Source: an uncultured Sphingobacterium sp. (GTDB taxonomy: Bacteria > Bacteroidota > Bacteroidia > SpSt-205). From it: a DNA stretch of 64,000 nt. This document shows, one piece after another, positions 1-64,000 of this stretch (its first letter is position 1; the number at the start of each line of letters is the position of its first letter). The DNA is taken from positions 13,521-77,520 of the forward strand of contig CAZAXD010000005.1 in the NCBI GenBank assembly GCA_964489015.1, given 5' to 3'. The position numbers and the translations under genes are program-made. Below the pieces are notes generated by a model, which was given only the letters and a program-made list of their open reading frames with translations, did not search any database and was not told where the DNA came from.

Positions 1-31
1 GGAGGGCGGCCGTGACGAGATAACGCATACC

Positions 32-805
32 TTACTCTTCTGCACCCAAGGACTGGAGCCACTCGACGATCTCGGAATGCCAACGCTTCTCGGCATAATA
101 GAGAGGCGTTTGGCCCTTGGCGTCCGCTGCGTTGATATCGGCGCCTTTTTCGGCGAGGAGCTTGGCGATATCGAGGTGACCGCGCCAGGCAGCTTCATGG
201 AGGGGTGTACGTCCTTCGTGGTCACGGCTGTGCGGTGAAGCGCCCTTAGCCAAAAGCAGTTCTACCATTTCGATATTGCCGCTGATGACAGACCAGTGGA
301 TAGGATGAACGCCCTTGAGAGTCTGACTATGAAGATCGGCTCCCTTTGCTAGCAAAAACTCCACTACCGGGATGTGTCCATTGTAAACGGCCAAGTGAAG
401 GGGCGTCGAGCCATTTTCGTTGGGCATATCTATGGTGGCGCCATGGTCTACGAGCAGGCGAACGATATCCAGGTAGCCCGCGTGGGCGGCAAGGTGCAAA
501 GGTCGGCTACCGGTGACGGTGGCTGCGTCGGGGTTCGCACCAGCTTTGAGAAGGTACTCTACCATAGTGGCGTGGTTGTGCCTGACAGCTACGTGAAGGG
601 GCGTTTCGCTGTTCTGATCAAGCTCGTTCGGGGAGAGTCCCTTACTAAGGAGCCAAGCCGCTGTCGGCACATGCCCCCCTCTGGCAGCCCAATGCAGCAG
701 CGTCGCGTCGTTAGCGTCCCGGATGGTGATCTCTTCGTCAGGAAGGTGGTGTTGGAGACCCTCTAAGTCCCCTTTGAGGAGAAAATCTTGAAGCTTGGTA
801 TCCAT
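32..805 (-). CDS. Ankyrin-repeat protein
   Basis: The 257-aa ORF contains multiple tandem ~33-aa ANK repeats (TPLHxAxxxGHxxxVxxLLxxGAxxN), for example TPLHVAVRHNHATMVEYLLKAGANPD and TPLHLAVYNGHIPVVEFLLAKGADLH. Confidence 0.8.
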   Translation of the reverse strand: MDTKLQDFLLKGDLEGLQHHLPDEEITIRDANDATLLHWAARGGHVPTAAWLLSKGLSPNELDQNSETPLHVAVRHNHATMVEYLLKAGANPDAATVTGSRPLHLAAHAGYLDIVRLLVDHGATIDMPNENGSTPLHLAVYNGHIPVVEFLLAKGADLHSQTLKGVHPIHWSVISGNIEMVELLLAKGASPHSRDHEGRTPLHEAAWRGHLDIAKLLAEKGADINAADAKGQTPLYYAEKRWHSEIVEWLQSLGAEE

Positions 806-840
806 GGCTTTGCCTTATCTTCGTCGCAAAGATAAGCAAG

Positions 841-1116
841 ATGCCTATTCTGCTGGCATGTACAGCGTTTGCGATTGGTTTTTACATCGTTCTTTCCCGA
901 GCTCAGGCGCTGTGGCTGCTGTTGGGCCTGGAGCTCATGCTAAACGCTAGTGCCCTGCTACTGGTAGCGACGGGCACGGTGGAGAGTTTAGCCGTTTTTC
1001 TACTGGTCTTATTTTTTGCGCTGGTGGAGGCTGCGGTAGGCCTGTTTCTTTTTGCTGGGTGGAAGCGTGCCACAGGTACGCATTCTCTAGAATCCTTGGT
1101 TACAGAGGAGCTATGA
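841..1116 (+). CDS. NuoK-like small membrane protein (NADH-quinone oxidoreductase subunit K / MrpC-like), orphan
   Basis: The 91-aa protein has three predicted TM helices. LLGLELMLNASALLLVATG aligns with the E. coli NuoK core LIGLEIMINASALAFVVAG, followed by a conserved acidic residue in ALVEAAVGL. No other nuo genes are adjacent. Confidence 0.5.
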   Translation: MPILLACTAFAIGFYIVLSRAQALWLLLGLELMLNASALLLVATGTVESLAVFLLVLFFALVEAAVGLFLFAGWKRATGTHSLESLVTEEL

Positions 1117-1835
1117 AGCCTTTCTGGGTGCGTCGTTTGTGGAGTCTGTGGTTTGCTTTCTGGCTTTTTGGCTACTTCCTGGTACTTTTTCCTGTTTACG
1201 CAGTGGTTTTATGGCGGCTCACCCCGGGGACGACTCGCTTGGGTCACCAGCTAAATCGATGGTGGGGCTTTTTGATTTTATTCATGGGGCGGATCCGGGT
1301 GCGGAAGCACGGTTTTTACTGGCCAGATCGGCCTTGTATCATTGTCGCTAATCACCGCAGCTACTTGGATATACCCGTTTGTTATACGAGCTTTCCGCCT
1401 AGTGTGGCTTTTTTAGGCAAGGTAGAGCTTGGGCGGATTCCTTTATATGGCTGGACTTATCGTCGCCTACATGTATTAGTCGATCGAAAGGACCCGCAAG
1501 CTCGTAAAAAGAGCCTACTGGCCGTTGCCAGAAAGCTCCAAGAGGGCCAATCTGTCTTGATATATCCGGAGGGTACGACCAAGCACCCGCGCCCCTTGGG
1601 TAAGTTTTATGATGGAGCTTTTGTATTAGCGCATGAGCTTCAGGTTCCTCTGCTGCCCATGGTAATCGTGGGTAGTGACCGGTGTCTAACGGCGGATGGG
1701 CGATTTCTCATGCAGCCGGGAGAGGTAGATTGTTTTTTTCATCCACTGCTAGAGCCTGATGAGCCGCCGGATAAGCTGCGAGAAAAAGTATACCTTTGGA
1801 TGCAGGAGACCTTAGTCCGCTATGAGGGTGGATGA
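1113..1835 (+). CDS. Lysophospholipid (1-acyl-sn-glycerol-3-phosphate) acyltransferase, PlsC family
   Basis: The acyltransferase HX4D motif (IIVANHRSYLD) and the PEGTR-like motif (IYPEGTT) are both present. The start is moved to the ATG at 1113 (MKPFWVRR..., hydrophobic N-terminus). The 5' part of the listed ORF from 1059 overlaps the upstream gene. Confidence 0.7.
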   Translation: MKPFWVRRLWSLWFAFWLFGYFLVLFPVYAVVLWRLTPGTTRLGHQLNRWWGFLILFMGRIRVRKHGFYWPDRPCIIVANHRSYLDIPVCYTSFPPSVAFLGKVELGRIPLYGWTYRRLHVLVDRKDPQARKKSLLAVARKLQEGQSVLIYPEGTTKHPRPLGKFYDGAFVLAHELQVPLLPMVIVGSDRCLTADGRFLMQPGEVDCFFHPLLEPDEPPDKLREKVYLWMQETLVRYEGG

Positions 1836-2118
1836 TAAGCTTTTGGATCAGCTTTGTGAGCTAGCCCGGCTCTCGATCGAGGGGGAGGAGAGAGCCGCGC
1901 TTCTGGCCGACCTAGCTCGGGTTCTAGACTTTGTCGAAAAAATCAACGAACTTCCTTTGGAGGGGGTGGAGCCGCTTTTATTTGTGGGGGAGCCGTCGGG
2001 CTACTTAAGGGAGGACGAGCCGGTAGCTCCGGCCGAGCTCGAGCCTTATGCAAGGAACGCTCCCCAGCATGATGGCCTTTACTGGCGAGTCCCTAAGTTT
2101 GGCGTAAAGGAAGTTTGA
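1822..2118 (+). CDS. gatC: Asp-tRNA(Asn)/Glu-tRNA(Gln) amidotransferase subunit C
   Basis: The 98-aa protein has a GatC-like pattern (LARLSIEGEE...DLARVLDFVEKINEL...VEPL) and the size typical of GatC. Confidence 0.7.
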   Translation: MRVDDKLLDQLCELARLSIEGEERAALLADLARVLDFVEKINELPLEGVEPLLFVGEPSGYLREDEPVAPAELEPYARNAPQHDGLYWRVPKFGVKEV

Positions 2119-3443
2119 CGCGCGAGGCGTTACAGGCCGTCCTGGCATCCGGCGCAGGGGCCAGCCTAGATTCCCGTACGGTCGCACCGGGCGAGGTTTT
2201 TTTTGGTGTTCCCGGCACGCATCAGCACGGGGGTGCCTATGCTCGACAAGCCTTAGACCGAGGCGCGGCGGCGGTCGTCGTACCTCCTGCCTTTGCGCAG
2301 GGACTACCTGCCTTGCAGGTCTTTGTACACCCAGACCCTGTAAGCCTTCTGCAGGAAGAGGCGTTTTTGCATCGGCAGCGCTTCCCAGCCTTACATGTGA
2401 TTGCGGTAGGCGGCTCTAATGGCAAGACTACGACGCGTGCCTTACTCTCGCAGATTTTCTCTCGGGTCGCCCCTACCCTCTTCACCCCAAAAAGCTGGAA
2501 TAACCACCTGGGTATTCCCCTGACACTTCTGCGTATACAGCCGGAGCACAGCTATGCCATCATTGAGATAGGCGATAATCGCCCGGGAGAGGTAGCCTTT
2601 CTGACTCGCCTTGTGCGGCCTACTTGGGGCGTCATCACCAACGTTGGGTCCGATCACTTAGAGGGCTACGGTTCCTACGAAGCTAATTTGTGGACCAAAT
2701 GGGAGCTCGTAGAAGCACTAGCCGAGCTTACGCCGGAGCCAGTTCTCTTTCTCAATAGCGAAGATGGCGGCCTACAGCGGATGCCTGTACCGGCTAATCT
2801 GAGACTAATTAGCTTTGGTTCGGGGGGCGCTGTGTGGGGGCATTGGACGACGCAGGGATGGGATTCATCGGTCCTTTCCGGGGAGGCGTATGGCGAGCCT
2901 TTCTCCCTACCAGTGCAGTTGTGGGGTTCCTACAATCGCCTCAATGTTTTAGCTGCTATAGCGGTCGCTCGCCATGCGGGTATTACATGGGAGGTAATCA
3001 AAGAAACCTTAGGTGCTTTTTCACCTGAGACGGGCCGCAGTCAGATTGTAAAACGGGGCGCGCAAGTGATAGTCTTTGAGGGCTACAACGCGAACCCCTC
3101 CTCGATGATGGCAAGTTTAGCGGCGCTTTGGGAAACGGTGAGGGGAAAACGGGTTGGCTTTGTACTGGGGCAGATGGAGGAGCTTGGCCAGTATGCGAAG
3201 GAGGCGCATGCGGCGATAGTGGGTCATTTGCTGGCCCGACAGGGTCAAATCGAAGGCGTAGCTTTGGTAGGTCCCCACTTTGCAGATATAGCCCTTCCGA
3301 CGGGGTGGAGCTGGTTCGGATCAGTTCAGGATCTTCTGCACCACTGGCCTACCTGTTTGGAGACGGCCCCGGTACTTTATCTCAAAGGCTCCCGCAAAGC
3401 CCAATTAGAGCGGGTGGTGGAAAGGCTGGTTGGCAGCTCGTGA
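2115..3443 (+). CDS. murF: UDP-N-acetylmuramoyl-tripeptide--D-alanyl-D-alanine ligase (Mur ligase family)
   Basis: The Mur ligase P-loop is present (IAVGGSNGKTTT). The MurF-like N-terminal substrate domain is present (DSRTVAPGEVFFGVPGTHQHGGAYARQALDRGAAAVVV). The protein is 442 aa. A TTG start is implied by the ORF track. Confidence 0.7.
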   Translation: MTREALQAVLASGAGASLDSRTVAPGEVFFGVPGTHQHGGAYARQALDRGAAAVVVPPAFAQGLPALQVFVHPDPVSLLQEEAFLHRQRFPALHVIAVGGSNGKTTTRALLSQIFSRVAPTLFTPKSWNNHLGIPLTLLRIQPEHSYAIIEIGDNRPGEVAFLTRLVRPTWGVITNVGSDHLEGYGSYEANLWTKWELVEALAELTPEPVLFLNSEDGGLQRMPVPANLRLISFGSGGAVWGHWTTQGWDSSVLSGEAYGEPFSLPVQLWGSYNRLNVLAAIAVARHAGITWEVIKETLGAFSPETGRSQIVKRGAQVIVFEGYNANPSSMMASLAALWETVRGKRVGFVLGQMEELGQYAKEAHAAIVGHLLARQGQIEGVALVGPHFADIALPTGWSWFGSVQDLLHHWPTCLETAPVLYLKGSRKAQLERVVERLVGSS

Positions 3444-3456
3444 GTATTTTTGACGC

Positions 3457-5073
3457 ATGGAGCGTTATCCTCGGCCCAGCAACGAACCGGTCCTTGCTTA
3501 TGCTCCAGGCTCGTCAGAACGTTTGGCGTTACAACAGGCCCTTGAGGCCGTGTACGCTGGTCACAAGCCTGTACGCAGTTATGTAGGAGCTCATTGGCTA
3601 GACGGCGAAACCGAGCTGCCCCTAACGCCGCCTCACCGACACCAGCACGTTATCGGGACAGCTTACAAGACAGGACCGGCAGCTGTTGAAAAAGCCATAG
3701 AAGCGGCCCTGCAGGCACACAAGACTTGGAGTCAGTGGCCCTTTGAGCGCCGAGCCGAGATCTTTCTCAAGGCAGCGGATCTCCTTTCGCACAAGTATCG
3801 GGCAGTAGCCAATGCTGCCTGTATGGTCGCTCAGTCTAAAACCGTCTTTCAGTCCGAGATAGACATCATTGCCGAGTTAGCAGATTTTTGGCGCTTTAAT
3901 GTGCATTATGCGGAATGGCTCCAAAGCTGGCAGCCCCGCAGCCCCGCCCTCACTTACAATCGATTAGATTATCGACCCTTGGAAGGCTTTGTAGTAGCTA
4001 TCACGCCTTTCAATTTCGCTTCTATCGCAGGAAACTTGCCCACGGCCCCAGCCCTAATGGGTAACGTCGTGCTATGGAAGCCGGCAGAAACGCAGCTCTA
4101 CTCGGCTGCAGTGATCTTAGAAGTGCTGTTAGAAGCCGGTTTGCCCGAGGGCGTTATAAACTTTTTAGTCGTGGATGGCCCTACCCTCTCCAAAGTAGCT
4201 TTGCATCATCCGGCTTTTGCTGGACTACATTTCACCGGGTCAACGGCTACGCTTAATCTTCTCTGGCAACAGATTAGCCAAAACCTCCCTCAGTATCGAA
4301 ATTATCCGCGCATCGTGGCGGAAACTGGTGGAAAAGACTTTGTCTGGGTGCACCACACGGCTGACCCCCAGGGGGTTGCGGCAGCGCTTGCCCGCGGTGC
4401 TTATGAATATCAGGGGCAGAAATGTTCGGCGGCTTCTCGGGCTTATTTGCCTCAGAGCCTAGCCGAAGACATTTTAGATCGGCTTATTGGAATGATGAAA
4501 GACTTCCGCATAGGCCCCCCAGAGGACTTTCAGAACTTCATCACAGCCGTCATTGACAAGAAGGCCTTTGATAAAATTACCACATATATCGAGCGGGGCA
4601 AGGCTGACCCAGAAGTGACCCTTGTCGCAGGTGGAAACTATGATGCGAAAGCAGGTTACTTTATCGAGCCTACACTGTTTCTTACGAAGAATCCCCATCA
4701 TGTCCTCATGATTGAGGAGATTTTCGGTCCTGTGCTAACGGTGTATGTGTATCCAGACGAGCAATGGGAGCCCAGCTTGGATCTAGTGAATGACACTTCG
4801 CCCTATGGTTTGACGGGTGCTATCTGGGCTCAGGATCGGGCTGTTTTGATGAAAGCAGAAGCGCGGCTTCGTTATGCTGCTGGCAATCTATACTTAAATG
4901 ATAAGCCTACCGGCGCGGTGGTAGACCAGCAGCCTTTTGGGGGGGCCCGAGCCTCCGGTACAAACGATAAAGCCGGCTCGCCCTGGAATCTCATGCGCTG
5001 GGTGAGCCCCCGAACGATCAAGGAAAACTTTTTGCCACCGCTCGACTATCGGTATCCGTTTATGGCGCCTTAG
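3457..5073 (+). CDS. L-glutamate gamma-semialdehyde (1-pyrroline-5-carboxylate) dehydrogenase, aldehyde dehydrogenase superfamily
   Basis: The 538-aa protein has the ALDH glutamate motif (ETGGKDF) and the catalytic cysteine context (EYQGQKCSAASR). The length and N-terminus are typical of the stand-alone P5C dehydrogenase (PruA/RocA type). Confidence 0.8.
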   Translation: MERYPRPSNEPVLAYAPGSSERLALQQALEAVYAGHKPVRSYVGAHWLDGETELPLTPPHRHQHVIGTAYKTGPAAVEKAIEAALQAHKTWSQWPFERRAEIFLKAADLLSHKYRAVANAACMVAQSKTVFQSEIDIIAELADFWRFNVHYAEWLQSWQPRSPALTYNRLDYRPLEGFVVAITPFNFASIAGNLPTAPALMGNVVLWKPAETQLYSAAVILEVLLEAGLPEGVINFLVVDGPTLSKVALHHPAFAGLHFTGSTATLNLLWQQISQNLPQYRNYPRIVAETGGKDFVWVHHTADPQGVAAALARGAYEYQGQKCSAASRAYLPQSLAEDILDRLIGMMKDFRIGPPEDFQNFITAVIDKKAFDKITTYIERGKADPEVTLVAGGNYDAKAGYFIEPTLFLTKNPHHVLMIEEIFGPVLTVYVYPDEQWEPSLDLVNDTSPYGLTGAIWAQDRAVLMKAEARLRYAAGNLYLNDKPTGAVVDQQPFGGARASGTNDKAGSPWNLMRWVSPRTIKENFLPPLDYRYPFMAP

Positions 5074-5091
5074 AATGTGTATTTTTGACTA

Positions 5092-6972
5092 GTGCTAGAG
5101 GCAGCTCGGGCGGTGCTTCAGCGCGTGTGGGGCTATGCGGACTTTCGGCCCCCGCAGATCCCGATCATACAAGCGGTCTTGGCGGGTCGGGATGTCTTGG
5201 CTTTGCTGCCTACCGGCGGGGGTAAATCTATCTGTTATCAGGTGCCGGGTCTAGTGAGGGGGGGCGTTACGCTTGTCATTTCACCCCTGATAGCCCTCAT
5301 GCGGGATCAAGTGGAGGGGTTACAGCGGCGGGGCCTTTCGGCTATTGCCTTGGATAGCTCCCTGCCCAAGCCCCTACAGGAAAAGGCCCTTGCGGATGCC
5401 CAGTCAGGACGTGTGCAGTTTTTGTATGTGTCGCCAGAGCGAGCAGCCTTAGGGACCTTTCGCGAGGCTTTACGCCAACTACCTCTGAGGCTTGTAGCTG
5501 TAGACGAAGCCCACTGCATCAGCCAATGGGGACACGACTTTCGAGGGGCCTATTTAGAGCTAGGACGCCTGCGGGGCTATATGCCTGCCGAGGTCCCATG
5601 GATAGCCCTCACGGCTACCGCCACGCCCCAAGTCAAAGCGGATATTCTAGCTTCGCTCGGGCTGCGGGATCCCGAGGTCTTTCAGCAGCCTTTTTACCGG
5701 CCCAACTTCTACTACGCCGTGGTGTACGATATCGACAAGGACAAGCGGCTAGTGCAATCGCTGAAAAAGTTACAAGGCGCTGGGATCGTGTATGTGAGCT
5801 CGCAGCGGACGGCGGTTCAGCTTGCGGAGAAGCTTCGGATGCAGGACTTTTCTGCCGCGGCCTATCATGCGAATATGCCGGCGAGCCAGCGGGCGGAGAT
5901 TCAGGCTGCTTGGACCCAAGACAAAGTAAGGATCATTGTAGCGACCTCCGCCTTTGGGATGGGCATAGACAAGCCAGACACTCGGTCTGTCATTCATTAC
6001 CATTTAGCTGCAGAGCCGGAAGCCTACCTGCAAGAGGTGGGACGGGCCGGCCGAGACGGGTCCCTGGCGTATGCGGTGACGCTCTATCATCCGCGGGATG
6101 CGTTGGATCTGGAGCAGCGTACCCAGGCGCGGTATCCGCCGTACCACCTATTGGCCACTTTGTATAACTACCTAGCCAAGGGAGTGCTAAGCGGGCCTCG
6201 GCGCTATACTTCGATCACGGCGCTAGCGCAGGAACTCAAAATAGAGCCGGCTACGCTGCAGCGGACTTTACATCTTTTGGAGCAGGAGGGCATTCTATGG
6301 GTGCGGGGTCTAGACAAGCACCGTGCCTACCTCAAGAGTCTTCTCTCCCCGGAAGCGTGGCAAGCCTCGGATCAGACACCGCTACAAGGGTGGATCTTGC
6401 GATTGGGCGGGGCTGCGCTCTTTGCAGAGGGAGCCTATGTAGATTTGGCAGAGTGGGCCTATCAGCTAGGGGTCTCGTATGAAGAGCTCTATGCGCAGCT
6501 GGAAATTTTGCGGGCAATGGGCTTTTTAAAGCATGATGCGATGCCTGCAGGTGAAGTGCGCCTGGGCATTCAGCAGCAGCCTACCCCTACCCTTTGGGAA
6601 GCCATCCGTCATAAGTACCAGCACCTCTTGCGTCAAGCCCAGGCTCGCATGCGTTTTATGCTGGGGTACTACCAGCAGCGGGCCACCTGCCGGGCCCAGT
6701 ACCTTTTGCGGTACTTTGAGGAAGAGCACGCGCCATGCGGTCAATGTGACGTATGCCGGGGCTATTACGTAGATCAGAAGCCAGATAAGGCGGCTATAAT
6801 GGTGGCAAAAGCCGTTTGTGGGCACTACCTTCGAGTCCCCAAGCCGATCACCCAGGTGCGGCAGTATCTGTATCAGCACTTCTCGAATGGAGCAGAAAAA
6901 GTGCTGGAAGCGCTCATCGCAGAGGGTCATATTGAAGTTTTGGACGACTGGCGTGTACGCTGGCGCGCTTAG
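5092..6972 (+). CDS. recQ: ATP-dependent DNA helicase RecQ
   Basis: Walker A ([15 protein letters not shown]) and the DEAH box ([15 protein letters not shown]) are present. The C-terminal RecQ zinc-binding cysteine cluster is present (CRAQYLL...CGQCDVC). GTG start. 626 aa. Confidence 0.85.
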
Positions 6973-7313
6973 GTCCACGGTCTAAGGCTTCGTACTAGCA
7001 AAAGCCCCCAGCCTAAGATGAGTAAGCTTCCCCCTGCTGGTGCTATCGCGGTAGCCCGCTCAAAGCCACCGAGGTATTTTAGATAGATGCTGCCCATAAA
7101 TAGCAGAATCCCCAGGGCAAAAAAGCTAACTATCAGTGCGTGCAAGGTTCCTCGCCCCTTTTTATCGCTGAGCCAGAGAAGGACAGGGGCGTGCACCAGC
7201 GCAAGGACGGCGGCCTGTCCGAGAGCAGGCACGGGTCGAGCATGGGCGTAAAGGGTGGCCCCTATTATGCCGCCTAACCCGTAAAAGGCGGCTACCAGGC
7301 GCAGCCAGGTCAT
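6969..7313 (-). CDS. Small integral membrane protein (DUF423-like)
   Basis: The 114-aa protein has four hydrophobic helices and glycine-rich segments. Its size and topology resemble YgdD/DUF423 proteins. The assignment is by shape only. Confidence 0.35.
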
Positions 7314-7378
7314 CGGACAAAGGTAAAACGGAACCTTAACTGCTTGTGTAGTGGGAAAAGTTTTACTTTTGCTTACAG

Positions 7379-7897
7379 ATGCGTCTAGGATGGTACCTCC
7401 TGCTAAGTTCCATCGTCACAGAGTGCGGCGGCTCTAAAAAATCTGCAGCCTCCGAAAAGGCTTCGGTGATGAGCCCAGACCTGTATGTCCGTATCGAGCG
7501 AACGCCCTGCTATGGGCGCTGCCCCATCGATGTCGTCGAAGCCTTCGCCGATGGAAAGGTCCGCTACGAAGGTAAGCGCTTCGTCCCAAGGCTCGGTATT
7601 TACCAGCGCCAGCTTTCTTCTAAAGAGCTAGACACTCTACGACGACTTTTAGTGGAGGCTAAGTTTGGCCAGTACGCTGACGTGTATGACAATCCGGGCA
7701 TCACGGATCTGCCTAGCTTGGAGCTGAAGTATCGCTTGGACGGTCAGGAGAAATCCATCACTTGCCGAACAGGCTGCCCGCCTGAGTTGCCAGACAAGAT
7801 CGAGCGCTTGCGAACCTTTTTAGCCGACCAAGGCTCCTTTCAAATGGAAAAAGGACCTGAAGAGGAGACGATCAGCGACCCTTCATCCGATGATTAG
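7379..7897 (+). CDS. Hypothetical lipoprotein
   Basis: The N-terminal signal peptide has a lipobox-like ...TECGGS. Two Cys-Pro containing motifs (TPCYGRCP, CRTGCPPELP) are present. The acidic C-terminal tail has no recognised catalytic motif. Confidence 0.4.
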   Translation: MRLGWYLLLSSIVTECGGSKKSAASEKASVMSPDLYVRIERTPCYGRCPIDVVEAFADGKVRYEGKRFVPRLGIYQRQLSSKELDTLRRLLVEAKFGQYADVYDNPGITDLPSLELKYRLDGQEKSITCRTGCPPELPDKIERLRTFLADQGSFQMEKGPEEETISDPSSDD

Positions 7898-8205
7898 TGC
7901 CCACCCTTCTGAAAGGAAAAAACGTTGGGGTTTGGGATACGCTTAGAAGGGTCCTTTATCTTTGGGGGTATAGGTGCTGTTCTGTGTCTTGTTTGGTCTG
8001 TGTGGCATGTCGTTCTAGCTTTTGAGCCTCATAGCAAAGCATTATCCTAAGAAGCACTTTGATGGTTAAATAGAGCGCCTTCCGCCAAGCTCTATGTAGC
8101 CTCTCAAGGCGCCCGTGGATAAAGCGCCTCAGCGCCTAATGCCAAATACCTGATGGCAGGCAGCCTAGGTCCTGCCAGGTGGCCTGACTTGCAAAATCTA
8201 CTTTC

Positions 8206-9450
8206 ATGCATATGCGGAAGGTGTGTGTAAACCGTTTTTCTCTGCTTTCACTGGGCTTGCTGATGAGTATTTATGCACAACTGCCGCCAAAGCCGGCGTA
8301 TCCATTTGGCATCAAACAGCCACACTGTGGTCACAGTTTGACAGACCCCCTATTTTATCCTTGGCCGGGACAGTTTGTAGAACTGGTGGTGGACATTAAT
8401 GGCCTACGAGGGTGGCAAATATTTCATCCGGCGCCCTTCGCTAATGTGCTAGTGGGCAAGGCAACGCTACCTGGGGCCTGGATCCGGTTTCATTGGGACC
8501 AGACGCTCGCCGCCTGTAACCCAAACTGCTACGATCCGAATTACAACCCGCGCTATGACATTGACAAGTGGGAGCTCCTAATCATTACCGAAAACTATCA
8601 GGGCGTAGCGGATTTCACGATGCAAAATACGCACACCAACCTCCTAAACTTTGTCCAGCATGCCTGGCAAAACGGGAACGGGGGTAACGGCACGCCGGTC
8701 CTCCTCTGGACGAATTGACCCTGCTTAGATGGGTCGGGCTGCTTCTTTACAGGCTACGGCATTCCAGAAGATAATAGCGGTGGCGCTTCGGGCTGGCGAC
8801 AAATGCTGGATTTTCTGGAGTTTCAGGGGGTGGGCAACCAGTACGGCTGGCAGAGACTTCAGGATTATGTCAACGCCAATAGACCCGCCGGCTGCCCACC
8901 GGTTTACATCATCCCCGGTAATCGCATGATGGCGCGCTTTTATGACGATGTGCAAAATAACCTAGTGCCTGGCATTACTAATGTGCGTCAGATTTTCACG
9001 GATGGTGTTCACCTCAATGACACCGGCGCTTACATGGTGACGATGATTCATTATGCGTGTCTCTTCAACAAAAGTCCTGTGGGTCTCAGCAACGCTATCC
9101 ATCCTAATGTCACCCTAGCACCTGCCTTGGCGGCGTACATTCAAAACATGGTCTGAGATGTCGTCACAAACTACCCGCGAAGCGGCGTTCAGGCCCAGGC
9201 GACTGCCATGAGCGGGCTGGGTCAAGGAGAGAAGGCCCCTTTGCAGGCGCACTATCAGGAGGGAATGCTCTACATCTCGGGAGAAGGCCTGAGGGAAGCA
9301 GAGTTTACGATCTATGCGATTACGGGGGAGTTGGTGCTTCGCAGCCGCTCGACGGTTATCGACGTGCAGGGCCTAAATGCCGGCCTATATATCGTGCAGG
9401 AGGTTCGTTACCCTGCGCCGTGCCCTGTGGCTCAAGCTGCGAGGGGATAG
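8206..9450 (+). pseudogene. Disrupted gene for a secreted SGNH-like hydrolase with a T9SS C-terminal sorting domain
   Basis: Three ORFs (8206-8718, 8803-9156, 9208-9450) are all in frame 1 and separated only by single TGA codons at 8716-8718 and 9154-9156. Translation reads straight through both. The first part has a signal peptide. The middle part has an SGNH block-V-like DGVHLNDTGAYMV. The last part has a T9SS CTD-like FTIYAITGELVLRSRSTVIDVQGLNAGLYIVQ that lacks the usual terminal strand. Confidence 0.45.
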
Positions 9451-9602
9451 GCCTACTTCTGTTGCTATCTATCGTTTTTTGCTTATACGGTTGTGATCGA
9501 GGCACCTTGCCTCCTGAAATTCTTTAGCATATTTATCTCATGTCTATTTATAAAAACCTTTCTCGTTTACTTCTGAGCGACGGAAAGTGAAAATGGATCT
9601 CG

Positions 9603-10454
9603 GTGGGCTTGACCGCCGTCGTTGCAGGACTCTTAACGGTTTGGGCCGTTTACGGCGCTAAGGATTATGGACTTGCTTTATTCGTTTTGACCCCTATTTT
9701 TATCGGAGCCAATTCGACCAATTTGTACGGCCTGAAGCGAGAAATTACCTTCCATCAAGCCCTGCTAGTTAGCATTTTGACACTCGCCGTTTACATGGTA
9801 GGGCTCTTAGTCTTTGCAATCGAAGGAATCCTTTGCATTGCAATGGCTGCGCCGATCGGCCTCCTATTGACTTTGGTCGGCAGTCTGATCGGTTACGTAA
9901 TAGTCAAAAAGAAACCAGGCAATGCCTCCGCGACAATGCTGGTCCTGGTTGGTATGATTCCGACAATGGCGTTCATAGAGAAAAATAACCCGCCCACCCT
10001 CATTCCGGTAACAACCGCAATGGAAATCGACGCCGACCCCCAGACAGTTTGGAAAAGCATAGTTGAATTTTCGCGGATTGACGAGCCAACCGAGTTTATC
10101 TTCAAGACGGGGATTGCTTATCTAGTAGACGCAAAAACGGAGGGAACAGGAGTCGGTGCTACTAGGTATTGCTACTTCTCGACGGGAAGGATTGTAGAGA
10201 TATTTACAGATTGGGAAGAGTCAAAACTCTTGGGATTTGACATAATAGAACAGCCCGCGCTAATGAAGGAATTGAGCTTCTGGGACGTAAACCCGCCACA
10301 CCTGCACGGTTATGTCGTTTCTAAGCGAGGACAGTTCAAGCTGACAGAACTGACAAATGGAAATACACTTTTAGAAGGAAAAAGCTGGTACCTTTTCAAC
10401 GTTCTGATCCATATTAAGAAAAAAGCCGAGCATAAAAAGAAAGGCGGCCTGTGA
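9603..10454 (+). CDS. Hypothetical membrane protein with a C-terminal SRPBCC/START-like soluble domain
   Basis: The N-terminal ~120 aa form four hydrophobic helices. The C-terminal ~160 aa are soluble with a polyketide-cyclase/START-like pattern (by recall only). The GC content is visibly lower (roughly 45-48 %) than in flanking genes. Confidence 0.4.
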   Translation: MGLTAVVAGLLTVWAVYGAKDYGLALFVLTPIFIGANSTNLYGLKREITFHQALLVSILTLAVYMVGLLVFAIEGILCIAMAAPIGLLLTLVGSLIGYVIVKKKPGNASATMLVLVGMIPTMAFIEKNNPPTLIPVTTAMEIDADPQTVWKSIVEFSRIDEPTEFIFKTGIAYLVDAKTEGTGVGATRYCYFSTGRIVEIFTDWEESKLLGFDIIEQPALMKELSFWDVNPPHLHGYVVSKRGQFKLTELTNGNTLLEGKSWYLFNVLIHIKKKAEHKKKGGL

Positions 10455-10670
10455 CGTAGAGTTCCTTTAGATGCAGTGATAAGCCGACCCACGAACTGGA
10501 TGCTCTTATAGAAGTTTAGAGGGGGTAGCAGTCTTTTGTGCTGAGATCTGTCGTTATAGCTATCGGTAGCCTTTCTGTTAGGCGAATATCTGCCAGCTCT
10601 GGATAAAGTCGGACCTTAACTCAGTGGGGGGCACTTTTGCTGGTCTTTGAAGTATAGGGTCGGGACTTAA

Positions 10671-12971
10671 CTACCACGATATCGTCACGCCTAGCATCGG
10701 TAAGATTGGCAGCTGATTATAGCGGCGGGCGGTGATGCGGTCGATGTAAAAGACGTTAGGCCGGTTGTAGACATTCAAAATCGAGGCCTGAAGCTCGAGC
10801 AGAGCGCGCCCCGTCAAGGTTACGCGGTACTTTAGCAGGAGATCCAAGCGGTGGTAAGCCGGGAGGTGGGCGGCGTTGTAGTTGGGGCTCAGGAGGATAG
10901 CTAAAGTGCCTTGCATGGTAGGATAGGGCGCCTGGGAACCTTGCTGAAAGAAGAGCAGCTTCTCAAAAAAGCCCAAGGTCTGAGTAAAAGGGAGGCCTGT
11001 GCCTAGGGTCCAGCGCAGCGAGGCTTCCCAGCGGCGCTCACGGCCACGAGGCACGCTTAGCACAGGGCCCCAGCTGTGACTGGTGACGAAATTGACCGTG
11101 TGACGGCGATCCCATAGAGGGAAATACGTTTGCCGAAAGTCCGTTCGGCGGTTGTACTGATAGCTGTAGGTGGCATAAATGTTGGTTTGGGGGCTTTGGT
11201 AGCGGAGGGTAGCATCCGCGCCGTAGGCGTAGCCTATCTCGGTGATGAAAGCCGGATCCTCGGGAAAGAGTCGCTCTCGGTTGACGTTAGTGAGTTGAAA
11301 GAAGCGCTTATACCAGCCTTCTAGGCTTAGGAGGAGTGCAGATCCGAGTTGGTATTCCCCACCTATGAGGGCGTGGTAGGCTTCTTGGAGGGGGTGCTGC
11401 AACTGCTGGTTAGCTGCAAGCTCTGGCGCCGTGAGAAAGCCTTGAAAGAGAATAACAATATCCCGGTCAGACACCGCGGCGACCCAGTTTTGGACATAGC
11501 GACCCGCTGCGGCTTGCAAGCTCCAGCGATCGGCGTTGTATTTGGCTCTTAAACGCGGCTCGATTGAGAAATAGCCGTAAGTATTGTAAAAGTGAAGCCG
11601 GAGGCTAGGCTCGATGAGGGCTTTTGTGCGGAAGGAAGGGTTGCCTTCCTCATCGAGGCTTTCTCGGCGAAAGACTTTCAGATAGCGAAAATAGCCGGCG
11701 CCTTCGGTATTGCTCTGGCGCTGCTGGGTGATGAAACCCAGGGCATTCGTGAAGAGAAAGTCCGTACTGAAGCCCCGTACTTCAATGCCATAGGCTAGCT
11801 CATTGGCCCCATAGAGGTACGAAAACGTAAAGCCGCCGTTGAAGCCGCCGATCTCGCTGTAACGAGGCCGTACTTCTTGCGGCACGGAAAAGGAGTTTTG
11901 GAAGCGGGAATAAGCAATGCTGCCCGTGATACGCACCCGGGTCCCTTGTGGAAGATTCGTAAAAGCTCCACCCACCCCCCACTGCTGCCAAGTATTGAGC
12001 CCCTGGGCGCCAAGGTCGACCCGATCGGTCTGCCGAAAGCCAAAAAGATTAAGCTGATCAGGCCCCCGGCCGAAAGTGATCTTGCCGTAAACATCCTGAA
12101 ATTGAAACGGCAGGGAGTCCTTGACATAGGGGTATAGGCGTGGGGTGCTTTGCTGGATATAACCCTGGCGCGCGCTCAGGATCCAGGAGCTATTGCGTAC
12201 GAAAGGGTTCGGTCCCTCTAATAGAGCCTGGCCTACAAAAGGGGTTACATACGCGCGCCCGCTAAATCGGTCAAAATTGCCGGGACGGGTGCGAATATCC
12301 ATAACCGAGGAGAGGCGGCCACCGTATCCGGCGCCGAAGCCTGCTGAGTAGAGATTGACCTGCCGAATGATATCGGTCTCAAACACGCTAAAAAGAGATA
12401 GTGTGTGAAAGGGGCTGTAAATGATAGCCCCGTCGAGGAGGGTAAGGTTTTGGATCGGAGTGCCGCCCCGAATATAAAGCTGCCCACCTTGGTCTCCCGT
12501 AAAGACCACCCCCGGCAAAACCTGCAAGTACTGAGCGATGTCAGGCACGCCGAAGCTCGGAAGCAGATACACCTGCCGAGGAGCAATCGGCGTCACGGCA
12601 ATGGTAACCCGAGATGGATCAATGCGGGCTGGGGCTAAGGCCTCGGTGATCTCAACGGATTGCAGTTCTATAGCCCGGGAAGCGGCTTGCAGTTTGAGGG
12701 TGATGACAGGACGACGACCATCTAGTACGACCTCTTGCCGAATCGTGTCTATGCCTATAGCACTGACCTGGAGCGTATAAGTCCCCGGCTTGATGTTATC
12801 AAGCGAAAAGAGGCCTTCGGCGTTTGTTAAGGTTCCCTTCCGTATCGGTAATAGCAAAACGGTTCCCCCTACGACCGGCTCCCCGTCTTCATCTAAAACT
12901 GAACCGCGGATGGTTACCTGTGCCCATCCGGCCAGAAGCCAAGCCGCCAACACGACTACAGACTTTCGCAT
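10671..12971 (-). CDS. TonB-dependent outer-membrane receptor (CarbopepD_reg + plug + barrel)
   Basis: The start is set at the ATG at 12971 (MRKSVVVLAAWLLAGWAQV signal peptide). A carboxypeptidase-regulatory-like domain is present (VTIRGSVLDEDGEPVVGGTVLL). Plug region and barrel are present. The barrel ends in an aromatic residue (...TISW). 766 aa. Confidence 0.8.
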   Translation of the reverse strand: MRKSVVVLAAWLLAGWAQVTIRGSVLDEDGEPVVGGTVLLLPIRKGTLTNAEGLFSLDNIKPGTYTLQVSAIGIDTIRQEVVLDGRRPVITLKLQAASRAIELQSVEITEALAPARIDPSRVTIAVTPIAPRQVYLLPSFGVPDIAQYLQVLPGVVFTGDQGGQLYIRGGTPIQNLTLLDGAIIYSPFHTLSLFSVFETDIIRQVNLYSAGFGAGYGGRLSSVMDIRTRPGNFDRFSGRAYVTPFVGQALLEGPNPFVRNSSWILSARQGYIQQSTPRLYPYVKDSLPFQFQDVYGKITFGRGPDQLNLFGFRQTDRVDLGAQGLNTWQQWGVGGAFTNLPQGTRVRITGSIAYSRFQNSFSVPQEVRPRYSEIGGFNGGFTFSYLYGANELAYGIEVRGFSTDFLFTNALGFITQQRQSNTEGAGYFRYLKVFRRESLDEEGNPSFRTKALIEPSLRLHFYNTYGYFSIEPRLRAKYNADRWSLQAAAGRYVQNWVAAVSDRDIVILFQGFLTAPELAANQQLQHPLQEAYHALIGGEYQLGSALLLSLEGWYKRFFQLTNVNRERLFPEDPAFITEIGYAYGADATLRYQSPQTNIYATYSYQYNRRTDFRQTYFPLWDRRHTVNFVTSHSWGPVLSVPRGRERRWEASLRWTLGTGLPFTQTLGFFEKLLFFQQGSQAPYPTMQGTLAILLSPNYNAAHLPAYHRLDLLLKYRVTLTGRALLELQASILNVYNRPNVFYIDRITARRYNQLPILPMLGVTISW

Positions 12972-13065
12972 ACCGCAAGGTACAAAGCCCCGACCGAATG
13001 ACCCTCCCATCCTATGTAAGCTTCCTAAGTGGAACTTACCCGACTTTATTTTTGTTTTTATCCTC

Positions 13066-13479
13066 ATGATACGCAACAATGTTGCAATACTCTCCCTCCT
13101 AATTTGGGGAGGTGTAGCCTGTAGCCAGCAGGCGGGTAAAGCGCCGAGCGAAGCAAGTACTACCATGGAAGCGATTCGCCTAAGTGCCCAGGAGGCTTAT
13201 GCAAAGTGGAAAGCTAGTCCCGATGAGATCGTGATTTTGGATGTGCGAACGTTTGAGGAGTACCAAAGCGGGCACATCCAAGGCGCCCAACATTTAGATT
13301 TTTATGCGAATTTTGAGGAGGCCGTGCAGAGACTTCCGAAGGACAAGACCTATTTTTTACATTGCGTCTCGGGTCGACGCAGTGGCCTAGGCACGGAGAT
13401 TATGCGCAAGTATGGGTTTCGCGCCTATAACATTGGTGGTTTTGCGGAGGTAGCCCGTGCCGGCTTTCCTACAGAGTGA
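13066..13479 (+). CDS. Rhodanese-domain sulfurtransferase, predicted lipoprotein
   Basis: The start is moved to the ATG at 13066 (MIRNNVAILSLLIWGGVACSQQ lipobox). Rhodanese fold with an active-site Cys loop CVSGRRS. The upstream 92 codons of the listed ORF overlap the TonB receptor gene and are rejected. Confidence 0.7.
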   Translation: MIRNNVAILSLLIWGGVACSQQAGKAPSEASTTMEAIRLSAQEAYAKWKASPDEIVILDVRTFEEYQSGHIQGAQHLDFYANFEEAVQRLPKDKTYFLHCVSGRRSGLGTEIMRKYGFRAYNIGGFAEVARAGFPTE

Positions 13480-13501
13480 AAAACCTAAACCTAGATAGCC
13501 T

Positions 13502-13816
13502 ATGCGTATCACAGCGACAGAAGCTTTGGAGAAACATCGGGCTCAGCCCGATAAGGTCGTCCTTTTGGACGTGCGAACGCCAGCGGAGTATAGGAGCTTG
13601 CGAATCTCTAGCTCTCAAAATGCAGACTTCTACAATGGCTTTGACCGGCAAGTCCAGAAGCTGGACAAAAGCAAAACGTACATTCTGTACTGCGCTTCGG
13701 GGGGACGCAGTCAAGCTGCCATGGGGCTCATGAAAAGCCTCGGCTTCTCAGAGGTCTACAATGCGGGGGGTATTGGTGAGCTGATTCAGGCTGGCTTTCC
13801 TTATGAACGAGACTAA
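13502..13816 (+). CDS. Single-domain rhodanese sulfurtransferase
   Basis: The 104-aa protein has VVLLDVRTPAEY and the active-site loop CASGGRS. Confidence 0.75.
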   Translation: MRITATEALEKHRAQPDKVVLLDVRTPAEYRSLRISSSQNADFYNGFDRQVQKLDKSKTYILYCASGGRSQAAMGLMKSLGFSEVYNAGGIGELIQAGFPYERD

Positions 13817-13830
13817 GCCTATCCATTCAA

Positions 13831-15204
13831 ATGCTAACAAGTATGCTAGTCAAACAGTTTCTGGATGAGCCTTTGGCTCAATATGGATACGCCATCGTGA
13901 GTAATGGTGAAATGGCCGTTATCGATCCGGGTCGTAATAGCCAGCCTTACTTTGAGTTGGCGGAGTCCCTTAGAGCTAAGATTGTGGCTTCGCTTCTGAC
14001 GCATCCCCATGCTGACTTTGTAAGCAGTTACTACGAAATAGCGCAAAAGACCGGCGCGACCATCTATGCTAGTGAGCTGATGGGACTATCCGTCCTTCAC
14101 AAAGGGCTAAAAGATGGAGATGAGATTCAGATCGGGCTGGCTAAGCTCAAGGCTTTCCTAACTCCAGGTCACTCGCCGGACAGCATGACGTATGTGCTGT
14201 ATGATGAAGAGGGCCGAGAGTATGCCGCTTTTACGGGGGACTGGCTTTTCATCGGTGATGTGGGTCGGGCCGATTTACGCTCCAAGGCCGGCAACATCAA
14301 AAAGCAGCGCGAAGATCAAGCTCGAGACATGTATCACAGCCTGCGACGCATGTTTGCCATCCTGCGGCCGCAGACGCTCGTCTATCCGGCCCATGGCGCC
14401 GGCACCTTGTGCGGTAAAGCCCTCAAGTCTTTCAATGCGAGTACCATCGGCGCGGAGCGGCTGGATAATTGGGCCGTGATCCTAGCGCATACCCCCGATG
14501 AAGCGACCTTCGTCGAAGCGCTCGTGACTGGGCAACCGCACATCCCAAAGTACTTCCCTAATAGCGTGGAGGTCAATCGTCAAGGGCCAATCGGCTATAA
14601 GGAGGCCTTAGCGGCGATCCAAAACGGTGGCGTGCTCACCGCAGAAGCGGCCGCTAAGCTAGACCGACAAGCGCTCATTATCGACGCGCGTCCTGCTGCC
14701 CTTTTCCGCAAAGGTCACCTCAAGGGTGCTATCAACATCCCGCTTGGAAAAAGCTTTAATACCTGGCTGGGGACTATCGTAGACCCTAAGGAGCCGTACT
14801 ACCTCATCGTTTCGAGCGAGATAGCCCGGAAAAACGCTTTAGACCAGGTACTGTCCATCGGTTATGAGCAGAATCTACGAGGGGTGTACCTGGCGTCTGA
14901 ATATAGTGAAGAAACGGGCCCCGAGGTCTTTCCGAATGTGGACCTTCTCCGTCATGACGGCAAAGCCTACACGGTGGTTGACGTGCGGGACCCTGAAGAG
15001 GTGAGTACCAAACCGGGCATAGCCCATAGCCTCAAGATTCGGCTAGCAGACCTTCGCGAGTCGCTGCAGACCATCCCCGATGATCGCCCTGTGGTGGTCC
15101 ACTGTGCAGGCGGCTATCGCTCGGCCGTAGGAAGTAGTATCCTCTTAGCTGCCGAGAAAAGGCCCGTTTACGACGTAGGCGAAGCGATCACGCAGATTTT
15201 GTAA
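13831..15204 (+). CDS. MBL-fold persulfide-dioxygenase-like domain fused to two rhodanese domains (CstB-like)
   Basis: The metallo-beta-lactamase HxHxDH motif is present (LLTHPHADF). Two downstream rhodanese modules follow, the last with the active-site Cys (VVHCAGGYRSA). This architecture matches the S. aureus CstB persulfide dioxygenase-sulfurtransferase. Confidence 0.7.
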   Translation: MLTSMLVKQFLDEPLAQYGYAIVSNGEMAVIDPGRNSQPYFELAESLRAKIVASLLTHPHADFVSSYYEIAQKTGATIYASELMGLSVLHKGLKDGDEIQIGLAKLKAFLTPGHSPDSMTYVLYDEEGREYAAFTGDWLFIGDVGRADLRSKAGNIKKQREDQARDMYHSLRRMFAILRPQTLVYPAHGAGTLCGKALKSFNASTIGAERLDNWAVILAHTPDEATFVEALVTGQPHIPKYFPNSVEVNRQGPIGYKEALAAIQNGGVLTAEAAAKLDRQALIIDARPAALFRKGHLKGAINIPLGKSFNTWLGTIVDPKEPYYLIVSSEIARKNALDQVLSIGYEQNLRGVYLASEYSEETGPEVFPNVDLLRHDGKAYTVVDVRDPEEVSTKPGIAHSLKIRLADLRESLQTIPDDRPVVVHCAGGYRSAVGSSILLAAEKRPVYDVGEAITQIL

Positions 15205-16273
15205 GCGCCGGCTGCGGTTTGCTGATAGGTCGACTAGACCAGGGCGCTGGCACAAGCCAGCGCTTCTTTTTTTGTTTCCACCACAAACGAAAGGCGTCCC
15301 ATAGGCCCCAGCGTTCCCGAACGTATTTCCACGTGCTAGGCAACGATAGCCAGAAATAGTGCGATACCTCCCACCCAAAGCTCGGCTCGAAATAGCAGTT
15401 TATCGTACACCCTGTACAGAAGGAAAAGCGCCCCTCTAGCTGCCGAAGATGCCTGGCAGGCGCGCTGTGCCATACGTCATATAGTTTGCCAGCGATAGGC
15501 AGCGCATAACCGGCTTCGGCAGCATGATAACACGGAAAGAGTAGCTCGTTGAAGGGGGAAATAACGACGACGGCGGAGCTCGCCCGGCAGTAGGGGTCTT
15601 GCGGATCGTTGCCCCCCGCCTCCCGAAGCGCTAAGAAGGCTTCATTTACATAAACGTGGGGCTCTTTGGCCCATGCACGCAGGGCCTGCAAAGTACTCGG
15701 CGCTAAATCGCCGCCTATCCCTCGGTAAGAGAAGAGCGGATTAAGAATAAGGGTAAGACCCGTTGGTCGAATGAAGCGATCGTATACCGCAGCGATATGT
15801 TGCCAGTTTTCATTCGTCACGGTAAAAAGAATATCCGGCCGTTCGCCTATTTCAAGCGCTATCTGGATACTCTTTTCTACGAAGGCAAAGCAGGGTACAC
15901 CGCCCCGCATCGCATCGTGCGTTTGAGCCTCGGCCGCGTCCAGGGAGAAGTGTAGCAGGTCGACCTTGCCCCGCAGCTCATGGGCGCGCTTCGGGTATAA
16001 AAGGGCATTGGTCGTCACGGTGGTTAGAAACCCGAGATCCTGAGCCATCGCTAGAAATCGAGGTAAGTCCCGATGTAAAAGCGGCTCTCCGCCTGTAAAG
16101 TCGATGATTTGAACGCCTAATCGGTGCAGATCGCGCAAATTTTGGTAGACATCGGCAAGACTGACGTAAGGCGAGGGCTTTTCCCAAATGTCACAAAAGT
16201 GACAGGCGGCATTGCAGCGGTAGGTAAGGTAATAGTTACATAAGACAGGATGACTAAAGAGAGACCAGCGCAT
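15188..16273 (-). CDS. Radical SAM domain protein (possible SPASM-type C-terminus)
   Basis: The CX3CX2C cluster is present (YRCNAACHFC). The C-terminus is Cys-rich (FCTGCTINCY). The start is chosen at MRWSLF and is uncertain. The ORF could extend to 16348. Confidence 0.55.
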   Translation of the reverse strand: MRWSLFSHPVLCNYYLTYRCNAACHFCDIWEKPSPYVSLADVYQNLRDLHRLGVQIIDFTGGEPLLHRDLPRFLAMAQDLGFLTTVTTNALLYPKRAHELRGKVDLLHFSLDAAEAQTHDAMRGGVPCFAFVEKSIQIALEIGERPDILFTVTNENWQHIAAVYDRFIRPTGLTLILNPLFSYRGIGGDLAPSTLQALRAWAKEPHVYVNEAFLALREAGGNDPQDPYCRASSAVVVISPFNELLFPCYHAAEAGYALPIAGKLYDVWHSAPARHLRQLEGRFSFCTGCTINCYFEPSFGWEVSHYFWLSLPSTWKYVRERWGLWDAFRLWWKQKKKRWLVPAPWSSRPISKPQPALTKSA

Positions 16274-16550
16274 CTCGAAGGGTAAACGCTTGAGGAGGCT
16301 CAATGAAATGCGGACGTAATTCTGCCCAAAACGTGCGAAAAAGCTCACTGTTTCGATAGGTTTCGAGGGCTTCTAAGGAGGCCCATCGACTAATCGAGTA
16401 AAAAACGCCGCTCCTTTCGCTATCCAGATGCAAAGCTAATCCCTCGCAACCTGCAAACGCCCGAACCTTAGGGGCCTGGGCTAAGAGCTTCTGGGCGATG
16501 GGCTCCCGCAGATCGGGCGGAAAGACCATGCGGACGATTCTCACGATCAT
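16254..16550 (-). CDS. ABM (antibiotic-biosynthesis-monooxygenase/Dabb)-like small protein
   Basis: The 98-aa protein has a beta-alpha-beta ferredoxin-like pattern (VRMVF...FYSISRWASLEALETY) typical of ABM domains. The assignment is weak and by recall. Confidence 0.35.
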   Translation of the reverse strand: MIVRIVRMVFPPDLREPIAQKLLAQAPKVRAFAGCEGLALHLDSERSGVFYSISRWASLEALETYRNSELFRTFWAELRPHFIEPPQAFTLRDALVSL

Positions 16551-17224
16551 GGTAAGCGCCAGTCAATAGGCTCAAGGTCGTATCTCTCTAGGAAGGCATT
16601 GACTTGGGAGAACGGCCGGGACCCAAAGAATCCCTTATCGGCGGAGTAGGAGGAGGGATGAGCGGCTTCGAGGACGAGGTGACGAGTCGTATCAATGAGG
16701 GCGCGCTTAGAGCGGGCATAGCTTCCCCACAGCAGAAAGGCTACATGCGCCTGGGTCTGGGAGATAATGCGGATCACACGATCCGTAAACGTCTCCCAGC
16801 CTTTATTGCGATGAGAGGCAGGCTGATGAGCCTCAACGGTGAGGATGGCATTGAGTAAAAAGACCCCTTGCTTGGCCCAGGGGGTAAGGTCGCCAGTGGT
16901 CGGCATCGGGAGGCCAAGGTCAGCAACGAGTTCTTTGAAGATATTCTGCAGCGAAGGCGGCGGCGGTACCCCGGGCGGTACCGAAAAGCATAACCCATGC
17001 GCCTGCCCAGGGCCGTGATACGGATCTTGGCCCAAGATTACGACCCGGACCTGCGGAAGGGGACACAACTCAAAAGCTCGAAATATCTGAGGGCCCGGTG
17101 GATAGATGACCTTGCCTTTGCGCTTCTCATCCTTGATGAAGGCGACAAGCGCTTGAAAGTACGGCTTCTCAAACTCCTCGGCCAGAGCCACCTTCCAGGA
17201 GGGTTCAATAGCTACTTCGGCCAC
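16547..17224 (-). CDS. ung: Uracil-DNA glycosylase (family 1)
   Basis: The catalytic water-activating loop GQDPYHGPGQAHGLCFSV is present. The HPSS leucine-intercalation region is present (AAHPSSYSADKGFFG). It aligns along the full length with E. coli Ung. The start is moved to the GTG at about 17224 to avoid overlapping the upstream TonB receptor. Confidence 0.8.
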   Translation of the reverse strand: MAEVAIEPSWKVALAEEFEKPYFQALVAFIKDEKRKGKVIYPPGPQIFRAFELCPLPQVRVVILGQDPYHGPGQAHGLCFSVPPGVPPPPSLQNIFKELVADLGLPMPTTGDLTPWAKQGVFLLNAILTVEAHQPASHRNKGWETFTDRVIRIISQTQAHVAFLLWGSYARSKRALIDTTRHLVLEAAHPSSYSADKGFFGSRPFSQVNAFLERYDLEPIDWRLP

Positions 17225-17259
17225 CAAGCAAAGATAGGCCTTCTCCAGGCAATAACCGC

Positions 17260-19611
17260 CTACTGGAAGGAGAAATTGTACGTGATGGCCGGTACCCAAC
17301 GGAAAAGGTAAAGGTTATAAGCCCGCTGAAGGTTGGGGTTATTCTCGTCTTGCCGGAGGCGAAGCGCCCACATATTCCGACGGCCGTACACATTGTATAG
17401 TGAGAAGTTCCAGCTAGAAGTCCAACGGCGTCCCTCTTTTTTAGGCGCGGTCCAGGTGATCGAGATATCAACCCGATGATAATCGGGCATGCGGCGGCTA
17501 TTGCGGTCGTTGTAAACGGCTACCGTCTGGCCATCATACTCGTACTTGGCTACGGGAATGGTAATAGGGCGTCCTGTGGCGTAGATACCCGTGAGGCCAA
17601 TATCCCACTGGGAGGAGAGCGGATACTGTAAAACGAGCGTAGCACTGTGTGGACGGTCTACGTAGTTGGGAAAGGGATTGGCTGCAATTTGCGGGATATA
17701 ACGAAAGCTCCGGCTATACGTATAACTAAGCCAGCCGGTGAGCTTGCCGGTGCGCTTCTGGATCATCCACTCCGAACCATAAGCCCAGCCACGGCCTTGG
17801 ACGAGGTCCCGTTCTAAGAGAGGATTCAAGAAGATATCTGCGCCGGAGCGAAAATCTAGAAGGTTTTCCATCCAGCGGTAAAAGAGCTCCCAGCTTATAT
17901 CCCAAGCGTGATTTTTCCATCGGGGTATGCCCTGCAGTGCTAAGGCGACTTGGTAACCATCTTGGCGCCGGACATTCCGAGTGGTGGGCCACCAGATGTC
18001 CGTAGGCAAACCCACGGGAGAAAATGTAGCCACGTGCAGAAACTGCTGTATGCGGCCAAAGGCAGCCTTGAGCGCCCAAGCGTCAGATAGGCCGTAACGC
18101 ACGCTCAGCCGTGGCTCAAGTCCCCCGCTGAACGTCGCCGGTTCCCAGTTGCCATAGCGAAGGGTATCTTGCACCTCGCGGTTGGGAGAGAAGGTATACA
18201 GGTTGGCTGGCCCGAATAACCCAAACCCCGCATAACGGAGACCGCCTTCTACTAGCCACCGAACTGAAGCGCGCCAGCTTGCTTGCAAGTACAGGCTGCC
18301 TTCTAAGCCGCGTAGGGTCGGCACGCTGTAGGGCCGCACATTGGATGAGTCGGAAGTCGGCTCCAACCGTCCAGGTAAGAAGCGGTGATGCGTGAGGCCC
18401 GCTCCCCACCGCAGGCGTATTTTTTCGGACATAAAGTAGTCCATGTCCGTACGCCAGCTTAGATCCTCGATCCCGGCGCCGTATTTGGCCTGGTTATTGC
18501 CCTGCTCGACGAGAAAAGCGTAGTCGTATTTCGCATAGGCTAATACCGTATTCGCAAAGAGACGCTGCGAAAGGATCCAGTTCCATCGGAGCGTCGTCGT
18601 CGCATTTCCCCAGTTGAAGTCTAAAAAGTCGCCACTCTTAAAGGCGTCCCGGCCCAAGTAACCCGATACGAAAAGACGATGCTTGTCTGATACGTTGAGA
18701 TTGATCTTGGCTGTGAGGTCGTAAAAGTAAAGGGCCGAGCTTCGTAGCCCGGGGTCCCGAGCCAGTAGCAGAAACAAATCAGCATAGCTACGGCGGGCCG
18801 TAATGAGGACGCCTGCCCGATCTTTCAAAAGCGGCCCTTCTAGACATAGTCGGGAGGAAATGAGACCGATTCCACCGCTGGCCCGCCAAGAAGGCGCACT
18901 GCCTTCGCGCAGCCGCACGTCTAGCGCACTAGAAAGGCGCCCCCCATATTCTGGAGGCATGTAGCCCTTATACAGTCGCGCATCTTGGAGAGCGTCTGCG
19001 TTGAAAGCAGAGAAGATTCCCCCAATATGGCCGGGATTGTAAACGATCGCCTCGTCGAGCAAAACTAGATTTTGGTCAAAGCTACCCCCTCGCACGAAAA
19101 AGCTGCTGCTGCCATCACCTGCGGTCGTGACGCCTGGCAAAAAGCTAAGAGATCGTAGTACATCGACCTCTCCAAAAAAAGCAGGAAGCTTACGTAGCTG
19201 CTGAACCTCTAAGCGGTTTTCGCTCATGGCCCCTGTCTCAAAGCGGCGCTGTTCATAGGTTTCTACGATCTCGACGGTGCCGAGCATCACCCCTTCCTCT
19301 GAGAGGGCAAAGTCATGCTGGAGGTTTTTATTTAGGGTGAGGCGTAGGGTATCGGATTGGTACCCTACAAAAGCCGCCACTACGGTGTAGGTACCGGCGG
19401 GCAGCTTGATAGCGTAGTAACCGTAAGCATTGGTAAGGGTACCTGTGCCGCGCTCAACGATAAGTACACGAGCTCCCGCTAGCGCCTCGCGATTGGCGGC
19501 GTCGCGTATGTACCCGCTGAGCGTGTAACTCGGCGTTTGGGCTTGAGCTATCAGTAAAAAGGCAATTAGGCCCAACCGGGGCCCTAGCATGGAAATCGCG
19601 GCGTTAGGCAT
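17260..19611 (-). CDS. TonB-dependent outer-membrane receptor (CarbopepD_reg + plug + barrel)
   Basis: The start is at the ATG at 19611 (MPNAAISMLGPRLGLIAFLLIAQAQ). The N-terminal CarbopepD_reg-like domain is present (YTLSGYIRDAANREALAGARVLIVERGTGTLTNAYGYYAIKLPAGTY). Plug region and barrel are present. 783 aa. Confidence 0.8.
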   Translation of the reverse strand: MPNAAISMLGPRLGLIAFLLIAQAQTPSYTLSGYIRDAANREALAGARVLIVERGTGTLTNAYGYYAIKLPAGTYTVVAAFVGYQSDTLRLTLNKNLQHDFALSEEGVMLGTVEIVETYEQRRFETGAMSENRLEVQQLRKLPAFFGEVDVLRSLSFLPGVTTAGDGSSSFFVRGGSFDQNLVLLDEAIVYNPGHIGGIFSAFNADALQDARLYKGYMPPEYGGRLSSALDVRLREGSAPSWRASGGIGLISSRLCLEGPLLKDRAGVLITARRSYADLFLLLARDPGLRSSALYFYDLTAKINLNVSDKHRLFVSGYLGRDAFKSGDFLDFNWGNATTTLRWNWILSQRLFANTVLAYAKYDYAFLVEQGNNQAKYGAGIEDLSWRTDMDYFMSEKIRLRWGAGLTHHRFLPGRLEPTSDSSNVRPYSVPTLRGLEGSLYLQASWRASVRWLVEGGLRYAGFGLFGPANLYTFSPNREVQDTLRYGNWEPATFSGGLEPRLSVRYGLSDAWALKAAFGRIQQFLHVATFSPVGLPTDIWWPTTRNVRRQDGYQVALALQGIPRWKNHAWDISWELFYRWMENLLDFRSGADIFLNPLLERDLVQGRGWAYGSEWMIQKRTGKLTGWLSYTYSRSFRYIPQIAANPFPNYVDRPHSATLVLQYPLSSQWDIGLTGIYATGRPITIPVAKYEYDGQTVAVYNDRNSRRMPDYHRVDISITWTAPKKEGRRWTSSWNFSLYNVYGRRNMWALRLRQDENNPNLQRAYNLYLFRWVPAITYNFSFQ

Positions 19612-19960
19612 AATGCTGGGTAAAGAGAAATCTCTGACGCAAAACAAAATTACATCCTCTTTGTATTTCGCCTCATAATCCTACGAAAAACGTATCTTTG
19701 TACCAGATGTCTCGCTACGTATCTTTTCTGCTGCCCTGCAGAGCGGTCGAGCTAGTGGGGTTTAGCGCGCTTTGCGGTAGGCGTATCTCTGAGGTGCCCC
19801 CTCCTATTCACCTAAAGAGGATCTTTGGTCCTGCTAATGGCCTTGTTGCGTTCTGGAACCTCATAGCGGATGGGGTCTGGCCCTCTTACAGAAACCCCTT
19901 AGAAGGGTCAAAGACCCCGCTTGTGCACGCTTCCACTGCTAATCCATATTTTGAGCGTTT

Positions 19961-20164
19961 ATGAGATGGATCAGTCTAGTTTCTTTAGTGGTAGCTTTGA
20001 CAGGGTGCGGCCTGTTTCGGGATCCACGAGCCAACTGCAATCATCCTAAGCACGAGGCTTACCTACGAGAGCAGCAGGCTTCTCGCTTAGCAAAGCAGAC
20101 CCGCTCCCAAAAGAAGCCCGCTAAATATTCTCGTAAAGCGCCTAAAAGCTGTCCTAATCCGTAG
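19961..20164 (+). CDS. Small basic lipoprotein (hypothetical)
   Basis: The signal peptide has lipobox LTGC. The rest is a lysine-rich 67-aa product. This is a low-confidence gene. Confidence 0.3.
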   Translation: MRWISLVSLVVALTGCGLFRDPRANCNHPKHEAYLREQQASRLAKQTRSQKKPAKYSRKAPKSCPNP

Positions 20165-20167
20165 GTC

Positions 20168-22372
20168 ATGCTCCGCGTTCTCTGGGCACTTCTGGGGTTA
20201 GTTTGGGCCCAGGGGCAAATAGAGTTGGTAGGACTTATCCGAGCAGCGGAGGAGGCTGCCCCTCATGAGGTTCCAGGCCTCGTTCAGAGAATGCTGCCTC
20301 TTGCTCGAGCGGCTTGTGCTAGCCGCCCTCAGGATACCCTGTGTCTAAAATATGCCCCACAGGTTCTCGACTTGTGGGCTTATGCGCTCTTTTTTGAGGG
20401 AAAGCTCGATTCAGCTCTCCTGCTAAGTGACTCCGCCTACAAGCTCTTAGAGCGGACGGGTTACATCCGAGAAGCCGCTAGCGTTTTAGGCAATGTTGCT
20501 TATTATCACCATCAAAAGGGGCAAATTGTGTCTGCTATCGAGGCCAACTACAAAGTCCTCGAGCTGGCAAAGACCCTGGATGACACGAGGCTACTGTTTT
20601 ATACCTCCAATAACTTAGCTGCTATCTTTCAGGAGATAGGCATAGAAGACAGCGCGACGCGCTTTTACTTGAAGGCGTTGGACTATGGGGAAAAGCTCGG
20701 CGCTAAAGACCTGGTGGCCACTGTACTGAATAACTTAGCGAAGTTTTACTACGATCAGGGTCTATGCCAAAGCGCGCTGAGTTATGCCAAGCGGGCGCTA
20801 GCCCTTCGTATGGAGAGTGGTGACACGGCGGGGGCCGCTATCACCTACGCCAACCTAGGCGCCTATTATCAGGAGCTAGGCCGAGTAGATTCTGCGAAGG
20901 CTGCTTTACAAGCCGCATTATACTGGTCTCGGCGCTCTAATTACAAGAACGCACAAGCGCTGGCCCTGATCAATCTAAGTCGGCTTTATGCGGACGCAGG
21001 CCTTTGGGATTCTGCCCGGACTTGTCTAGATCAGCTTCTCGAGTTTCGAAAAAATGCTTCAGAATCCGAACGATTTCGTGCCTATCTGGCCATGCTAAGC
21101 TTTTACTATCGCCAGTCAGAGGCTAAGCCCACTCTGCGGCGTACACTCTCTCAGCAGGCCCTTCATTGGCGCACGCAAGCGCTGCCCCTCTTGCCACATG
21201 TCAAGGAAGTAGATCTCGTACGGAACTTTTATTCTGCAACCTATCGGATCTTTGCCAACCTTGGCGATACGGTTAGGGCTTTTCGGGATTACATGATCTA
21301 CATTGCGCTTTCCGATAGCCTGCTTTCTAAAGAATCTAGACGTTCTGCCATCGAGTCTCGTTACCAGTATGAATGGCAGCAGCGCGAGCGCAGCTTACTA
21401 GCCCAGCAGATTCAGTTAGAGGAGCGACGAAAGCGCCAGCTTGTCTGGCTGGGGGTTATGGGTATCCTGCTTTTGGTGGTGGGACTAGGGGCTTTCTGGT
21501 TTTATCGGCTTTATCGTCAAATGCAGTTGCAGCGGGATGTTATTGCAGAAAGCAGTGCTCGTCTGCAAGAGGCGCATGCTGTGATCAAGGCACAGCATGA
21601 CGAGCTGCGCCAAAGCTTACGCTATGCGCAGCGCATTCAGCGAGCCCTTCTCCCCGATCCGATGCGCATGCAGCAGCTGCCCTTTACTTGCCGAATATGG
21701 TTTCAGCCGCGGGGCGAGGTAGGAGGGGACTTTTACTGGCTACGTCGGATAGGAGAAGGCGACCGCTACCTTATAGCCATAGGCGATTGTACCGGTCATG
21801 GCGTGCCTGGCGGGTTTATGACCATGATGCTGATAGCACTTCTAGAAACGGCTCTAGAACAAGAAGCCATTGATCTATCGGGGGCAGCGGCTTTTATCAG
21901 TCATCGTTTGCGCGAGCACCTGCATGCCGATAAGCACGAGGGGGTTCAGGATGGGGCTGAGCTCGTTTTAATAGAACTAGATCTACGCTCGGCCAAGATG
22001 CGCTACATCAACGCTGGTGGGAGTATGCGGGGCTGGTGGGTCAGCCCAGCGTGTTTAGAGGAGATTCGTCCTACAGGGCCTGGCCTCGGCTATAATCCAC
22101 TCGGACGCCCTATGGCTTGGACCGAGTGCCCAGTCGACATATCCGCCGGGGGACGTCTATACCTCTTTTCGGATGGCTATCGCGACCAGCTCAGCCCAGC
22201 AGGACGAAAGTTTCCATGGAAACACCTTCAAAGGGATTTGCCTTCGTTCCAGCGGGAACCTATTGTTTCTGTCCAAGACCAGCTAATTACTCGATGGGAG
22301 CAGCACCGGGGCGGTACGGCCCAGGTCGATGATGTAACTGTGTGCCTTTTAGAGCTACCGCCGCTCAGCTAG
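20168..22372 (+). CDS. TPR-repeat sensor protein with transmembrane helix and C-terminal PP2C/SpoIIE-type phosphatase domain
   Basis: The signal peptide is MLRVLWALLGLVWAQGQ. About 350 aa of TPR-like repeats follow. There is one TM helix (LVWLGVMGILLLVVGLGAFWF) and a coiled coil. The SpoIIE/PP2C motifs are GGDFYW...IAIGDCTGHGVPGG and, at the end, DDVTV. Confidence 0.75.
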   Translation: MLRVLWALLGLVWAQGQIELVGLIRAAEEAAPHEVPGLVQRMLPLARAACASRPQDTLCLKYAPQVLDLWAYALFFEGKLDSALLLSDSAYKLLERTGYIREAASVLGNVAYYHHQKGQIVSAIEANYKVLELAKTLDDTRLLFYTSNNLAAIFQEIGIEDSATRFYLKALDYGEKLGAKDLVATVLNNLAKFYYDQGLCQSALSYAKRALALRMESGDTAGAAITYANLGAYYQELGRVDSAKAALQAALYWSRRSNYKNAQALALINLSRLYADAGLWDSARTCLDQLLEFRKNASESERFRAYLAMLSFYYRQSEAKPTLRRTLSQQALHWRTQALPLLPHVKEVDLVRNFYSATYRIFANLGDTVRAFRDYMIYIALSDSLLSKESRRSAIESRYQYEWQQRERSLLAQQIQLEERRKRQLVWLGVMGILLLVVGLGAFWFYRLYRQMQLQRDVIAESSARLQEAHAVIKAQHDELRQSLRYAQRIQRALLPDPMRMQQLPFTCRIWFQPRGEVGGDFYWLRRIGEGDRYLIAIGDCTGHGVPGGFMTMMLIALLETALEQEAIDLSGAAAFISHRLREHLHADKHEGVQDGAELVLIELDLRSAKMRYINAGGSMRGWWVSPACLEEIRPTGPGLGYNPLGRPMAWTECPVDISAGGRLYLFSDGYRDQLSPAGRKFPWKHLQRDLPSFQREPIVSVQDQLITRWEQHRGGTAQVDDVTVCLLELPPLS

Positions 22373-23248
22373 GAGGTAACCTAAGCCCCACCGGTCAAAA
22401 GTTCTCTGGGTCCTATACCCTAAAGTTGAGAGACGCGTTTGAAGCGGCTGTGGGTCGCCATGGTATTCGATATGCCAAAAGCGGACCCGACGCAAAGTAT
22501 CGGCCGGCGTCACGCCTAAAAGCGCCAATTCGCATCCTTCGCAGTCAAGCTTGACATAATCTACCTCCTCTACCTGTAGGTGGTCTAAGAGCGTCTGGAG
22601 GCTATAAACCCGCACTTGGACCTGCTTATCAAACGCAATGAGCTTTTTGGTGAGGGTGGTGGGCTGGAGGCTATTGGCATCCGGCTCTATAGACGAGACG
22701 TGGAACGTAGCTTCTCCATCCTCTGCGCCCAGAGCGGCGGGTAAGAGAGTAATGAGGTTCTCTATCTGCATGCGGCGGATATTGGCCTGAGCGAGTTCGT
22801 AATTAGGCGGATACGGCTCCAGGGCTATCACGTGCTGGGCGCCGCGCAGGGCAAAGTATATGGCCGAGTCCCCATTATAAGCGCCTACGTCTATGACGGT
22901 CTTCCCAGCGAAAGTGTCCCCGTAATCCTTTCGGATGAAAATCTCGTAAAGCGTCATTAGGTCCATCCCCTCGGCTAGTCTTGTATGAAAGAAGCGGCCG
23001 GGAGCAAGCTCCCAAGCTAATGTCTGCGCGTCTAGCACGGTGGGTTGCCAGCCTGCTTTCCGGAGCTGAAGGAGTCCGTAGACGTTAGGAAGCCAGATTC
23101 GAAGGGAAACGGCCTTTCCCCCGAGACGGAGGGGAAGGGTAGATTGGCCAAGCAGGGCACGCCACCAAAGCTTGAAAGGCCGATCCGTGATTTGGCCTAA
23201 GTCAGACCAGGCTCGTAGGAGCTTCAGTAAATAGATATAGCGCATCAT
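22355..23248 (-). CDS. FkbM-family SAM-dependent methyltransferase
   Basis: The SAM-binding glycine motif is VIDVGAYNGDSAIYFALRG. The remainder is FkbM-like. The start is set at MMRYIY (23248). The low-complexity 5' extension of the listed ORF overlaps the recombinase gene and is rejected. Confidence 0.6.
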   Translation of the reverse strand: MMRYIYLLKLLRAWSDLGQITDRPFKLWWRALLGQSTLPLRLGGKAVSLRIWLPNVYGLLQLRKAGWQPTVLDAQTLAWELAPGRFFHTRLAEGMDLMTLYEIFIRKDYGDTFAGKTVIDVGAYNGDSAIYFALRGAQHVIALEPYPPNYELAQANIRRMQIENLITLLPAALGAEDGEATFHVSSIEPDANSLQPTTLTKKLIAFDKQVQVRVYSLQTLLDHLQVEEVDYVKLDCEGCELALLGVTPADTLRRVRFWHIEYHGDPQPLQTRLSTLGYRTQRTFDRWGLGYLLAERR

Positions 23249-23268
23249 AATTTTGAGGGAGAAGCGTT

Positions 23269-24129
23269 TTAGGCACGGGGATGATATTTTTTGTAAGCTT
23301 CTTTTAGCTGAGCGGGAGAGATGACTAGATATTTCTGCGTGGTGGCGAGGCTGCTGTGACCGAGCATGTCTCTTACGGCTTCTACGGGCAGCCCCCGGTC
23401 TAGCAAATGCGTGGCGATGCTGTGCCGCAGGGCATGGGGGTGCGTTCCGAGGCGAGCCCGGATGATGCGATGCACCGCGCGGCTGTAGAGAGGACGCCCC
23501 GCTGGGGTGCATAGGAGGCGGGCATGGCTGGGATGAAGCCGGCTTCGCTCGGCCAGGTAATGCCGCAGAAGCATCTCTAAACGGGGATAAAGGGGCAACA
23601 CGCGCCAACGCTGCCCCTTGCCTAATATGTGTATCTGTCCGAGTTCAAAATGAATCGAACGAACTTCCAGTGCTAAAGCCTCACTGCGTCGGAGCCCTAA
23701 GCCATATAGCAGTTCAATTAAGACGCGGTCACGTAGGTTGACGAGATCCGTGTCCGTTTCTTGGTCTAGAGCTGATAGCCTAGCTTGTAGCGAGGGTTCG
23801 CTCAGTGCTTTAGGTAAAGCTGGCGACACGCTAGGGGTTTCTAGTCGGAAGGGAAGGCCTTCCCTTCCTGAGATGGTCTTCACAAACTGATCAAATCGCC
23901 TTAAGGTCGTGGCTTTACGGGCGCGAGTAGTGGGATTATCGAAGGTGCTGAGCCAGGCCCGAAGCATATTAGGCCGTACTGCTTGCCAGCCTTCTACGCT
24001 TCCCAAAATATCCACTCCATAAACCTCTTGGCAAAAGTGTTGCCATCCCACGAGATCGCGCCGATACGCTTCTATGGTGCGGGGACTTTTGCCCTCTATC
24101 TCGAGGCGCTGTAAAAAGGCGTCCAACAC
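23269..24129 (-). CDS. Tyrosine site-specific recombinase (XerC/XerD-like integrase)
   Basis: The N-terminal SAM-like core-binding domain is present (SPRTIEAYRRDL). The catalytic residues are present: R in GLRRSEAL, HxxR in HALRHS, and the Tyr nucleophile in ATTQKYL. The start is uncertain: GTG at about 24129, or TTG at 24192. Confidence 0.7.
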   Translation of the reverse strand: MLDAFLQRLEIEGKSPRTIEAYRRDLVGWQHFCQEVYGVDILGSVEGWQAVRPNMLRAWLSTFDNPTTRARKATTLRRFDQFVKTISGREGLPFRLETPSVSPALPKALSEPSLQARLSALDQETDTDLVNLRDRVLIELLYGLGLRRSEALALEVRSIHFELGQIHILGKGQRWRVLPLYPRLEMLLRHYLAERSRLHPSHARLLCTPAGRPLYSRAVHRIIRARLGTHPHALRHSIATHLLDRGLPVEAVRDMLGHSSLATTQKYLVISPAQLKEAYKKYHPRA

Positions 24130-24161
24130 CAAACAAAAGTACGTTTCCTCATCTTTGCAGC

Positions 24162-25013
24162 GTGGGGTACGTCGTTGGCTGTATCGTGACAAGTGCTTTG
24201 CTCCTGGTGTGGCTCCGGCTGTGGCGATTGCCTGTCTTTAGCCTGGTCACAGCTAATTACTTGGTGGCGGTGGCGGCCGCCCTCCTCTTGAGGCCCTTGG
24301 CGAAGGAGCCGCTTGAGCGGCTTCCCCTCGTGGGGTGGCTACACCTGGTGGGGCTAGGTGTGTTGTTTATAACGGTCTTTTTCCTAACGGGTCGTGTTGC
24401 GCGAGAGATGGGGGTAGGCATAGCTGGCATGCTCTCAAAGCTCTCTCTCGTTCTCCCGATTGCTTACTCTGTGCTATTCCTGGGAGAGCCGTTTTCTTTT
24501 AGGCAGGGTGTAGGCGTGGGTTTAGCTTTGGGGGCTATTATCCTTGTGCATGTGCCTTACTTACAAAGAGGTGGGCTACTACGGCTCTGGCAGGCGATGC
24601 GGCTCGGCCTTCTTTTATGGGTAGGCAATGGGGTTATAGACATCGCTTTCAAGTCTGGGCAGGTGTACTGGACGGAAATCCCAGCGGAAAATATTCCCCC
24701 CCTGATTATGGGCACGGCTGGCCTGTTAGGACTGGTCATACATGGCTTGCAGGGCGAATGGCGATCTCTAATCAGTGTCCGTTTGTGGATAGGCGCCTTA
24801 GTATTGGGTCTTACGAATATTGCTTCGGTTATTTTTTACGTCATGGGGCTTCAGACCTTACCAGGGGTGATATTCTTCTTGATCCTGAACCTGGGTATTG
24901 TCATGCTGTCTGGTTTTTTGGGTGTGCTTCTTTTTCGAGAGCGCTTGACGTGGGCAGTTGCCAGCGGCTATCTGCTGGGTCTTTTAGCGATAGGTCTTAT
25001 AAGTTGGTCCTAA
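24162..25013 (+). CDS. DMT/EamA-like 10-TM permease
   Basis: Ten hydrophobic helices. EamA-like motifs sit at the domain ends (VLFLGEPFS). 283 aa. Confidence 0.45.
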   Translation: MGYVVGCIVTSALLLVWLRLWRLPVFSLVTANYLVAVAAALLLRPLAKEPLERLPLVGWLHLVGLGVLFITVFFLTGRVAREMGVGIAGMLSKLSLVLPIAYSVLFLGEPFSFRQGVGVGLALGAIILVHVPYLQRGGLLRLWQAMRLGLLLWVGNGVIDIAFKSGQVYWTEIPAENIPPLIMGTAGLLGLVIHGLQGEWRSLISVRLWIGALVLGLTNIASVIFYVMGLQTLPGVIFFLILNLGIVMLSGFLGVLLFRERLTWAVASGYLLGLLAIGLISWS

Positions 25014-25762
25014 AATGAAGAAGGCCCCCTTTTGGGGGCCGACCGGCTGGACTGACAAGATCGCAACTGATGTGTGAAGAGCAAGAGCCTTCTAAGGGCG
25101 CTTTCGCTCACATCCAGTTTTTGCGTAGAAGATCTAAACTTCTCTATGAATACGAGGGGATCGGGAAACAAACTATTTACTAGCTCAGCTTCTTGCTCTA
25201 ACTCGTCGAAATGAGGGGAGCGCTCCGCCGTGTATTTGATAAGGTACCGGTGCACAAAATGGTTACGCCCCTCGCCAGGAGCTTGGGGCAAAGGATGAGC
25301 GTACAACTCCTGCGGTAAAGATACTTTGAGCCTGCATAACGCAAACAGCCAAGCGGGAATAAGGGGTAGTTCAGAAAACGGAAGATACCGCGCCCACACC
25401 CGCCCGCAGCTGGGTGGAGCAATGACCCCGCGCCCCTCCCATTGAAAATCAACCCCCTCCAACACCTTGCGGGGAAGCTCTGTCAGCTCAGCACGAAAAT
25501 AGTAGTGCGCGCCTCGAGACGTGCGGTAATAGGCACACTCCGTGTTTTGAAGCAGTTGATGCAGGGAGGTATGCAGCAGGGTGCTGCCATCCACATCGAC
25601 AACGAGAAGGCCCAGGCCCGTAAGAATGCCAACATCTGCACCTTCAGGCCAGGTGGCGGGATTATACTTATACGCCTGCCAGCCCGCTGCTAGCGGACGC
25701 TTGCCCTGGGCAGGGTATACCCTGTACCCGTCTCGGACCAGGCGCTCAACTGTTACCGTCAT
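25010..25762 (-). CDS. Bifunctional DNA primase/polymerase (Prim-Pol) N-terminal domain protein
   Basis: It resembles archaeo-eukaryotic primase-like Prim-Pol domains found on plasmids, phages and integrative elements: YPAQGKRPLAAGWQAY, the acidic LLVVDVDG, and the downstream aromatic/His block. Confidence 0.5.
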   Translation of the reverse strand: MTVTVERLVRDGYRVYPAQGKRPLAAGWQAYKYNPATWPEGADVGILTGLGLLVVDVDGSTLLHTSLHQLLQNTECAYYRTSRGAHYYFRAELTELPRKVLEGVDFQWEGRGVIAPPSCGRVWARYLPFSELPLIPAWLFALCRLKVSLPQELYAHPLPQAPGEGRNHFVHRYLIKYTAERSPHFDELEQEAELVNSLFPDPLVFIEKFRSSTQKLDVSESALRRLLLFTHQLRSCQSSRSAPKRGPSSF

Positions 25763-25934
25763 GATTGTGTATCTTGACTACGCGTTTTAGATATTCCGCA
25801 CGATGCACAAACGTCTTGTGCCCTATGTCAATATAAGGAACCTTGTACCCTTTTAAGTGCCTGCGTACAGTAGCCGTACAAATTCCCAGCTCCTTCGCAA
25901 GCCGGGGAAGGTGGGTATACTCGCCCAGGTCCAT
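25746..25934 (-). CDS. Excisionase-family helix-turn-helix DNA-binding protein
   Basis: The 62-aa protein has the HTH_17/Xis-like pattern LPRLAKELGICTATVRRHLKGYKVPYIDIGHKTFVHRAEYLKRV. It overlaps the Prim-Pol gene start by about 17 nt. Confidence 0.5.
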   Translation of the reverse strand: MDLGEYTHLPRLAKELGICTATVRRHLKGYKVPYIDIGHKTFVHRAEYLKRVVKIHNHDGNS

Positions 25935-26297
25935 ATGGTAAATTTAGCACTACAACCATTACAATTAGCATGCCATAGCCAAGCACTCTGCCCGCCTCAC
26001 CACCCTTAGCACCGCTCCCCAAGGCCCCCAGCCTCCCCATAAAACAGAACAGGCCGCCAAAAGCGTTAGAACGCCAAAAAGAGCCGTTTTACCCCTATCA
26101 CTCGTGTGATCCCGCCCAGGCCCGAAAACCCCGCTCAAATCGGCTCTGAATACCGCTGGCCGCTTCCCTATCCGCTGCCCCGCGCCCGCTGCTAGGCATC
26201 TGCATCGGTGGTAAGCGCGCGCGGATATCTGCTCAAATCTGCGGCTTCGTGCACAAGATCTGTCACACAAAGCACTCATAAGTCCCTGTCCGCCAAT

Positions 26298-26540
26298 GGG
26301 TTCCGTCTCTGATACACATCAAGTGTCGCGTTCGCTAACCCTCTTATATCTTTTTTTTATAGTGTATCTATTTGGAAAGAGATACACTTGATGTGTATCA
26401 GGCTCGGAAGTCGCTGTCCTACAGCCACTTATGAAACGTATTTGTAACAGATAGTGAGCACGAAGAAGGGTCAAAGAGCACTTCAAGTGTAACACCCCTC
26501 TGCTTCTTGGTTTGAGGGTGTATCTAAATAGATACACTTA
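26298..26540. promoter_or_regulatory. Array of inverted heptamer sites GTGTATC/GATACAC (iteron- or operator-like)
   Basis: GTGTATCtatttggaaagaGATACACttgatGTGTATC lies at about 26359-26396. A second palindrome GTGTATCtaaataGATACAC lies at about 26518-26537. An outer 18-bp inverted repeat pairs CTGATACACATCAAGTGT at about 26300 with ACACTTGATGTGTATCAG at about 26385. All lie in a 1 kb non-coding region next to the Xis/Prim-Pol genes. Confidence 0.6.
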
Positions 26541-26897
26541 AACCCACTCCAAAAAGTTTTTTGCAACATCATGGCATTTGCACTTTATGGCGAGCGAGTA
26601 GAGGGCGTGCATGAGCTTGGGAAAGTTATATTTTGTGGCATGCTAAGTATGGCGAGGGGTTCTAGGGTGCCCCGCGTGGTACAGAATTTGATGAGTATTC
26701 CAGGGAAACACAAACTTCAATGCCTATGAAAACGCAAGTAGAACGGTATGAAGCCGTTCGGAGCCGTGTGGGGACGAGCCTACTGCTAGGCGTGAACACC
26801 TTTGCGAGGCCCTCTCGTCCCTGCCCGCGGGCGAGCGAGTGGAGGCACTGAGGGAAATGGCTTTGCTCGGCTACGCATCACACGCTTCACAACGTTC

Positions 26898-26924
26898 AGC
26901 AGCTTCCTCGTGCTGAGCAGCTCA
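26898..26924. promoter_or_regulatory. Perfect 27-bp palindrome about 50 bp upstream of the S8 peptidase start
   Basis: The sequence is cctcgtgctgagc-a-gctcagcacgagg (13-bp arms). It is followed by aaaaagagg rather than a T-run, so it is not a canonical terminator on either strand. A candidate operator or RNA stem. Confidence 0.5.
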
Positions 26925-26976
26925 GCACGAGGAAAAAGAGGGTCCCCTTGGTTGCATGAAAAGCTTACCTTAGGCT

Positions 26977-29900
26977 ATGCGCTGGTGGATCGTGGGATGG
27001 ATAGGCGCTATGTGGGCTCAGAGCTTCTGTGTAGCGGTGGCCCCTCAGCAAAAAGAACTGGCGCGGGTCCTGCGTCAAAATCGACTCGCTGCGCCGGTCC
27101 GTCAGGGACCCTTATGGAAAGGTCTTTCGCGAGTAACTCCATTAGTAGCTGATACGAGTTTGACAGACCTGAGCCACTGGTTTGTGCTCTCGTTTCAGGG
27201 AGAGGACAGCGCTGCGGTGGTGCAGCGGTTACTACAAAGCGGATACTTCTGGGTGGTGGAGCCCAATCACCGCCGCCGATTGTGTGCAGACCTGTATGGG
27301 TGGCATCATGCAATCATGGGTACGGCGCAAGCCTGGACCCGCACGATGGGACACGCGAACGTTCCGATCGCTATCATCGACACCGGGCTAGATACTGCTT
27401 TAGGGGCCTTTACAGGACAGTACTGGGTCAATGCCCCAGAGGATCTTAACGGCAATGGTCGCTTGGATTCTGCAGACCTCAATGGGCTCGATGACGACGG
27501 TAACGGCTGGATCGATGATGTGATCGGGTATGACTTTACGGACCAGGCTCGGGGTATTGCTGCGGGAGATGCTTGGACACCCGACCCGATCCCTGTAGAT
27601 GAGAATGGGCATGGCACCGCTGTAACGAGCTTGATCGCTGCGCGATCGGATAGAGGGCCGATAAGCGGCTTAGCGCCAGGTTGTCGGATTCTGGTGATAC
27701 GGGCTTTTAGTGCAGACGGCTACGGGGAGGATGATGATATCGCGCGAGGTGTACTTTATGCAGTAGAGCGGGGAGTTCGGGTCATCAACTGCAGCTTTGG
27801 CGATGAAGCCCCTTCGCAAATGATGCACGCTGTGATCCGGTATGCGGCTGCGCGTGGCGTGGTGGTGGTAGCCTCTTCTGGCAATGGCAGTGGAGGACGT
27901 CCCCACTTTCCCTCAAGCTTTCCCGAGGTAATTAGTGTGGGTGCCGCAAGCTATGACCCTGAGAGTGGTCGGCCCTTTTTGTGGCCCTTCTCGGGGTATA
28001 GCCGGGTAGACTGGATAGCACCTGGTGACCGAATTCCCGTTCTCCTACCAGGGGCCCAGGTGGCTAGCCTAAGTGGGACGAGCCTCAGTGCGGCGCTCAC
28101 AAGTGCGGCGATAGCTCTGTTACTAAGCCGCTTTCCCGGGCTAACCCCGGAAGCCGTCCGCGCTACACTAGCTGCTTCTGCTCAAGACTTAGGCGGGCCG
28201 GGCTGGGATGTGTATACAGGCGCAGGCCTGCTTAGGCTTTTGCCCGGCTTAGACCAGCCACACGAAGGGCTCATTCAGTGGCTCGAACCGGCGCCTCATA
28301 CAACGGCGCCGCTCGCGCCTGTGGCGCTTCGACTCCGGATTTATCATAGCCTCCTGGTAGGTTGGGAAGTGGCCCAAGCTAGAAGCTTGCAGGGGCCCTG
28401 GCTCGTGATCGCTAGAGGTCATCGCCCCGCTTGGGATACAAGCTTTACATGGCAACCGTCTAGCGAGGGTCAGTGGTATTTGCGCCTCTCTGCTATGCTT
28501 CGGAATGGTCAAGCGCAAGCGAGCATCCTTCCCTTAGAGGCTGTGCAAGGAGGTTTGCGCTTTGAGCAGGCTGAGATAGGCCCTGCATGGCGGGAGGGTT
28601 TCCAGGGCCGTGTGGCTAACTACCTACTCAATGCGTCCGCTCCAGTCTGTGTGGAGAGCGCCTCTGACCGATTATGTGCCGATAAAATCGATACCATTGG
28701 CGCGATCTTTTTAGGCATCAGGCCTTCCACGGCCTGGACCTTTCAAGCGCTTGGGGGCTTGGATACACCCCAGGTCATGCGCAGCACGCCGCCCCCCGCC
28801 TATGAAGCGCTAGCCTTTGATGCCTACGCCATTCGAAATATATCGGCGCCTGCTGGTTTTTACTGGCCTTATCCGCTCCCAGACTGGGGTGGGGATGGGC
28901 TGCCCGATTACGCTGCTGCGGTTTATGACGAGCAGGGGTATTTTCAGCATGTCGTTTATATAGAACGACGAGGGGCGGTGTATGAAGCGTACGACAGTCT
29001 GACGGCGAGGCCTATGCTTATCCGGGACGTGAGAGACTGGGATGCCGATGGTCAGCCAGACTTGCTAGGCGTGTGGGTAGACAGCTTCTTTGTGTGTAGC
29101 GGTAGTCCGCCCAAAGAGATCGTATGGCGAGGGGCCGGTCGGGCTGCCCGCTTAGACGCCAACCAGACCATCTGGCGACGCACGGAAAACGGGCACTACG
29201 AGCGCGTCTCTCAGCAGGGACAGGTCCTGGCGCGCTTGCTGGATACCACTACCTGGCAAGGCTCTACCACGATCCCTCGGCTGCTGCTGCTGCCTGCTGC
29301 TTCAGAGACTCTCTGGGTTTTTGGCAATTATTCAGGTTGGATTTTTGCCTATCGGGGGTCCTCGCTGGTAGAAGCTTATCCTACTAGCCTATGGGGGGTA
29401 GGCTCCTATCTCGAGGCTGTCGAGCTAAACGGCGATAATCAGAGCGAATTAGTTTATCTGGGGCAGCGGCCTGGGGCCAAACTGTGGGAGCTAGGCATCT
29501 TAGGCGGGCGACCTTGGCAGCACATAGCTCAAAGCGTATTTTGGTACGAGGGTGATTATGCGCCTAGACTCTTTCTGCGCGCCGATACGGTCCTGCTGTG
29601 GTTGCCTCCGTACGTGTACGTTGGCCAGCTTAGTATGAGTGGTATCCGCTGGTGGGCTTATGGACCGGCGGCTTGGGGCGCCTTTGGGCCACTAAGAGAA
29701 GGTTGGCTTCTTGGTCTCGACTCAGTCCCTTGTGTGGTAGAATATACCCCGCCTGTCCTCCTAGCGCCGGCCTGGATTCGGGTAGGAGCGTTAGGCGTGA
29801 ATGCCGTAGACCTTAGTTGGTCTCCAGTCGGCAGTGCTACAGGCTATGAGCTCTGGCGTATAACTGGTAATCAAGCCACTTTGGTTTATGCAGGTGCTCA

Positions 29901-30822
29901 GACGGATTACGTGGACACAGGGCTGGTAGCGGGGCGATATGCTTATGCCGTTCGGGCCATTGGCGGGGCCTTTGGTGAGGTCCGCGTGGTGAACTTAGGC
30001 CCCCGTCCCTGCCTAAGCGTGATAGACCTAAAGCCCCACCTTGGTCAGGTGATCCTCCAGGGTAATAGCAGTTGGTGGCAAAACGGTGAGTCTGCTTTTA
30101 CCTTGGAACCAGGGAACCTAAAACCTCTTTTGGCGCTGGGCAGTGGCCCTACGTGGATTTTACAATTTGCAGAGCCTTTGCAGGCAGGGGCTTACCGGCT
30201 AGTCATCGATACGCTTCTCCAAGATGAAGACGCCCGCTATTTAGACCCTGCATGTGATACGGTACTTCTCATTGTGCCGGCCTTACCTGGCGATACCTGT
30301 CCAAAAGCCATTACATGGGAGGCTGTTGACGAGCGCAGCATAGCAGTGACTTTTTCCCAGGCGCCGGGTCCTAGAGCAGAGGAGCTTACCTCATATACGA
30401 TACTCCCGGCCGGCCAAGTGGAAGCTATCACACGAATCACGCCTACCCGTTTACAGCTTCAGTTGTCCGTTTCTCCGAGTCGGGTGCCGTTTAGTTTAGT
30501 CTGGGCTTGGGACTCTACGTGTAAGGGTACGATAGCTTTTTCGCCCTTGGCCGAGAAGCTAGTAGAGTGGGCGCTCTTTCCCAATCCTATCCGTCGGCAG
30601 CATCGAGCCGTATTTTTTGGGGGGCTGCCGCCCGGGACCACTGTACAAATCTTGTCAGCAGATGGTGCACTCTGCACTCGTCTGAGAAAAGCTAAAGGGG
30701 AAACTTTATTGAGCTGGGATTTGCATACGCTACAGGGCGAGAGGCTGGCCCCTGGCGTTTACGTCGTAATCGCTGAGTACGCCGGCCAGCGCTTCTATGA
30801 TAAGCTGGTGGTCTTAGAGTAG
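26977..30822 (+). CDS. Large secreted subtilisin-like S8 serine peptidase with Fn3-like region and T9SS C-terminal sorting domain
   Basis: The signal peptide is MRWWIVGWIGAMWAQS. The S8 catalytic triad is in canonical order: D in IAIIDTGLD, H in NGHGTAVTSLIAA, S in SGTSLSAALTSAAIALL. An Fn3-like segment is present (VDLSWSPVGSATGYELWR). The C-terminus is a T9SS CTD (TTVQILSADGALCTRL...LAPGVYVVIAEYAGQRFYDKLVVLE). 1281 aa. Confidence 0.8.
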   Translation: MRWWIVGWIGAMWAQSFCVAVAPQQKELARVLRQNRLAAPVRQGPLWKGLSRVTPLVADTSLTDLSHWFVLSFQGEDSAAVVQRLLQSGYFWVVEPNHRRRLCADLYGWHHAIMGTAQAWTRTMGHANVPIAIIDTGLDTALGAFTGQYWVNAPEDLNGNGRLDSADLNGLDDDGNGWIDDVIGYDFTDQARGIAAGDAWTPDPIPVDENGHGTAVTSLIAARSDRGPISGLAPGCRILVIRAFSADGYGEDDDIARGVLYAVERGVRVINCSFGDEAPSQMMHAVIRYAAARGVVVVASSGNGSGGRPHFPSSFPEVISVGAASYDPESGRPFLWPFSGYSRVDWIAPGDRIPVLLPGAQVASLSGTSLSAALTSAAIALLLSRFPGLTPEAVRATLAASAQDLGGPGWDVYTGAGLLRLLPGLDQPHEGLIQWLEPAPHTTAPLAPVALRLRIYHSLLVGWEVAQARSLQGPWLVIARGHRPAWDTSFTWQPSSEGQWYLRLSAMLRNGQAQASILPLEAVQGGLRFEQAEIGPAWREGFQGRVANYLLNASAPVCVESASDRLCADKIDTIGAIFLGIRPSTAWTFQALGGLDTPQVMRSTPPPAYEALAFDAYAIRNISAPAGFYWPYPLPDWGGDGLPDYAAAVYDEQGYFQHVVYIERRGAVYEAYDSLTARPMLIRDVRDWDADGQPDLLGVWVDSFFVCSGSPPKEIVWRGAGRAARLDANQTIWRRTENGHYERVSQQGQVLARLLDTTTWQGSTTIPRLLLLPAASETLWVFGNYSGWIFAYRGSSLVEAYPTSLWGVGSYLEAVELNGDNQSELVYLGQRPGAKLWELGILGGRPWQHIAQSVFWYEGDYAPRLFLRADTVLLWLPPYVYVGQLSMSGIRWWAYGPAAWGAFGPLREGWLLGLDSVPCVVEYTPPVLLAPAWIRVGALGVNAVDLSWSPVGSATGYELWRITGNQATLVYAGAQTDYVDTGLVAGRYAYAVRAIGGAFGEVRVVNLGPRPCLSVIDLKPHLGQVILQGNSSWWQNGESAFTLEPGNLKPLLALGSGPTWILQFAEPLQAGAYRLVIDTLLQDEDARYLDPACDTVLLIVPALPGDTCPKAITWEAVDERSIAVTFSQAPGPRAEELTSYTILPAGQVEAITRITPTRLQLQLSVSPSRVPFSLVWAWDSTCKGTIAFSPLAEKLVEWALFPNPIRRQHRAVFFGGLPPGTTVQILSADGALCTRLRKAKGETLLSWDLHTLQGERLAPGVYVVIAEYAGQRFYDKLVVLE

Positions 30823-30838
30823 ACCTGGCATAAAGTTT

Positions 30839-31492
30839 GTGACTTCACCCACTGCTATGCTAGCGCGTATTGTCCTGATGGTAGGGGCTTTGAGCTTAGG
30901 GCTCGCCCAGGTCTCTGACAAAGAGGCTAAAAAAGAGATTCAGCGAAAAGCTATCAAAGAAGCCCGAAAAGAGGCTAAAAAGTTCAAAAAACAGGGTTAT
31001 GATGTCATGCCAGGCTCGCTGCCCATGGAAAAGCAGCTTGAGTACACCTGGATCAAGCTGTATCAGCGCGATGAGAAGGGCCAACCCCTGTACTTAAGCG
31101 CTGATGGGAATGCTGTGGCAGAAACCCGGACAGCGGCGGAGATGCAAGCGCTCGAAGCCGCCAAGCTCAACCTTGCTGGCCAACTCGAGACGTTCATCCG
31201 GGCTATCATCGAGGCAAATATTGCCAATGCCCAGCTTAATGCCGAAGAAGCGGCTTCTGTAACGGAGTTTCTCACAGCAGCTAAGAATATCATCGTTACT
31301 TCCATCTCACAGGTAGATCCGGCCTTCAAGATTTACCGTAACCTTTCTAATAGAAACGTGGAGGTCAATGTCAAGCTGCTGGTGAGTCGGGATCAGGTTG
31401 TACAAGAAGCCAAAAAGCGAGTTCGGGAAGAGCTGCGGGAAAGGCTCAGGGGCTTGCAAGACAAAGTAGACAAGCTGCTGCCATTGCAGTAA
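30839..31492 (+). CDS. Secreted Lys/Ala-rich coiled-coil protein (hypothetical, possibly LPP20/LpoB-like fold)
   Basis: It has a signal peptide, a lysine-rich repeat (KEAKKEIQRKAIKEARKEAKKFKK) and an alanine-rich helical core. It is the first gene of a tightly packed four-gene same-strand cluster. Confidence 0.45.
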   Translation: MTSPTAMLARIVLMVGALSLGLAQVSDKEAKKEIQRKAIKEARKEAKKFKKQGYDVMPGSLPMEKQLEYTWIKLYQRDEKGQPLYLSADGNAVAETRTAAEMQALEAAKLNLAGQLETFIRAIIEANIANAQLNAEEAASVTEFLTAAKNIIVTSISQVDPAFKIYRNLSNRNVEVNVKLLVSRDQVVQEAKKRVREELRERLRGLQDKVDKLLPLQ

Positions 31493-31495
31493 CCT

Positions 31496-32341
31496 ATGCG
31501 GGTCATCTGGGTGGTGGGGCTCGTCTGGGCCCAGGTCAAGGTCGTCAGTGGTACAGCCAGCGTCGAACTGCGTCCTGGCTGGTCTATGGAGCGGGCGCAG
31601 CGAGAAGCCTACCAACTAGCGATCCTCAATGCGCTCCAGACGGGCTTCCCCACCCAAGTCGCCCAAGCTAGTAAGTACCTTCTTCAAAACCGAACCGAGG
31701 GTCAGTCAGCCCAGACTACGACATACTTCTTTCTCACGGCAGACCAGTACCTTGGCGCCGAATGGCTCGAGACCTTGTCTGCTAAATACGAGACCCAGAT
31801 AGAGCGCGGCACGGTCGTAGTCACTTGCAGAGTAAAAGGTCGAGCCCGTGCCCGCGAAGTGCCGGCTATTCCCGTGGAGGTACGTCCTTTGCGCTGTCAA
31901 GATACAGCTTGCTTTACCCTCGATTTTAAGGACGGGGACCCCTTTTATCTGTATGTTCGCGTGCCGGTAGCTGGCTTCGTGCAGGTATTCTGGGAAGAAG
32001 GGGGCGCGATTTATCGCCTTTTGCCGTATCAGGGTATGCGCGTACAAGCGGTGCCCGTCCGACCAGATACGACCTATCTCTTCTTTTCTTTACGCACAGG
32101 CAGCCGTTCTGAAGCCTTCTGGACAGATGAGCTCATTCTCACGGCAGAGCAGCCAGAGGTGTTACATCGGCTGTATTTTCTGTTTTCGCCGAATCCTTTA
32201 GCTGCTCCGCCAGAACGGTACGATGACCGGCGCGGCTTTCATGGGGTAGACATGCAAGCTTTTCATGAATGGCTCTTGAGCGAGCGCCTTCGAGATGAAA
32301 AACTAACCTTGAAAATCCTAGATATAAGCATACGAAAATGA
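31496..32341 (+). CDS. Secreted hypothetical protein (caspase-associated; DUF4384-like by recall)
   Basis: The signal peptide is MRVIWVVGLVWAQV. The gap to the upstream gene is 4 nt. It overlaps the downstream WD40-caspase gene by 4 nt, which suggests translational coupling. Confidence 0.45.
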   Translation: MRVIWVVGLVWAQVKVVSGTASVELRPGWSMERAQREAYQLAILNALQTGFPTQVAQASKYLLQNRTEGQSAQTTTYFFLTADQYLGAEWLETLSAKYETQIERGTVVVTCRVKGRARAREVPAIPVEVRPLRCQDTACFTLDFKDGDPFYLYVRVPVAGFVQVFWEEGGAIYRLLPYQGMRVQAVPVRPDTTYLFFSLRTGSRSEAFWTDELILTAEQPEVLHRLYFLFSPNPLAAPPERYDDRRGFHGVDMQAFHEWLLSERLRDEKLTLKILDISIRK

Positions 32342-34167
32342 AAAGGTTCTGGTGTCTCTTGGGAGTCCTTGCATGGGCTCAACCGTATAAAGATCTGGAA
32401 GGGCATGCGGGTCCTATCAACGCCGTAGCCTTTACCTACGATAGTCACTATTTACTATCAGCGGGTAGCGACCGGCAAGTCGTTTTATGGTCGATCCCAG
32501 GTGGAGATCTCGTTAGCCGATTTCAGGGGGCTACGGCTAGCGTAAACGGTTTGGCGCTACTGCCCGATAGTTCTGGTGTATTTTGGGGCGCCTCCAGCGA
32601 TGGGAAGTTGTATCAGTGGCGGATTCGGAAACCCTCAGAGTGGCGAGCGGAGAACTGGTCTCGGGTTTCTCGTGACAAAGCCGTGGACCTATCTAAGCGC
32701 CTTCAAAAAACGGGACCGCCTATTTTATGGGAAGCGGTGACTATCCATCCCCGAAAGCCGCTCTTGTTTGCCTTAAGCCGGTACGGCCGGCTAGTCAGTT
32801 GGGACATCCAAGAAGAGTGGCTCCAGACGTATACCGACACGGCAGAGGTTGCTTATGCTTTAGCGATGCCGACCCATGGCAAGGTCCTGTACTTAGCGAG
32901 TGGCAGCGGAGCCATATATGCCTTGGACCCTAGTGATCTATCAACCAAAGAGGTTTTACGGGGACATCGAGATGGGGTGAGAGGGCTGGCGATTAGTTAT
33001 GATGATCGCTTGCTAGCTAGCGCGGGCTTAGATGGCAAAGTGATGGTCTGGCAATTACCGGAGGGTTTGCGGATACGGACGCTAGAGGGGCATAAGGACG
33101 GGGTTCGAGCAGTTAGCTTTAGCCCAGATGGTCGATATTTAGCGAGTGCGGGACGGGATGGACTCTTGTGCATCTGGGATGTGGCGACGGGTCAGCTAGC
33201 GAAAAGCCTTTCCTTGCCGAGTTCTCTGTGGGCGGTAGCCTTTAGCCCCAATGGCCAATATCTCGTCGCTGGCGGTAGTGAGGGCTTTTTGCGTCTGTGG
33301 CGTATCGACCAGCTTGGAATTCGCCCGGCCCAAATCCTTTCACCTCGGGATGAACTCTACACCCCTCCCCTTGTGCTCGAAGACGATGTGCCGGTCTGCC
33401 AAAAACCGCGTCCTTATCGGTACGCCTATATCATCGGCAATGAGGACTATCGTTTGTTTCAGCCCACTTTTACCCCGGCTATGAATGTCCCATATGCCGT
33501 TCGGGATGCGTACACCTTTCGGGTCTACGCCGAGCAGATCTTGGGGATACCCCCGCAGAATATTGTTTTTCTTCAAAATGCCACGAGTGCCCAGATGCGC
33601 CGCGAGCTAGACAAGCTATTGATTTTAGCCCAGGCGAGTCGGGGAGAAGCCGAGATATTCTTTTATTATGCGGGGCATGGCGTGCCTCATCCAGAGACAA
33701 AGGAGAGCTATCTCTTGCCAACCGATGCTTCGCCGCGGCAGCCGGAGGAGGGTGGCCTTCGCTTGACGGATATTATTCGGCAATTGGCAGAGAGCGGTGC
33801 CCATCGGGTGTGGCTTGTGGTCGATGCGTGCTTTAGCGGGGGCGCGCGCGAAGAGAGCCCCCTAGCTAGCCGAGGTATCCGCATTCGCCCGCGTCCCATT
33901 CAGCTGCGAGGGCCAACGGTACTATTGGCCGCTAGTAGTGCCGACCAGGAGGCTCTTCCCTATCACCAAGCCCAGCATGGGCTCTTTACCTACTTCCTGC
34001 TAAAAGCGCTGCGAGAGTCCTGCGGGTCTAAGTCTTTAAAAGCTATCTTCGAACAGGCTCGTCTGGAGACGACCCGGTATGGTCTGCTTCTGCATGAGAA
34101 GCTTCAGGAGCCTACTCTCTTAGTCAGTCCTGCTTTGCCCGAAACCGTCCTTTCAGAAAGCTGGTAG
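32338..34167 (+). CDS. Secreted WD40-repeat / caspase-like (peptidase C14) fusion protein
   Basis: The signal peptide is MKRFWCLLGVLAWAQP. There are at least six WD40 repeats (...LASAGLDGKVMVWQL, LASAGRDGLLCIWDV, LVAGGSEGFLRLWRI). The C-terminal caspase fold has the catalytic His in FFYYAGHGVPH and Cys in LVVDACFSGGA. Confidence 0.75.
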   Translation: MKRFWCLLGVLAWAQPYKDLEGHAGPINAVAFTYDSHYLLSAGSDRQVVLWSIPGGDLVSRFQGATASVNGLALLPDSSGVFWGASSDGKLYQWRIRKPSEWRAENWSRVSRDKAVDLSKRLQKTGPPILWEAVTIHPRKPLLFALSRYGRLVSWDIQEEWLQTYTDTAEVAYALAMPTHGKVLYLASGSGAIYALDPSDLSTKEVLRGHRDGVRGLAISYDDRLLASAGLDGKVMVWQLPEGLRIRTLEGHKDGVRAVSFSPDGRYLASAGRDGLLCIWDVATGQLAKSLSLPSSLWAVAFSPNGQYLVAGGSEGFLRLWRIDQLGIRPAQILSPRDELYTPPLVLEDDVPVCQKPRPYRYAYIIGNEDYRLFQPTFTPAMNVPYAVRDAYTFRVYAEQILGIPPQNIVFLQNATSAQMRRELDKLLILAQASRGEAEIFFYYAGHGVPHPETKESYLLPTDASPRQPEEGGLRLTDIIRQLAESGAHRVWLVVDACFSGGAREESPLASRGIRIRPRPIQLRGPTVLLAASSADQEALPYHQAQHGLFTYFLLKALRESCGSKSLKAIFEQARLETTRYGLLLHEKLQEPTLLVSPALPETVLSESW

Positions 34168-34182
34168 TCGTACCTTCGCGCC

Positions 34183-34686
34183 GTGTCTTGGCGGGTTTTC
34201 TGGAGATACGCAGTCATGGCCATAGCGGCTTTGGCTATTTCGGTTCTGGGCCTGCCGCAGCTTCATATCGTTGTATGGGAGACTCGGCAAGCCCAAAACA
34301 TCTACTTCTGGGGTGGACACACAGCGCTTCAGGCAAGTGTATCGGTTGTAGCCTACCTTTTGGCGGTCACATGGGCCTTGGTGGCGGCTGGCTTCTTGGG
34401 ATTAGCGTATTACCGGCTACTGCGAAGCGATAGGCGTGCTATTGCTGGACTCAACTGGGGCGCTTTTTTTATCGCGGTCGAGCTAGCCTTTTTACTGGGA
34501 ATAGGCGAGGAGATTTTATCGGATTTGCGGGGACAGGGCTTTCATGCAGACAGTTATGCGAGCTGGGGCGGAGGGATCTCCTTGGGTCTATTGATAGCGC
34601 TTTTATTTGTGCCCGGTTGGGTAAAACGGGCTTACTTTTCACCTAAAAAGAGAGAGCAGGTGACGGGTCCTTCAGACCCATCCTAG
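34183..34686 (+). CDS. Small integral membrane protein (hypothetical), last gene of the caspase cluster
   Basis: The 167-aa protein has four hydrophobic helices and no recognised motif. Confidence 0.4.
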   Translation: MSWRVFWRYAVMAIAALAISVLGLPQLHIVVWETRQAQNIYFWGGHTALQASVSVVAYLLAVTWALVAAGFLGLAYYRLLRSDRRAIAGLNWGAFFIAVELAFLLGIGEEILSDLRGQGFHADSYASWGGGISLGLLIALLFVPGWVKRAYFSPKKREQVTGPSDPS

Positions 34687-34700
34687 GGGCGGTTCGCTGC

Positions 34701-36383
34701 CTAGTTATAAAGGTCCCACAACACACCGAAGCTAAAAGCTCGGCCAGGCCACGGATAGGGGTAGCTCCAGAAGCTTCCGGGTACTAGTAGCCCTTCTGTG
34801 GCATTTTCTACTCGTAGGTAGACCAGCACGCGCCCCAGGTGCACGGTAAAAAAGGCATCGACACCGAGCCAGCCACCCTGGATGGGCACGGCTGGATCGC
34901 TATAAAAGAGGGCATAAGCGGGCTCATAGCGGGGTGGCTTGTAAGAGGTACTGCCTCGCAAGCGAAGCCCTAGTCGATAGACGGGCTTACGCCCCGGAAG
35001 CTGCCACCGACCATACAGGCCAAGCCAGCCACTAAGTAGCGGTACTTGTCGAAACCAAAACTGAAGGCTATCGGGTCCAGTGGCCTGCTGGATGCTTAGC
35101 GTGGGCCATACGCCAAACCAGCGTCTTTCCCAGCGCCCCTCTGCTCGCATCCCATACCAGGCGATCACGGCGCTAGGCTGATAGAGGCGACTGCCCTGTG
35201 CCAGGACAGGATATCGTTGGACGAGCCCCCATCCCGTCAGCCTAAGGGGGGGTAGCGTGTCCTGGCTTAGCGTAAAGCCCCCTTCTGCTAAGAGGGTTTG
35301 CGTGTTTTGGGGGTTAGGTAGCGGATAAGCTTGATAGTAAAACCAGGGGAGATTCTGGGAACTGTAACTGGTTTGAACCTGAAGTCGGTTATTGCCTAGG
35401 CGCAGACCTAATCGCCATTCGGGCGGCGGTGCGGCGGCAGAGAGCCAGCGCTGATAGGCTAGCTCAAGGCGGGCTCTGGGCCATTCTAAGGAAGAGAGGA
35501 ACTTTAGGCCGGTATGAGAAAAGAATCGCCATCCGATTCCCCGACCTTGCCAGGTCAAGTAGTGAGCTGCTAATTGGGCGGACCCCACCTGCGCACGCAG
35601 GCCTAGCTGAGTTTCTAGAGCCTGCACGTAAGTCGAGAAGGTATGCGTATCCACGCCGAAAGGCGAAACCGGCGCTCGACTAGGCTCGCCTCGCCAGCCG
35701 CCGCGCCGTTCTGCAACCCGACCATGAAGGCCAACGTAGGCCTTATTGACCTTGAGTCCGGCCTCAGTCTCTAAGAGGCGGTACCAGGTTTGCCATAGGC
35801 TACTGACGAAGTAGACAGGTTGCCGCTCTTTTTGGAAAGCAGCCTCTAGCCCCCCGGCTGGATCATATAAGCTTCCGCCATTGATTTGGTCTAAGAGCTG
35901 ATTCCACAGCGTTTGGACCTGAATGTACCAGCGCGATGTGTACTTGTACAAGCTCAGGCCGGCGCTGTAGTGGTCGGTCGTTTGGCCTAGGTACTCACCG
36001 GTGCGGGTTCTCCGCTGGTAGATGCCCTGGATACCCGCTGTAGGCGAGAAGTTTTGGGCATGATTCACAAAAAGTAACTGGGTTCGGCGGCTCGATTGAT
36101 CGAAGCGTAAGCGGGTGTAGGGCTTTTGGGTATAAGAGGGGGTCATAGAGCAAAGCAGATAAGCCTCTTGTTGACTAGGCCAAAGACCAGGGGAGAGCAC
36201 ACTACGCGGCGGAGCTATCGGAATGCCGTAGGGTTTGAAGTAACCTAGCCGCCAGAGCGGCATAGCTACTGTGTCCAAGGGGTCATAATAAGGTAAGCGC
36301 ACAGGGTCATAAATAGGCCCAGCGCGGTAGCTCGTATCGGGAAAGGCTGGGTACAGCTGGGTGACCTGAGCCCAGACGAGCAC
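34701..36383 (-). CDS. Hypothetical secreted / outer-membrane protein
   Basis: The 560-aa protein has a GTG start and a short ...LVWAQV signal-like N-terminus. It is rich in Tyr/Trp/Gly and beta-strand-like. No motif was recognised. Confidence 0.45.
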   Translation of the reverse strand: MLVWAQVTQLYPAFPDTSYRAGPIYDPVRLPYYDPLDTVAMPLWRLGYFKPYGIPIAPPRSVLSPGLWPSQQEAYLLCSMTPSYTQKPYTRLRFDQSSRRTQLLFVNHAQNFSPTAGIQGIYQRRTRTGEYLGQTTDHYSAGLSLYKYTSRWYIQVQTLWNQLLDQINGGSLYDPAGGLEAAFQKERQPVYFVSSLWQTWYRLLETEAGLKVNKAYVGLHGRVAERRGGWRGEPSRAPVSPFGVDTHTFSTYVQALETQLGLRAQVGSAQLAAHYLTWQGRGIGWRFFSHTGLKFLSSLEWPRARLELAYQRWLSAAAPPPEWRLGLRLGNNRLQVQTSYSSQNLPWFYYQAYPLPNPQNTQTLLAEGGFTLSQDTLPPLRLTGWGLVQRYPVLAQGSRLYQPSAVIAWYGMRAEGRWERRWFGVWPTLSIQQATGPDSLQFWFRQVPLLSGWLGLYGRWQLPGRKPVYRLGLRLRGSTSYKPPRYEPAYALFYSDPAVPIQGGWLGVDAFFTVHLGRVLVYLRVENATEGLLVPGSFWSYPYPWPGRAFSFGVLWDLYN

Positions 36384-36391
36384 AAGACAGC

Positions 36392-37219
36392 TTAGAGCGC
36401 CTGCACTAACTCTGTGAATATCCGGGTTAGTTTAGGTTCGGCTTCGTTGGCGACGTGGATGATTTCTTCTAGGGACACGGGCTTGAGGTTGTCTGGGTCT
36501 CCGATGTCTGTCACGATAGACATGGCAAAGACACGCATACCCATGTGATTGGCCACAATGCATTCGGGGATAGTAGACATGCCCACGACATCAGCACCAA
36601 TGATGCGTAAATACCGGTACTCGGCTCGGGTTTCTAGATTGGGACCGGCTACAGCGGCGTATACCCCTTCCTGGAGGGAAAATCCTAAGCACTGGGCAAT
36701 CGATCTTGCTTTTTCGATAAGCTGAGCGTCATAAGGCTGACTCATATCAGGGAAGCGGGGGCCAAGCTGATCGAGGTTGATACCGCGAAGGGGGTTTTCC
36801 GGTAAGAGGTTGATATGATCCCGAATGATCATGAGATCACCCAGCTTGTAGGTGAGGTTGACAGCACCGGCGGCATTGGAAAGCAGGAGGGTGTGGACCC
36901 CTAGGAGCTTCATGATGCGAATCGGATAGGTAATCTGATACATGGTATAGCCCTCATAATAATGGAAGCGTCCCTGCATGGCGACGACCTTCTTGCCAGC
37001 CAGCCGCCCAAAAATTAGCCGCCCAAAGTGGCTCTCTACGGTACTAATCGGAAAATGCGGAATAAAGTTATACGCTAGCTGAACTTCCTTCTCGATACTT
37101 TCAGCCAAGCGCCCTAGGCCTGTGCCTAAGACAATTCCGACTTCTACCTCATCCTGGTAGTAGCGTCGAATATATTCGAGCGTTTCTTGAAAGTGTTTAT
37201 AAGCTTCTGGCGTGCCCAT
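36392..37219 (-). CDS. Purine nucleoside phosphorylase (PNP-I/PunA type, inosine-guanosine)
   Basis: The 275-aa protein has the phosphate-binding N-terminus (VGIVLGTGLGRLAESIE) and PunA-type purine-site residues (MSTIPECIVANHMGMRVFAMSIVTD). Confidence 0.8.
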   Translation of the reverse strand: MGTPEAYKHFQETLEYIRRYYQDEVEVGIVLGTGLGRLAESIEKEVQLAYNFIPHFPISTVESHFGRLIFGRLAGKKVVAMQGRFHYYEGYTMYQITYPIRIMKLLGVHTLLLSNAAGAVNLTYKLGDLMIIRDHINLLPENPLRGINLDQLGPRFPDMSQPYDAQLIEKARSIAQCLGFSLQEGVYAAVAGPNLETRAEYRYLRIIGADVVGMSTIPECIVANHMGMRVFAMSIVTDIGDPDNLKPVSLEEIIHVANEAEPKLTRIFTELVQAL

Positions 37220-38288
37220 AGGCAGATAAAAGTTTGTAGAGGCTCCGCACTTTTTCTAAATCTTCTGGCGCGAAGGGCTCCATATGAATTCGCATGGCGT
37301 ACAAAGGTAGCGTATCGATCTCATAGAGCAGGGGACTATTATACAGTCTAGCCAGGTCTTTTTCCGTGGTCAAAAGTAGGAGATCGGCTAGCTCAAAGCG
37401 CTTTTGCAATCGGCGGTAGCTGTGACGCAGGCGCTTAATATCTTTTTCTGCATAGTGGTGATGGTCAGGAAAGGTATGAATCTCGGTTAGATATCCGCCG
37501 GCCTCTTTGACCATGTCCCGAAAGCTAGTGGGAACAGCGATACCGCAAAAAAGCAGGACTGACTTACGTTGCAGGAGCGAAAGGGGTTGACTGCCTTTGG
37601 TGGGGTGCCAGAGGTCTAGCGGTTTATAGATAAACCGGGCGGTGACTTTTCCGTGGAGAGGTATGCGGATCTTTTTGGGTCTAGCGTGCTTTTGATTGAG
37701 GACTAATAGATCTGCCCGCTGGTAAGCCCGAAGCGGTTCTCTGAGATAGCCTAGGGGGAATAGCCAGTCTTTCCAGGGGGGGCGCATGAGATCCATGAGT
37801 AGAATATCGGCATCTCGGACTAGCTGTCGATGTTGAAAGCCGTCATCCAATACGAGGATTTGGGTGTCGGGGTACTTCTCTAGCAAAGCGAGGCCAGCTT
37901 GGTGACGACTCGGGCCTACATAAACAGGCACTTCTGGAAAGCGGAGCTTGATTTGGACGGGTTCATCGCCAAATTGCAGGGCGGGCTCTGCGCAGGAGAG
38001 AGAGACCTCCGCAGTAGCTCGGCTCTGGCGACCGTAGCCGCGACTCAGATAGCCGACCTTGAGACCTTGCTCGCGAAGGGTTTGAATGAGAAAAAGGGTG
38101 AAAGGCGTTTTGCCGGTGCCGCCAAGGGTGAGATTCCCTACGCTAATCACGATACGGGGCAAGCGTCGAGTAGGCAGGAGCTTCCGGTCATATAACGCAT
38201 TTCGTACCAGGAGGATGAAGCCAGAAACCAGAGCCGCCACGAGACGTAACGGGAGCAGAGCCACCCAAAGGGTTCTTTTTAGCTTCAT
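37197..38288 (-). CDS. lpxK: Tetraacyldisaccharide 4'-kinase
   Basis: The LpxK P-loop is present (VGNLTLGGTGKTPFTLFL). An N-terminal membrane anchor helix is present. 363 aa. Confidence 0.8.
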   Translation of the reverse strand: MKLKRTLWVALLPLRLVAALVSGFILLVRNALYDRKLLPTRRLPRIVISVGNLTLGGTGKTPFTLFLIQTLREQGLKVGYLSRGYGRQSRATAEVSLSCAEPALQFGDEPVQIKLRFPEVPVYVGPSRHQAGLALLEKYPDTQILVLDDGFQHRQLVRDADILLMDLMRPPWKDWLFPLGYLREPLRAYQRADLLVLNQKHARPKKIRIPLHGKVTARFIYKPLDLWHPTKGSQPLSLLQRKSVLLFCGIAVPTSFRDMVKEAGGYLTEIHTFPDHHHYAEKDIKRLRHSYRRLQKRFELADLLLLTTEKDLARLYNSPLLYEIDTLPLYAMRIHMEPFAPEDLEKVRSLYKLLSAYGHARSL

Positions 38289-38290
38289 GG

Positions 38291-39301
38291 ATGGTCAAAG
38301 TTCGTAGCTTTGTGCGAATGGAGTCCTTTCCGATTCGGCACGATTGGCATCGGGAAGAGGTTGTTGCCCTGTACCGAAAGCCGCTTTTAGAACTGCTGCA
38401 GACCGCAGCGGCTGTTCATCGCCAGTATCAGAAATCGGGTCAGGTTCAGGCCTGCACGCTTTTGTCTATCAAGACAGGCGGTTGTCCCGAAGATTGTGCT
38501 TACTGTGCGCAGAGCGTGCGCTACCAGACTGGCCTCACCGTTCAGCGGCTGCTGGATGTCGAGGAGGTGGTAGCCGCCGCCCAAAGGGCCCAAGCGAATG
38601 GGTCTACACGCTTTTGCATGGGGGCCGCTTGGCGGGAGGTGCGTACCAACCGGGACTTTGATAAGGTGCTAGAGATGATTCGGCGGGTTCGAGCATTAGG
38701 CTTAGAGGTCTGCGGCACCTTCGGCATGCTCACGACCGAGCAGGCCCAAGCGCTAAAGGAGGCCGGTCTTACTGCGTACAATCATAACCTCGACACCTCT
38801 GCCGATTATTATGGACAGGTCATTACGACTCGGTCTTATGCGGATCGCCTAGAGACTCTAAGAGCGGCGCGGGCGGCAGGTCTGACGCTTTGTACCGGGG
38901 GTATCCTTGGTTTGGGAGAAGGCGAGGAGGATCGCATAGATTTGTTGCATACCCTATGCACTATGCATCCCCATCCCGAGTCCGTTCCGATAAATGCCTT
39001 AGTGCCAATTCCTGGCACGCCTTTAGCCGAACAGCCGCCCGTATCGATATGGGAGATGGTCCGCATGATAGCCACGGCGCGGGTGCTTATGCCCAAAAGC
39101 TATATTCGTCTCGCGGCGGGACGTGAGCGCTTTTCGGATGTGGAGCAGGCGCTCTGTTTCGTAGCGGGGGCCAACTCCATTTTTGTAGGCGAAAAGCTCC
39201 TAACGACCCCGAACGCTGCGCTGGAAGCGGATGCAGCGCTTTTTGCGGTTTTGGGGCTGACACTTATGCCTGCCTTCGCGGACAGTTTACCGGCGAGCTA
39301 G
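38291..39301 (+). CDS. bioB: Biotin synthase
   Basis: It aligns closely with E. coli BioB. Matching segments include the radical-SAM cluster LLSIKTGGCPEDCAYCAQS, plus YNHNLDTS, RFCMGAAWR and AGANSIF. The true start may be the ATG at about 38318. Confidence 0.9.
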   Translation: MVKVRSFVRMESFPIRHDWHREEVVALYRKPLLELLQTAAAVHRQYQKSGQVQACTLLSIKTGGCPEDCAYCAQSVRYQTGLTVQRLLDVEEVVAAAQRAQANGSTRFCMGAAWREVRTNRDFDKVLEMIRRVRALGLEVCGTFGMLTTEQAQALKEAGLTAYNHNLDTSADYYGQVITTRSYADRLETLRAARAAGLTLCTGGILGLGEGEEDRIDLLHTLCTMHPHPESVPINALVPIPGTPLAEQPPVSIWEMVRMIATARVLMPKSYIRLAAGRERFSDVEQALCFVAGANSIFVGEKLLTTPNAALEADAALFAVLGLTLMPAFADSLPAS

Positions 39302-39312
39302 ACCTTTGGCCT

Positions 39313-40275
39313 ATGTGGTGCCTCCTCATAGTGGGGCTGGTCTGGGCCCAAGTCCTGCCAAATCTTGGCGGGCAGCGGGTGGGCATCTCAGCGCTAACCT
39401 TTCTTAAGATCGACCCCTCCCCTAGGTCGGTGGGAATGGCCGGTGCGTTTGTACCCATGGGGTCTGACCCCTTCGCCGCCTATTGGAATCCCGGGGCTCT
39501 CACGCGACTCCATGGAGGTTTGGGGGCCTCTCACGCTTTCTGGATCGCCGGCCTGGATTACACCTACGCGACCTTTTCCTGGCCCTGGCGTGCGTCACAC
39601 CGCTTAGGTGGTCAGGTGCAGTTTCTGACGAGCGGCCCTATTGAACGGCGTACCGAGTGGCAATCGCAGGGCACCGGCGAATACTTCTCCGCCACTTACT
39701 GGGCTATCGGCCCGACCTATGCTTATGAGTTTAGCGACCGCTTTTCCGCCGGTGGGAGCTTCAAGCTTGTGCGTGAGGCTTTGGATCTTTTTCAGGCGAC
39801 GACCTGGGTCGTGGATATGGGGCTTTTGTACTGGACTGACGTACGTGATTTTCGATTTGGGGTGCTGGTGCAAAATTTTGGGCCTAATTCCCGCCTGCGC
39901 ACACGTGATCAGCGTTATAGAGGTCTTGGTTTAGGGACCTACCCTCCGCCGACACTTTTTGCCTTGGGAGCCGCCATTTGCCTCTGGCATCGTGAAAAAC
40001 ATCGCTTGGAGGCAGCCCTGCAGCTCAATCATCCTAATGACAATGCGGAAAATCTTCGTTTCGGGCTGGAGTACACGTATGCTTCTATTTTATTTTTACG
40101 GGCCGGACAGAAGGTGGGGGTTCGTGAGCAGAGCGTGCCCACAGCTGGGATAGGCATTCAGCGGGGCTGGGGCAGGGGACGCCTGCGTATAGATTATGCA
40201 GCCGAATGGATAGGTCCTCTGGGCCTCAAACATCGCATAGGTGTCGTATGGCAAAGAGAAGCCTCTTCTTCATAG
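39313..40275 (+). CDS. PorV/PorQ-family T9SS-associated outer-membrane beta-barrel protein (FadL-like)
   Basis: The signal peptide is MWCLLIVGLVWAQ. The family-typical N-terminal motif is present (ISALTFLKIDPSPRSVGMAGAFVPMGSDPFAAYWNPGAL). The protein is 320 aa, closer to PorQ than PorV in size. The assignment is from memory of the family signature. Confidence 0.5.
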   Translation: MWCLLIVGLVWAQVLPNLGGQRVGISALTFLKIDPSPRSVGMAGAFVPMGSDPFAAYWNPGALTRLHGGLGASHAFWIAGLDYTYATFSWPWRASHRLGGQVQFLTSGPIERRTEWQSQGTGEYFSATYWAIGPTYAYEFSDRFSAGGSFKLVREALDLFQATTWVVDMGLLYWTDVRDFRFGVLVQNFGPNSRLRTRDQRYRGLGLGTYPPPTLFALGAAICLWHREKHRLEAALQLNHPNDNAENLRFGLEYTYASILFLRAGQKVGVREQSVPTAGIGIQRGWGRGRLRIDYAAEWIGPLGLKHRIGVVWQREASSS

Positions 40276-41429
40276 CCCTGCTGCTAAGTGGCTGCGGCGA
40301 CCCCTGGGGCCGCAAGACCAAGCTAGACTTTATCGACGTACCCCAATATGATAATGCGCTGGTAAGCTATGTGCCTGTTTTGCCTTATTGGCAGGGCTTT
40401 GTGGCGCCAGTGGACCTGTGTATAGGCTACGATAGGCTGATTTATGTAGCGGATTCTGGTGCCAATGCCATTGTTTGTCTAGATGAAGCAGGTCGCGAAT
40501 TAGGGCGGTATAGCTTGCCTGGGGTTCATGCGGTGGCTCAAGACCGACGATTAGATTTGTTAGCAGCGGCTTTTGTAGATACGGTAATAGCGGGGCAGCG
40601 TTATCGGTTCGATGCTATATATCGGCTGTCTCTCTACGACGGGGCCGGTTATGGGCTAAGTCGGGCCCGAGTCGTGCGGCGCCTGGTGCATCCCTTTTAT
40701 TTTCAGACGACCTTTGGCCTCAGTGATACGGCGGTACGGTTTCGTCGCATAGCAGTTTTGGGTGATAATGGCTATTACGTCACACGCACCGGCCCTGATA
40801 ATGATCCTGGTAAGTTTGGCGGGCCTGATAATACGGTACTTCGGTTTGATGCCGGCGACACTTGGCTAGAGGCGGTTATTGTGGAGGGGGCGCTAGGTTC
40901 GCAACCGGACTTCTTTCAGGCGCCGTGGGGGCTCGTAGGGCGAGCTCGTCCTCCGCAATCGCCGCTTGTTTCACAAGAGGAAGATTTTTGGGTAGGATTA
41001 GTAGGGCCTGGTGTGCCGCTGCGCGTGCATCATATTGTACGCAGTGTAGGAGAACAAGGAGCTTTTTATCAGGTAGATATGCGATGGGTAGTAGGGGACA
41101 CGAGCCGGGCCGAAGGCTTCTTAGCGGTACCTGGCCGCTTTCAAAGGCCTGAGGGCCTTTCCCTCACGAGTGGTAGTCAGCCTTACCTTATCGTAGCTGA
41201 CGCAGGGCTAGATTCCGTTTTTATTTTCACGCTGCAGGGGCTAGAGGGGGTTAGCCCCCCGCCGGCCGCTACGAGTCGGAAGCTAGTCAGGGTCTCTTTT
41301 GGCGGTCAGGGCAGTGGCCCTCTGCAAATGCGCAGCCCTTGCGCTGTAGCTTTTGAAAATCGCCTATTATACGTTTGCGATCGAGGTAATAAACGAATTA
41401 TGCGCTTGCGCTTAACAACAGATTTTTGA
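40248..41429 (+). CDS. NHL-repeat / six-bladed beta-propeller lipoprotein
   Basis: The start is at MAKRSLFFIALLLSGCG (lipobox). There are repeated YVADSGANAIVCLD / LYVCDRGNKRIMRL NHL-like blades. Confidence 0.55.
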   Translation: MAKRSLFFIALLLSGCGDPWGRKTKLDFIDVPQYDNALVSYVPVLPYWQGFVAPVDLCIGYDRLIYVADSGANAIVCLDEAGRELGRYSLPGVHAVAQDRRLDLLAAAFVDTVIAGQRYRFDAIYRLSLYDGAGYGLSRARVVRRLVHPFYFQTTFGLSDTAVRFRRIAVLGDNGYYVTRTGPDNDPGKFGGPDNTVLRFDAGDTWLEAVIVEGALGSQPDFFQAPWGLVGRARPPQSPLVSQEEDFWVGLVGPGVPLRVHHIVRSVGEQGAFYQVDMRWVVGDTSRAEGFLAVPGRFQRPEGLSLTSGSQPYLIVADAGLDSVFIFTLQGLEGVSPPPAATSRKLVRVSFGGQGSGPLQMRSPCAVAFENRLLYVCDRGNKRIMRLRLTTDF

Positions 41430-41456
41430 TACCTTTGCGGCGAAACCGGCTGCAGC

Positions 41457-42311
41457 ATGAAGTGGATTTTGAGTCGCTATGAGTGGGATGCCAGAAAATT
41501 AGCCTACGTGCGGTCGCCCGTTCGATTGAGCTGGCGCGGTGGTGTGCGCCTCTGGCTCCGTACGCTCTTAATGGGTGCTTTGTTTGTCGGGGCGGGCTAT
41601 CCCTGGTGGTTACAGTACTTTGAAAAGCAAGCAGAAGCTGTCAATGAGCGTCTGAAGCAGGACCTCCAGGCTAAACGCATGATCATGGGCGGGCTAGTAG
41701 TACGTTTAGCGCGCCTGCAAGAACGGTATAATCAATTTTATGCGCCGCTCGTAAATGTGGCTCTAATCTCTCCAGCTGAGTGGGAGGGGGCGGTGGGTGG
41801 GAGCGGTATACCGCGTGAGCTGGAGGAGGCGCTCGCCTACCATCTGGGTATCCTAAAGCGATCTTATGAAAATCTAGCCCAGGCCATGACCCTGCAAGCG
41901 GAGGCTCTCAAGCGGTATCCTTGCCTTATGCCTGTGCAGGGCAGTCTCTGTAGCGGTTTTGGGTATCGACGAGATCCTTTTCACGGGCACTGGCAAATGC
42001 ACACCGGCGTGGACATTAGCGCACCCTATGGAGCCCCCATCAGGGCTACGGCGCCCGGTTTGATAATCACCGCTGGTTGGGATTACGGCGGCGGATATGG
42101 CATTCAGGTCGAGATCGACCACCAAAATGGCTACGTCACGAAGTATGCCCATTTATCTCGGGTAGCTGTGCAGGCGGGGGACTCGGTCCAGCGGGGTGAT
42201 GTGATTGGGTATGTGGGCTCGACGGGTTATTCGGTGGCCCCTCATCTTCATTATGAGGTTATTTATAAAGGGGCCAAGCTTGACCCGCGAAAATACTTAC
42301 TTTTGCTTTAA
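41457..42311 (+). CDS. M23-family metallopeptidase (peptidoglycan endopeptidase)
   Basis: The M23 zinc motifs are HTGVDISAPYGAPIRA and GSTGYSVAPHLHYEV. An N-terminal TM helix and coiled coil are present. Confidence 0.8.
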   Translation: MKWILSRYEWDARKLAYVRSPVRLSWRGGVRLWLRTLLMGALFVGAGYPWWLQYFEKQAEAVNERLKQDLQAKRMIMGGLVVRLARLQERYNQFYAPLVNVALISPAEWEGAVGGSGIPRELEEALAYHLGILKRSYENLAQAMTLQAEALKRYPCLMPVQGSLCSGFGYRRDPFHGHWQMHTGVDISAPYGAPIRATAPGLIITAGWDYGGGYGIQVEIDHQNGYVTKYAHLSRVAVQAGDSVQRGDVIGYVGSTGYSVAPHLHYEVIYKGAKLDPRKYLLLL

Positions 42312-42314
42312 GGT

Positions 42315-42731
42315 ATGTATCACAAGCTCATCCTAGCGGGGCGCTTGGGGCGTGATGCGGAGCTCCGCCCAGTCGGAGAGAGTCAGGTTATACGCTTCTC
42401 AGTACCGTTATCGCGAGGGCGGGGCGATAAAGAAGAGACTTTATGGGTGGAGTGTAGCTACTTTCGGGGACCTGGCGAAAGTACCGAGGTGCTCAAGCTT
42501 CTCAAAAAGGGTACGATCGTCCTGGTGGAAGGCACACCCTGGGTGCGCCAGTACGTACGTAGTGACAATACGCCTGGTGTCGCCTTTGAATGCCGGGTTG
42601 CCAATTTGCGTGTACTCAGCCTTCCGCCGCGGCCTGGAGAGGTAGCGGCAGAAAGCGCACCGAGTATCCCTGCAGAAGAGCCTGACTTGCCATCTGTCTC
42701 GATCGACGAGGCTGACGACCTCCCTTTCTGA
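42315..42731 (+). CDS. ssb: Single-stranded DNA-binding protein
   Basis: The OB-fold N-terminus is present (KLILAGRLGRDAELRPVGESQVIRFSV). The acidic C-terminal tail ends in DDLPF (SSB client-binding tip). Confidence 0.8.
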   Translation: MYHKLILAGRLGRDAELRPVGESQVIRFSVPLSRGRGDKEETLWVECSYFRGPGESTEVLKLLKKGTIVLVEGTPWVRQYVRSDNTPGVAFECRVANLRVLSLPPRPGEVAAESAPSIPAEEPDLPSVSIDEADDLPF

Positions 42732-42741
42732 GCGTCTAGCG

Positions 42742-44010
42742 CTGCGGCTAAGCCGATACCTAAGGCCGCCAGCGCCTGTACTGGTAGCCTTCAGCGGAGG
42801 CCCCGATTCTGTGGCCCTCACCCTCCTCCTTTTAGAAGCCGGTTACAGGCCGGTGCTGGCCTACGTTAATCACAATCTGCGCGGACTTGCTTCTAAGCAG
42901 GAAGAGGATTTTGTTCGGGCCTTTGCCGATTACTGGCGACTGCCTTTGGAAGTTCATGGGCTTGAGTCCGAAATGTGGTCTAAGGGCCGAGGCCTACAAG
43001 CCACAGCTCGGCAGCTTCGCTATACATGGATGGAAACGCTTCTGGATGCGCATAGTTTAGCTTGGGGGCTTACGGCCCATACCTTGGAAGACCAAGTAGA
43101 AACCCTGCTTTATCGACTAGTCCGAGGTAAAGAACCCTTTTTATGGCGAGGTATTCCCTTTCGACGAGGACGCTGGCTGCGTCCGCTGCTGGAAGAGTCT
43201 CGAGCCGATCTGGTGCGCTATCTCCGAGCTCGAGGCCAAGCCTACTGGCTAGACGGCTCTAACTACCAGCTTAAGTACCTTCGCAACCGACTACGCTGGC
43301 AGGTTGTACGCCCTCTGCTGTACCTTAATCCGAACTTGACTTCACACCTCATGCAGCTTTATCGCTTACACGCCCTTCAGCGACGACGTTTAGTACGCTT
43401 TTATGAGCATCTAGTCGCTCGCTATGTGGAGCCTAGACCTTTTGGCTTCATTGTGAAACCGGGGCTGGCCTGGGATGTATTTTTCTGGCTGGGGCGTCAG
43501 TGGCGGCTCAGTTGGACCCTCGCTCAAGCCCTGTACGACTTGTATCGTCACCGCTCTTCTGGGGCTTATCGAACGATTGGTAATACGCTTTACATCAAGA
43601 CCCCTGAGGGGCTAGAAGTGGGAGAAGAACGGCTATGGTCAGTAGACTGGCTCCCCCTAGAGCTTACGGGCCCTGGCGCCTGGGAATGGGGCCTGTGGGA
43701 GCTTCGTCTTTTGGCAGAGCCGCCTAAGGCGTCACCCTTTGTACGGATAACGGCGGCCTGGTTACCAGTACGTATTCGGCTCTGGCAGCCGGGTGACCGC
43801 ATGCGGCCGGCCGGCTTACGTGGTGCGTCTAAGTGTCTTAGCGATATTTGGCCTGAGATTGGGTGGTATGGCTTTCGGCGACGCCATGCATTTGTACTAG
43901 AGCATCTGGGTGAGATTATATACGCAGCAGGTTATCGCCCCGCCGAGGGATATACACAACCTTCGCCGCCTTTTCTGTATTTTGTTTATCGCTATGCCCA
44001 GTCAAGATAA
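42742..44010 (+). CDS. tilS: tRNA(Ile)-lysidine synthetase
   Basis: The PP-loop SGGPDS (at about 42793-42810) lies upstream of the GTG start listed at 42811. The true start must therefore be an upstream non-ATG codon (for example CTG at about 42742), so the boundary is uncertain. The TilS-like central and C-terminal regions are present. Confidence 0.65.
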   Translation: MRLSRYLRPPAPVLVAFSGGPDSVALTLLLLEAGYRPVLAYVNHNLRGLASKQEEDFVRAFADYWRLPLEVHGLESEMWSKGRGLQATARQLRYTWMETLLDAHSLAWGLTAHTLEDQVETLLYRLVRGKEPFLWRGIPFRRGRWLRPLLEESRADLVRYLRARGQAYWLDGSNYQLKYLRNRLRWQVVRPLLYLNPNLTSHLMQLYRLHALQRRRLVRFYEHLVARYVEPRPFGFIVKPGLAWDVFFWLGRQWRLSWTLAQALYDLYRHRSSGAYRTIGNTLYIKTPEGLEVGEERLWSVDWLPLELTGPGAWEWGLWELRLLAEPPKASPFVRITAAWLPVRIRLWQPGDRMRPAGLRGASKCLSDIWPEIGWYGFRRRHAFVLEHLGEIIYAAGYRPAEGYTQPSPPFLYFVYRYAQSR

Positions 44011-46087
44011 GATTTCCCCAAAGCCTAGCCTTGATCTTACTCGCCCGGAGTATTATCGAAACCGAGAGCTTAGCTGGTTAGCTTTCAATGAGCGTGTGCT
44101 AGAAGAAAGCCTCCATGAGGTGCATCCAATCCTAGATCGGCTGCGTTTTTTATCGATCTTTTATAACAACCTAGACGAGTTTTTTATGATCCGGGTGGCT
44201 GCCTTGCGGGATCAAATTCGGGCGGGCGTTCGAGAGAAGAGCCCGGATGGACTCACGCCGCGACAAACTCTACAGCGCATTCGCGAAAAGGTAGAGCAGC
44301 TCATAGCGAGGGCCGAGGATATTCTCGAGAAGATCTATCTACCTGCTTTAGAAGCAGAGGATATTTACATTTACAGAGGCGCTCGCGTCCGTCAGTTCCC
44401 CCGGCGACAATTAGAGCGGCGCTTTTGGGATCAGGTTTTTCCCCTGCTTACGCCGTTAGCGCTGGACCCCGCCCACCCATTGCCGCCCTTGCGCGGTCTA
44501 GAGCTCATCATGTGGGTGTACTTGGAAGGGGGGATGGCGCTCCTGCCGTTGCCTAATCAGTTGCCTCGTTTACTGTCCTTTCATACGGCGGAGCGATATG
44601 TGTTTGTGCCGATCGAAGAAGTGGTAAGCGTTTTTCTAAAGGATGTCTTTCGGGCGCGCAAGGTACTGGGCTACGGTCTTTTCCGTCTTACGCGGGATGC
44701 GGATATCGAGATCTCAGAAGTCGAAGCGGATGACCTGCTAGAGCTAGTAGAGCGAGAGCTTCGGCGTCGACGCATGGGGGATATCGTACGGGTAGAGATA
44801 GGACCAGGCATGGCTGCCGAAGCGCTGCATCGGCTCAAGGAGGAGCTTGAGTTTAGCGAGGAAGAGGTCTATCGGGTAGGTAGCCTGCTGGGGATAGAAC
44901 GCCTCAGCAGCCTGATTCAGGAAATAGATGAGCCACGCCTTTTGCATCGGCCGCTGGTTCAAGCGATACCCACCGCCCTCCAAGGCACTACGAACCTTTT
45001 TGAGAGCATTGCTCAGCGAGATATTCTGCTACATCACCCGTATGATAGCTTTATGCCGGTGGTAGAGTTTATTCGAGTGGCTGCCCGAGACCCGGCGGTC
45101 GTGGCGATTAGACAAACCCTCTACCGCACCACGGGCGAAAAATCCCTCATCGTGGCCGCGCTCAAGGAGGCTATCGAGCGCGGCAAACAGGTTACAGTTT
45201 TGATTGAGCTAAAGGCCAGATTTGATGAAGAGACTAATATCTACTGGGCTAGAGAGCTAGAAAAAGCTGGTGCTAATGTGGTCTACGGTATGCTGGGCTT
45301 GAAGATTCATGCTAAAGCGGCTCTTGTAATCCGTCAGGAGGGAGACGGCCTTCGGCTATATGCCCACCTTAGTACTGGCAACTACAACGAACGTACGGCT
45401 AATCTTTATACAGATTTAGGGCTATTGACAGCCAATCCGGAAATAACTCGGGACGTTCTAGAGTTTTTCAATTACATGACTGGTAATACAGGTCAGTCTT
45501 CCTGGCGGCGCATAGCCGTGGCGCCAGAAAACATGCGTGAGGTCTTTTTAGAGGAGATAGCCCGCTGCATAGCCGCGCGAGAGGCTGGCTGGACTAGTCA
45601 AATCACGCTTGTGATGAATGCCCTGGTGGATGCCGATATGATCCGCGCGCTTTACAAGGCCTCTTTAGCCGGGGTGCGCGTTGTGCTTTTTGTGCGAGGG
45701 ATCTGCTGCCTAGTACCTGGTACGCCTGTCAGTGAGAATATAGAGGTGCGTAGCATTGTGGGGCGATTTCTGGAGCACTGTCGGCTCTTTGTCTTCCAGG
45801 CTGGGGATGAGGTGCAGGTATGGTCTGGGAGTGCAGACTGGATGCCTAGAAACCTGGACCGACGGGTCGAGCTGGTCTACCCCTTACTGGACCCAGAGGT
45901 GCGTCAGCAGGCCTTAGGTATCATAGAGGTGCTCATGCAAGATACCCAGCAGGCTTGGGTGTTGCGATCTGATGGCAGCTATGTGCGGCGGTCGGCCCTT
46001 GAGCCCCAGTCCCCGCTCTTTAGTGCACAGGAGTACTTTATGCGACAGCGTCGTCGTCCCACTTCCTTTGTAAATTCAGGCGTCTAA
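43994..46087 (+). CDS. ppk: Polyphosphate kinase 1
   Basis: The start is set at MPSQDK (43994). The canonical PPK1 N-terminus is present (YYRNRELSWLAFNERVLEE). PLD-like HKD-type domains are present (LKIHAKAALV). The gene overlaps the tilS 3' end by 17 nt. Confidence 0.85.
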   Translation: MPSQDKISPKPSLDLTRPEYYRNRELSWLAFNERVLEESLHEVHPILDRLRFLSIFYNNLDEFFMIRVAALRDQIRAGVREKSPDGLTPRQTLQRIREKVEQLIARAEDILEKIYLPALEAEDIYIYRGARVRQFPRRQLERRFWDQVFPLLTPLALDPAHPLPPLRGLELIMWVYLEGGMALLPLPNQLPRLLSFHTAERYVFVPIEEVVSVFLKDVFRARKVLGYGLFRLTRDADIEISEVEADDLLELVERELRRRRMGDIVRVEIGPGMAAEALHRLKEELEFSEEEVYRVGSLLGIERLSSLIQEIDEPRLLHRPLVQAIPTALQGTTNLFESIAQRDILLHHPYDSFMPVVEFIRVAARDPAVVAIRQTLYRTTGEKSLIVAALKEAIERGKQVTVLIELKARFDEETNIYWARELEKAGANVVYGMLGLKIHAKAALVIRQEGDGLRLYAHLSTGNYNERTANLYTDLGLLTANPEITRDVLEFFNYMTGNTGQSSWRRIAVAPENMREVFLEEIARCIAAREAGWTSQITLVMNALVDADMIRALYKASLAGVRVVLFVRGICCLVPGTPVSENIEVRSIVGRFLEHCRLFVFQAGDEVQVWSGSADWMPRNLDRRVELVYPLLDPEVRQQALGIIEVLMQDTQQAWVLRSDGSYVRRSALEPQSPLFSAQEYFMRQRRRPTSFVNSGV

Positions 46088-46683
46088 TGCACTACCCGAT
46101 CGTAGAACATTTTCTAAGTGTACAGGGGGAAGGGTACTGGGTGGGACAGCCGGCGTACTTTATTCGGCTAGGGGGGTGTCCAGTCGGCTGTAGCTGGTGT
46201 GATACGCGGCATTCTTGGCCGTTAGCAGGCTGGCCTCGGTACAGCGTAGAAACGATTTTGGGTTGGGTCGCGCCTCATGCGGTACGTCATATCGTGGTCA
46301 CTGGCGGTGAGCCCACGATACACGACCTATCATTTCTAGTCGAGGCGCTTCAAACCCGGGGGTATTTTGTTCAGATAGAAACGGCGGGGATTGGTCCCTT
46401 GCCAACTGTGCGGCCGGATTGGATTACCTTTTCACCTAAGCGCTTCAAAGCACCGTTGGAGACTTACTACGCAGAGGCTGATGAACTCAAGGTCATCATC
46501 CATGCCCAGAGCGATCTGCGATGGGCCGAAGCACAGTGTACTCGATTTGGTCATCAAAAGCCGGCCTTTCTCCAACCGGACAGTTACCAGCCTGGGGCCG
46601 TAGAGTGGATACTGGCCCACCTCCGATCCCATCCCCACTGGCGCTTGAGCTTGCAGATACACCGTATTTTGGCTTTGCCTTGA
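46087..46683 (+). CDS. queE: 7-carboxy-7-deazaguanine synthase (radical SAM, queuosine pathway)
   Basis: The QueE-type cluster is present (LGGCPVGCSWCDT). The protein is short (198 aa) and QueE-like. Its start overlaps the ppk stop. Confidence 0.7.
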   Translation: MHYPIVEHFLSVQGEGYWVGQPAYFIRLGGCPVGCSWCDTRHSWPLAGWPRYSVETILGWVAPHAVRHIVVTGGEPTIHDLSFLVEALQTRGYFVQIETAGIGPLPTVRPDWITFSPKRFKAPLETYYAEADELKVIIHAQSDLRWAEAQCTRFGHQKPAFLQPDSYQPGAVEWILAHLRSHPHWRLSLQIHRILALP

Positions 46684-46874
46684 GCGTGCACTATTCTTGC
46701 CTGCCTTTCCTAAAGCCTATGTAGTAGTCCTTCAACGGGCAGTCCGAAGGCACTAGAAATAACGATCGACTACATGGCAAGCCTTACTTATGGTTTCTGC
46801 TGAGCTTTCCGTTTTAGCATAGTATTTTAGGAGGTGCGGAGAATGTTTGTGCCTTTGCGTTTAGGTTCTATTGT

Positions 46875-48791
46875 ATGCAACGCTCAACGATAATCTCTTT
46901 GGTCGGGATCGTGGTCATGGGGCTTACGGGGCCCTCTGAGACGGCCCGTGCGTATTACAGCAAAGCTGTGGAGTACCATCAGCGTAAAGACTACCAGGCA
47001 GCCGTGCAGCAGCTAAATCTATCGATCCAAGAAGCACCTGATTTTTGAGAAGCATGGATTTTATATGTGCCTACGCTGCGTAATCAGCTGAAAGCGGACT
47101 CCCTATTACAGCTGGGGCGGGCTCTTCGGGGGCTCATGCCTGATTCGCGAACAGCCCGGGCTTTGAGTTACTACCTAGAAGGCCATGGGTACTACTACAA
47201 GATGTGGTATGACTCTGCCAAGGCAGCCTTTGCAACCTTTTTGCGGTGGCCTTCTAAGCAGTTGCCCGAGGAAATTTATGAGGAGGCTGGCCGGCTAGCT
47301 GAGCAGGCGTTGGAGGTGGCTAAGATCGTCCAAGACTCCATCCAGTCTCGTCCCAAACTTTTGCCCGCTTCCGTGAATACCGGTTATGAAGAGACCTTCC
47401 CCCGACTAACCGCGGATGGTCGTAAGCTGTTTTTTACTACCACGAGACCCAAGCGGGGCAGTTCGTCAACTAAAGAGGGGGATGAAGACATATACTGGGG
47501 TCAGCGTGATGCCACAGGACAGTGGCTGCCCGCTCAGCCCATAGGGGACCCGTCAATACATCTAAACATGATGGGGCAGCCTTTTTCTCTTCGGATGGGC
47601 AATGGGTATGCTTCGGGCGCTGCTGGGCTTTGGATGGCCTAGGCAGTTGTGACATGTATATCTCCTATTTAGAGGGGGAGAAATGGCTGCCTCCGCAAAA
47701 CATGGGAGCCCCTGTCAATAGCTCCAACTGGGATACCCAGCCTTGCATTTCGCACGACCGGAAGCGAATATACTTCTCATCGGATCGGCCAGGCGGTTAG
47801 GTGATGCAGACATTTGGTACATAGAATGGCGAAATGGTGCCTGGCAGGAGCCCGTCAATATAGGCGCCCCTATCAACACACCCGGAAATGAATACCATCC
47901 CATGGTAACGGCAGATGGTAGAACGCTTTACTTCAATTCTGATCGGCATCCTGGCTTAGGCGGCCTTGATATTTTTGTGAGCTATTATACAGACACAGGT
48001 TGGACAAACCTAAAAATCTAGGCGCGCCTATCAATACGCCCGCTGATGAGAGAGGGATCTTTGTGGATGCTTCCGGTAAGATAGCCTATGCCTCGCTGGA
48101 AAGGCCGAAAGGTTTCGGGAAAGCGGATATTTACAGCTTTGAACTTCCGCCGGCGGTACGGCCCTATCAGTTAGCGACCTATGTGTGGAGCTTTGTGCGT
48201 GATAAAGAGTCGCGTCAGCCCTTACAAGCGCGAGTCATCATTATCAACCTGGCGAAGCAGGACACCTTGCGTGACTTAGGTAGTAATAAAGCAAGTGGCG
48301 AGTTTGTAACCTCGCTGCCGCTCCAGGAGCGCTATGGGCTATTTGTAGAGGTGCCAGGTTATTTGTCTTACACTGCACATTTTGACCTCATGCGGGCTGA
48401 TACCGCTTATGAGATAGAGGTGTGGTTAGAAAAGCCCAAGAAAGGAAGTCGGCTAACCCTGCAGAATGTCTTTTTTGACTTTGACAAAGCGACGCTGAAG
48501 CCTGAGTCTCGGACAGAGCTCATGGAAGTGGTGCGCTTTCTGCGGGAAAATCCTAAGGTGCGGGTAGAGGTCGAGGGTCACACGGATAGTGTCGGCCGAG
48601 CGGATTACAACCTGCAGCTTTCTCAGCGGCGAGCCGAAGCGGTACGGTCTTTTCTAGTAGAGCAGGGCGTCGATCCAAGTCGGTTGACAGCGCGGGGTTA
48701 CGGTTCTAATCGGCCCGTAGCAGACAATCGTACCGAGACTGGGCGAGCCCAAAATCGTCGCGTAGAACTCCTCTTCGTAGACGCACCCTGA
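46875..48791 (+). pseudogene. Decayed paralog of the downstream TPR-PD40-OmpA gene
   Basis: There are five collinear ORF fragments. One (46875-47046) ends in a TGA. The others start at 47067 (frame 3), 47522 (frame 2), 47743 (frame 1) and 48000 (frame 3). Each aligns segment by segment with 48946-50868. Examples are TADGRKLFFTTTRPK vs TADGRRLYFTSRRPK, and EGHTDSVGRADYNLQLSQRRAEAV vs QGHTDSVGSAAYNLQLSQRRAEAV. At least three frameshifts and one nonsense codon are present. Confidence 0.6.
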
Positions 48792-48877
48792 AAAGGTAGG
48801 AGCGGCCGTTCGTTGCCCTAAGGAATTAACGTCTATTTTATCCTGCTCAAGGCTACTATTTTTGCTGAGAGGCCTGC

Positions 48878-48908
48878 ATAAAGCGCCCCCGTAAGGGGGC
48901 GCTTTGTT
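48878..48908 (+). terminator. Rho-independent terminator-like hairpin
   Basis: The sequence is agcgccccc-gtaa-gggggcgct, a 9-bp GC-rich stem, followed by ttgtttgggg. It lies between the pseudogene and the intact paralog. Confidence 0.5.
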
Positions 48909-48945
48909 TGGGGCTTGGTGCGATGATTTGTTGTATCTTAGTAAA

Positions 48946-50868
48946 GTGATACGTTTCCTCTTTGTAATAATAGCCTGGGCCCTGGCTCAGCCGCCCAGGG
49001 GCATCTCCAAGCGGGCGTACGAACTGTATAATCAGGCTATTCGCTCTATGCAGGCGCGGCGCATGGCAGAAGCGCGCAGCCTTTTAGAACAAGCTCTGCG
49101 GCTCGAGCCGCAGTACGAAGAGGCCTGGGTGCTATTAGGGCGGGTTGCGCTCTCGGAACGTGACCCGATAGGTCTTCTGGAGGCAGGTCAGGGGCTTTTG
49201 AGATTAGGCAAAGGTTCCCCAGAGGCTAAGCCCTGGGGATGGTACTTCCAAGGGAAGGCTTATCTCATCCAAGAGCGTTATGCAGATGCGGCAGCGATTT
49301 TAGATAGTACTGTTCGGCAGGGAGCCGGTATACTTCCCAAGCGGGTTTATGAGGAGGCGGCTCTGCTTCAGGTGCAGAGCCGACACGCAGCGCAGTTTCG
49401 GGCGAATCCCGTTCCGCTGCGCCTTGAAAATTTAGGTCCTGCGGTGAATAGCCCTTATGATGAGTATCTGCCGAGCCTAACAGCGGATGGTCGGCGATTG
49501 TATTTTACCTCTCGCCGCCCTAAGTCGGGGGTGCCAGTCAATCCGTTGCAGGGGCCCGATGAGGACCTGTATTGGTCTGAGCGGGAAGGAACGGACTGGC
49601 TAGCCTGCAAGCCGCTGGGCTCCCCTATCAATACCCCCCAAAACGAGGGGGCGGCCTTTTTTTCAGCTGATGGCCAATGGGCTTTTTTGACCCTTTGCGA
49701 CCGAAAGGACGGATTCGGTTCCTGTGATCTGTACTTCTCTCGTCTAGAGGGTGAAGAGTGGTTACCCCCTCAAAACTTAGGGCCTCTCGTGAATAGTCCT
49801 GAATGGGAGTCCCATCCGAGCCTAACACATGATCGCAGGCGCTTGTACTTTGCCTCCGGGCGAAAAGGGGGAGCAGGGGGGGCGGATATTTGGTACACGG
49901 AGTGGCGCGAGGGGGCCTGGCAGCCGCCTGTCAATCTCGGTCCTCCTATCAATACGCCCGGCAATGAGTATTCCCCCATGATCGCAGCCGATGGGCGCAC
50001 CCTTTACTTTGCCTCCGATTATCACCCAGGGCTAGGGGGCATGGATTTATTTGTAGCTTACCTTACGGATACAGGCTGGACCCAGCCACGAAACTTAGGT
50101 TATCCGCTCAATACGGCTGGAGACGAACAGACATTGTGTGTGGATGCAGCGGGGCAGATGGCGTATGTTGCGCTACAGCGGGCGGAGGGCCTAGGGCGAC
50201 TAGATATTTATCGCTTTCCACTCTGGCCGGAGGCTCGGCCGCAAGAGGTGGCTACTTATGTACGAGGTCTTGTTCGGGATAAAGCCTCGGCTAAGCCTTT
50301 AGAGGCCCGCATTTTCATCGTGGATCTGGCGCGGCGAGATACGGTGCGCAGCCTCTCCAGCAACAGGGTCTCTGGTGAATTTCTGACGTCTCTACCGCTG
50401 GGGCGGCGCTATGCGTTGTATGCTCAGGCGCCCGGTTATTTATTTTATAGTGGCCACTTTGACTTGACTCAGCTAGACACGGCCTATGAACTGGTGGTAG
50501 TTTTAGAGCGTCCCGTGCGCGGTAGTCAGCTCATGCTACAAAATATCTTTTTTGACTTTGATAAGGCGACCCTCAAGCCAGAGTCCGAGGTCGAGCTGCG
50601 GGAGGTCGTTAGATTGCTCTTAGCCTATCCTCGGGCTCGGGTAGAGATCCAGGGGCATACGGATAGTGTGGGCAGTGCCGCTTATAATCTGCAGCTCTCT
50701 CAGCGACGCGCGGAAGCCGTGCGCGACTTTCTGATTTCCCAAGGCATAGCGGCGGATCGTTTGACAGCGCGGGGTTACGGTCACACTCGTCCCATTGCCG
50801 ATAATCGCACAGAGGAAGGCCGGGCTCGCAACCGCCGTACCGAACTCGTTTTCTTAGAAGTACCTTAG
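48946..50868 (+). CDS. TPR - PD40 (WD40-like/TolB-type beta-propeller) - OmpA C-terminal domain protein
   Basis: GTG start at VIRFLFVIIAWALAQP. N-terminal TPR region. Repeated PD40 blades (INTPGNEYSPMIAADGRTLYFASD). C-terminal OmpA-like peptidoglycan-binding domain (LQNIFFDFDKATLKPES...GHTDSVGSAAYNLQLSQRRAEAVRDFL...GYG...NRRTE). Confidence 0.75.
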   Translation: MIRFLFVIIAWALAQPPRGISKRAYELYNQAIRSMQARRMAEARSLLEQALRLEPQYEEAWVLLGRVALSERDPIGLLEAGQGLLRLGKGSPEAKPWGWYFQGKAYLIQERYADAAAILDSTVRQGAGILPKRVYEEAALLQVQSRHAAQFRANPVPLRLENLGPAVNSPYDEYLPSLTADGRRLYFTSRRPKSGVPVNPLQGPDEDLYWSEREGTDWLACKPLGSPINTPQNEGAAFFSADGQWAFLTLCDRKDGFGSCDLYFSRLEGEEWLPPQNLGPLVNSPEWESHPSLTHDRRRLYFASGRKGGAGGADIWYTEWREGAWQPPVNLGPPINTPGNEYSPMIAADGRTLYFASDYHPGLGGMDLFVAYLTDTGWTQPRNLGYPLNTAGDEQTLCVDAAGQMAYVALQRAEGLGRLDIYRFPLWPEARPQEVATYVRGLVRDKASAKPLEARIFIVDLARRDTVRSLSSNRVSGEFLTSLPLGRRYALYAQAPGYLFYSGHFDLTQLDTAYELVVVLERPVRGSQLMLQNIFFDFDKATLKPESEVELREVVRLLLAYPRARVEIQGHTDSVGSAAYNLQLSQRRAEAVRDFLISQGIAADRLTARGYGHTRPIADNRTEEGRARNRRTELVFLEVP

Positions 50869-51377
50869 CTTAGACGCACATCTAAGGAATAGCGCGCTAG
50901 GGACTCATAAGTCGCGCCATCTGGCTTGAGGATTGACCGAAAAAGATGCGCTTCTGCAAAAGCCAGCGGTTGGGGGGCTGGCATGCGCAGGGAAAGCTGT
51001 TGGATAGGTCTGCGGGCGCGTGCTATCGTAATATGGGGACGGAACGATTTGGGGTTAGGCAAGCCGACTGCCTCGTGGAGTCTATCTGCTAGAGCGCGCA
51101 AGCGCAGGTCCTCCTCGAGCACTACCCAGAGGGTTCGATGCACCCAATGTAGAGAATGCGGGGTAAGCTGGTATGCCCTTTCGCCGTTGAGTATGGCCTC
51201 CAGTCGCGTACAAAGTTGGGGCACATCCTTTTCGGGATAGTCCCCTATAAAAAGTAGGGTTAGGTGCAGTTGGTCGGGGGGTATATAGCGGGTGCCGTTG
51301 GGCAAAGCTAACGGGTAAGCTTGTAGAATCCAGGCCCGACTAGCCAAGGTCGGAATCAGACCTAAGAAAATCCGCAT
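50865..51377 (-). CDS. thpR: RNA 2',3'-cyclic phosphodiesterase (2H phosphoesterase, LigT/ThpR family)
   Basis: Two H-x-T/S-x motifs are present (HLTLLF and HITIAR) in a 170-aa protein. Confidence 0.7.
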   Translation of the reverse strand: MRIFLGLIPTLASRAWILQAYPLALPNGTRYIPPDQLHLTLLFIGDYPEKDVPQLCTRLEAILNGERAYQLTPHSLHWVHRTLWVVLEEDLRLRALADRLHEAVGLPNPKSFRPHITIARARRPIQQLSLRMPAPQPLAFAEAHLFRSILKPDGATYESLARYSLDVRLS

Positions 51378-51488
51378 AACGCTTTAAGTAGATATGGCGC
51401 GTCCCTACCTATGCAAATATAGGCTTTCTTATCTGATCGATCGCGAGCGTTCAAGGTATAGTGAACGATTTTCCCTTATCTTTGACTT

Positions 51489-53753
51489 ATGCGGTGGATA
51501 TTAGTGGCCGGCTGGCTTTGGGCGCAAGGGGGGGTGGCGATTGGACAATGGGGGGCCTATTACTGCCCATTGTATGTGAAGCAGGTGGGGTATACGCCAG
51601 GGTACATTTGGGGATTGTCTTCGGAGGGCGTTTTTGTGGTAGAGGAGCAGACGAGGTCTTATCAAGAGCTTAGTAAAGCTCGCGGCCTTTATGCGAATGT
51701 GCCTAATGCCCTATATGCGGATCCGTACAGTGGGCAGATTTTTCTTGGTTATGGAGATGGCATGATTGAATACGGCGCCTCACCCCAATCCCTGGCGCGC
51801 CTCAGTGTCATAGCGTCCAATTCCTTTTTTAGCGCGAAGCGCATATGGGACTTTGCAGCTTTGAGAGACTCGCTTGCGATAGCGACAGATTTTGGAATTG
51901 TGATCTGGGATAAACGAAGGCGCCAGGTGGTTGCAAGTATCACGCAGTTCCCGGCTAAAGGTTTTGGTACGGCAGTTAGACGGGTGCTATGGGTTGAGGG
52001 TGCGTTGTGGGCCATAGCTGAAGAGGGGTTGTATCGATTGCCTTTAGGCGGCGCCTGGCTTGCTAGCTGGCAGAAAGTCAGTGGAAGTGGATATCGTCTG
52101 CCGGATACCCTATATGCGAGTTGGGCCTATACGCCTCACGGACTGTTGGTGGGGCTAAGGGACTCCTTATACCGTTGGAATGGGCAAGACTGGGAGCCGT
52201 TTAGGCCATCGGAATTCACATTTCGTGGCAGGGTACTGGCGTTATTTGGCAATGAAGAGGTCTGGGCTATTTCAACGGAGGCAGCGGCTGACACGTTTGC
52301 GTATTACATTACTAGGGATGGTCGTCTTCGGCGCTTGTGGAATCCTAGTGCTCCGACGCTCTGGTGCAGTTCGGATTTGCGTCTTTTGGTGCTAGGATCC
52401 GGTTGGGGAGCGGGCGCCACGATTGCTATAGGTGATGAGGTGGTAGGACTGGAGCAGTATGCGCGCTTACGCGATGCGCAAACTACACATGTGCATCCAA
52501 CTGCTAAGGGCCTCTGGTTTGTTCATGGTGGCTCTGGCTTTTGGGGAGTAAATTATGGGAATCACCTCACCTTTTATCCGCATGGTGCAATGGCAGGCCT
52601 TTTGGTCGCGCCTAATTACCTGTCTCTCGGTATAAATGCTTCTGGCTTTTTTACTATAGAGTCAGATGGAGAGGGCGTATGGTTAGGCGGACTGGGGGGG
52701 ATCGTGTATGTGTCTGAGTCTGATTCTAGGCAGTTGCGATACTTTGGATCTTCTAATGTACCGGTATGGGACGGTCTTTTTCCTGATAGCTTAGGCCGAC
52801 CTACGTATTTCTGTTTTTCTGCACTTCATCGGGATATGCGCGGCTACCTCTGGGTGGGGAAGCTCTGGGGGAATCGCAACCTAAGCCTGTACACGCCGCA
52901 GGGTCAATGGTTAGTCCTCCCTTATATGGACGGCAGCGTCTTACAAATCGTAGAGGATCGCCGAGGGTATAAATGGATTCTATACCGTGGAGGCCAGATT
53001 CGGGTTATCGATGACCGGGGTGATCCCGCCAACCCTGCGGGGTTTAGAACCGTTTTGCTAAATGCGGGGAGCGGTGCCTTAGCGGGTCTACCCGATCAAG
53101 AGATTCGCTGTATAGCTGCGGATCGAAATAATGCTATCTGGCTCGGGACCGAGCGCGGGGTGGCAGTTTTGTATGGAGATCCGTTTAGTGCGACCCTCAG
53201 CTTATCTCTACCGGTCGTTGATAACCGATACCTTTTGGAGGAGGAGGTTATCACGACCATTGCTGTCGATGGTCAAAATCGCAAATGGTTTGGCACCGTG
53301 GGCAGTGGCGTGTATGTCATCAGCCCCGAAGGAAACCGTCAGCTCGCTACTTTCAACGTGGAAAATAGCCCTCTTCCCGATAACTATGTCTATCAGATCA
53401 AACCATGGGATCTGACGGGGGAAGTTTTTCTAGTCACGGCGCAAGGCGTAGTGAGTTATCGAGATTGGGCCACCGAGCCGTCAGAGAGTCTGGATTCCCT
53501 TTACATATTCCCGAATCCGGTGGGACGAAATTTTGAGGGTCTAGTTGGGATTCGGGGGCTGTCAGAGGGCGCCACGGTACGGATCTTTACCGCAGATGGT
53601 CAGCTTATTCGTTATCTAATGGGATTTGGGGGCCAGGCCGTTTGGGATCTCAAGACCACGGATGGCCAGCGTGTCTCGCCGGGTATTTATCTGGTGGCTG
53701 CTCTGGATGCAGATGGACAGCGCAGTCGCATCGGGAAAATTGTTGTTTTCTAA
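51489..53753 (+). CDS. Secreted beta-propeller (two-component-regulator-propeller-like) protein with T9SS C-terminal sorting domain
   Basis: The signal peptide is MRWILVAGWLWAQG. About 650 aa are Trp/Gly-rich propeller-like repeats. The C-terminus is a T9SS CTD (ATVRIFTADGQLIRYL...SPGIYLVAALDADGQRSRIGKIVVF). Confidence 0.65.
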   Translation: MRWILVAGWLWAQGGVAIGQWGAYYCPLYVKQVGYTPGYIWGLSSEGVFVVEEQTRSYQELSKARGLYANVPNALYADPYSGQIFLGYGDGMIEYGASPQSLARLSVIASNSFFSAKRIWDFAALRDSLAIATDFGIVIWDKRRRQVVASITQFPAKGFGTAVRRVLWVEGALWAIAEEGLYRLPLGGAWLASWQKVSGSGYRLPDTLYASWAYTPHGLLVGLRDSLYRWNGQDWEPFRPSEFTFRGRVLALFGNEEVWAISTEAAADTFAYYITRDGRLRRLWNPSAPTLWCSSDLRLLVLGSGWGAGATIAIGDEVVGLEQYARLRDAQTTHVHPTAKGLWFVHGGSGFWGVNYGNHLTFYPHGAMAGLLVAPNYLSLGINASGFFTIESDGEGVWLGGLGGIVYVSESDSRQLRYFGSSNVPVWDGLFPDSLGRPTYFCFSALHRDMRGYLWVGKLWGNRNLSLYTPQGQWLVLPYMDGSVLQIVEDRRGYKWILYRGGQIRVIDDRGDPANPAGFRTVLLNAGSGALAGLPDQEIRCIAADRNNAIWLGTERGVAVLYGDPFSATLSLSLPVVDNRYLLEEEVITTIAVDGQNRKWFGTVGSGVYVISPEGNRQLATFNVENSPLPDNYVYQIKPWDLTGEVFLVTAQGVVSYRDWATEPSESLDSLYIFPNPVGRNFEGLVGIRGLSEGATVRIFTADGQLIRYLMGFGGQAVWDLKTTDGQRVSPGIYLVAALDADGQRSRIGKIVVF

Positions 53754-53755
53754 GC

Positions 53756-54268
53756 ATGCAGGTCGTTGTTTTGAGTGGCGCGCTAGCACGGAATGAAGTG
53801 TTTCACCGGCGGGTGCGCGGCCCGTTTCAGGGCGGTAAGCGCCTAATCTGGGCAACTGGTGCGGCCGAGTCGCTCTTATCTCGGCGTCTAAGTGCAGCGC
53901 TGTCAGAACAGGGTATCCCGAACCGCTGGTTGCCTCTTTACCAGCGTCCCGGCCTTTGGCAAGAGGTGCTGACTCGTCCCTGGCATGAGACGACCCTTGC
54001 GGCCTTTTTAGAGCCAGTCGATGTGCTGGTGCTTAGTGCGCCTCACGCGCACCTATATGAGTTATGGCGTCACCTTCAGCGTGAAGCCCTCATTCAAGAG
54101 ACTCGTTTTGTGGCGAGCTCTTTACGAAATCCACTTTTACAAGAGCAGCCGATGCTGCGTGAGTCGGCCGAGCTTTTGCATTGGGCTCAGGTACATGAAG
54201 AGCTTGAGCAGGACCTGGCGTATGCGCGCGAGTGGTTTCCTTGTCGTTTAACCGCTTACATCGCATGA
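53756..54268 (+). CDS. Hypothetical protein
   Basis: Start chosen at MQVVVLSGAL. No motif was recognised. The N-terminal part of the listed ORF (from 53642) overlaps the upstream gene. Confidence 0.3.
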   Translation: MQVVVLSGALARNEVFHRRVRGPFQGGKRLIWATGAAESLLSRRLSAALSEQGIPNRWLPLYQRPGLWQEVLTRPWHETTLAAFLEPVDVLVLSAPHAHLYELWRHLQREALIQETRFVASSLRNPLLQEQPMLRESAELLHWAQVHEELEQDLAYAREWFPCRLTAYIA

Positions 54269-54795
54269 CGCAGGTTGAGCAGAAGACCTCCTTTTTGGTT
54301 CTTAGACGTTTTCCTTTTCAGGAGAGAGGGACTTTAGCCCATGTGTATAGTCCCTCCATGGGGCGTTTAGCGGTAGTCGCCCGGGGCAAAGTTGCGCGGG
54401 GGCCGCTGCTTGCGGGAGCGCTTTTAGTAGGGCGGCTCTATTATCGACCGCATCGCGAGGTGCAGCAGCTCGTAGAAGCAGACTGGGAGGTCGTGTACCA
54501 GAGGCTCTGGTATGAAGCGCCGCGTACTCGTTGCCTCCTTGTAGCACTGGAACTGCTGGATAAGGTTTTAGTGGCCCCGGATTCGGACTTATTTGGTCTA
54601 GTGCGGTGGGGTTTATTGCAGCTTGATCAGGCGCCCTCTGTCGAAAGCGCCCTTCGGCTGGCTGCGGTTACCTGGCTCAAGGCCCTGGGGGGCGCCGGTC
54701 TGACGCCAGATGCATCCTGGTCGGCTATTCAGTGTGCTTATGAGCAGGTCGTGCCCGCTTGGCGTCCGCTCGAGTCGCTTAGGTTCTTAAGCTAA
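54265..54795 (+). CDS. recO: DNA repair protein RecO (short form)
   Basis: The N-terminal OB-fold pattern typical of RecO is present (SFLVLRRFPFQERGTLAHVYSPSMGRLAVVARG). Start chosen at MTQVEQ. It is shorter than E. coli RecO. Confidence 0.5.
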   Translation: MTQVEQKTSFLVLRRFPFQERGTLAHVYSPSMGRLAVVARGKVARGPLLAGALLVGRLYYRPHREVQQLVEADWEVVYQRLWYEAPRTRCLLVALELLDKVLVAPDSDLFGLVRWGLLQLDQAPSVESALRLAAVTWLKALGGAGLTPDASWSAIQCAYEQVVPAWRPLESLRFLS

Positions 54796-54807
54796 CTTTG
54801 TGCTTCT

Positions 54808-56745
54808 ATGTCCAGTGAAAACCTGATAGTGCCTCGTGCGCTGCTGGCTCAGGTAGAGACGCCTGAGGATTTGCGGCGCTTAGATCGGTCGCAGCTACCG
54901 CAGTTGGCTGCGGAACTGCGTGCGTTCTTGATTGAGCATGCCTCACAGTTTGGTGGACATTTTGGGGCCAGCTTAGGCGTGGTTGAGCTTACGGTGGTGC
55001 TTCATTATGTATACGATACGCCGCGCGACCTTCTGGTTTGGGATGTAGGCCATCAAGCCTATGGCCATAAGGTCTTGACAGGCCGCCGAAAAGTCTTTCA
55101 TACAAATCGACTCAAGGACGGGATAGCCGGTTTCCCTAAGCGAGACGAATCGATATACGACACCTTTGGCGTAGGCCATTCCTCTACCTCTATTTCAGCA
55201 GCGGTAGGTATGGTCGAAGCGCTCAAGCATCAAAACCAGATGGAGCGTAAAGTCGTGGCCGTGATTGGTGACGGGGCGCTCACTGCTGGCATGGCTTATG
55301 AGGGCCTTAACAACGCCGGTGCTCTGCATAGTGACCTGCTGATCATCCTAAATGACAATCAGATGTCTATCGACCCGAATGTTGGTGCTATTCGGGATTA
55401 CCTGGCGGGCCTCACGACTTCTAAAACCTACAATCGTTTGCGGGATGACATCTGGCGTTTTCTGACGAAACTGCAGGAGACCTTAGGGGTGAGCGTTCGG
55501 GACTATGTAGCCAGATTAGAGGAAATGCTATTGTTTTTCTTTTCGCGGCCGGCTGTATTCTTTGAGAGCCTGGGCCTTCGGTACTTTGGTCCGGTCAATG
55601 GTCATGATGTGCAGGGGCTCGTGGATATCTTGTCAGACCTTCGTCAGCTGCCAGGTCCTAAGGTCTTGCATGCGCGGACAGTGAAAGGAAAGGGCTTTGC
55701 TCCGGCAGAGGAGGACCAGGTCAAGTGGCATGCCCCGGCGTTTCGTTTTGATATCGAGACAGGAGAGCCCCTGGATCCGCCCACTTCCAAGCCCCAACCT
55801 CCTAAGTATCAAGATGTCTTTGGCGAAACGGTTATCGAGCTGGCCCTGCAAGACCCTCGTGTGGTGGCCGTAACGCCGGCCATGCTTTCGGGTTCGGGCC
55901 TTACTAAGATGCGACAACTCATGCCGGACCGTTGCTATGACGTGGGTATTGCCGAACAGCACGCCGTCACCTTTAGCGCAGGAATGGCCACCCAAGGCCT
56001 CAAGGTATTCTGTAATATCTACTCCACCTTTTTACAGCGGGCTTATGATCAGGTGATTCACGACGTGGCCATTCAAAACCTGCCTGTCATCTTTTGTTTG
56101 GACCGGGCTGGGGCTGTAGGGGCTGATGGGGCCACTCATCAGGGGCTCTACGATATTGCTTACCTGCGTCCTATCCCGAATCTTATTCTAAGCGCGCCGC
56201 TCAACGAAGCAGAGCTTCGCAATCTCATGTACACGGCGCTAAAGGCCGAACAGCCCTTCGTGATTCGGTACCCCCGCGGGAATGGCGTTCTCTTAGAGTG
56301 GCGCACCCCTCTGGAAGAGGTGCCGATTGGTCGGGGTCGCCTTCTGGTAGAGGGTGAAGCCGTAGCTATCTTGTCTTACGGGCATATTGGAAATGAAGTG
56401 GCCAAAGCCTTGGCTGAGCTTCAGGCGGCCGGCTACTATCCAGCCCATTACGATCTGCGCTTTGCCAAGCCCCTAGATGAAGCGCTGTTAGAAACCGTTG
56501 CCCAGAAGTATCGTTACCTCATCACCGTGGAGGACGGTGTGCGAATAGGAGGTGTAGGCTCGGCTGTGCTTGAGTGGCTCAGCGATCGAGGGTATACGGT
56601 GCCAGTCGTACGTTTAGGGGCCCCTGACCTTGTTATGGAGCATGCTACCCAGGCCCAGCAATATGCTTGGGCCGGTTATGACGCTGCTCACATCACACAA
56701 GTTGTCATCCAAACCTTCGAAAGACTCACTGCTCGTATTAGATGA
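54808..56745 (+). CDS. dxs: 1-deoxy-D-xylulose-5-phosphate synthase
   Basis: The thiamine-diphosphate motif is present (GDGALTAGMAYEGLNNAG). The N-terminal HxGHQ-type region is present (VGHQAYGHKVLTGRR). Transketolase-like pyrimidine and C-terminal domains are present. 645 aa. Confidence 0.9.
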   Translation: MSSENLIVPRALLAQVETPEDLRRLDRSQLPQLAAELRAFLIEHASQFGGHFGASLGVVELTVVLHYVYDTPRDLLVWDVGHQAYGHKVLTGRRKVFHTNRLKDGIAGFPKRDESIYDTFGVGHSSTSISAAVGMVEALKHQNQMERKVVAVIGDGALTAGMAYEGLNNAGALHSDLLIILNDNQMSIDPNVGAIRDYLAGLTTSKTYNRLRDDIWRFLTKLQETLGVSVRDYVARLEEMLLFFFSRPAVFFESLGLRYFGPVNGHDVQGLVDILSDLRQLPGPKVLHARTVKGKGFAPAEEDQVKWHAPAFRFDIETGEPLDPPTSKPQPPKYQDVFGETVIELALQDPRVVAVTPAMLSGSGLTKMRQLMPDRCYDVGIAEQHAVTFSAGMATQGLKVFCNIYSTFLQRAYDQVIHDVAIQNLPVIFCLDRAGAVGADGATHQGLYDIAYLRPIPNLILSAPLNEAELRNLMYTALKAEQPFVIRYPRGNGVLLEWRTPLEEVPIGRGRLLVEGEAVAILSYGHIGNEVAKALAELQAAGYYPAHYDLRFAKPLDEALLETVAQKYRYLITVEDGVRIGGVGSAVLEWLSDRGYTVPVVRLGAPDLVMEHATQAQQYAWAGYDAAHITQVVIQTFERLTARIR

Positions 56746-58025
56746 CCCTCCTCGTAACAAGCATATTCATTCTAGGTTATCTACTGATTGCTCTAGAGTA
56801 TCGTATCAATATTGATAAGGCGGCTACCGCTATCTTCATAGGAGTACTAAGCTGGCTAACGCTATTTATAGGCCATTTAGCTTTAGGTCAAAGTCTGGCC
56901 CCGCTCGAGGCAGGCCTCATGCATCATTTAGCGGAAGCGGCTTCTATACTCTTCTTTTTGCTCGGCGCTATGACGATAGTCGAGGTGATTGACTCCTATG
57001 ATGGATTTCGCTTTGTTCTGCGATTACTTCGAGTTAGGTCCTTATGGGGATTTTTGGTTTTAGCCACTACTTTGACTTTTTTCCTCTCGGCTACGATAGA
57101 TAACCTCACCACGACGCTCGTAATGGGCTCGATCTTGCAGCGCGTAATACCTGCTGAAAACCGAAATGTCCGACTACTGGCTTTGTCCCTTATCGTATTA
57201 GCCTCTAACGCAGGGGGCGCTTGGAGTCCTTTGGGCGATGTCACGACTACCATGCTCTGGATCAAAGGATGTATCACCGAAAAAAATATCATACTGAAAA
57301 TCTTTTTGCCCAGCTTGGTTTCAGTAGCTATCCCATTATTGATATTAGGCCGTCTTCTTCGAGGGGCTCAGTTAGAGATTCCTACGCAGGCGGACTCGGA
57401 ACTGCCGAAGCGTAGCAGCCTCGTGATCTTTCTGGTGGGATTAGGGGGCATTTTAGCCGTGCCTGCGATGAAGATTTTTCTAGGGCTACCCCCTTTCATG
57501 GGGATGCTTCTATCGATGGCAATAGTGTGGATGATAACAGAACTCTTTTATCAGCGGTTCAAAAGCACCATAGATGATCCCGCTCGGCTGCGAATCGATA
57601 GTGCCTTGCAGGTCATCGACACACCCAGCCTCCTCTTCTTCTTAGGTATTCTCTTGGCAGTCGGTGCCTTATCAGAGGTGGGTATACTAAGGGGCATGGC
57701 CAACTTTCTAATAAATAAGATTGGAAACATGGATGTAGTGATCTACATTTTAGGCCTGATCTCGGCTATCGTCGATAATGTGCCCTTAGTGGCGATTGTC
57801 ATAGAGATGTTTCCACTCAGCACCTTTCCGACCGATCACCGCATTTGGGAATTTTTGGCGTATTGTGTGGGGGTTGGGGGCAACCTCCTGATTATCGGTT
57901 CTGCAGCAGGCGTAGTCGCCATGGGTATAGAGAAGATCGAATTTTTCTGGTACCTTAAGCGTATTAGCTGGATAGCTTTCCTGAGCTATACGGCAGGAGC
58001 TCTTTTTTATGTGCTTTTAGTCTAG
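56742..58025 (+). CDS. ArsB/NhaD-superfamily permease (NhaD-type Na+/H+ antiporter-like)
   Basis: The 427-aa protein has about 11-12 TM helices and a duplicated architecture with conserved DN motifs (IDNLTTTL, VDNVPLVAIV). Confidence 0.55.
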   Translation: MTLLVTSIFILGYLLIALEYRINIDKAATAIFIGVLSWLTLFIGHLALGQSLAPLEAGLMHHLAEAASILFFLLGAMTIVEVIDSYDGFRFVLRLLRVRSLWGFLVLATTLTFFLSATIDNLTTTLVMGSILQRVIPAENRNVRLLALSLIVLASNAGGAWSPLGDVTTTMLWIKGCITEKNIILKIFLPSLVSVAIPLLILGRLLRGAQLEIPTQADSELPKRSSLVIFLVGLGGILAVPAMKIFLGLPPFMGMLLSMAIVWMITELFYQRFKSTIDDPARLRIDSALQVIDTPSLLFFLGILLAVGALSEVGILRGMANFLINKIGNMDVVIYILGLISAIVDNVPLVAIVIEMFPLSTFPTDHRIWEFLAYCVGVGGNLLIIGSAAGVVAMGIEKIEFFWYLKRISWIAFLSYTAGALFYVLLV

Positions 58026-58850
58026 CTGTGCTTTAATGGCTTCTGCCAATAGGTTCTGGATAGGCGACCGCCTAAAGTGGTAGGTCTTTTGGTGTGTGAT
58101 CGTTTCAATAGGGCAGAGGCCCTGGATGACATTGGTTGTAAAGACGGCTTGAGCGGAGGCCAAAAGGTCTGTAGTGATGGGGGTCTCGACGCAAGGGAGG
58201 CCGAGCGTTTGGGCAAGGGTTAGGATATTGCGGCGAAAGACGCCTGCCACGATTCCCTCGCTTAGAGGGGGGGTATAGAGCGTGTGCCCATCCCATAGAA
58301 AGAAATTCGCTCGGGCGGTTTCGGTATAGGTACCTGAAGCTGCTGTGAGCAGCGCATCCGAAAAGCCGTGCGCTTGAGCGTACGCGCTACTCTGCACGTA
58401 TCCTATAGCACTCAGGGTCTTGTAAGCACTCCACGGCGTAAGCAGGCTAAGGGCATGCGGGTACACAATGAGGTTTTGCGGGGGCCCTAGCGGGTAAGTC
58501 GTCGTAGGCGTTAGGGGGGAAACCTGAATCCAGACGCGGCTTTGGGGGGTAGGCGGGGTATAAGCTCCCTCGCCGAGGCGGGCAACGACGATTTTGATTC
58601 GGCTTTCCGGGAAGCGCCTAGCTAGGCGATGCACAGCTTGCCACACCTCGCTGTCGGGGCAGGGCGGTTTCAATCCCAGAGCCCTAAGCCCCACTGCTAA
58701 ACGCGCTTGATGATCAGCCGCAAAGCAAACGCATCCCTTTCGCACCCGCACTGTTTCAAAGAGCCCATCCCCAAAGATCAGACCCCGATGCGGCGGGCTA
58801 ACTTTTCGCCAAGAGCCTTTGATAGAGTGGGTCCACCACATGGGCAGCAA
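58017..58850 (-). CDS. Class IV aminotransferase-fold protein (aminodeoxychorismate lyase-like)
   Basis: The PabC/class-IV N-terminal pattern is present (GLIFGDGLFETVRV). The protein is about 270 aa. The start is uncertain. Confidence 0.5.
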   Translation of the reverse strand: MLPMWWTHSIKGSWRKVSPPHRGLIFGDGLFETVRVRKGCVCFAADHQARLAVGLRALGLKPPCPDSEVWQAVHRLARRFPESRIKIVVARLGEGAYTPPTPQSRVWIQVSPLTPTTTYPLGPPQNLIVYPHALSLLTPWSAYKTLSAIGYVQSSAYAQAHGFSDALLTAASGTYTETARANFFLWDGHTLYTPPLSEGIVAGVFRRNILTLAQTLGLPCVETPITTDLLASAQAVFTTNVIQGLCPIETITHQKTYHFRRSPIQNLLAEAIKAQLD

Positions 58851-59361
58851 AGGTCGTGAGAGCTTCTAAGGCTTTTTGGACAGACCAGCCGCGCTCACCA
58901 GCATAGTTAGAGATCAGCCTTAGGCTATATAAAGGGATCTGGTGAAGCAGCGCAAACCGAAAATAGGCAGCGTTTTCCTGGGTCTCGATAGCGGCCCTGG
59001 GATAGGATCGCCTCCAAAAACGCGCTTCTCGGCGGGTTGCGCTGACGCTTTGCAAGGTGAGCCCCTCTACGAGAGGTAAGCCTACGGAAGGGCCCGTCTG
59101 CCTGAGTTCCAGCGGAAAGCCCTCAAATAAGCTAGGAGGGAGGGGGGCTGCATGGCGAACGGCTCGTCGCACGAGGTCCCCCCACCGCTCGGCCTGTACT
59201 TGTACCGCGGTATACGGAAGAAGGCCCCGATGATAAGAACCAGCCAAGCCCACTGCGATAAGGACCTTAGGCGTCTCGTTACTACCCTGCCATAACTGCC
59301 AGAGCGTCTCCGTAGTGCGAACCGCCCCTACGCCCGTTTGTAAGACCTTCACACTGGGCAT
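58798..59361 (-). CDS. MTA/SAH-nucleosidase-family hydrolase (futalosine hydrolase MqnB-like)
   Basis: It aligns with E. coli MtnN blocks: TGVGAV, AVGLAGS, ETQENAAYFRFA, LRLISNYAG. The start is set at MPSVKVLQ (about 59361). The short length is typical of MqnB. Confidence 0.5.
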   Translation of the reverse strand: MPSVKVLQTGVGAVRTTETLWQLWQGSNETPKVLIAVGLAGSYHRGLLPYTAVQVQAERWGDLVRRAVRHAAPLPPSLFEGFPLELRQTGPSVGLPLVEGLTLQSVSATRREARFWRRSYPRAAIETQENAAYFRFALLHQIPLYSLRLISNYAGERGWSVQKALEALTTFAAHVVDPLYQRLLAKS

Positions 59362-59429
59362 AGCAGTCTGTATCGCCTGCGCTTCCCAGCGGCTAGGACT
59401 ACACAGCCAAATACACAAGGCGTCGTAAC

Positions 59430-60686
59430 TTAAGAAAGCTCCAAGCCAACGACGAGGATGTCGTCGGTTTGTACATGATCGGCTTGCCACGAAGCGATCG
59501 TAGCCGCAAGCGTCTCCTTTTGGCTACTAATAGGTAAATTTTGAAGGTCTCGTAAGTACTCCAGCCAAGCGCGGGAGCCCCAACGCTTCCCCTGGGAACC
59601 GCCCCGCTGGTCATAAACGCCGTCCGTATAGAAGTACAAGCGGTCCCCGGGGGCAAGCTCGATCGTGATCTCCTGGGCGGCGTGTCCGACGAGCTCCCCA
59701 AAGCTAAAGGGATGGGGATCGAGGCGGGTAACTACACCGCCTCGGACCCAAGCAGCTTTCCCCTTGAGCGCCACGTAATGAAGCTTACGGCGATTGAGGT
59801 CGATAAGGGCGATGGTACCATCTACCGTGAGAGAATGGGGAAGCTTCTGTCGGAAAAGAAGACCCAGCCGGCTGTCTAGCTCTTCGGCCAGCATTTCAGG
59901 ACTCCATAGGCCTTTATCTTGGACCAAATGCTGAAGCTCTTGGATAAATAATGTACTCACAAACGCTCCGCTCACACCATGACCGATACTGTCCCCCACA
60001 AATACAATCAAACGGCCTTTCTCCTCGTGCATCCACACAAAATCCCCGCTTACCATCTGAAGCGGTTTATATAGCACAAAGTAGGGTACACTGTACGGTG
60101 TAGCAGACCCTTCTAATAGGGGCGGCATGAGCATCGTTTGCAGCTGACCAGCGAAGTGGAGATTTTGTCTGATTTCTTCGGACAGGAGCGCGCTTTCTTG
60201 GCGTAGCTGCGCTTCGAGGTCTTTTTGGCGGGTGATGTCCACCCGCATGGAGATGTATCGGTAAGGGTAACCCTCACTGTCTAACAGGGGGCCGACTGTG
60301 GCCAACACCCAGTAGTGGGAGCCATCCTTGCGGCGGTTTTTGACCTCACCCTGCCAGATCTTGCCGGCCTTGATAGTGTCCCAGAGCTCCTTGAAGACAC
60401 TCTTGGGCATATCGGGGTGGCGTATGATATTATGGGGCTTTCCAATCAACTCATCCATCGTATAGCCCGAGACCTCGCAGAACTTTTTATTGGCGTAGGT
60501 GATAATACCCCGTGTGTCGGTTTCAGTGACTAAGGCAAATTGGTTAACAAGCGCTGTGCGGTCACGAAGCTCACGCTGATAGGCCGCCATCTGCTCAGAG
60601 ATCTGGGCGTAGGAACTCTCATACTGGGAGAGGTGGGAAGAAAGTTCTTGAACGAGCTTGACAATGTCACTGGATAGAATACTCAT
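59430..60686 (-). CDS. PAS-domain PP2C/SpoIIE-type serine phosphatase (tandem copy A)
   Basis: An N-terminal coiled coil and a PAS fold are present (GIITYANKKFCEVSGYTMDELIGKPHNIIRHPDM...DGSHYWV). The C-terminal PP2C has the motifs DFVWMH...FVGDSIGHGVSGAF and, at the end, DDILVVGLE. Confidence 0.75.
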   Translation of the reverse strand: MSILSSDIVKLVQELSSHLSQYESSYAQISEQMAAYQRELRDRTALVNQFALVTETDTRGIITYANKKFCEVSGYTMDELIGKPHNIIRHPDMPKSVFKELWDTIKAGKIWQGEVKNRRKDGSHYWVLATVGPLLDSEGYPYRYISMRVDITRQKDLEAQLRQESALLSEEIRQNLHFAGQLQTMLMPPLLEGSATPYSVPYFVLYKPLQMVSGDFVWMHEEKGRLIVFVGDSIGHGVSGAFVSTLFIQELQHLVQDKGLWSPEMLAEELDSRLGLLFRQKLPHSLTVDGTIALIDLNRRKLHYVALKGKAAWVRGGVVTRLDPHPFSFGELVGHAAQEITIELAPGDRLYFYTDGVYDQRGGSQGKRWGSRAWLEYLRDLQNLPISSQKETLAATIASWQADHVQTDDILVVGLELS

Positions 60687-62386
60687 AACGCGGGCTGATC
60701 AGGGCACCAGACAAATTTAGGAATAATTTAGGAATAATTGCTAGCATACTTTGGGGAGACCCTGAAGCTTGGGCGGCCTATCCTAAACCAGCCACAGCGC
60801 ACACCCGCCCTTAGACCACCTCAAGCCCTACCACCAAGATATCATCGGTTTGGGGGTGGTCCTTTTGCCAAGCGCTAATGGCTTCTTCGATGCTTTCACG
60901 CTGCCCTAGAAAGGGAACGCTTTGAATGTCTTTGAGAAACTCCATCCAGGAGCGGGACCCCCATCGTCTATCTCGGGGCCCTCCTTTCTGATCATAAACG
61001 CCGTCCGTATAGAAGTACAAGCGGTCCCCGGGGGCAAGCTCGATCGTGATCTCCTGGGCGGCGTGTCCGACGAGCTCCCCAAAGCTAAAGGGATGGGGAT
61101 CGAGGCGGGTAACTACACCGCCTCGGACCCAAGCAGCTTTCCCCTTGAGCGCCACGTAATGAAGCTTACGGCGATTGAGGTCGATAAGGGCGATGGTACC
61201 ATCTACCGTGAGAGAATGGGGAAGCTTCTGTCGGAAAAGAAGACCCAGCCGGCTGTCTAGCTCTTCGGCCAGCATTTCAGGACTCCATAGGCCTTTATCT
61301 TGGACCAAATGCTGAAGCTCTTGGATAAATAATGTACTCACAAACGCTCCGCTCACACCATGACCGATACTGTCCCCCACAAATACAATCAAACGGCCTT
61401 TCTCCTCGTGCATCCACACAAAATCCCCGCTTACCATCTGAAGCGGTTTATATAGCACAAAGTAGGGTACACTGTACGGTGTAGCAGACCCTTCTAATAG
61501 GGGCGGCATGAGCATCGTTTGCAGCTGACCAGCGAAGTGGAGATTTTGTCTGATTTCTTCGGACAGGAGCGCGCTTTCTTGGCGTAGCTGCGCTTCGAGG
61601 TCTTTTTGGCGGGTGATGTCCACCCGCATGGAGATGTATCGGTAAGGGTAACCCTCACTGTCTAACAGGGGGCCGACTGTGGCCAACACCCAGTAGTGGG
61701 AGCCATCCTTGCGGCGGTTTTTGACCTCACCCTGCCAGATCTTGCCGGCCTTGATAGTGTCCCAGAGCTCCTTGAAGACACTCTTGGGCATATCGGGGTG
61801 GCGTATGATATTATGGGGCTTTCCAATCAACTCATCCATCGTATAGCCCGAGACCTCGCAGAACTTTTTATTGGCGTAGGTGATAATACCCCGTGTGTCG
61901 GTTTCAGTGACTAAGGCAAATTGGTTAACAAGCGCTGTGCGGTCACGAAGCTCACGCTGATAGGCCGCCATCTGCTCAGAGATCTGGGCGTAGGAACTCT
62001 CATACTGGGAGAGGTGGGAAGAAAGTTCTTGAACGAGCTTGACAATGTCACTGGATAGAATACTCATAACGCGGGCTGATCAGGGCACCAGACAAATTTA
62101 GGAATAATTTAGGAATAATTGCTAGCATACTTTGGGGAGACCCTGAAGCTTGGGCGGCCTATCCTAAACCAGCCACAGCGCACACCCGCCCTTAGACCAC
62201 CTCAAGCCCTACCACCAAGATATCATCGGTTTGGGGGTGGTCCTTTTGCCAAGCGCTAATGGCTTCTTCGATGCTTTCACGCTGCCCTAGAAAGGGAACG
62301 CTTTGAATGTCTTTGAGAAACTCCATCCAGGAGCGGGACCCCCATCGTCTATCTCGGGGCCCTCCTTTCTGATCATAAACGCCGTC
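59608..62386. repeat. Perfect direct tandem duplication, 2 x 1381 bp
   Basis: Lines 59581-60989 are identical, as far as can be read, to lines 60962-62370 at an offset of exactly 1381 bp. This includes the 124-bp intergenic spacer with its internal aatttaggaataa x2 mini-repeat. The repeat ends fall inside the phosphatase ORFs. Confidence 0.85.
60811..62067 (-). CDS. PAS-domain PP2C/SpoIIE-type serine phosphatase (tandem copy B, chimeric)
   Basis: Residues 1 to about 371 are identical to copy A. The last about 47 residues are identical to the C-terminus of copy C. Confidence 0.75.
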   Translation of the reverse strand: MSILSSDIVKLVQELSSHLSQYESSYAQISEQMAAYQRELRDRTALVNQFALVTETDTRGIITYANKKFCEVSGYTMDELIGKPHNIIRHPDMPKSVFKELWDTIKAGKIWQGEVKNRRKDGSHYWVLATVGPLLDSEGYPYRYISMRVDITRQKDLEAQLRQESALLSEEIRQNLHFAGQLQTMLMPPLLEGSATPYSVPYFVLYKPLQMVSGDFVWMHEEKGRLIVFVGDSIGHGVSGAFVSTLFIQELQHLVQDKGLWSPEMLAEELDSRLGLLFRQKLPHSLTVDGTIALIDLNRRKLHYVALKGKAAWVRGGVVTRLDPHPFSFGELVGHAAQEITIELAPGDRLYFYTDGVYDQKGGPRDRRWGSRSWMEFLKDIQSVPFLGQRESIEEAISAWQKDHPQTDDILVVGLEVV

Positions 62387-63405
62387 TGTATAGAGATAGA
62401 GTCGGTCTTTAGGGGCCAATTCTATGATAGTTTCTTTGATGGGTCTATTTTGCAGTTCGCCAAAGCTGAAGGGATAGGACTCGAGACGAGTGATAACGCC
62501 ATTGCCACAATGAGCGGCCTTGCCTTTTAGGGCGACGTAGTGGAGCTTACGGCGGCTCAGGTCGAGCATGGCAATCGTGCCATCCACAGTAACGGACTGC
62601 GACAGTTTTTGACGGAATAGCTGCCCTAGTCGCCTATCGAGCTCCTTGCTAGCAGTTCGGGGCTCCAGAGCCCTCGGTCGATGACAAAGCATCGCAACTC
62701 TCGTATGAACAAAGCGCTTACGAAAGCCCCGCTGACGCCATGACCGATGCTATCTCCTACGAAGAGCACGATGCGGCCTTTGTCCTGGTGAGCCCAGGCA
62801 AAGTCCCCACTAACCCAACGGAGCGCTTTATGCAAGACAAAGTAGGGTAAGTCGATAAAATGACGCTCTGCCAGGAGGGGAGGCATGAGGGCTTTCTGCA
62901 GGTGGGCAGCGAAAGCCAGATTTTGCAAGATTTCCTCAGCTAGCTCTTTTTGGTGGGTGATATCGACTCGTACGGATACATACCATTGAGGATGCCCCTC
63001 TGCATCTAAGACAGGTCCAACGGTGGCTAAGACCCAATAAGAAGAGCCGTCTTTACGTCGATTTTTGATTTCTCCTTGCCAGATTTGGCCTGCTTTGAGG
63101 GTTTCCCAGAAGTTTTTGAAGACTTCTTTGGGCATGTCGGGTTGTCGTACGATATTGTGGGGTTTGCCGAGGAGTTCTTCTAACGTATAGCCGGAGACCT
63201 CGCAAAATTTGGGATTGGCATACTGGATCACGCCGCGGGTGTCGGTTTCGCTAATGAGGGCAAAGCGATCTAGAATAGCGAGGCGGTCGCGTAGCTCCTG
63301 CTGGGACGATCGTAGCTTTTTGGAAAAATCGTCCATCACCTCCTGCATCATACGCAGGGGATCCTGGGTAGCATCGTAAACGGTCATGGACAGAAACTTT
63401 TTCAA
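62192..63405 (-). pseudogene. PAS-PP2C phosphatase paralog (tandem copy C), frameshifted
   Basis: The N-terminal ORF (63405-62626) has a divergent PAS and PP2C start. The C-terminal ORF (62692-62192) is in another frame, and they overlap. The break is right after GLWSPELLA. This is either a true frameshift or a sequencing error. Confidence 0.5.
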
Positions 63406-64000
63406 AATGAATTAGACACAATAACCATGTCAGAGTGACGAAGGGGCCGGACAAGCATGGAAGCGAAGCTCGCGTACTAATTATTTTTGCTTTATGCCCT
63501 TCGAAACCCTAGCCCAGTGTCAAGATTTCAATGCAATTTGTAATGAAAAAACACACACCCCTTGCTGCTACTGCGGCGCACAATTGGGGGGTGTGCGCTT
63601 ACTGACTGTATGAGATAAAATACAAGATGGGTTTTGGGAAGGTTGCTTGAAGGGGTGGTAAACGGAACTTTGGTTCGGAGGCATAAGAAAACGTTCCCTA
63701 AGAGAGGGCCAAATCTGTCACTATAGGACTAGCGACGAGATTCGTAAACAGCCTTGCCTATTTGGTAAAATAGCCTAATTCCAACTAGGTCACAAGTGGA
63801 CCCTTTAGCATGTAATAAGTAAATGCAAAGCACTACGTGAAAAAACAGCTTAGCAGATCGAAGCCTGATGCCGTTCTAAGGCCAGGTGCCGTATTTGCGC
63901 AGGGGGGCCGAGTTCGCTTCTTGTGTCTTAAACGGCTTGGAGGCGGTGTTTTTGCTGGAGGTAAGCCTGGAGAATATCGTGATAGCTAGAGTGGCGGGCG

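What the first reader, a model, noticed from the sequence alone, without database searches (positions are those of the whole stretch)
12900..51540. Highly stereotyped Trp-rich signal peptides ending in ...(L/G)(V/L)WAQ in at least nine unrelated exported proteins
The following N-termini occur in the window: MRWWIVGWIGAMWAQS (S8 protease); MRVIWVVGLVWAQV; MKRFWCLLGVLAWAQP (WD40-caspase); MWCLLIVGLVWAQ (PorV/Q-like); MRWILVAGWLWAQG (propeller protein); MLRVLWALLGLVWAQGQ (TPR-PP2C); ...LVWAQV (34701-36383); ...VLAAWLLAGWAQV (TonB receptor); ...IIAWALAQP (PD40-OmpA). All share a very short n-region, one or two Trp, and an invariant WAQ. An ordinary A-x-A signal peptidase site would not enforce the conserved Trp or such near-identical h-regions. 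This suggests a lineage-specific export or sorting determinant, or a strong compositional constraint. Several of these proteins also carry T9SS CTDs.
Basis: seen in the sequence. Interest (0 to 1): 0.5.

Follow-up and report, generated by a model that had tools for sequence, protein, structure and literature searches.

The report
Short Trp-rich Q-rule signal peptides
The repeated "...WAQ" N-termini are real signal peptides of a hot-spring Bacteroidota lineage: the A|Q cleavage site is the already known Bacteroidetes "Q-rule", while the very short length (12-17 residues) and the tryptophan at position -2 are a clade-specific habit for which I found no published description.

Summary
Eight unrelated exported proteins begin with a 12-17 residue hydrophobic, Trp-rich peptide ending W-A-Q, and a ninth ends A-L-A-Q. 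In four of them an in-frame stop lies 1-2 codons upstream of the ATG, so the shortness is not a start-codon artefact. All 12 SPase-I-type signal peptides in the window expose Gln at +1. That is the published Bacteroidetes Q-rule, in which signal peptidase I cleaves A|Q and Gln is cyclised to pyroglutamate. It is not a new export determinant.

What is lineage-specific is the Trp at -2 and the compaction.
- PorV/PorQ orthologues of a hot-spring Bacteroidia clade have W(-2) in 12/15, against 1/101 in other Bacteroidota. Median signal-peptide length is 14 against 19.5 residues, and Trp makes up 14% against 0.8% of signal-peptide residues.
- PorZ orthologues (49-100% identity) have W(-2) in 11/14.
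- Across 20 non-orthologous clade families, 13 have W(-2).
- In 1.3 Mb from other, mostly Bacteroidota, genomes, 0/80 candidate sites have W(-2).

The clade proteome is about twice as Trp-rich as these other genomes and looks thermophilic, but that does not explain an 18-fold, position-specific enrichment. W(-2) swaps with Y/F/L among orthologues and shows no link to protein destination, which argues against a sorting signal. Verdict: a new variant of a known kind, of modest interest.

The parts
12921..12971 (-). Signal peptide MRKSVVVLAAWLLAGWA|Q (17 aa) of a TonB-dependent receptor (CarboxypepD_reg + Plug)
   Evidence: The start at 12971 is supported by the divergent rhodanese lipoprotein gene 13066-13479.
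20168..20209 (+). Signal peptide MLRVLWALLGLVWA|Q (14 aa) of a TPR-SpoIIE/PP2C protein
   Evidence: A TAG stop lies 2 codons upstream of the ATG.
26977..27018 (+). Signal peptide MRWWIVGWIGAMWA|Q (14 aa) of a 1281-aa subtilase S8 with a borderline T9SS CTD
   Evidence: A TAG stop lies 2 codons upstream of the ATG.
31496..31531 (+). Signal peptide MRVIWVVGLVWA|Q (12 aa) of a 281-aa protein with no family match
   Evidence: A TAA stop lies 2 codons upstream of the ATG.
32338..32379 (+). Signal peptide MKRFWCLLGVLAWA|Q (14 aa) of a WD40-caspase (Peptidase_C14) protein
36369..36419 (-). Signal peptide (I/M)HRVSAGALSCLVLVWA|Q of a Porin_10 protein. There is no ATG/GTG/TTG at a usable distance. The inferred start is ATT at 36419-36417, overlapping the 3' end of the PNP gene.
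   Evidence: The same ATT-initiated frame gives signal-peptide-like sequences in L081 and L083; L082 has a TTG. The start is an inference.
39313..39348 (+). Signal peptide MWCLLIVGLVWA|Q (12 aa, no Lys/Arg) of a PorV/PorQ-family protein. The mature N-terminus QVLPNLGGQR corresponds to the Q[LIFV][LFI]PxLG start conserved across Bacteroidota.
51489..51524 (+). Signal peptide MRWILVAGWLWA|Q (12 aa) of PorZ (NCBIfam equivalog, type A CTD)
   Evidence: A TGA stop lies 2 codons upstream of the ATG.
48946..48987 (+). Signal peptide (GTG)MIRFLFVIIAWALA|Q (14 aa) of the PorE-like TPR-PD40-OmpA protein. W is at -4 here. Orthologues have LWA|Q, GWA|Q, GYA|Q or ALA|Q.
   Evidence: The choice of start (GTG 48946 rather than TTG 48931 or 48904) is an inference from L087/L088.
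8212..8277 (+). Q-rule signal peptide without Trp: MRKVCVNRFSLLSLGLLMSIYA|Q (22 aa; 24 aa if translation starts at the ATG at 8206)
19540..19590 (-). Q-rule signal peptide without Trp: MLGPRLGLIAFLLIAQA|Q (or ...LIA|QAQ) of a second TonB-dependent receptor
30857..30907 (+). Q-rule signal peptide without Trp: MLARIVLMVGALSLGLA|Q (17 aa) of a protein of about 211 aa with no family match

Best explanation
These are ordinary Sec-dependent, signal-peptidase-I-cleaved signal peptides of a T9SS-bearing Bacteroidota genome. Cleavage falls between Ala(-1) and Gln(+1). The exposed Gln is then expected to be cyclised to pyroglutamate by a glutaminyl cyclase, as in the Bacteroidetes Q-rule.

Within one clade of uncultured hot-spring Bacteroidia, the signal peptide has been compacted:
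- an n-region of 1-3 residues, with 0-2 positive charges;
- an h-region of about 8-10 residues;
- a c-region reduced to x-W-A.

Trp has largely replaced the Phe and other residues that related lineages use. It sits above all at -2, and often again 2-6 residues from the N-terminus.

Shown here: the motif, its position, its restriction to the clade, its conservation in orthologues, and its independence from protein family.

Inferred: cleavage at A|Q and pyroglutamate formation. Also inferred is the reason for Trp. The -2 side chain is not one of the two positions (-1 and -3) that the A-x-A rule constrains (textbook knowledge, not tested here). An interface-seeking Trp there, with a second near the N-terminus, would hold a very short h-region in register so that the scissile bond sits at the membrane surface where the peptidase acts.
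For: - **Signal-peptide anatomy and firm starts:**
- **Conservation begins exactly at Gln.** It starts at Q in PorV (QLLPNLGGQR in about 116 homologues), PorZ (QGGVAIGQWG) and PorE-like (QPPKGISK) proteins. The preceding segment varies in sequence and length.
- **Q-rule compliance:** 12/12 SPI-type signal peptides in the window have Q(+1) and A(-1). The published mean Q-value in Bacteroidetes is 71% (PMC5837995).
- **T9SS components in the window:** PorZ, PorV/PorQ and a PorE-like protein.
- **Clade restriction in the PorV family:** W(-2) in 12/15 clade members against 1/101 others (Fisher 8e-13). Median length is 14 against 19.5 aa (Mann-Whitney U test 1.6e-8). Trp is 14% against 0.8% of signal-peptide residues.
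- **PorZ orthologues:** W(-2) in 11/14, Y in 2, F in 1.
- **Non-orthologous families:** 13 of 20 in the clade have W(-2).
- **Other genomes:** 0/47 and 0/80 W(-2) in 1.3 Mb of other, mostly Bacteroidota, loci, where Phe is commonest at -2.
- **Protein-level selection:** synonymous codon variation and no shared DNA longer than 12 nt.
Against: No cleavage-site predictor (SignalP) or N-terminal proteomics was available, so cleavage at A|Q rests on anatomy and on analogy with the Q-rule literature.

No glutaminyl cyclase or signal peptidase gene of the clade was seen in the roughly 290 kb examined, so their presence is untested.

Signal-peptide detection in the comparison loci used my own heuristic, which requires Q after an uncharged hydrophobic stretch. 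Its counts are approximate.

The statistics treat related sequences as independent.

Some clade members (L090; P0006, P0010, P0130, P0132, P0133) use F, Y or S at -2, so the habit is strong but not universal.

The mechanistic reason for Trp is an inference only.
Confidence: 0.85

Rival explanations
1. W-A-Q is a lineage-specific sorting or recognition tag, for example for outer-membrane or T9SS targeting, or for a dedicated peptidase. On this view it is read by machinery other than the general Sec/SPase I pathway.
For: The motif is strikingly stereotyped and conserved in orthologues down to 49% identity. Several carriers are T9SS components or outer-membrane proteins.
Against: - Carriers span different predicted destinations: OM barrels, the PorZ T9SS component, a TPR-PP2C regulator-type protein, and a WD40-caspase.
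- Of two TonB-dependent receptors, one has WAQ and the other AQAQ.
- The PorE-like protein has ALAQ in the window but WAQ in L081 and L082.
- Orthologues interchange W with Y, F or L.
- In P. gingivalis the N-terminal Gln/pyroglutamate is not a generic sorting signal (PMC5837995 abstract).
Confidence: 0.05
2. Pure compositional drift. The clade's proteome is Trp-rich (thermoadaptation or mutational bias), and the signal peptides merely reflect it, with no selection on position.
For: Trp is 2.1-2.5% of ORF residues in the window and L081-L083, the four highest of 84 loci, against a median of 1.08%. The IVYWREL fraction is 0.43, against 0.39 in the other loci, which fits a thermophile. Internal TM-like segments are also 1.7x richer in Trp.
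Against: The enrichment in signal peptides is about 18-fold, not 2-fold. It peaks at one position (-2: 65% W in 20 independent families). It is kept in orthologues whose h-regions have otherwise diverged. Phe falls in clade signal peptides but not in the clade proteome.
Confidence: 0.08
3. Annotation artefact. The true starts lie upstream and the 'WAQ' segments are internal, or the segments are uncleaved N-terminal membrane anchors.
For: Some starts are ambiguous (TonB receptor, PorE-like, Porin_10).
Against: Three different stop codons lie 1-2 codons upstream of four of the ATGs. A 12-14 residue hydrophobic peptide is too short to span a bilayer. OM barrels such as PorV, Porin_10 and TonB-dependent receptors must be released from the inner membrane. 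Orthologues place the boundary at the same Gln.
Confidence: 0.02

Closest known systems
Bacteroidetes Q-rule signal peptides (Bochtler et al. 2018, PMC5837995; Szczesniak et al. 2023, PMC10653852)
   Same: A Bacteroidota genome with T9SS genes; SPI-type signal peptides ending small-x-Ala with Gln at +1 in all 12 cases; Q(+1) conserved across PorV homologues of the phylum.
   Different: Signal peptides here are about 6 residues shorter (median 14 against 19.5-20). They carry about half the positive charge and are 10-15% Trp, with W at -2 in about two thirds. The Q-rule paper contains no occurrence of 'tryptophan' or 'aromatic'. Pyroglutamate formation and the cyclase were not checked here.
Canonical Gram-negative Sec/SPase I signal peptides (n-h-c regions, -3/-1 'A-x-A' rule)
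   Same: A hydrophobic core; small or aliphatic residues at -3 (V/L/A/G/I); Ala at -1; a free choice of residue at -2.
   Different: The n- and c-regions are almost abolished. One signal peptide (PorV) has no Lys/Arg at all. Trp is normally one of the rarest signal-peptide residues (0.8% in non-clade PorV signal peptides).
Trp-flanked model transmembrane peptides (WALP-type; from my own knowledge, not tested)
   Same: A short hydrophobic stretch bracketed by Trp near both ends (for example MRW...LWA, MW...VWA), as expected for interfacial anchoring.
   Different: This is an analogy only. The peptides here are natural, cleaved and shorter than a bilayer-spanning helix. No biophysical evidence was obtained.

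Membership tests
Sec/SPase I (type I) signal peptide | N-terminal position, a hydrophobic h-region of at least 7 uncharged residues, and a downstream mature domain | tested here: met
   All have 8-13 uncharged hydrophobic residues directly after M(R/K).
Sec/SPase I (type I) signal peptide | Small or neutral residues at -1 and -3 (A-x-A rule) | tested here: met
   -1 is Ala in 12/12. -3 is V/A/G/I/M/L. Leu at -3 is also the commonest choice in non-clade PorV homologues (44/101).
Sec/SPase I (type I) signal peptide | Positively charged n-region | tested here: inconclusive
   0.8-1.25 Lys+Arg per signal peptide, against 1.57 in other Bacteroidota. The PorV signal peptide MWCLLIVGLVWA has none.
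Sec/SPase I (type I) signal peptide | Actual cleavage by signal peptidase I | not testable with these tools
   No SignalP or proteomics was available. Cleavage is inferred from the conservation boundary at Gln.
Bacteroidetes Q-rule substrates | The organism belongs to Bacteroidota | tested here: met
   PorZ equivalog, PorV/PorQ and PorE-like genes. The best bioB relatives are Cytophagales/Chitinophagales. Close homologues are named Bacteroidia MAGs.
Bacteroidetes Q-rule substrates | Gln immediately after the SPI site in most SPI substrates | tested here: met
   12/12 in the window. All of the about 116 PorV homologues have Q at the boundary.
Bacteroidetes Q-rule substrates | A glutaminyl cyclase encoded in the genome | not tested
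   The Pfam lists of the fetched clade loci show no Peptidase_M28 or Glu_cyclase_2 family, and most window genes were not scanned.
Bacteroidetes Q-rule substrates | N-terminal pyroglutamate on the mature proteins | not testable with these tools
   This needs mass spectrometry.
Lipoprotein (SPase II) signal peptide | A lipobox with Cys at +1 | tested here: not met
   No Cys follows the WAQ signal peptides. Separate lipoproteins exist at 7379, 13066, 19961 and 40248 (LSGC, VAC, LTGC).
Tat signal peptide | A twin-arginine S/T-R-R-x-F-L-K motif and a long n-region | tested here: not met
   No RR motif is present and the n-regions are 1-3 residues long.
T9SS cargo | A C-terminal sorting domain (TIGR04183 type A, or type B) | tested here: inconclusive
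   PorZ scores 23.5 bits (cut-off 23). S8 scores 20.2 bits, below the cut-off. No CTD was found in the other WAQ proteins. The motif is therefore not tied to a CTD.

The most novel reading that the evidence does not exclude
A whole clade of thermophilic Bacteroidia has re-engineered its general export signal. The result is a minimal, Trp-bracketed 12-14 residue peptide that needs little or no positive charge. On this reading W(-2) is a functional determinant that positions the A|Q bond for signal peptidase I (and perhaps the cyclase), and it has co-evolved with the clade's Sec/SPase machinery or its membrane at around 70 C. This would be a natural example of how short and how unconventional a working bacterial signal peptide can be.
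Probability: 0.3. Interest if true: 0.55.

Novelty: new variant of a known kind. Interest (0 to 1): 0.33.

Why it matters
The A|Q part is textbook for Bacteroidota and needs no new explanation.

The clade-specific part matters in three ways.

**Practical.** Signal peptides of 12-14 residues with GTG, TTG or even non-canonical starts are easily missed.
- PorV orthologues in public data are often called 283-288 aa long, without their signal peptide and mature N-terminus.
- Secretome and T9SS inventories of these hot-spring MAGs are therefore probably underestimates.

**Biological.** A natural set of minimal, Trp-rich, low-charge signal peptides could test how much n-, h- and c-region a Sec signal really needs. 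It could also test whether interfacial Trp can substitute for length and charge.

**Applied.** Such short signals from a thermophile could be useful secretion tags.

Tried and rejected
- **Exact look-ups of window proteins** (the 281-aa protein, bioB, P0001) found no contig on record. The rest of the source contig (106,965 bp, NCBI) could not be read.
It returned only distant relatives (64% identity or less) and no clade genomes. I used these loci as the outgroup sample instead.
- **The single metagenome-contig scan with MurF** gave one 28%-identity locus (L084) and was wasted. A true genome-wide logo was therefore not possible. It was approximated with nine clade loci from about eight assemblies (L081-L083 and L085-L091, about 184 kb excluding L088, which duplicates L087) plus the window.
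- **A copied signal-peptide cassette** was rejected. The longest shared DNA between signal-peptide-coding segments is 12 nt.
- **A DNA/RNA-level palindrome** (CTGGGCCCAG) was rejected. It appears only with the GCC codon, in 3 of 8 cases.
- **Stop-codon recoding** as a way to lengthen the signal peptides was rejected. TAG, TAA and TGA all occur upstream.
- **Literature searches** for Trp-rich or short signal peptides, or for aromatic P2 preferences, found nothing relevant.
- **The third homology search, structure prediction and RNA tools** were not used, because they would not bear on the question.
Full report
**Observation**

A six-frame search finds the tripeptide WAQ 14 times in the window.
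- Eight hits lie 10-16 residues from the beginning of long ORFs. The W codons are at 12926(-), 20204(+), 27013(+), 31526(+), 32374(+), 36374(-), 39343(+) and 51519(+).
- Two hits are internal to cytoplasmic proteins.
- Four are antisense or short-ORF readings. Three of these arise because TGGGCCCAG is nearly its own reverse complement.

The ninth (PD40-OmpA) ends A-W-A-L-A-Q, not WAQ.

With W, A and Q frequencies of 2.5%, 9% and 4.5%, about 0.07 WAQ are expected in the N-terminal dozen positions of about 55 proteins. Eight are seen (Poisson P about 8e-15).

The carriers are unrelated (Pfam/NCBIfam): a TonB-dependent receptor, a TPR-SpoIIE/PP2C protein, a 1281-aa subtilase, a 281-aa protein with no family match, a WD40-caspase, a Porin_10 protein, a PorV/PorQ-family protein, PorZ (equivalog, 279.9 bits against a cut-off of 260), and a PorE-like TPR-PD40-OmpA protein.

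**The starts are real**

In four genes an in-frame stop lies 1-2 codons upstream of the ATG: TAG for TPR-PP2C and S8, TAA for the 281-aa protein, and TGA for PorZ. These leaders cannot be longer than 12-14 residues.

The TonB-receptor start at 12971 (17-aa leader) is supported by a divergent rhodanese lipoprotein gene at 13066-13479. A longer ORF would overlap that gene.

The Ala codon is GCA, GCC, GCT or GCG, and the Gln codon is CAG or CAA. No two leader-coding segments share more than 12 nt. The conservation is therefore at protein level, and there is no duplicated cassette.

**Census of the window**

A generic scan for N-terminal hydrophobic segments gives 12 SPase-I-type leaders and four lipoproteins (7379, 13066, 19961, 40248).
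- All 12 SPI-type leaders have Ala at -1 and Gln at +1.
- Eight have Trp at -2. The others have SIYA|Q, AQA|Q, GLA|Q and ALA|Q.
- Median length is 14 residues.
- Trp makes up 10% of leader residues, and 7% even when position -2 is excluded.

**What the A|Q is**

The window encodes T9SS components (PorZ, PorV/PorQ, a PorE-like protein), and its closest bioB relatives are Cytophagales/Chitinophagales. The genome is therefore Bacteroidota.

[quoted passage not shown] This is the 'Q-rule'. The mean Q-value is 71% over 334 species (PMC5837995). The cyclase is essential in P. gingivalis, and pyroglutamate stabilises the exported proteins (PMC10653852).

The PorV/PorQ family shows the boundary directly. 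About 116 homologues from across the phylum begin their conserved part at the same Gln (Q-L-L-P-N-L-G-G-Q-R). What precedes it varies in length and sequence. The invariant 'AQ' is thus the known SPI/Q-rule site, not a new determinant.

**What is lineage-specific**

The PorV homologues split sharply.
- Fifteen sequences form the clade sample. Fourteen are at 68-100% identity, and one more distant sequence (P0017, 53% identity) shares the trait. Named members include KatS3mg026 and other hot-spring 'Bacteroidia bacterium' MAGs.
- These have leaders such as MWCLLIVGLVWA, MRWWWITGLAIGWA, MYGIVVVGWVWA and MRSFIIGITGILWA.
- The remaining 101 sequences (50% identity or less) have leaders such as MRKIALYFALAVLAGSTLQA.

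| PorV family | Clade | Other Bacteroidota |
|---|---|---|
| W at -2 | 12/15 | 1/101 (Fisher 8e-13) |
| Median leader length | 14 aa | 19.5 aa (Mann-Whitney U test 1.6e-8) |
| Trp share of leader residues | 14% | 0.8% |
| Phe share of leader residues | 4% | 7% |
| Lys+Arg per leader | 0.79 | 1.57 |

PorZ orthologues (14 sequences, 49-100% identity) repeat the result. Eleven have W at -2 (ten WAQ, one WLQ), two have YAQ and one has FSQ. Median length is 13 residues.

Nine clade loci from about eight assemblies (L081-L083 and L085-L091) add families that the window lacks:
- MRWLILWLVGNIWA|Q, on an amidohydrolase;
- MVLVWGLALLWA|Q;
- VVRLCLIPIYLWA|Q (GTG start);
- ...SLALVGFVWA|Q;
- ...GASLWV|Q.

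Over 20 non-orthologous families, 13 have W(-2) and 18 have A(-1).

In 1.32 Mb from 80 other, mostly Bacteroidota, loci my heuristic finds 47 (xAQ) or 80 (hydrophobic stretch followed by Q) candidate sites. None has W at -2, and Phe is the commonest residue there. Only 2/80 are stop-limited to 16 residues or fewer. These counts rest on a home-made detector and on related sequences, so the P-values are indicative only.

**Composition**

The clade is Trp-rich overall.
- Trp is 2.1-2.5% of ORF residues in the window and L081-L083. These are the four highest of 84 loci, against a median of 1.08%. The difference is not explained by G+C (r = 0.18).
- The IVYWREL fraction is 0.43, against 0.39 in the other loci. 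This corresponds to a nominal growth optimum near 69 C, which fits the hot-spring sources. The estimate is rough because raw ORFs were used.
- Internal transmembrane-like segments contain 2.7% Trp, against 1.6%.

A two-fold background cannot produce an 18-fold, position-specific enrichment. Phe drops in clade leaders but not in the clade proteome. Composition therefore contributes but does not explain the pattern.

**Mechanism (inferred)**

The leaders are Sec signals cleaved by SPase I at (V/L/G/A)-W-A|Q. The -1 and -3 residues satisfy the peptidase. The A-x-A rule leaves -2 unconstrained (textbook knowledge, not tested here), so any bulky residue is tolerated there.

In this clade the n- and c-regions have almost vanished. 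An interface-seeking Trp at -2, often with another Trp 2-6 residues from the N-terminus, would fix a very short h-region in register. That would place the scissile bond at the membrane surface. This last step is my inference and was not tested.

**Against a sorting tag**

- W(-2) shows no link to protein destination.
- One TonB-dependent receptor has it and the other does not.
- The PorE-like protein has ALAQ here but LWAQ or GWAQ in L081, L082 and L089.
- Orthologues swap W with Y, F or L.
- The Q-rule authors found that Gln/pyroglutamate is not a generic sorting signal.

**Novelty**

The A|Q site is already known. The Q-rule paper contains no occurrence of 'tryptophan' or 'aromatic', and two literature searches found nothing on Trp-rich or very short signal peptides.

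I therefore file the finding as a new variant of a known kind, of modest interest. The practical consequence is that gene callers and signal-peptide predictors probably under-call these proteins. Public PorV orthologues are often truncated to 283-288 aa. In L085 the called gene (156-1019) omits a GTG-initiated 12-aa leader that ends AWA|Q.

**Limits**

- No SignalP or proteomics was available.
- No whole genome of the clade could be read.
- Glutaminyl cyclase and LepB of the clade were not examined.
- One collection scan was wasted.

Noticed in passing
window 36369-36419 (-), with L081, L082, L083: The Porin_10 gene has a good signal peptide in frame but no ATG/GTG/TTG upstream of it. An ATT that overlaps the 3' end of the upstream purine-nucleoside-phosphorylase gene would give a 17-aa leader in the window. 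It would also give leader-like sequences of 17 aa in L083 and about 24 aa in L081. L082 has a TTG instead. This may be a conserved non-canonical start, or re-initiation after the PNP stop codon.
   Followed up: partly
window 59306-62191 (-): Two tandem PAS-SpoIIE/PP2C genes (59430-60686 and 60811-62067) sit behind identical 124-nt upstream regions. They are identical over their first 1075 nt, and all 79 differences fall in the last ~180 nt. A third, apparently split or truncated copy follows at 62192-63405. This points to recent duplication or gene conversion, or to an assembly artefact.
   Followed up: partly
window 23269-25762: A tyrosine recombinase (phage-integrase family, 23269-24192) lies near a Prim-Pol primase/polymerase gene (25010-25762). 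This may be a remnant of an integrated mobile element, located between the TPR-PP2C and S8 genes.
   Followed up: no
window 32338-34167 (+): A WD40 beta-propeller is fused to a caspase-like Peptidase_C14 domain and carries a cleavable signal peptide. This implies an exported caspase-family protease.
   Followed up: no
whole window; L081-L083: The proteome is unusually Trp-rich (2.1-2.5% against a median of 1.08% in 80 other loci). The IVYWREL fraction is 0.43, which suggests a growth optimum near 70 C and fits the hot-spring MAG relatives (KatS3mg026, D6750_, N3E49_ locus tags).
   Followed up: partly
L085 156-1019; proteins P0014-P0016, P0138-P0144: Public gene calls for PorV/PorQ orthologues of this clade are often truncated to 283-301 aa. 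They lose the short (often GTG-initiated) signal peptide and about 30 residues of conserved mature sequence.
   Followed up: partly
window 39313-53753: T9SS-related genes lie in a block whose order is conserved across several clade genomes: bioB, PorV/PorQ, NHL lipoprotein, M23 peptidase, SSB, TilS, polyphosphate kinase, QueE-like radical SAM, PorE-like OmpA, LigT, PorZ.
   Followed up: no
window 13066-13479 (+) and 19961-20164 (+): Two small lipoprotein genes are easily missed: a rhodanese-domain lipoprotein (...LLIWGGVAC) and a 67-aa ORF with an LTGC lipobox just upstream of the TPR-PP2C gene.
   Followed up: partly

What the first reader, a model, noticed from the sequence alone, without database searches (positions are those of the whole stretch)
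22355..26976. Probable remnant of an integrative mobile element: recombinase - DMT permease - Prim-Pol - excisionase - iteron-like region
Four features co-occur here: a tyrosine recombinase, a primase-polymerase domain protein, a 62-aa excisionase-type HTH protein, and a long structured non-coding stretch with palindromes. This combination is characteristic of integrative, mobilisable or satellite-like elements. Prim-Pol and Xis overlap at their gene ends. The element may have delivered the adjacent cargo (the S8 subtilase and caspase operon, 26977-34686). No tRNA or obvious att repeat was found by eye, so the boundaries are unknown.
Basis: inference. Interest (0 to 1): 0.5.

Follow-up and report, generated by a model that had tools for sequence, protein, structure and literature searches.

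The report
Decayed phage fragment between core genes
Only the 1.8-kb Prim-Pol / HTH / palindrome stretch is foreign DNA: it is a scrambled, dead leftover of a tailed phage's replication-control region wedged between two conserved chromosomal genes. The recombinase, the permease and the protease/caspase operon are ordinary core genes of this bacterial lineage.

Summary
The listed features exist, but they do not form one element. In 12 related Bacteroidia loci the order SpoIIE–FkbM–Xer–EamA(–S8–…–WD40/caspase) is conserved, and none carries Prim-Pol or the HTH gene. Against the closest relative (L002), window 25155-26946 (1,792 bp) is a clean insertion replacing 13 nt of the EamA–S8 spacer.

The insert is phage-derived. 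Its Prim-Pol matches only residues 1-203 of 666/679-aa primase-helicases (63% identity). Those sit on phage contigs with portal, terminase, endolysin, ERF and RecE-like exonuclease, two of them from the same series of sequencing-run accessions. The remaining 47 codons of the "250-aa Prim-Pol" are read-through into host intergenic DNA. The palindrome region is collinear with the phage's non-coding control region. A 26-codon ERF start fragment and primase codons ~204-222 lie at the opposite end, so the fragment is circularly permuted.

Best reading: a circular phage genome, or a deletion derivative of it, entered by illegitimate recombination through a break in its own primase gene and lost nearly everything else. 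It has no integrase, att sites or helicase. This is an ordinary prophage-type fossil, useful mainly as a host–virus link.

The parts
25155..26946 (.). The insertion itself (1,792 bp), absent from all relatives. In L002, 13 nt occupy this position.
   Evidence: blastn: window 20006-25154 = L002 13474-8324 and window 26947-35250 = L002 8310-36. Both flank alignments beat 1000/1000 shuffles. An independent Logan contig, L001, is 100% identical across both junctions. Its tetranucleotide profile is the most deviant of 208 same-size windows, while GC is 0.531 against 0.541.
25154..25762 (-). 5' third (codons 1-203) of a phage primase-helicase gene: Prim-Pol/AEP domain plus most of PriCT-1. The helicase (DUF5906) part is missing.
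   Evidence: PF09250 E=7e-13. HMMER against 1.84 G representatives: best relative P0123, 666 aa, 63% identity, collinear over residues 5-202, with the next hit at only 39%. BLASTP similarity stops at 'DPL' residue 203 = nt 25154. P0123 domains are Prim-Pol, PriCT_1 and DUF5906.
25010..25153 (-). Read-through tail of the Prim-Pol ORF (47 codons). This is host intergenic DNA, including the EamA terminator hairpin and a second conserved hairpin; it is not element DNA.
   Evidence: Alignment to the L002 EamA-S8 spacer. Terminator-like hairpin at 25023-25040.
25746..25934 (-). 62-aa HTH_17-like (MerR/excisionase-fold) DNA-binding protein gene, intact, overlapping the primase start.
   Evidence: Weak HTH_17 and PHROG DNA-binding hits. 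Aligns with the 63/65-aa HTH_17 genes in the same position in L006 and L088.
26230..26600 (.). Palindrome / operator- or origin-like region. It holds three inverted pairs of GTGTATC, ACACTTnAAGTGT palindromes, an AT-rich core (GC 0.41 over 26300-26560) and an 82-nt imperfect hairpin at 26245-26465.
   Evidence: Collinear with the phage non-coding region L088 7850-8260: 44 nt at 84% identity, E=1e-7, with five shared palindromic blocks. The motif is also enriched in L088, 6 copies against 0.8 expected.
26791..26868 (+). Fragment of the 5' end (codons ~3-28) of an ERF-type single-strand-annealing protein gene. It lies on the strand opposite to HTH/Prim-Pol, as in the phage.
   Evidence: tblastn of L088 ERF: 50% identity over 26 aa; 1 of 300 dinucleotide shuffles reaches the score. 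L088 5891-6694 is Erf-like, phrog_155 E=1e-25.
26864..26917 (-). Primase codons ~204-222 (end of PriCT-1: ..LLNVVKRVMRSRA). This is the continuation of the gene that breaks off at 25154, sitting at the other end of the insert. It abuts the ERF fragment at 26864-26868.
   Evidence: tblastx to L006 and L088. 1 of 300 shuffles reaches the score anywhere in residues 204-666, and the hit falls on the first 26 of them. Joining the two pieces raises the BLASTP score to P0123 from 268 to 280 bits in one collinear alignment of residues 1-236 against 1-229.
26918..26946 (.). Junction filler of uncertain origin. It holds the outer arm of a perfect 15-nt palindrome (26904-26918 / 26920-26934) and a second possible 'Asp-Pro-Leu' triplet (26936-26944) that imperfectly repeats (6/9 nt) the DPL codons at the left end (25154-25162).
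   Evidence: The DNA alignment to the phage homologues is ambiguous here.

Best explanation
Window 25155-26946 is a dead, circularly permuted fragment of the early/replication control region of a tailed phage that infects this Bacteroidia lineage. It is inserted in the spacer between the core genes EamA and S8.

Read on the minus strand, the insert is:
- primase codons ~204-222;
- ERF codons 28 to 1, on the opposite strand;
- the palindromic operator/origin-like region;
- the HTH gene;
- primase codons 1-203.

This is what remains if a circular phage genome, or a deletion derivative of one, was opened inside its own primase-helicase gene at about codon 203 and joined to the chromosome by illegitimate, non-site-specific recombination. 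Everything from primase codon ~222 round the circle to erf codon ~28 was then deleted: helicase domain, terminase, lysis and structural genes, exonuclease. The order of the two events is not resolved.

Shown:
- The segment is an insertion relative to all relatives.
- Its exact boundaries.
- Its homology and collinearity with phage contigs.
- The permutation of the primase gene.

Inferred:
- The circular intermediate.
- The illegitimate mechanism.
- That the fragment is now immobile and non-replicative: it has no recombinase of its own, no att repeats, no helicase and no packaging genes.

The neighbouring Xer-like recombinase, FkbM methyltransferase, EamA permease and S8/caspase operon are vertically inherited chromosomal genes unrelated to it.
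For: - Empty site and synteny.
- Truncation exactly at the chromosome junction, from two independent lines of evidence: protein homology ends at nt 25154 and DNA homology to L002 starts at 25154.
- Full-length relatives are 666/679-aa Prim-Pol+PriCT_1+DUF5906 proteins on contigs with portal, TerL, GH108 endolysin, VRR-NUC, ERF and RecE-like exonuclease. TerL is 36% identical to Bacteroides phage terminases.
- L088 and L089 carry run accessions SRR11582149 and SRR11582164, the same accession series as the window's organism (SRR11582145) and L002.
- The HTH-primase gene pair and the palindromic region are conserved and collinear with the phage.
- Primase continuation and ERF start fragments sit at the far end in the expected orientations.
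- No other phage-like segment is found in the 64 kb.
- No tRNA and no second recombinase in the window.
Against: - The two short fragments (about 18-27 and 26 codons) are each only moderately significant on score alone (1/300 shuffles). Their weight comes from position, strand and collinearity.
- The donor phage itself is not sampled. The nearest relatives are ~63% aa / ~66% nt identical, and three genes present in L088 (358, 126 and 163 aa) have no trace in the insert, so extra deletions or different gene content must be assumed.
- The HTH ORF and the 203 primase codons are free of stops, so 'dead' is an inference from missing parts, not from decay.
- Whether the related phages are temperate, or carry an integrase, could not be seen. 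The contigs are partial, and the rest of the 21-kb contig could not be fetched.
- The outermost ~29 nt at the right junction are unexplained.
Confidence: 0.72

Rival explanations
1. One integrative or mobilisable element runs from the recombinase to the non-coding region, uses the Xer-like recombinase as its integrase and the HTH as its excisionase, and delivered the S8/caspase operon.
For: A tyrosine recombinase, Prim-Pol and an HTH_17-like gene lie within 3 kb of each other.
Against: FkbM-Xer-EamA is conserved in 12/12 related loci and S8.. in 5, all without Prim-Pol or HTH. The Xer orthologues have uniform length, 50-71% identity and one locus per MAG. The insertion boundaries (25155 and 26946) exclude the recombinase, the permease and S8.
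Confidence: 0.02
2. The insert is an integrated copy of a small (~1.78 kb) self-replicating circle, a lambda-dv-like mini-replicon or satellite made of the phage's origin/operator region, the HTH gene and a short Prim-Pol+PriCT-1 primase (~252 aa when the ends are joined). It might be able to excise again and so restore its primase gene, by analogy with SSV1-type proviruses that split their integrase gene.
For: Joining the ends gives an in-frame ORF with complete Prim-Pol and PriCT-1 regions. Many stand-alone Prim-Pol proteins of 230-290 aa exist. Both intact ORFs are stop-free. There is a possible 9-nt imperfect direct repeat at the ends.
Against: The reconstructed ORF runs out through the antisense of an ERF gene fragment, which looks like a deletion scar and not a designed gene end. 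No free or second copy was found in 5.8 G proteins, IMG/VR or the JGI metagenome contigs. No recombinase or att core is present. The repeat is only 6/9 nt and its alignment is ambiguous. PriCT_1 is not detected by Pfam in the reconstructed protein.
Confidence: 0.08
3. The fragment is retained because it is useful. The intact HTH protein and its cluster of palindromic binding sites, and perhaps the stand-alone Prim-Pol domain, act as a superinfection-immunity or decoy module against the related phages.
For: The HTH ORF and the catalytic Prim-Pol domain are intact. The palindromes are the same motifs as in the phage control regions. Related phage contigs carry accessions from the same run series.
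Against: There is no PADLOC hit. The segment is found in one genome only, so there is no conservation to show selection. The phage gene in the repressor-like position (126 aa) is absent from the insert.
Confidence: 0.1
4. Assembly chimera: phage reads were wrongly joined into the chromosomal contig.
For: The genome is a metagenome-assembled one, and related phage contigs carry accessions from the same run series.
Against: Two assemblies, the NCBI 107-kb contig and Logan contig L001, agree at 100% across both junctions. The insert is only ~65% identical to the co-occurring phage contigs, so it is not those reads. A chimera would need two precise mis-joins within one 188-nt spacer.
Confidence: 0.03

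Closest known systems
Cryptic / defective prophage remnants in bacterial chromosomes (for example the E. coli K-12 remnants; own knowledge)
   Same: Strain-specific insertion of phage-derived DNA. It retains a few early-region genes and regulatory sites and has lost its structural, lysis and packaging genes.
   Different: It is very small (1.8 kb) and has no integrase or att site. It is not at a tRNA. It is circularly permuted with the break inside the phage's primase gene, which points to illegitimate integration and not to site-specific integration.
Uncultivated tailed phage represented by contigs L088/L089 (SRR11582149/SRR11582164) and L006 (SRR24079437)
   Same: HTH_17 gene followed by a Prim-Pol/PriCT-1 primase (63% aa identity over 203 residues). 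Same palindromic motifs in a collinear non-coding region. ERF gene on the opposite strand.
   Different: The window copy lacks the helicase domain, the 358-, 126- and 163-aa genes and all late genes. Identity is too low for these contigs to be the actual donor.
Lambda-dv type plasmids (deletion derivatives of a phage that carry only its replication-control region; own knowledge)
   Same: The gene content of the circularised fragment is the regulatory region plus the start of the replication operon.
   Different: No evidence of autonomous replication. The replication protein is truncated. Only an integrated copy is seen.
SSV1-type integration in archaeal fuselloviruses, where attP lies inside the integrase gene and integration splits it (own knowledge)
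   Same: A gene of the element is partitioned between the two ends of the integrated form.
   Different: Here the split gene is a primase, not an integrase. There is no recombinase in the element, no tRNA target and no conserved att core.
IMEX elements (integrative elements exploiting host XerC/D at dif; own knowledge)
   Same: A small element without its own integrase lies ~1 kb from a Xer-like gene.
   Different: No dif-like repeat is seen at the junctions. GC skew does not change sign here. The junction lies inside an element ORF.

Membership tests
Integrative/mobilisable element with its own tyrosine integrase (genomic island, IME, satellite) | The recombinase gene lies inside the variable segment and is absent from empty sites. 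| tested here: not met
   The recombinase is present in 12/12 related loci in conserved FkbM-Xer-EamA order. The insert boundaries 25155-26946 exclude it.
Integrative/mobilisable element with its own tyrosine integrase (genomic island, IME, satellite) | Flanking att direct repeats, often at a tRNA/tmRNA gene. | tested here: not met
   No tRNA or tmRNA in 64 kb. There is only a doubtful 6/9-nt repeat at the ends.
Integrative/mobilisable element with its own tyrosine integrase (genomic island, IME, satellite) | Adjacent genes are cargo, meaning they vary together with the element. | tested here: not met
   The S8-217-281-WD40/caspase block is present next to EamA in L002, L003/L014 and L019, and S8 alone in L013 (whose 10-kb flank ends after it), all without the insert.
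Defective prophage / phage-derived remnant | The segment is absent from the same site in close relatives. | tested here: met
Defective prophage / phage-derived remnant | Its genes and non-coding sites are homologous to, and collinear with, a genome that carries phage hallmark genes. | tested here: met
   L088, L089 and L006 carry portal, TerL, endolysin, ERF and exonuclease. HTH, primase, palindromes and the ERF fragment are collinear.
Defective prophage / phage-derived remnant | Loss of functions needed for a phage life cycle. | tested here: met
   No structural, packaging, lysis, helicase or integrase sequence is found in the insert or elsewhere in the window.
Housekeeping XerC/XerD chromosome-dimer resolvase (for the 286-aa recombinase) | Full-length Xer architecture, and single-copy orthologues in conserved synteny across the lineage. 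| tested here: met
   XerC model aligned end to end. About 30 orthologues of 284-286 aa. One syntenic locus per species representative.
Housekeeping XerC/XerD chromosome-dimer resolvase (for the 286-aa recombinase) | Scores above the curated equivalog cutoff, acts at a dif site, and has a partner recombinase. | tested here: inconclusive
   199.6 bits against a cutoff of 335. No dif site identified. No second Xer in this 64 kb. The whole genome was not available.
Excisionase (Xis/RDF) for the 62-aa HTH protein | Encoded next to, and functionally paired with, an element integrase. | tested here: not met
   In the insert and in L006/L088 it precedes the primase-helicase, with no integrase nearby. 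HTH_17 is below the Pfam cutoff.
IMEX (Xer-exploiting element at dif) | dif-like XerC/D binding palindromes at both junctions, with a location at the replication terminus. | tested here: not met
   The junction sequences have no shared ~28-nt site. Cumulative GC skew rises on both sides.
Integrated small plasmid / mini-replicon | Circularising the insert restores a complete replication gene and origin. | tested here: inconclusive
   Joining the ends restores the Prim-Pol plus PriCT-1 region in frame. However, the ORF ends in antisense ERF sequence, the helicase is absent, and no free copy was found.

The most novel reading that the evidence does not exclude
The 1.8-kb segment is the integrated form of a phage-derived mini-replicon or satellite. 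It parks in the chromosome by opening inside its own primase gene and regenerates a functional Prim-Pol/PriCT-1 primase on excision. That would be a reversible split-replication-gene switch with no recombinase of its own, possibly driven by the host Xer encoded 1 kb away.
Probability: 0.04. Interest if true: 0.7.

Novelty: new member of a known kind. Interest (0 to 1): 0.22.

Why it matters
The result removes a false lead. The recombinase, the permease and the protease/caspase operon are core chromosomal genes, so they should not be annotated as an island with cargo. The "250-aa Prim-Pol protein" in the databases is a fusion of a truncated phage primase with translated intergenic DNA.

On the positive side, the fragment gives a physical host link between an uncultivated Bacteroidia lineage and an otherwise unplaced tailed phage whose contigs carry accessions from the same run series. 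It is also a clean, fully delimited example of illegitimate phage-DNA capture with a permuted gene, which could be used to study how prophage fossils arise. None of this is surprising to a specialist.

Tried and rejected
- Rfam on the whole window and, permissively, on 25700-27100 found nothing real.
- tblastn of the primase fragment against the INPHARED phages and PLSDB plasmids gave no match.
- The word-index search of 5.8 G proteins with the 250-aa ORF returned only itself. The exhaustive HMMER search was needed to find P0123.
- IMG/VR scans with the primase alignment, the phage TerL and the operator palindrome found no relatives. The JGI metagenome scan gave only 33%-identical primases.
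- Pfam and PHROG scans of the small ORFs in 25935-26976 gave no hits.
- Pfam on the L088 126-, 163- and 358-aa proteins gave no hits, so the lambdoid 'repressor' reading of the 126-aa gene stays a guess.
- PADLOC gave nothing for Prim-Pol or HTH.
- A cheap-gap global alignment of the junction region was uninformative and was replaced by local alignments with shuffle controls.
- The idea that the 9-nt 'DPL' repeat is an att core or a target duplication was considered and left open. It matches at only 6/9 nt, and MAFFT does not place it consistently.
- The IMEX/dif idea was rejected on GC skew and the lack of a dif-like repeat.
Full report
**What is in the region**

| Coordinates | Strand | Feature |
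|---|---|---|
| 20168-22372 | + | TPR/SpoIIE phosphatase |
| 23269-24129 | - | Tyrosine recombinase with full-length XerC/XerD-like architecture, 286 aa from a GTG start. XerC model 199.6 bits, below the equivalog cutoff of 335 |
| 24162-25013 | + | EamA/DMT permease |
| 25010-25762 | - | 250-aa ORF with a Prim-Pol (AEP) domain |
| 25746-25934 | - | 62-aa HTH ORF, overlapping the Prim-Pol start by 17 nt |
| 25935-26976 | | ~1 kb without a convincing ORF |
| 26977-34686 | + | S8 subtilase (26977-30822), then genes of 217 and 281 aa, a WD40-caspase and a 167-aa gene |

There is no tRNA or tmRNA and no Rfam family. The non-coding stretch really is structured:
- 26235-26550 folds with z=-7.2.
- It holds an 82-nt imperfect inverted repeat and several short palindromes.
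- Six of the window's fourteen GTGTATC heptamers lie in 26311-26537, arranged as three inverted pairs.

**The recombinase, permease and 'cargo' are core genes**

The recombinase has about 30 orthologues of 284-286 aa at 50-71% identity in 'Bacteroidia bacterium' MAGs. Similarity then drops sharply to ~39% for generic XerC/D from other phyla.

Context look-ups and a scan of GTDB species representatives gave 12 informative related loci, counting L002 and L003 together with L009-L019. tblastn with the window's proteins shows three things:
- FkbM next to Xer in all twelve, with EamA on the other side in every locus with enough flank.
- SpoIIE and the TonB-dependent receptor beyond FkbM in six.
- S8 next to EamA in L002, L003/L014, L013 and L019.

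None of these loci contains Prim-Pol or the HTH gene. No second Xer-like gene is present in the 64 kb.

**The true insertion and its boundaries**

The closest relative is L002 (Logan SRR11582164; Xer 71% identical, ~72% nt identity overall).
- Window 20006-25154 aligns to L002 13474-8324.
- Window 26947-35250 aligns to L002 8310-36.
- Local alignments of both flanks beat 1000/1000 shuffles and end at 25154 and 26947.

L002 has a 188-nt EamA-S8 spacer, and 13 of its nucleotides are replaced in the window by 1,792 bp (25155-26946).

More distant relatives also have EamA and S8 ~180 nt apart. The empty state is therefore ancestral, and this is an insertion in the window's lineage.

An independent Logan contig (L001, SRR11582145) is identical across both junctions. 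The insert's GC is unremarkable (0.531 against 0.541), but its tetranucleotide profile is the most deviant of 208 windows of the same size.

**The Prim-Pol ORF is a truncated phage primase fused to host spacer**

A word-index search found no relative. An exhaustive HMMER search of 1.84 G representatives found one close relative: P0123, 666 aa, 63% identical and collinear over residues 5-202. The next hit is at 39%.
- P0123 has Prim-Pol, PriCT_1 and DUF5906 (helicase-type) regions.
- BLASTP similarity of the window ORF to P0123 stops at 'DPL', residue 203. That is nt 25154, exactly where homology to L002's spacer begins.
- Codons 204-250 are therefore fortuitous read-through across the host spacer, through the EamA terminator hairpin.

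**The donor is a tailed phage**

P0123 lies on L006. Its 77%-identical relative P0272 lies on L088 (a 21-kb contig, SRR11582149) and on L089 (SRR11582164, the same run as L002).

These contigs carry:
- portal, RecE-like exonuclease, an ERF annealing protein and a 358-aa gene;
- a ~0.9-kb non-coding region;
- 126-aa and 163-aa genes;
- a 63-65-aa HTH_17 gene directly followed by the primase-helicase;
- large terminase, GH108 endolysin and VRR-NUC.

The terminase is 36% identical to those of Bacteroides and Parabacteroides phages. The window's HTH protein aligns with the phage HTH proteins, sharing LAK..G....V....VP..IG...V...E..RVV. It is thus the first gene of a phage replication operon, not a demonstrated excisionase.

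**The 'iteron-like' region is the phage's control region**

Window 26562 to 26360 (minus strand) is collinear with L088 7879-8111.
- One 44-nt block is 84% identical (E=1e-7).
- Five palindromic blocks are shared: GTGTATCTAnnTAGATACA, ACACTTnAAGTGT and others.
- GTGTATC is also enriched in L088, and it recurs between the divergent 126- and 163-aa genes.

These are most simply read as binding sites for a phage DNA-binding protein at early promoters and/or the origin. That function is inferred, not shown.

**The fragment is circularly permuted**

- At the far (right) end, on the same strand as the primase, 26917 to 26864 encodes ..LLNVVKRVMRSRA... This matches P0123 and P0272 residues ~204-222, the continuation of the gene that breaks at 25154.
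- Only 1 of 300 dinucleotide shuffles reaches that score anywhere in residues 204-666 of P0123, and the real hit is at the very first of them.
- Joining the pieces gives one collinear alignment of residues 1-236 against 1-229 and raises the score from 268 to 280 bits.
- Abutting this piece at 26864-26868, on the opposite strand, 26791-26868 encodes REHLCEALSSLPAGERVEALREMALL. It is 50% identical to residues 3-28 of the L088 ERF protein, with 1 of 300 shuffles as good.

In phage coordinates the insert therefore reads: primase 204-222, then the erf start, then the control region, then HTH, then primase 1-203.

That is the phage circle opened at primase codon ~203 and deleted from codon ~222 round to erf codon ~28. 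The outermost ~29 nt at the right junction are not explained. They hold the outer arm of a perfect 15-nt palindrome at 26904-26934 and a possible second DPL triplet that repeats the left-end codons at 6/9 nt. They may be fold-back or filler DNA.

**Mechanism**

The best-supported account has three parts:
- Phage DNA was captured by illegitimate recombination. There is no integrase, no att repeat and no tRNA, and the break lies inside an essential phage gene.
- Almost the whole genome was then lost, either before integration (a mini-circle) or after it (a deletion in situ).
- What remains cannot replicate, excise or be packaged.

The intact HTH gene and Prim-Pol catalytic domain leave room for residual activity or an immunity-like role, but nothing tested here supports that.

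Rivals, with the probability I give each, are in the Rival explanations section: the one-element model (0.02), a mini-replicon (0.08), a retained immunity module (0.10) and an assembly chimera (0.03).

**Comparison and verdict**

This is a small defective-prophage-type fossil. Its unusual aspects are its size, its cleanly resolved boundaries and the permuted primase gene.

- Novelty: new member of a known kind.
- Interest: low, about 0.2. The main value is correcting the annotation and linking an uncultivated phage to its host lineage.

Noticed in passing
window 22355-24129; L002, L003, L009-L019: The Xer-like recombinase and an FkbM-family methyltransferase form an invariant, tightly adjacent same-strand pair in all 12 related loci, even where all other neighbours differ (L005, L009, L010). 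This is an unusual conserved pairing. The methyltransferase has a weak PADLOC 'mad2' hit (E=9e-8).
   Followed up: partly
window 26977-34686: The block of 1281-aa S8 subtilase, 217-aa and 281-aa genes, WD40-caspase (609 aa) and a 167-aa membrane protein is conserved in L002, L003/L014 and L019. It hits the PADLOC 'subtilase' and 'caspase' models. It is a lineage-core operon of unknown role, not cargo.
   Followed up: partly
L088 (SRR11582149), L089 (SRR11582164), L006 (SRR24079437): An uncultivated tailed phage with a lambdoid-like layout: exonuclease-ERF operon leftwards, palindromic sites on both sides of a 126-aa gene, and a 163-aa/HTH/primase-helicase/terminase operon rightwards. It has no relatives in the IMG/VR scans. 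TerL is 36% identical to Bacteroides phages. The window insert is a host link for this phage group.
   Followed up: partly
window 26904-26934: A perfect 15-nt inverted repeat separated by 1 nt (TTCCTCGTGCTGAGC A GCTCAGCACGAGGAA) lies 13 nt from the right junction. The inner arm looks like primase coding sequence, and the outer arm has no counterpart in the phage homologues. This may be a fold-back signature of the joining event.
   Followed up: partly
window 25069-25115 vs L002 8398-8358: A second hairpin in the EamA-S8 spacer is conserved with changed stem sequence: GATGTGTGA...CTCACATCC against GGATGTAAG...CTTACATCC. It may be a conserved regulatory or terminator structure upstream of the S8 operon, now separated from S8 by the insert.
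   Followed up: no
window 25828-26040 (-) vs 25746-25934 (-): The gene call shown for the public Logan contig chose a 70-aa ORF in another frame, not the HTH ORF. The exact HTH and 307-aa recombinase sequences are not in the protein collection, so the HTH gene is probably unannotated in the source record.
   Followed up: partly
window 59430-62120: Two tandem 418-aa ORFs (59430-60686 and 60811-62067, minus strand). On the plus strand, identical 26-nt AATTTAGGAAT x2.4 repeats lie just past the high-coordinate end of each ORF (60714-60739 and 62095-62120), i.e. upstream of each gene. This is a local tandem gene duplication.
   Followed up: no
L003/L014 8815-9924 and 2607-3704: In MAG KatS3mg025 an extra 369-aa gene lies between EamA and Xer, and a DEAD-box helicase lies between S8 and the 197-aa gene. 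These spacers are therefore recurrent sites of gene gain in this lineage.
   Followed up: no

What the first reader, a model, noticed from the sequence alone, without database searches (positions are those of the whole stretch)
26298..26540. Cluster of inverted GTGTATC/GATACAC heptamers (iteron/operator-like) in a 1 kb non-coding gap beside Xis and Prim-Pol genes
Within about 250 bp, the heptamer GTGTATC and its complement GATACAC occur at least six times in alternating orientation: GTGTATC-N12-GATACAC-N5-GTGTATC, a second GTGTATC-N6-GATACAC, and an outer 18-bp inverted repeat. Such arrays are typical of replication origins (iterons bound by Rep or primase proteins) or multi-operator sites for dimeric HTH regulators. 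They sit immediately upstream of an excisionase-like HTH gene and a Prim-Pol gene, and within 2.5 kb of a tyrosine recombinase. This may be the replication or regulatory core of an integrated or degraded mobile element.
Basis: seen in the sequence. Interest (0 to 1): 0.6.

Follow-up and report, generated by a model that had tools for sequence, protein, structure and literature searches.

The report
Leftover phage replication-control DNA sites
The repeated GTGTATC words are real protein-docking sites left over from the replication-control region of a phage, of which this genome keeps about 1.4 kb with a broken replication gene, so the array is a fairly ordinary viral relic rather than a new kind of system.

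Summary
Six exact GTGTATC/GATACAC heptamers lie in 26311-26537, and this is the densest 7-mer cluster in the 64 kb window. They sit in and beside the only long inverted repeat of the window (82-nt arms).

The neighbouring 250-aa Prim-Pol is a truncated copy. Its only close relatives (63% identity over residues 5-205; 666 and 679 aa) are Prim-Pol + SF3-helicase proteins on phage contigs. Those contigs also carry terminase, portal, ERF and a lysin, and a small HTH gene overlaps the primase start, as here.

Those phages have a 0.9-kb noncoding gap with:
- the same 20-bp palindrome GTGTATC-N6-GATACAC;
- a second shared palindrome, CACTT-N-AAGTG;
- A/T tracts;
- a long dyad-symmetric element, in the same order as in the window.

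Extra copies of the palindrome lie just upstream of phage gene starts, some in pairs 22-23 bp apart.

Best reading: this is a stranded array of binding sites for a phage DNA-binding protein. The palindrome is operator-type. The dyad element is origin-like, as in pRN1 and phage BIP-1. It is probably inert here, because the helicase and DNA-binding part of the replicase are gone.

There is no support for an att site, a role for the Xer-like recombinase, an RNA gene or a MITE. It is a new member of a known kind, of modest interest.

The parts
26518..26537 (.). Canonical 20-bp palindrome GTGTATC-TAAATA-GATACAC (heptamers E and F), operator-type site
   Evidence: It is a perfect palindrome. The same site, with one mismatch, is at L006 7904-7923. 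That form recurs 8 times in L006 at up to 3 mismatches, against 0.29 expected.
26519..26562 (.). Block conserved at DNA level with phage L006/L007: the palindrome plus CCCAC..AAAAAGTTTTTT A/T tract
   Evidence: blastn gives 84% identity over 44 bp to L006 7922-7879 and L007 176-133.
26311..26317 (-). Heptamer A (GATACAC on + strand), outer end of the left arm
26362..26368 (+). Heptamer B, directly after the T8/AT-rich spacer
26381..26387 (-). Heptamer C. It lies N12 from B and N5 from D.
26393..26399 (+). Heptamer D. Together with C it forms GATACAC-TTGAT-GTGTATC.
26245..26465 (.). Long dyad-symmetric element: 82-nt arms (26245-26326 and 26384-26465, 73% complementary) around a 57-nt centre that holds heptamers B and C
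   Evidence: - The arms were found.
- It is the only inverted repeat of at least 30 nt in the 64 kb window.
- Fold z-scores are -7.4 and -6.2 (RNA, two strands) and -7.1 (DNA).
- The arm mismatches show no wobble bias.
- L006 7940-8280 has an analogous element, z -8.0.
26344..26361 (.). AT-rich spacer with a T8 run between heptamers A and B, in the lowest-GC stretch of the neighbourhood
   Evidence: The sequence was read. GC is 0.41 for 26300-26599, against about 0.55 around it.
26479..26489 (.). Second palindrome type, CACTTCAAGTG. One-mismatch copies lie at 26315-26325 and 26385-26395, overlapping heptamers A, C and D.
   Evidence: All three matches in the 64 kb window lie inside the array. 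L006 has 4 matches against 0.44 expected, three of them in 7960-8169.
25767..25773 (+). Seventh exact heptamer, 5 nt upstream of the Prim-Pol start codon and inside the 3' end of the HTH gene
25746..25934 (-). 62-aa small HTH protein gene, first gene of the HTH-primase operon
   Evidence: - It matches HTH_17 only weakly (E 0.028).
- Syntenic counterparts in L005 and L006 match HTH_17 better: 28.9 bits (above the cut-off of 27) and 24.1 bits (below it).
- Identity to those counterparts is 23-24%, with 12 invariant residues.
- The same overlap with the primase start is seen in the relatives.
25010..25762 (-). Truncated Prim-Pol gene (250 aa). The homologous part is 25154-25762.
   Evidence: - It matches PF09250 with E 1.2e-12.
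- It is 63% identical over residues 5-205 to the 666-aa P0002.
- The alignment is lost after about residues 203-225, and the SF3 helicase is absent.

Best explanation
**What it is.** The array is the stranded cis-acting control region of a phage replication module. It is a set of binding sites for a sequence-specific DNA-binding protein of an uncharacterised phage family.

**What survives.** About 1.4 kb of that phage remains here (25154-26562):
- the site array;
- a small HTH gene;
- the first ~205-225 codons of a Prim-Pol/SF3-helicase gene.

**How it works in intact relatives.** The heptamer is the half-site of a 20-bp palindrome, (G/C)TGTATC-N6-GATACA(C/G).
- Copies of the palindrome lie just upstream of early and replication-operon genes, some in pairs two helical turns apart. 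This is the signature of a dimeric regulator that represses or times those operons. I assign this operator role to the canonical site at 26518-26537.
- Further heptamers and a second palindrome (CACTT-N-AAGTG) sit at the apex and in the arms of a 230-310-bp AT-rich dyad-symmetric element inside a 0.9-kb noncoding gap. I read heptamers A-D at 26311-26399 as the core of an origin-like assembly site, comparable to the large stem-loop origins proposed for Prim-Pol + SF3 + winged-helix replicases.

**Present state.** The replicase has lost its helicase and C-terminal part, so the array is most likely an inert relic. At most it could titrate or respond to proteins of a related phage that infects the cell.

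**Shown and inferred.**
- Shown: the motif statistics, the homology and colinearity with the phage regions, and the truncation.
- Inferred: protein binding, the split between operator and origin roles, the identity of the binding protein, and present-day inactivity.

**My split for the primary role of the heptamers.** Operator about 0.45, origin about 0.35, and both roles at once is quite possible.
For: **1. The array is non-random.**

**2. Phage origin.**
- The Prim-Pol has only two close relatives among 1.84 billion representative proteins: P0002 and, in the 90%-identity collection, P0151.
- Both are 666-679-aa proteins with Prim-Pol, PriCT_1 and DUF5906 domains. Walker A (GGRGKS), Walker B (VVVLED) and SF3 motif C (VVTSN) are readable in the sequence.
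- They lie on contigs with terminase, portal, ERF, a RecE-like exonuclease, a GH108 lysin and VRR-NUC, and each is preceded by a 63-65-aa HTH_17 gene.

**3. Truncation.** Homology covers only 25154-25762, and no other phage gene is present in the 64 kb window.

**4. Homologous cis-region.**
- The 44-bp block 26519-26562 is 84% identical to L006 7922-7879.
- GTGTATC occurs 6 times in L006 against 0.71 expected.
- The N6 palindrome occurs 8 times against 0.29 expected: at 317 and 340 (23 bp apart), 7904, 8090 and 8112 (22 bp apart), and 9203, plus two three-mismatch matches inside genes (7010, 10553) that are probably chance.
- The site at 9203-9222 lies 25 bp upstream of the ATG of the 163-aa gene that heads the HTH-primase operon. 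L005 5-24 has the positional counterpart in otherwise diverged DNA.

**5. Second shared motif and colinear order.**

**6. Dyad element conserved in structure but not sequence.** z is -7.1 in the window and -8.0 in L006, yet blastn does not align the arms.

**7. Origin-like context.** GC reaches its local minimum at the array. L006 cumulative GC skew is lowest at about 8800-9200.

**8. Independent phage lineage.** L009/L010/L011/L042 place four or five N6 palindromes of the same sequence in the divergent region between the packaging genes and the small early genes.

**9. Published precedent.** In pRN1, orf56 (a small repressor) and orf904 (Prim-Pol + SF3 + winged helix) need a 100-nt stem-loop whose structure, not sequence, is conserved. 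A similar stem-loop lies next to the replicase gene of Bordetella phage BIP-1 (PMC4234260).
Against: - No binding protein is identified. No repressor-like family was found among the phage neighbours.
- The window HTH is only 23-24% identical to the phage HTH proteins, and its putative recognition helix differs although the motif is identical.
- The winged-helix C-terminus of the full-length replicase rests on a poor model. Overall pLDDT is 39; only residues 600-666 reach 60-73.
- In the window only one of the six heptamers' pairings has the canonical N6 spacing. The others are N44, N12 and N5, which a rigid dimer does not explain.
- The array is 377-600 bp from the HTH start, far for an operator.
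- No promoter is mapped. There is no Bacteroidota-type -7 box in the gap, and the sigma-70 scan is at background level.
- Only two independent examples of the dyad element exist: the window and L006/L007.
- In pRN1 and BIP-1 the stem-loop is 3' of the replicase gene; here it is 5'.
- Six perfect heptamers and intact HTH and Prim-Pol reading frames could mean the fragment is still used.
Confidence: 0.55

Rival explanations
1. The array is purely a replication origin. The heptamers would be recognition sites for the phage Prim-Pol/SF3-helicase, through a C-terminal winged helix. The protein would assemble as a double hexamer on the long dyad element next to the T8/AT-rich spacer, as at P4 ori/crr, SV40 or papillomavirus origins, or the pRN1/BIP-1 stem-loop. 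The copies near promoters would be secondary, autoregulatory sites.
For: - The gap is 0.9-1.0 kb of noncoding DNA in a compact phage genome, next to replication and recombination genes.
- GC is at its local minimum, and A/T tracts are present.
- The perfect heptamers occur in both orientations with variable spacing.
- The dyad symmetry is conserved without sequence conservation.
- The L006 skew minimum is nearby.
- The replicase domain architecture matches the pRN1/BIP-1 class.
- Secondary structure resembling a winged helix is predicted at residues 600-666.
Against: - In L006 the strongest signal is a fixed-spacing palindrome spread over three loci 9 kb apart, mostly just upstream of gene starts. 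That fits a transcription factor better.
- A second phage lineage uses the same palindrome in a divergent early/late promoter region.
- GC skew is confounded by the switch in gene orientation.
- The winged-helix model has low confidence.
- The window copy has no helicase, so the region cannot work as an origin on its own.
Confidence: 0.3
2. The array is a live host regulatory region. The palindromes would be operators for a host-encoded or domesticated regulator, for example the retained 62-aa HTH. They would control the HTH/Prim-Pol operon or the downstream S8 peptidase gene. Unrelated phages would share the motif because they exploit the same host factor.
For: - The same 20-bp palindrome occurs in two phage lineages with no detectable shared protein.
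- All six heptamers are perfect, and the HTH and Prim-Pol frames are intact, with the catalytic D56, D58, H86 and D105 kept.
- One heptamer lies 5 nt before the Prim-Pol ATG.
Against: - Outside the array the motif is not enriched in the 64 kb of host DNA, and the other copies are mostly inside genes.
- It does not match the published Bacteroidetes LexA-like motifs GGA-N5-TCC and CTAA-N5-TTAG (PMC8565304).
- The match to the second phage lineage came from a search of 2.9 million viral contigs, so it may be coincidence.
- The S8 gene starts 440 bp beyond the last site.
Confidence: 0.08
3. The region is a structured noncoding RNA, or a long antisense or terminator hairpin, transcribed from 26245-26465.
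For: The predicted hairpins are very stable on both strands (z -7.4 and -6.2).
Against: - There are no Rfam matches at gathering score in the window or the phage loci. Only microRNA-hairpin noise appears at E 0.1-0.5.
- The 22 arm mismatches show no bias to G-U-compatible changes (3 GT, 3 AC, 16 other).
- Both strands fold about equally well, as expected for a DNA palindrome.
- No promoter or terminator signal rises above background.
Confidence: 0.04
4. The region is a recombination site. The heptamers would be arm-type sites of an attP/attL bound by Xis and the nearby tyrosine recombinase, or the terminal inverted repeats of a MITE or IS remnant.
For: A small HTH_17-like protein lies next to the array. 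A tyrosine recombinase gene lies 1.7 kb away. A long inverted repeat is present.
Against: - The window has no tRNA or tmRNA gene.
- No convincing flanking direct repeats were found.
- The recombinase is Xer-like, is separated from the fragment by an EamA gene, and is absent from the phage relatives.
- The homologous region lies in the interior of the phage contigs, between replication and recombination genes.
- There is no second copy of the inverted repeat in the 64 kb window.
Confidence: 0.03

Closest known systems
pRN1 replicon (orf56 repressor + orf904 Prim-Pol/SF3 helicase/winged-helix replicase, with a ~100-nt stem-loop as putative origin) and the stem-loop next to the replicase gene of Bordetella phage BIP-1 (PMC4234260)
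   Same: - A small DNA-binding protein gene is co-oriented with, and overlaps, a Prim-Pol + SF3-helicase gene.
- A large imperfect stem-loop lies near the replicase gene, and its structure rather than its sequence is conserved between relatives.
   Different: - Here the dyad element is 5' of the operon, not 3' of the replicase gene.
- It is two to three times longer (230-310 nt).
- It carries explicit repeated heptamers and a second palindrome.
- The small protein is HTH_17-like, whereas I recall ORF56 as CopG-like (from memory, not checked here).
- The window copy of the replicase is truncated.
Satellite phage P4 ori and crr, bound by the alpha primase-helicase
   Same: - Short repeated sites lie at more than one locus.
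- They are bound by the C-terminal winged-helix domain of a multifunctional primase + SF3-type helicase, as summarised in PMC4234260.
- From memory, not checked here: the P4 sites occur in both orientations.
   Different: - The P4 alpha primase is Toprim type, not Prim-Pol.
- From memory, not checked here: the P4 site is the octamer TGTTCACC.
- No sequence similarity was detected: NCBIfam found nothing for P0002.
- Binding here is only inferred.
Lambdoid operator arrays (OR/OL) and other phage repressor operators
   Same: - The sites are 17-20-bp palindromes with fixed half-site spacing.
- They occur as several copies, in pairs about two helical turns apart, immediately upstream of early genes and in divergent intergenic regions.
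   Different: - No CI/Cro-like repressor gene was recognised.
- Four of the six window heptamers do not keep the fixed spacing.
- The sites are embedded in a long palindrome.
Origins served by SF3 helicases in eukaryotic viruses (SV40 site II GAGGC pentamers, papillomavirus E1 binding site) and the HSV oriS/oriL palindromes
   Same: Short sites in inverted orientation lie around or next to an AT-rich stretch, inside a larger palindrome that overlaps early promoters. The initiator also autoregulates transcription. This comparison rests on established knowledge and was not tested here.
   Different: The hosts and proteins are unrelated. This is an analogy of design only.
PICI/SaPI-type modules (alpA-like HTH, pri-rep, iteron origin)
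   Same: An HTH_17/AlpA-like small gene directly precedes a primase-helicase gene, with a repeat-rich origin nearby.
   Different: - The relatives here are full phages with terminase, portal and lysin genes, not satellites.
- Neither an integrase nor att sites could be linked to the fragment.
- The origin in those islands is usually 3' of rep and built of direct iterons.

Membership tests
Iteron-type replication origin (P4 ori/crr, SaPI/PICI ori, iteron plasmids) | Cluster of at least 4 copies of one short sequence | tested here: met
   There are six exact heptamers in 227 bp, the top 7-mer cluster in the 64 kb window.
Iteron-type replication origin (P4 ori/crr, SaPI/PICI ori, iteron plasmids) | Mostly direct repeats with regular helical phasing | tested here: not met
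   Orientation alternates, and the spacings are 44, 12, 5, 118 and 6 nt.
Iteron-type replication origin (P4 ori/crr, SaPI/PICI ori, iteron plasmids) | Adjacent AT-rich unwinding stretch | tested here: met
   A T8/AT-rich spacer lies at 26344-26361. GC is 0.41 for 26300-26599, against about 0.55 around it.
Iteron-type replication origin (P4 ori/crr, SaPI/PICI ori, iteron plasmids) | Cognate initiator with a DNA-binding domain encoded alongside | tested here: not met
   The window Prim-Pol stops aligning at about residues 203-225 of 666-679, so the helicase and C-terminus are absent. Both are present in phage relatives.
Iteron-type replication origin (P4 ori/crr, SaPI/PICI ori, iteron plasmids) | Supports replication when the initiator is supplied | not testable with these tools
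   This needs a plasmid replication assay.
Large stem-loop origin of Prim-Pol + SF3 + winged-helix replicases (pRN1, BIP-1; PMC4234260) | Replicase with Prim-Pol, SF3 helicase and a C-terminal winged helix | tested here: inconclusive
   - The relatives have Prim-Pol, PriCT_1 and DUF5906 domains with Walker A, Walker B and motif C.
- The winged helix rests only on a low-confidence model.
- The window copy lacks everything after the Prim-Pol and partial PriCT_1 domains.
Large stem-loop origin of Prim-Pol + SF3 + winged-helix replicases (pRN1, BIP-1; PMC4234260) | Stem-loop of at least 100 nt whose structure, not sequence, is conserved among relatives | tested here: met
   z is -7.1 in the window and -8.0 in L006, and blastn does not align the arms. 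Only two independent lineages are available.
Large stem-loop origin of Prim-Pol + SF3 + winged-helix replicases (pRN1, BIP-1; PMC4234260) | Located just 3' of the replicase gene | tested here: not met
   The element lies 5' of the HTH-primase operon: 0.4 kb upstream in the window and 1.7-2 kb upstream in L006.
Phage operator array for a dimeric repressor | Palindromic site with fixed half-site spacing, present in several copies | tested here: inconclusive
   - The window has one perfect N6 site plus two sites with three mismatches.
- The feature is clearly met in L006 (8 sites against 0.29 expected) and in L010 (6 against 0.52).
Phage operator array for a dimeric repressor | Sites at or next to promoters of the regulated genes | tested here: inconclusive
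   - L006 9203-9222 and L005 5-24 lie just upstream of the first gene of the primase operon (25 bp before its ATG in L006).
- L006 317-359 abuts a gene start.
- The window heptamer at 25767 lies 5 nt before the Prim-Pol ATG.
- No promoter is mapped.
Phage operator array for a dimeric repressor | Cognate repressor gene identified | tested here: not met
   The L006 126-aa and 163-aa proteins and the L010 79-aa protein match no repressor family. The recognition helix of the HTH_17 protein is not conserved although the motif is identical.
Excisionase (HTH_17 / TIGR01764) for the 62-aa protein | Scores above the family threshold | tested here: not met
   The window protein scores 15.1 bits against a cut-off of 27. 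The L005 counterpart scores 28.9 bits and passes; the L006 counterpart scores 24.1 bits and does not.
Excisionase (HTH_17 / TIGR01764) for the 62-aa protein | Partnered with an integrase of the same element, next to an att site | tested here: not met
   - No integrase is seen on the held parts of the phage contigs (4-16 kb each).
- The Xer-like gene is separated from the fragment by an EamA gene.
- No tRNA gene or flanking direct repeats were found.
Known RNA family (Rfam 15) | Match at gathering score | tested here: not met
   There are no matches in the window or in L005, L006 or L010. Only sub-threshold microRNA-hairpin noise appears.
MITE / IS remnant | Multiple copies in the genome | tested here: not met
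   No other copy exists in the 64 kb window. The complete genome was not available.

The most novel reading that the evidence does not exclude
The 230-310-bp dyad-symmetric element with recognition heptamers at its apex could be the bacterial-phage counterpart of the pRN1/BIP-1 'large stem-loop' origin. It would then give that origin class its first explicit sequence motif.

In that case the host's copy may not be junk. It keeps all six sites perfect, together with an intact HTH gene and a catalytically intact Prim-Pol domain. It could be retained as a decoy or mini-satellite that captures the replicase or regulator of related phages during infection, either interfering with them or being amplified by them.
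Probability: 0.1. Interest if true: 0.6.

Novelty: new member of a known kind. Interest (0 to 1): 0.3.

Why it matters
- It flags a small prophage remnant in an otherwise unsampled genome. Nearly all of the proteins looked up are singletons at 90% identity.
- It defines the cis-motifs of an uncharacterised phage family that carries a Prim-Pol/SF3-helicase replicase: (G/C)TGTATC-N6-GATACA(C/G) and CACTT-N-AAGTG, set in a long dyad element.
- If the dyad element is the origin, it extends to bacterial phages the idea that Prim-Pol + SF3 + winged-helix replicases assemble on large stem-loops, and it supplies candidate recognition sites for biochemistry.
- For the host genome itself the practical consequence is small. 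It corrects the annotation: the 62-aa HTH gene rather than the 70-aa ORF called in the public gene call, a truncated primase, and no evidence for an integrative element built around the Xer-like gene.

Tried and rejected
- **RNA genes.** Rfam at gathering score on the window and three phage loci, Rfam at E-value threshold on the gap, and a tRNA/tmRNA scan all found nothing.
- **Promoters and terminators.** The sigma-70 and terminator scan of the gap was at background level. A scan for the Bacteroidota -7 box TAnnTTTG found none in the window gap and two upstream of the L006 HTH gene.
- **Related genomes.** Searches of GTDB species representatives with the S8 peptidase and with P0002 found no relatives, so host synteny and element boundaries could not be tested.
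- **Other sequence collections.**
  - IMG/VR searches with P0002 and with the L006 terminase found nothing.
  - The JGI metagenome scan returned only distant helicase fragments.
  - Deposited phages gave only two matches of about 24% identity to the helicase region, and no DNA match to the gap.
- **HTH homologues.** The word-based homologue search for the 62-aa HTH found no candidates.
- **att repeats.** The direct-repeat search turned up only 11-13-mers consistent with chance.
- **MITE.** There is no second copy.
- **LexA-like SOS box.** The published Bacteroidetes motifs differ.
- **Broad IMG/VR scan for GTGTATC-N6-GATACAC.** Most hits were single chance sites or repeats inside a large ORF of a giant-virus-like family (L021/L048/L065/L107/L111). 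Only L009-L011/L042 and L036 looked like real site arrays.
- **Shared binder.** blastp between the two phage lineages that carry the palindrome found no shared protein.
- **Structure of P0002.** The AlphaFold model was too poor (pLDDT 39) for a fold search. PDB sequence search and NCBIfam gave nothing.
- **Sample provenance.** A literature search for the SRR accessions found no paper.
Full report
**Observation**

Exact GTGTATC/GATACAC heptamers lie at these positions:
- 26311-17 (-, site A)
- 26362-68 (+, B)
- 26381-87 (-, C)
- 26393-99 (+, D)
- 26518-24 (+, E)
- 26531-37 (-, F)

The outer 18-bp inverted repeat is perfect (26309-26326 / 26384-26401).

The motif occurs 14 times in the window against 3.56 expected, and no shuffle out of 100 reaches 14. 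Six copies in 250 bp is the highest count for any 7-mer anywhere in the 64 kb, the runner-up being 4. Only 2 of 2000 dinucleotide shuffles of the gap reach 6 for any 7-mer.

Three things were missed:
- A seventh copy lies at 25767-73, 5 nt before the Prim-Pol ATG.
- The 18-bp repeat is only the tip of 82-nt arms (26245-26326 / 26384-26465, 73% complementary). This is the only inverted repeat of at least 30 nt in the window.
- A second palindrome, CACTT-N-AAGTG, has three matches in the window, all inside the array.

**Genes around it**

- *25746-25934 (-)* encodes a 62-aa protein with only sub-threshold HTH matches (HTH_17, E 0.028). The gene call on record for the public assembly lists an overlapping 70-aa ORF instead.
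- *25010-25762 (-)* is a 250-aa Prim-Pol (PF09250, E 1.2e-12).
- *24162-25013 (+)* is an EamA transporter.
- *23269-24192 (-)* is a tyrosine recombinase with Xer architecture. Its best NCBIfam match is XerC, below the cut-off.
- *26977-30822 (+)* is an S8 peptidase with a T9SS sorting tail.

The window has no tRNA or tmRNA gene and no Rfam match.

**Where the fragment comes from**

An exhaustive HMMER search of 1.84 billion representative proteins found one close relative of the Prim-Pol. This is P0002, 666 aa and 63% identical over residues 5-205; every other hit has E of about 1e-11 or weaker. P0002 and its 77%-identical relative P0151 (679 aa) carry Prim-Pol, PriCT_1 and DUF5906 domains. 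Walker A (GGRGKS), Walker B (VVVLED) and SF3 motif C (VVTSN) are readable in the sequence.

Their contigs (L005, L006, L007) are phage genomes or prophages. A 63-65-aa HTH_17 gene overlaps the primase start. Then come a small ORF, the large terminase, a GH108 lysin and VRR-NUC. On the other side are a portal gene, ERF and a RecE-like exonuclease.

The window protein aligns only to about residues 203-225 and then ends. Its catalytic residues are kept. tblastx finds phage homology only at 25154-25762, weakly in the HTH gene, and in the noncoding block at 26499-26562. It finds none anywhere else in the 64 kb.

So about 1.4 kb of a phage replication module survives here. It ends against the 3' end of the EamA gene. 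The accession numbers suggest the phage contigs come from the same sequencing series as a run that contains this genome. That is an inference.

**The homologous cis-region in the phages**

L006 has a 0.9-kb noncoding gap (7800-8680) between two co-oriented leftward genes, and then a 186-bp divergent intergenic region before the rightward operon (163-aa gene, HTH, primase).

- Window 26519-26562 is 84% identical to L006 7922-7879. This block is the palindrome plus an A5-6/T6 tract.
- GTGTATC occurs 6 times in L006 against 0.71 expected.
- The form with the strongest signal is the 20-bp palindrome (G/C)TGTATC-N6-GATACA(C/G), with 8 matches at up to 3 mismatches against 0.29 expected and 0 of 200 shuffles.
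- The matches lie at 317 and 340 (23 bp apart, abutting a gene start), 7904, 8090 and 8112 (22 bp apart), and 9203. The last is 25 bp before the ATG of the first gene of the primase operon. Two further three-mismatch matches (7010, 10553) lie inside genes and are probably chance.
- L005 has the positional counterpart of the 9203 site (5-24, one mismatch) in otherwise diverged DNA.
- CACTT-N-AAGTG occurs 4 times in L006 against 0.44 expected, three of them in 7960-8169.
- The order of sites is colinear. The window, read on the minus strand, runs E/F, then CACTTGAAGTG, then D/C/B, then the A/T spacer, then A. L006 runs 7904, then 7960 and 8055, then 8090 and 8112, then 8159.
- L006 7940-8280 is also strongly dyad-symmetric (z -8.0), like window 26235-26475 (z -7.1 as DNA). 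blastn does not align the arms.

Motifs, order and symmetry are therefore conserved while the spacers have diverged. That is the pattern expected of functional cis-elements.

**RNA or DNA?**

Both strands fold about equally well. The 22 arm mismatches show no excess of G-U-compatible changes (3 GT, 3 AC, 16 other). No RNA family matches. I therefore read the region as a DNA-level element.

**A second phage lineage**

A search of IMG/VR for the palindrome found the contigs L009, L010 and L011. The broader N6 search added their relative L042. This lineage has an SU10-type portal. Four or five N6 palindromes lie in the divergent region between the packaging genes and a run of small early genes.

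No protein is detectably shared with the L006 family. The match may be coincidence, given the size of the database, or it may reflect a short binder that has diverged beyond detection. Either way it shows how such a palindrome is used in a phage. Most other IMG/VR hits are single chance sites or repeats inside genes.

**Mechanism**

*For an operator role:*
- The half-site spacing is fixed.
- Some sites come in pairs two helical turns apart.
- Sites lie just upstream of gene starts, at three loci spread over 9 kb.

*For an origin role:*
- The gap is unusually long and noncoding, and lies next to replication and recombination genes.
- GC is at its local minimum (0.41), with A/T tracts.
- The window heptamers are perfect but variably spaced and occur in both orientations.
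- They sit at the apex of a long dyad element.
- L006 cumulative GC skew is lowest nearby, although this is confounded by gene orientation.

*Published precedent.* Prim-Pol + SF3 + winged-helix replicases (pRN1 ORF904, co-transcribed with the small repressor ORF56, and Bordetella phage BIP-1) are proposed to assemble on a large stem-loop whose structure, not sequence, is conserved (PMC4234260).

*Candidate binders.* The C-terminal 65 residues of P0002 are predicted as helix-strand-helix-helix-hairpin, which resembles a winged helix, but the model is poor. The small HTH is a weaker candidate. The window protein is only 23-24% identical to the phage versions and differs in the putative recognition helix, while the motif is identical.

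*My reading.* The array is a binding-site set with a double use. The E/F palindrome is operator-type, and A-D are the core of an origin-like dyad element. Well-studied initiators use their sites in this double way (SV40 T antigen, iteron-plasmid Rep proteins); that comparison rests on established knowledge, not on a test here. For the primary role I put operator at about 0.45 and origin at about 0.35. In this genome the replicase lacks its helicase and C-terminus, so the array is most likely a relic.

**Alternatives rejected or downgraded**

- *att site or Xis-integrase system.* There is no tRNA gene and there are no flanking repeats. The recombinase is Xer-like, lies beyond a transporter gene, and has no counterpart in the phages.
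- *MITE.* The element is single-copy in the window.
- *Bacteroidetes LexA-like box.* The published motifs are different.
- *Host regulon.* The motif is not enriched elsewhere in the window, and the other copies are mostly inside genes.

**Limits**

- No close host relatives or further phage relatives could be retrieved. The insertion boundaries, the age of the fragment and co-variation between motif and protein remain untested.
- Only two independent examples of the dyad element exist.

**Verdict**

The feature is real and statistically solid. The Xis/integrase/att and 'iteron' details do not. It is a new member of a known kind and of modest interest.

Noticed in passing
window 26904-26934: A perfect 31-bp palindrome, TTCCTCGTGCTGAGC-A-GCTCAGCACGAGGAA, lies 43 bp upstream of the S8 peptidase start codon. 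No T-run follows it on either strand. It could be an operator or an atypical terminator, and it is unrelated to the heptamer motif.
   Followed up: no
window 25935-26300: The roughly 370 bp between the HTH start and the array are GC-rich (0.55-0.59) and strongly C-skewed on the + strand (GC skew about -0.29). No family-supported ORF and no similarity to the phage relatives were found. In L006 two extra genes (126 aa and 163 aa) occupy the corresponding interval.
   Followed up: partly
window 25746-25934 versus 25828-26040: The gene call on record for the public assembly lists a 70-aa ORF in another frame (25828-26040) and not the 62-aa HTH gene. Synteny with the phage HTH_17 genes shows the 62-aa frame is the real one, so this is a likely misannotation.
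   Followed up: yes
L006 8180-8270: The phage noncoding gap also contains three copies of GCACACATCCGA, two direct and one inverted. Inverted partners lie at 7970-7996. This third repeat type has no counterpart in the window.
   Followed up: no
L009, L010 (9858-10760), L011, L042: An unrelated phage lineage with an SU10-type portal uses the same 20-bp palindrome GTGTATC-N6-GATACAC four or five times in its divergent early/late intergenic region. No protein is detectably shared with the L006 family.
   Followed up: partly
L036 3428-6058: Another viral contig carries five copies of a longer palindrome, TGTATCGCATGCGATACA, several of them just upstream of ORF starts. It shares only the outer half-sites with the window motif, so it is probably an independent operator system.
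   Followed up: no
window 26586-26605, 26648-26667, 26827-26846: Three copies of a 20-mer related to TATGGCGAGCGAGTAGAGGG (75% identity) lie between the array and the S8 peptidase gene. Their function is unknown.
   Followed up: no
window 22355-23608 and 23269-24192: The 417-aa FkbM-methyltransferase ORF overlaps the Xer-like gene by 340 bp. Its domain starts only at residue 237, so the ORF is probably over-extended. The Xer-like ORF also overlaps the divergent EamA start by 30 bp.
   Followed up: no
whole window: The host genome is very poorly sampled.
- Four of the six proteins looked up are singletons at 90% identity, and the other two exact sequences are not in the collection.
- The S8 peptidase has no relative among the GTDB species representatives.
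- TonB-dependent receptor-like and T9SS features suggest a Bacteroidota-like lineage, but the taxonomy was not established.
   Followed up: partly
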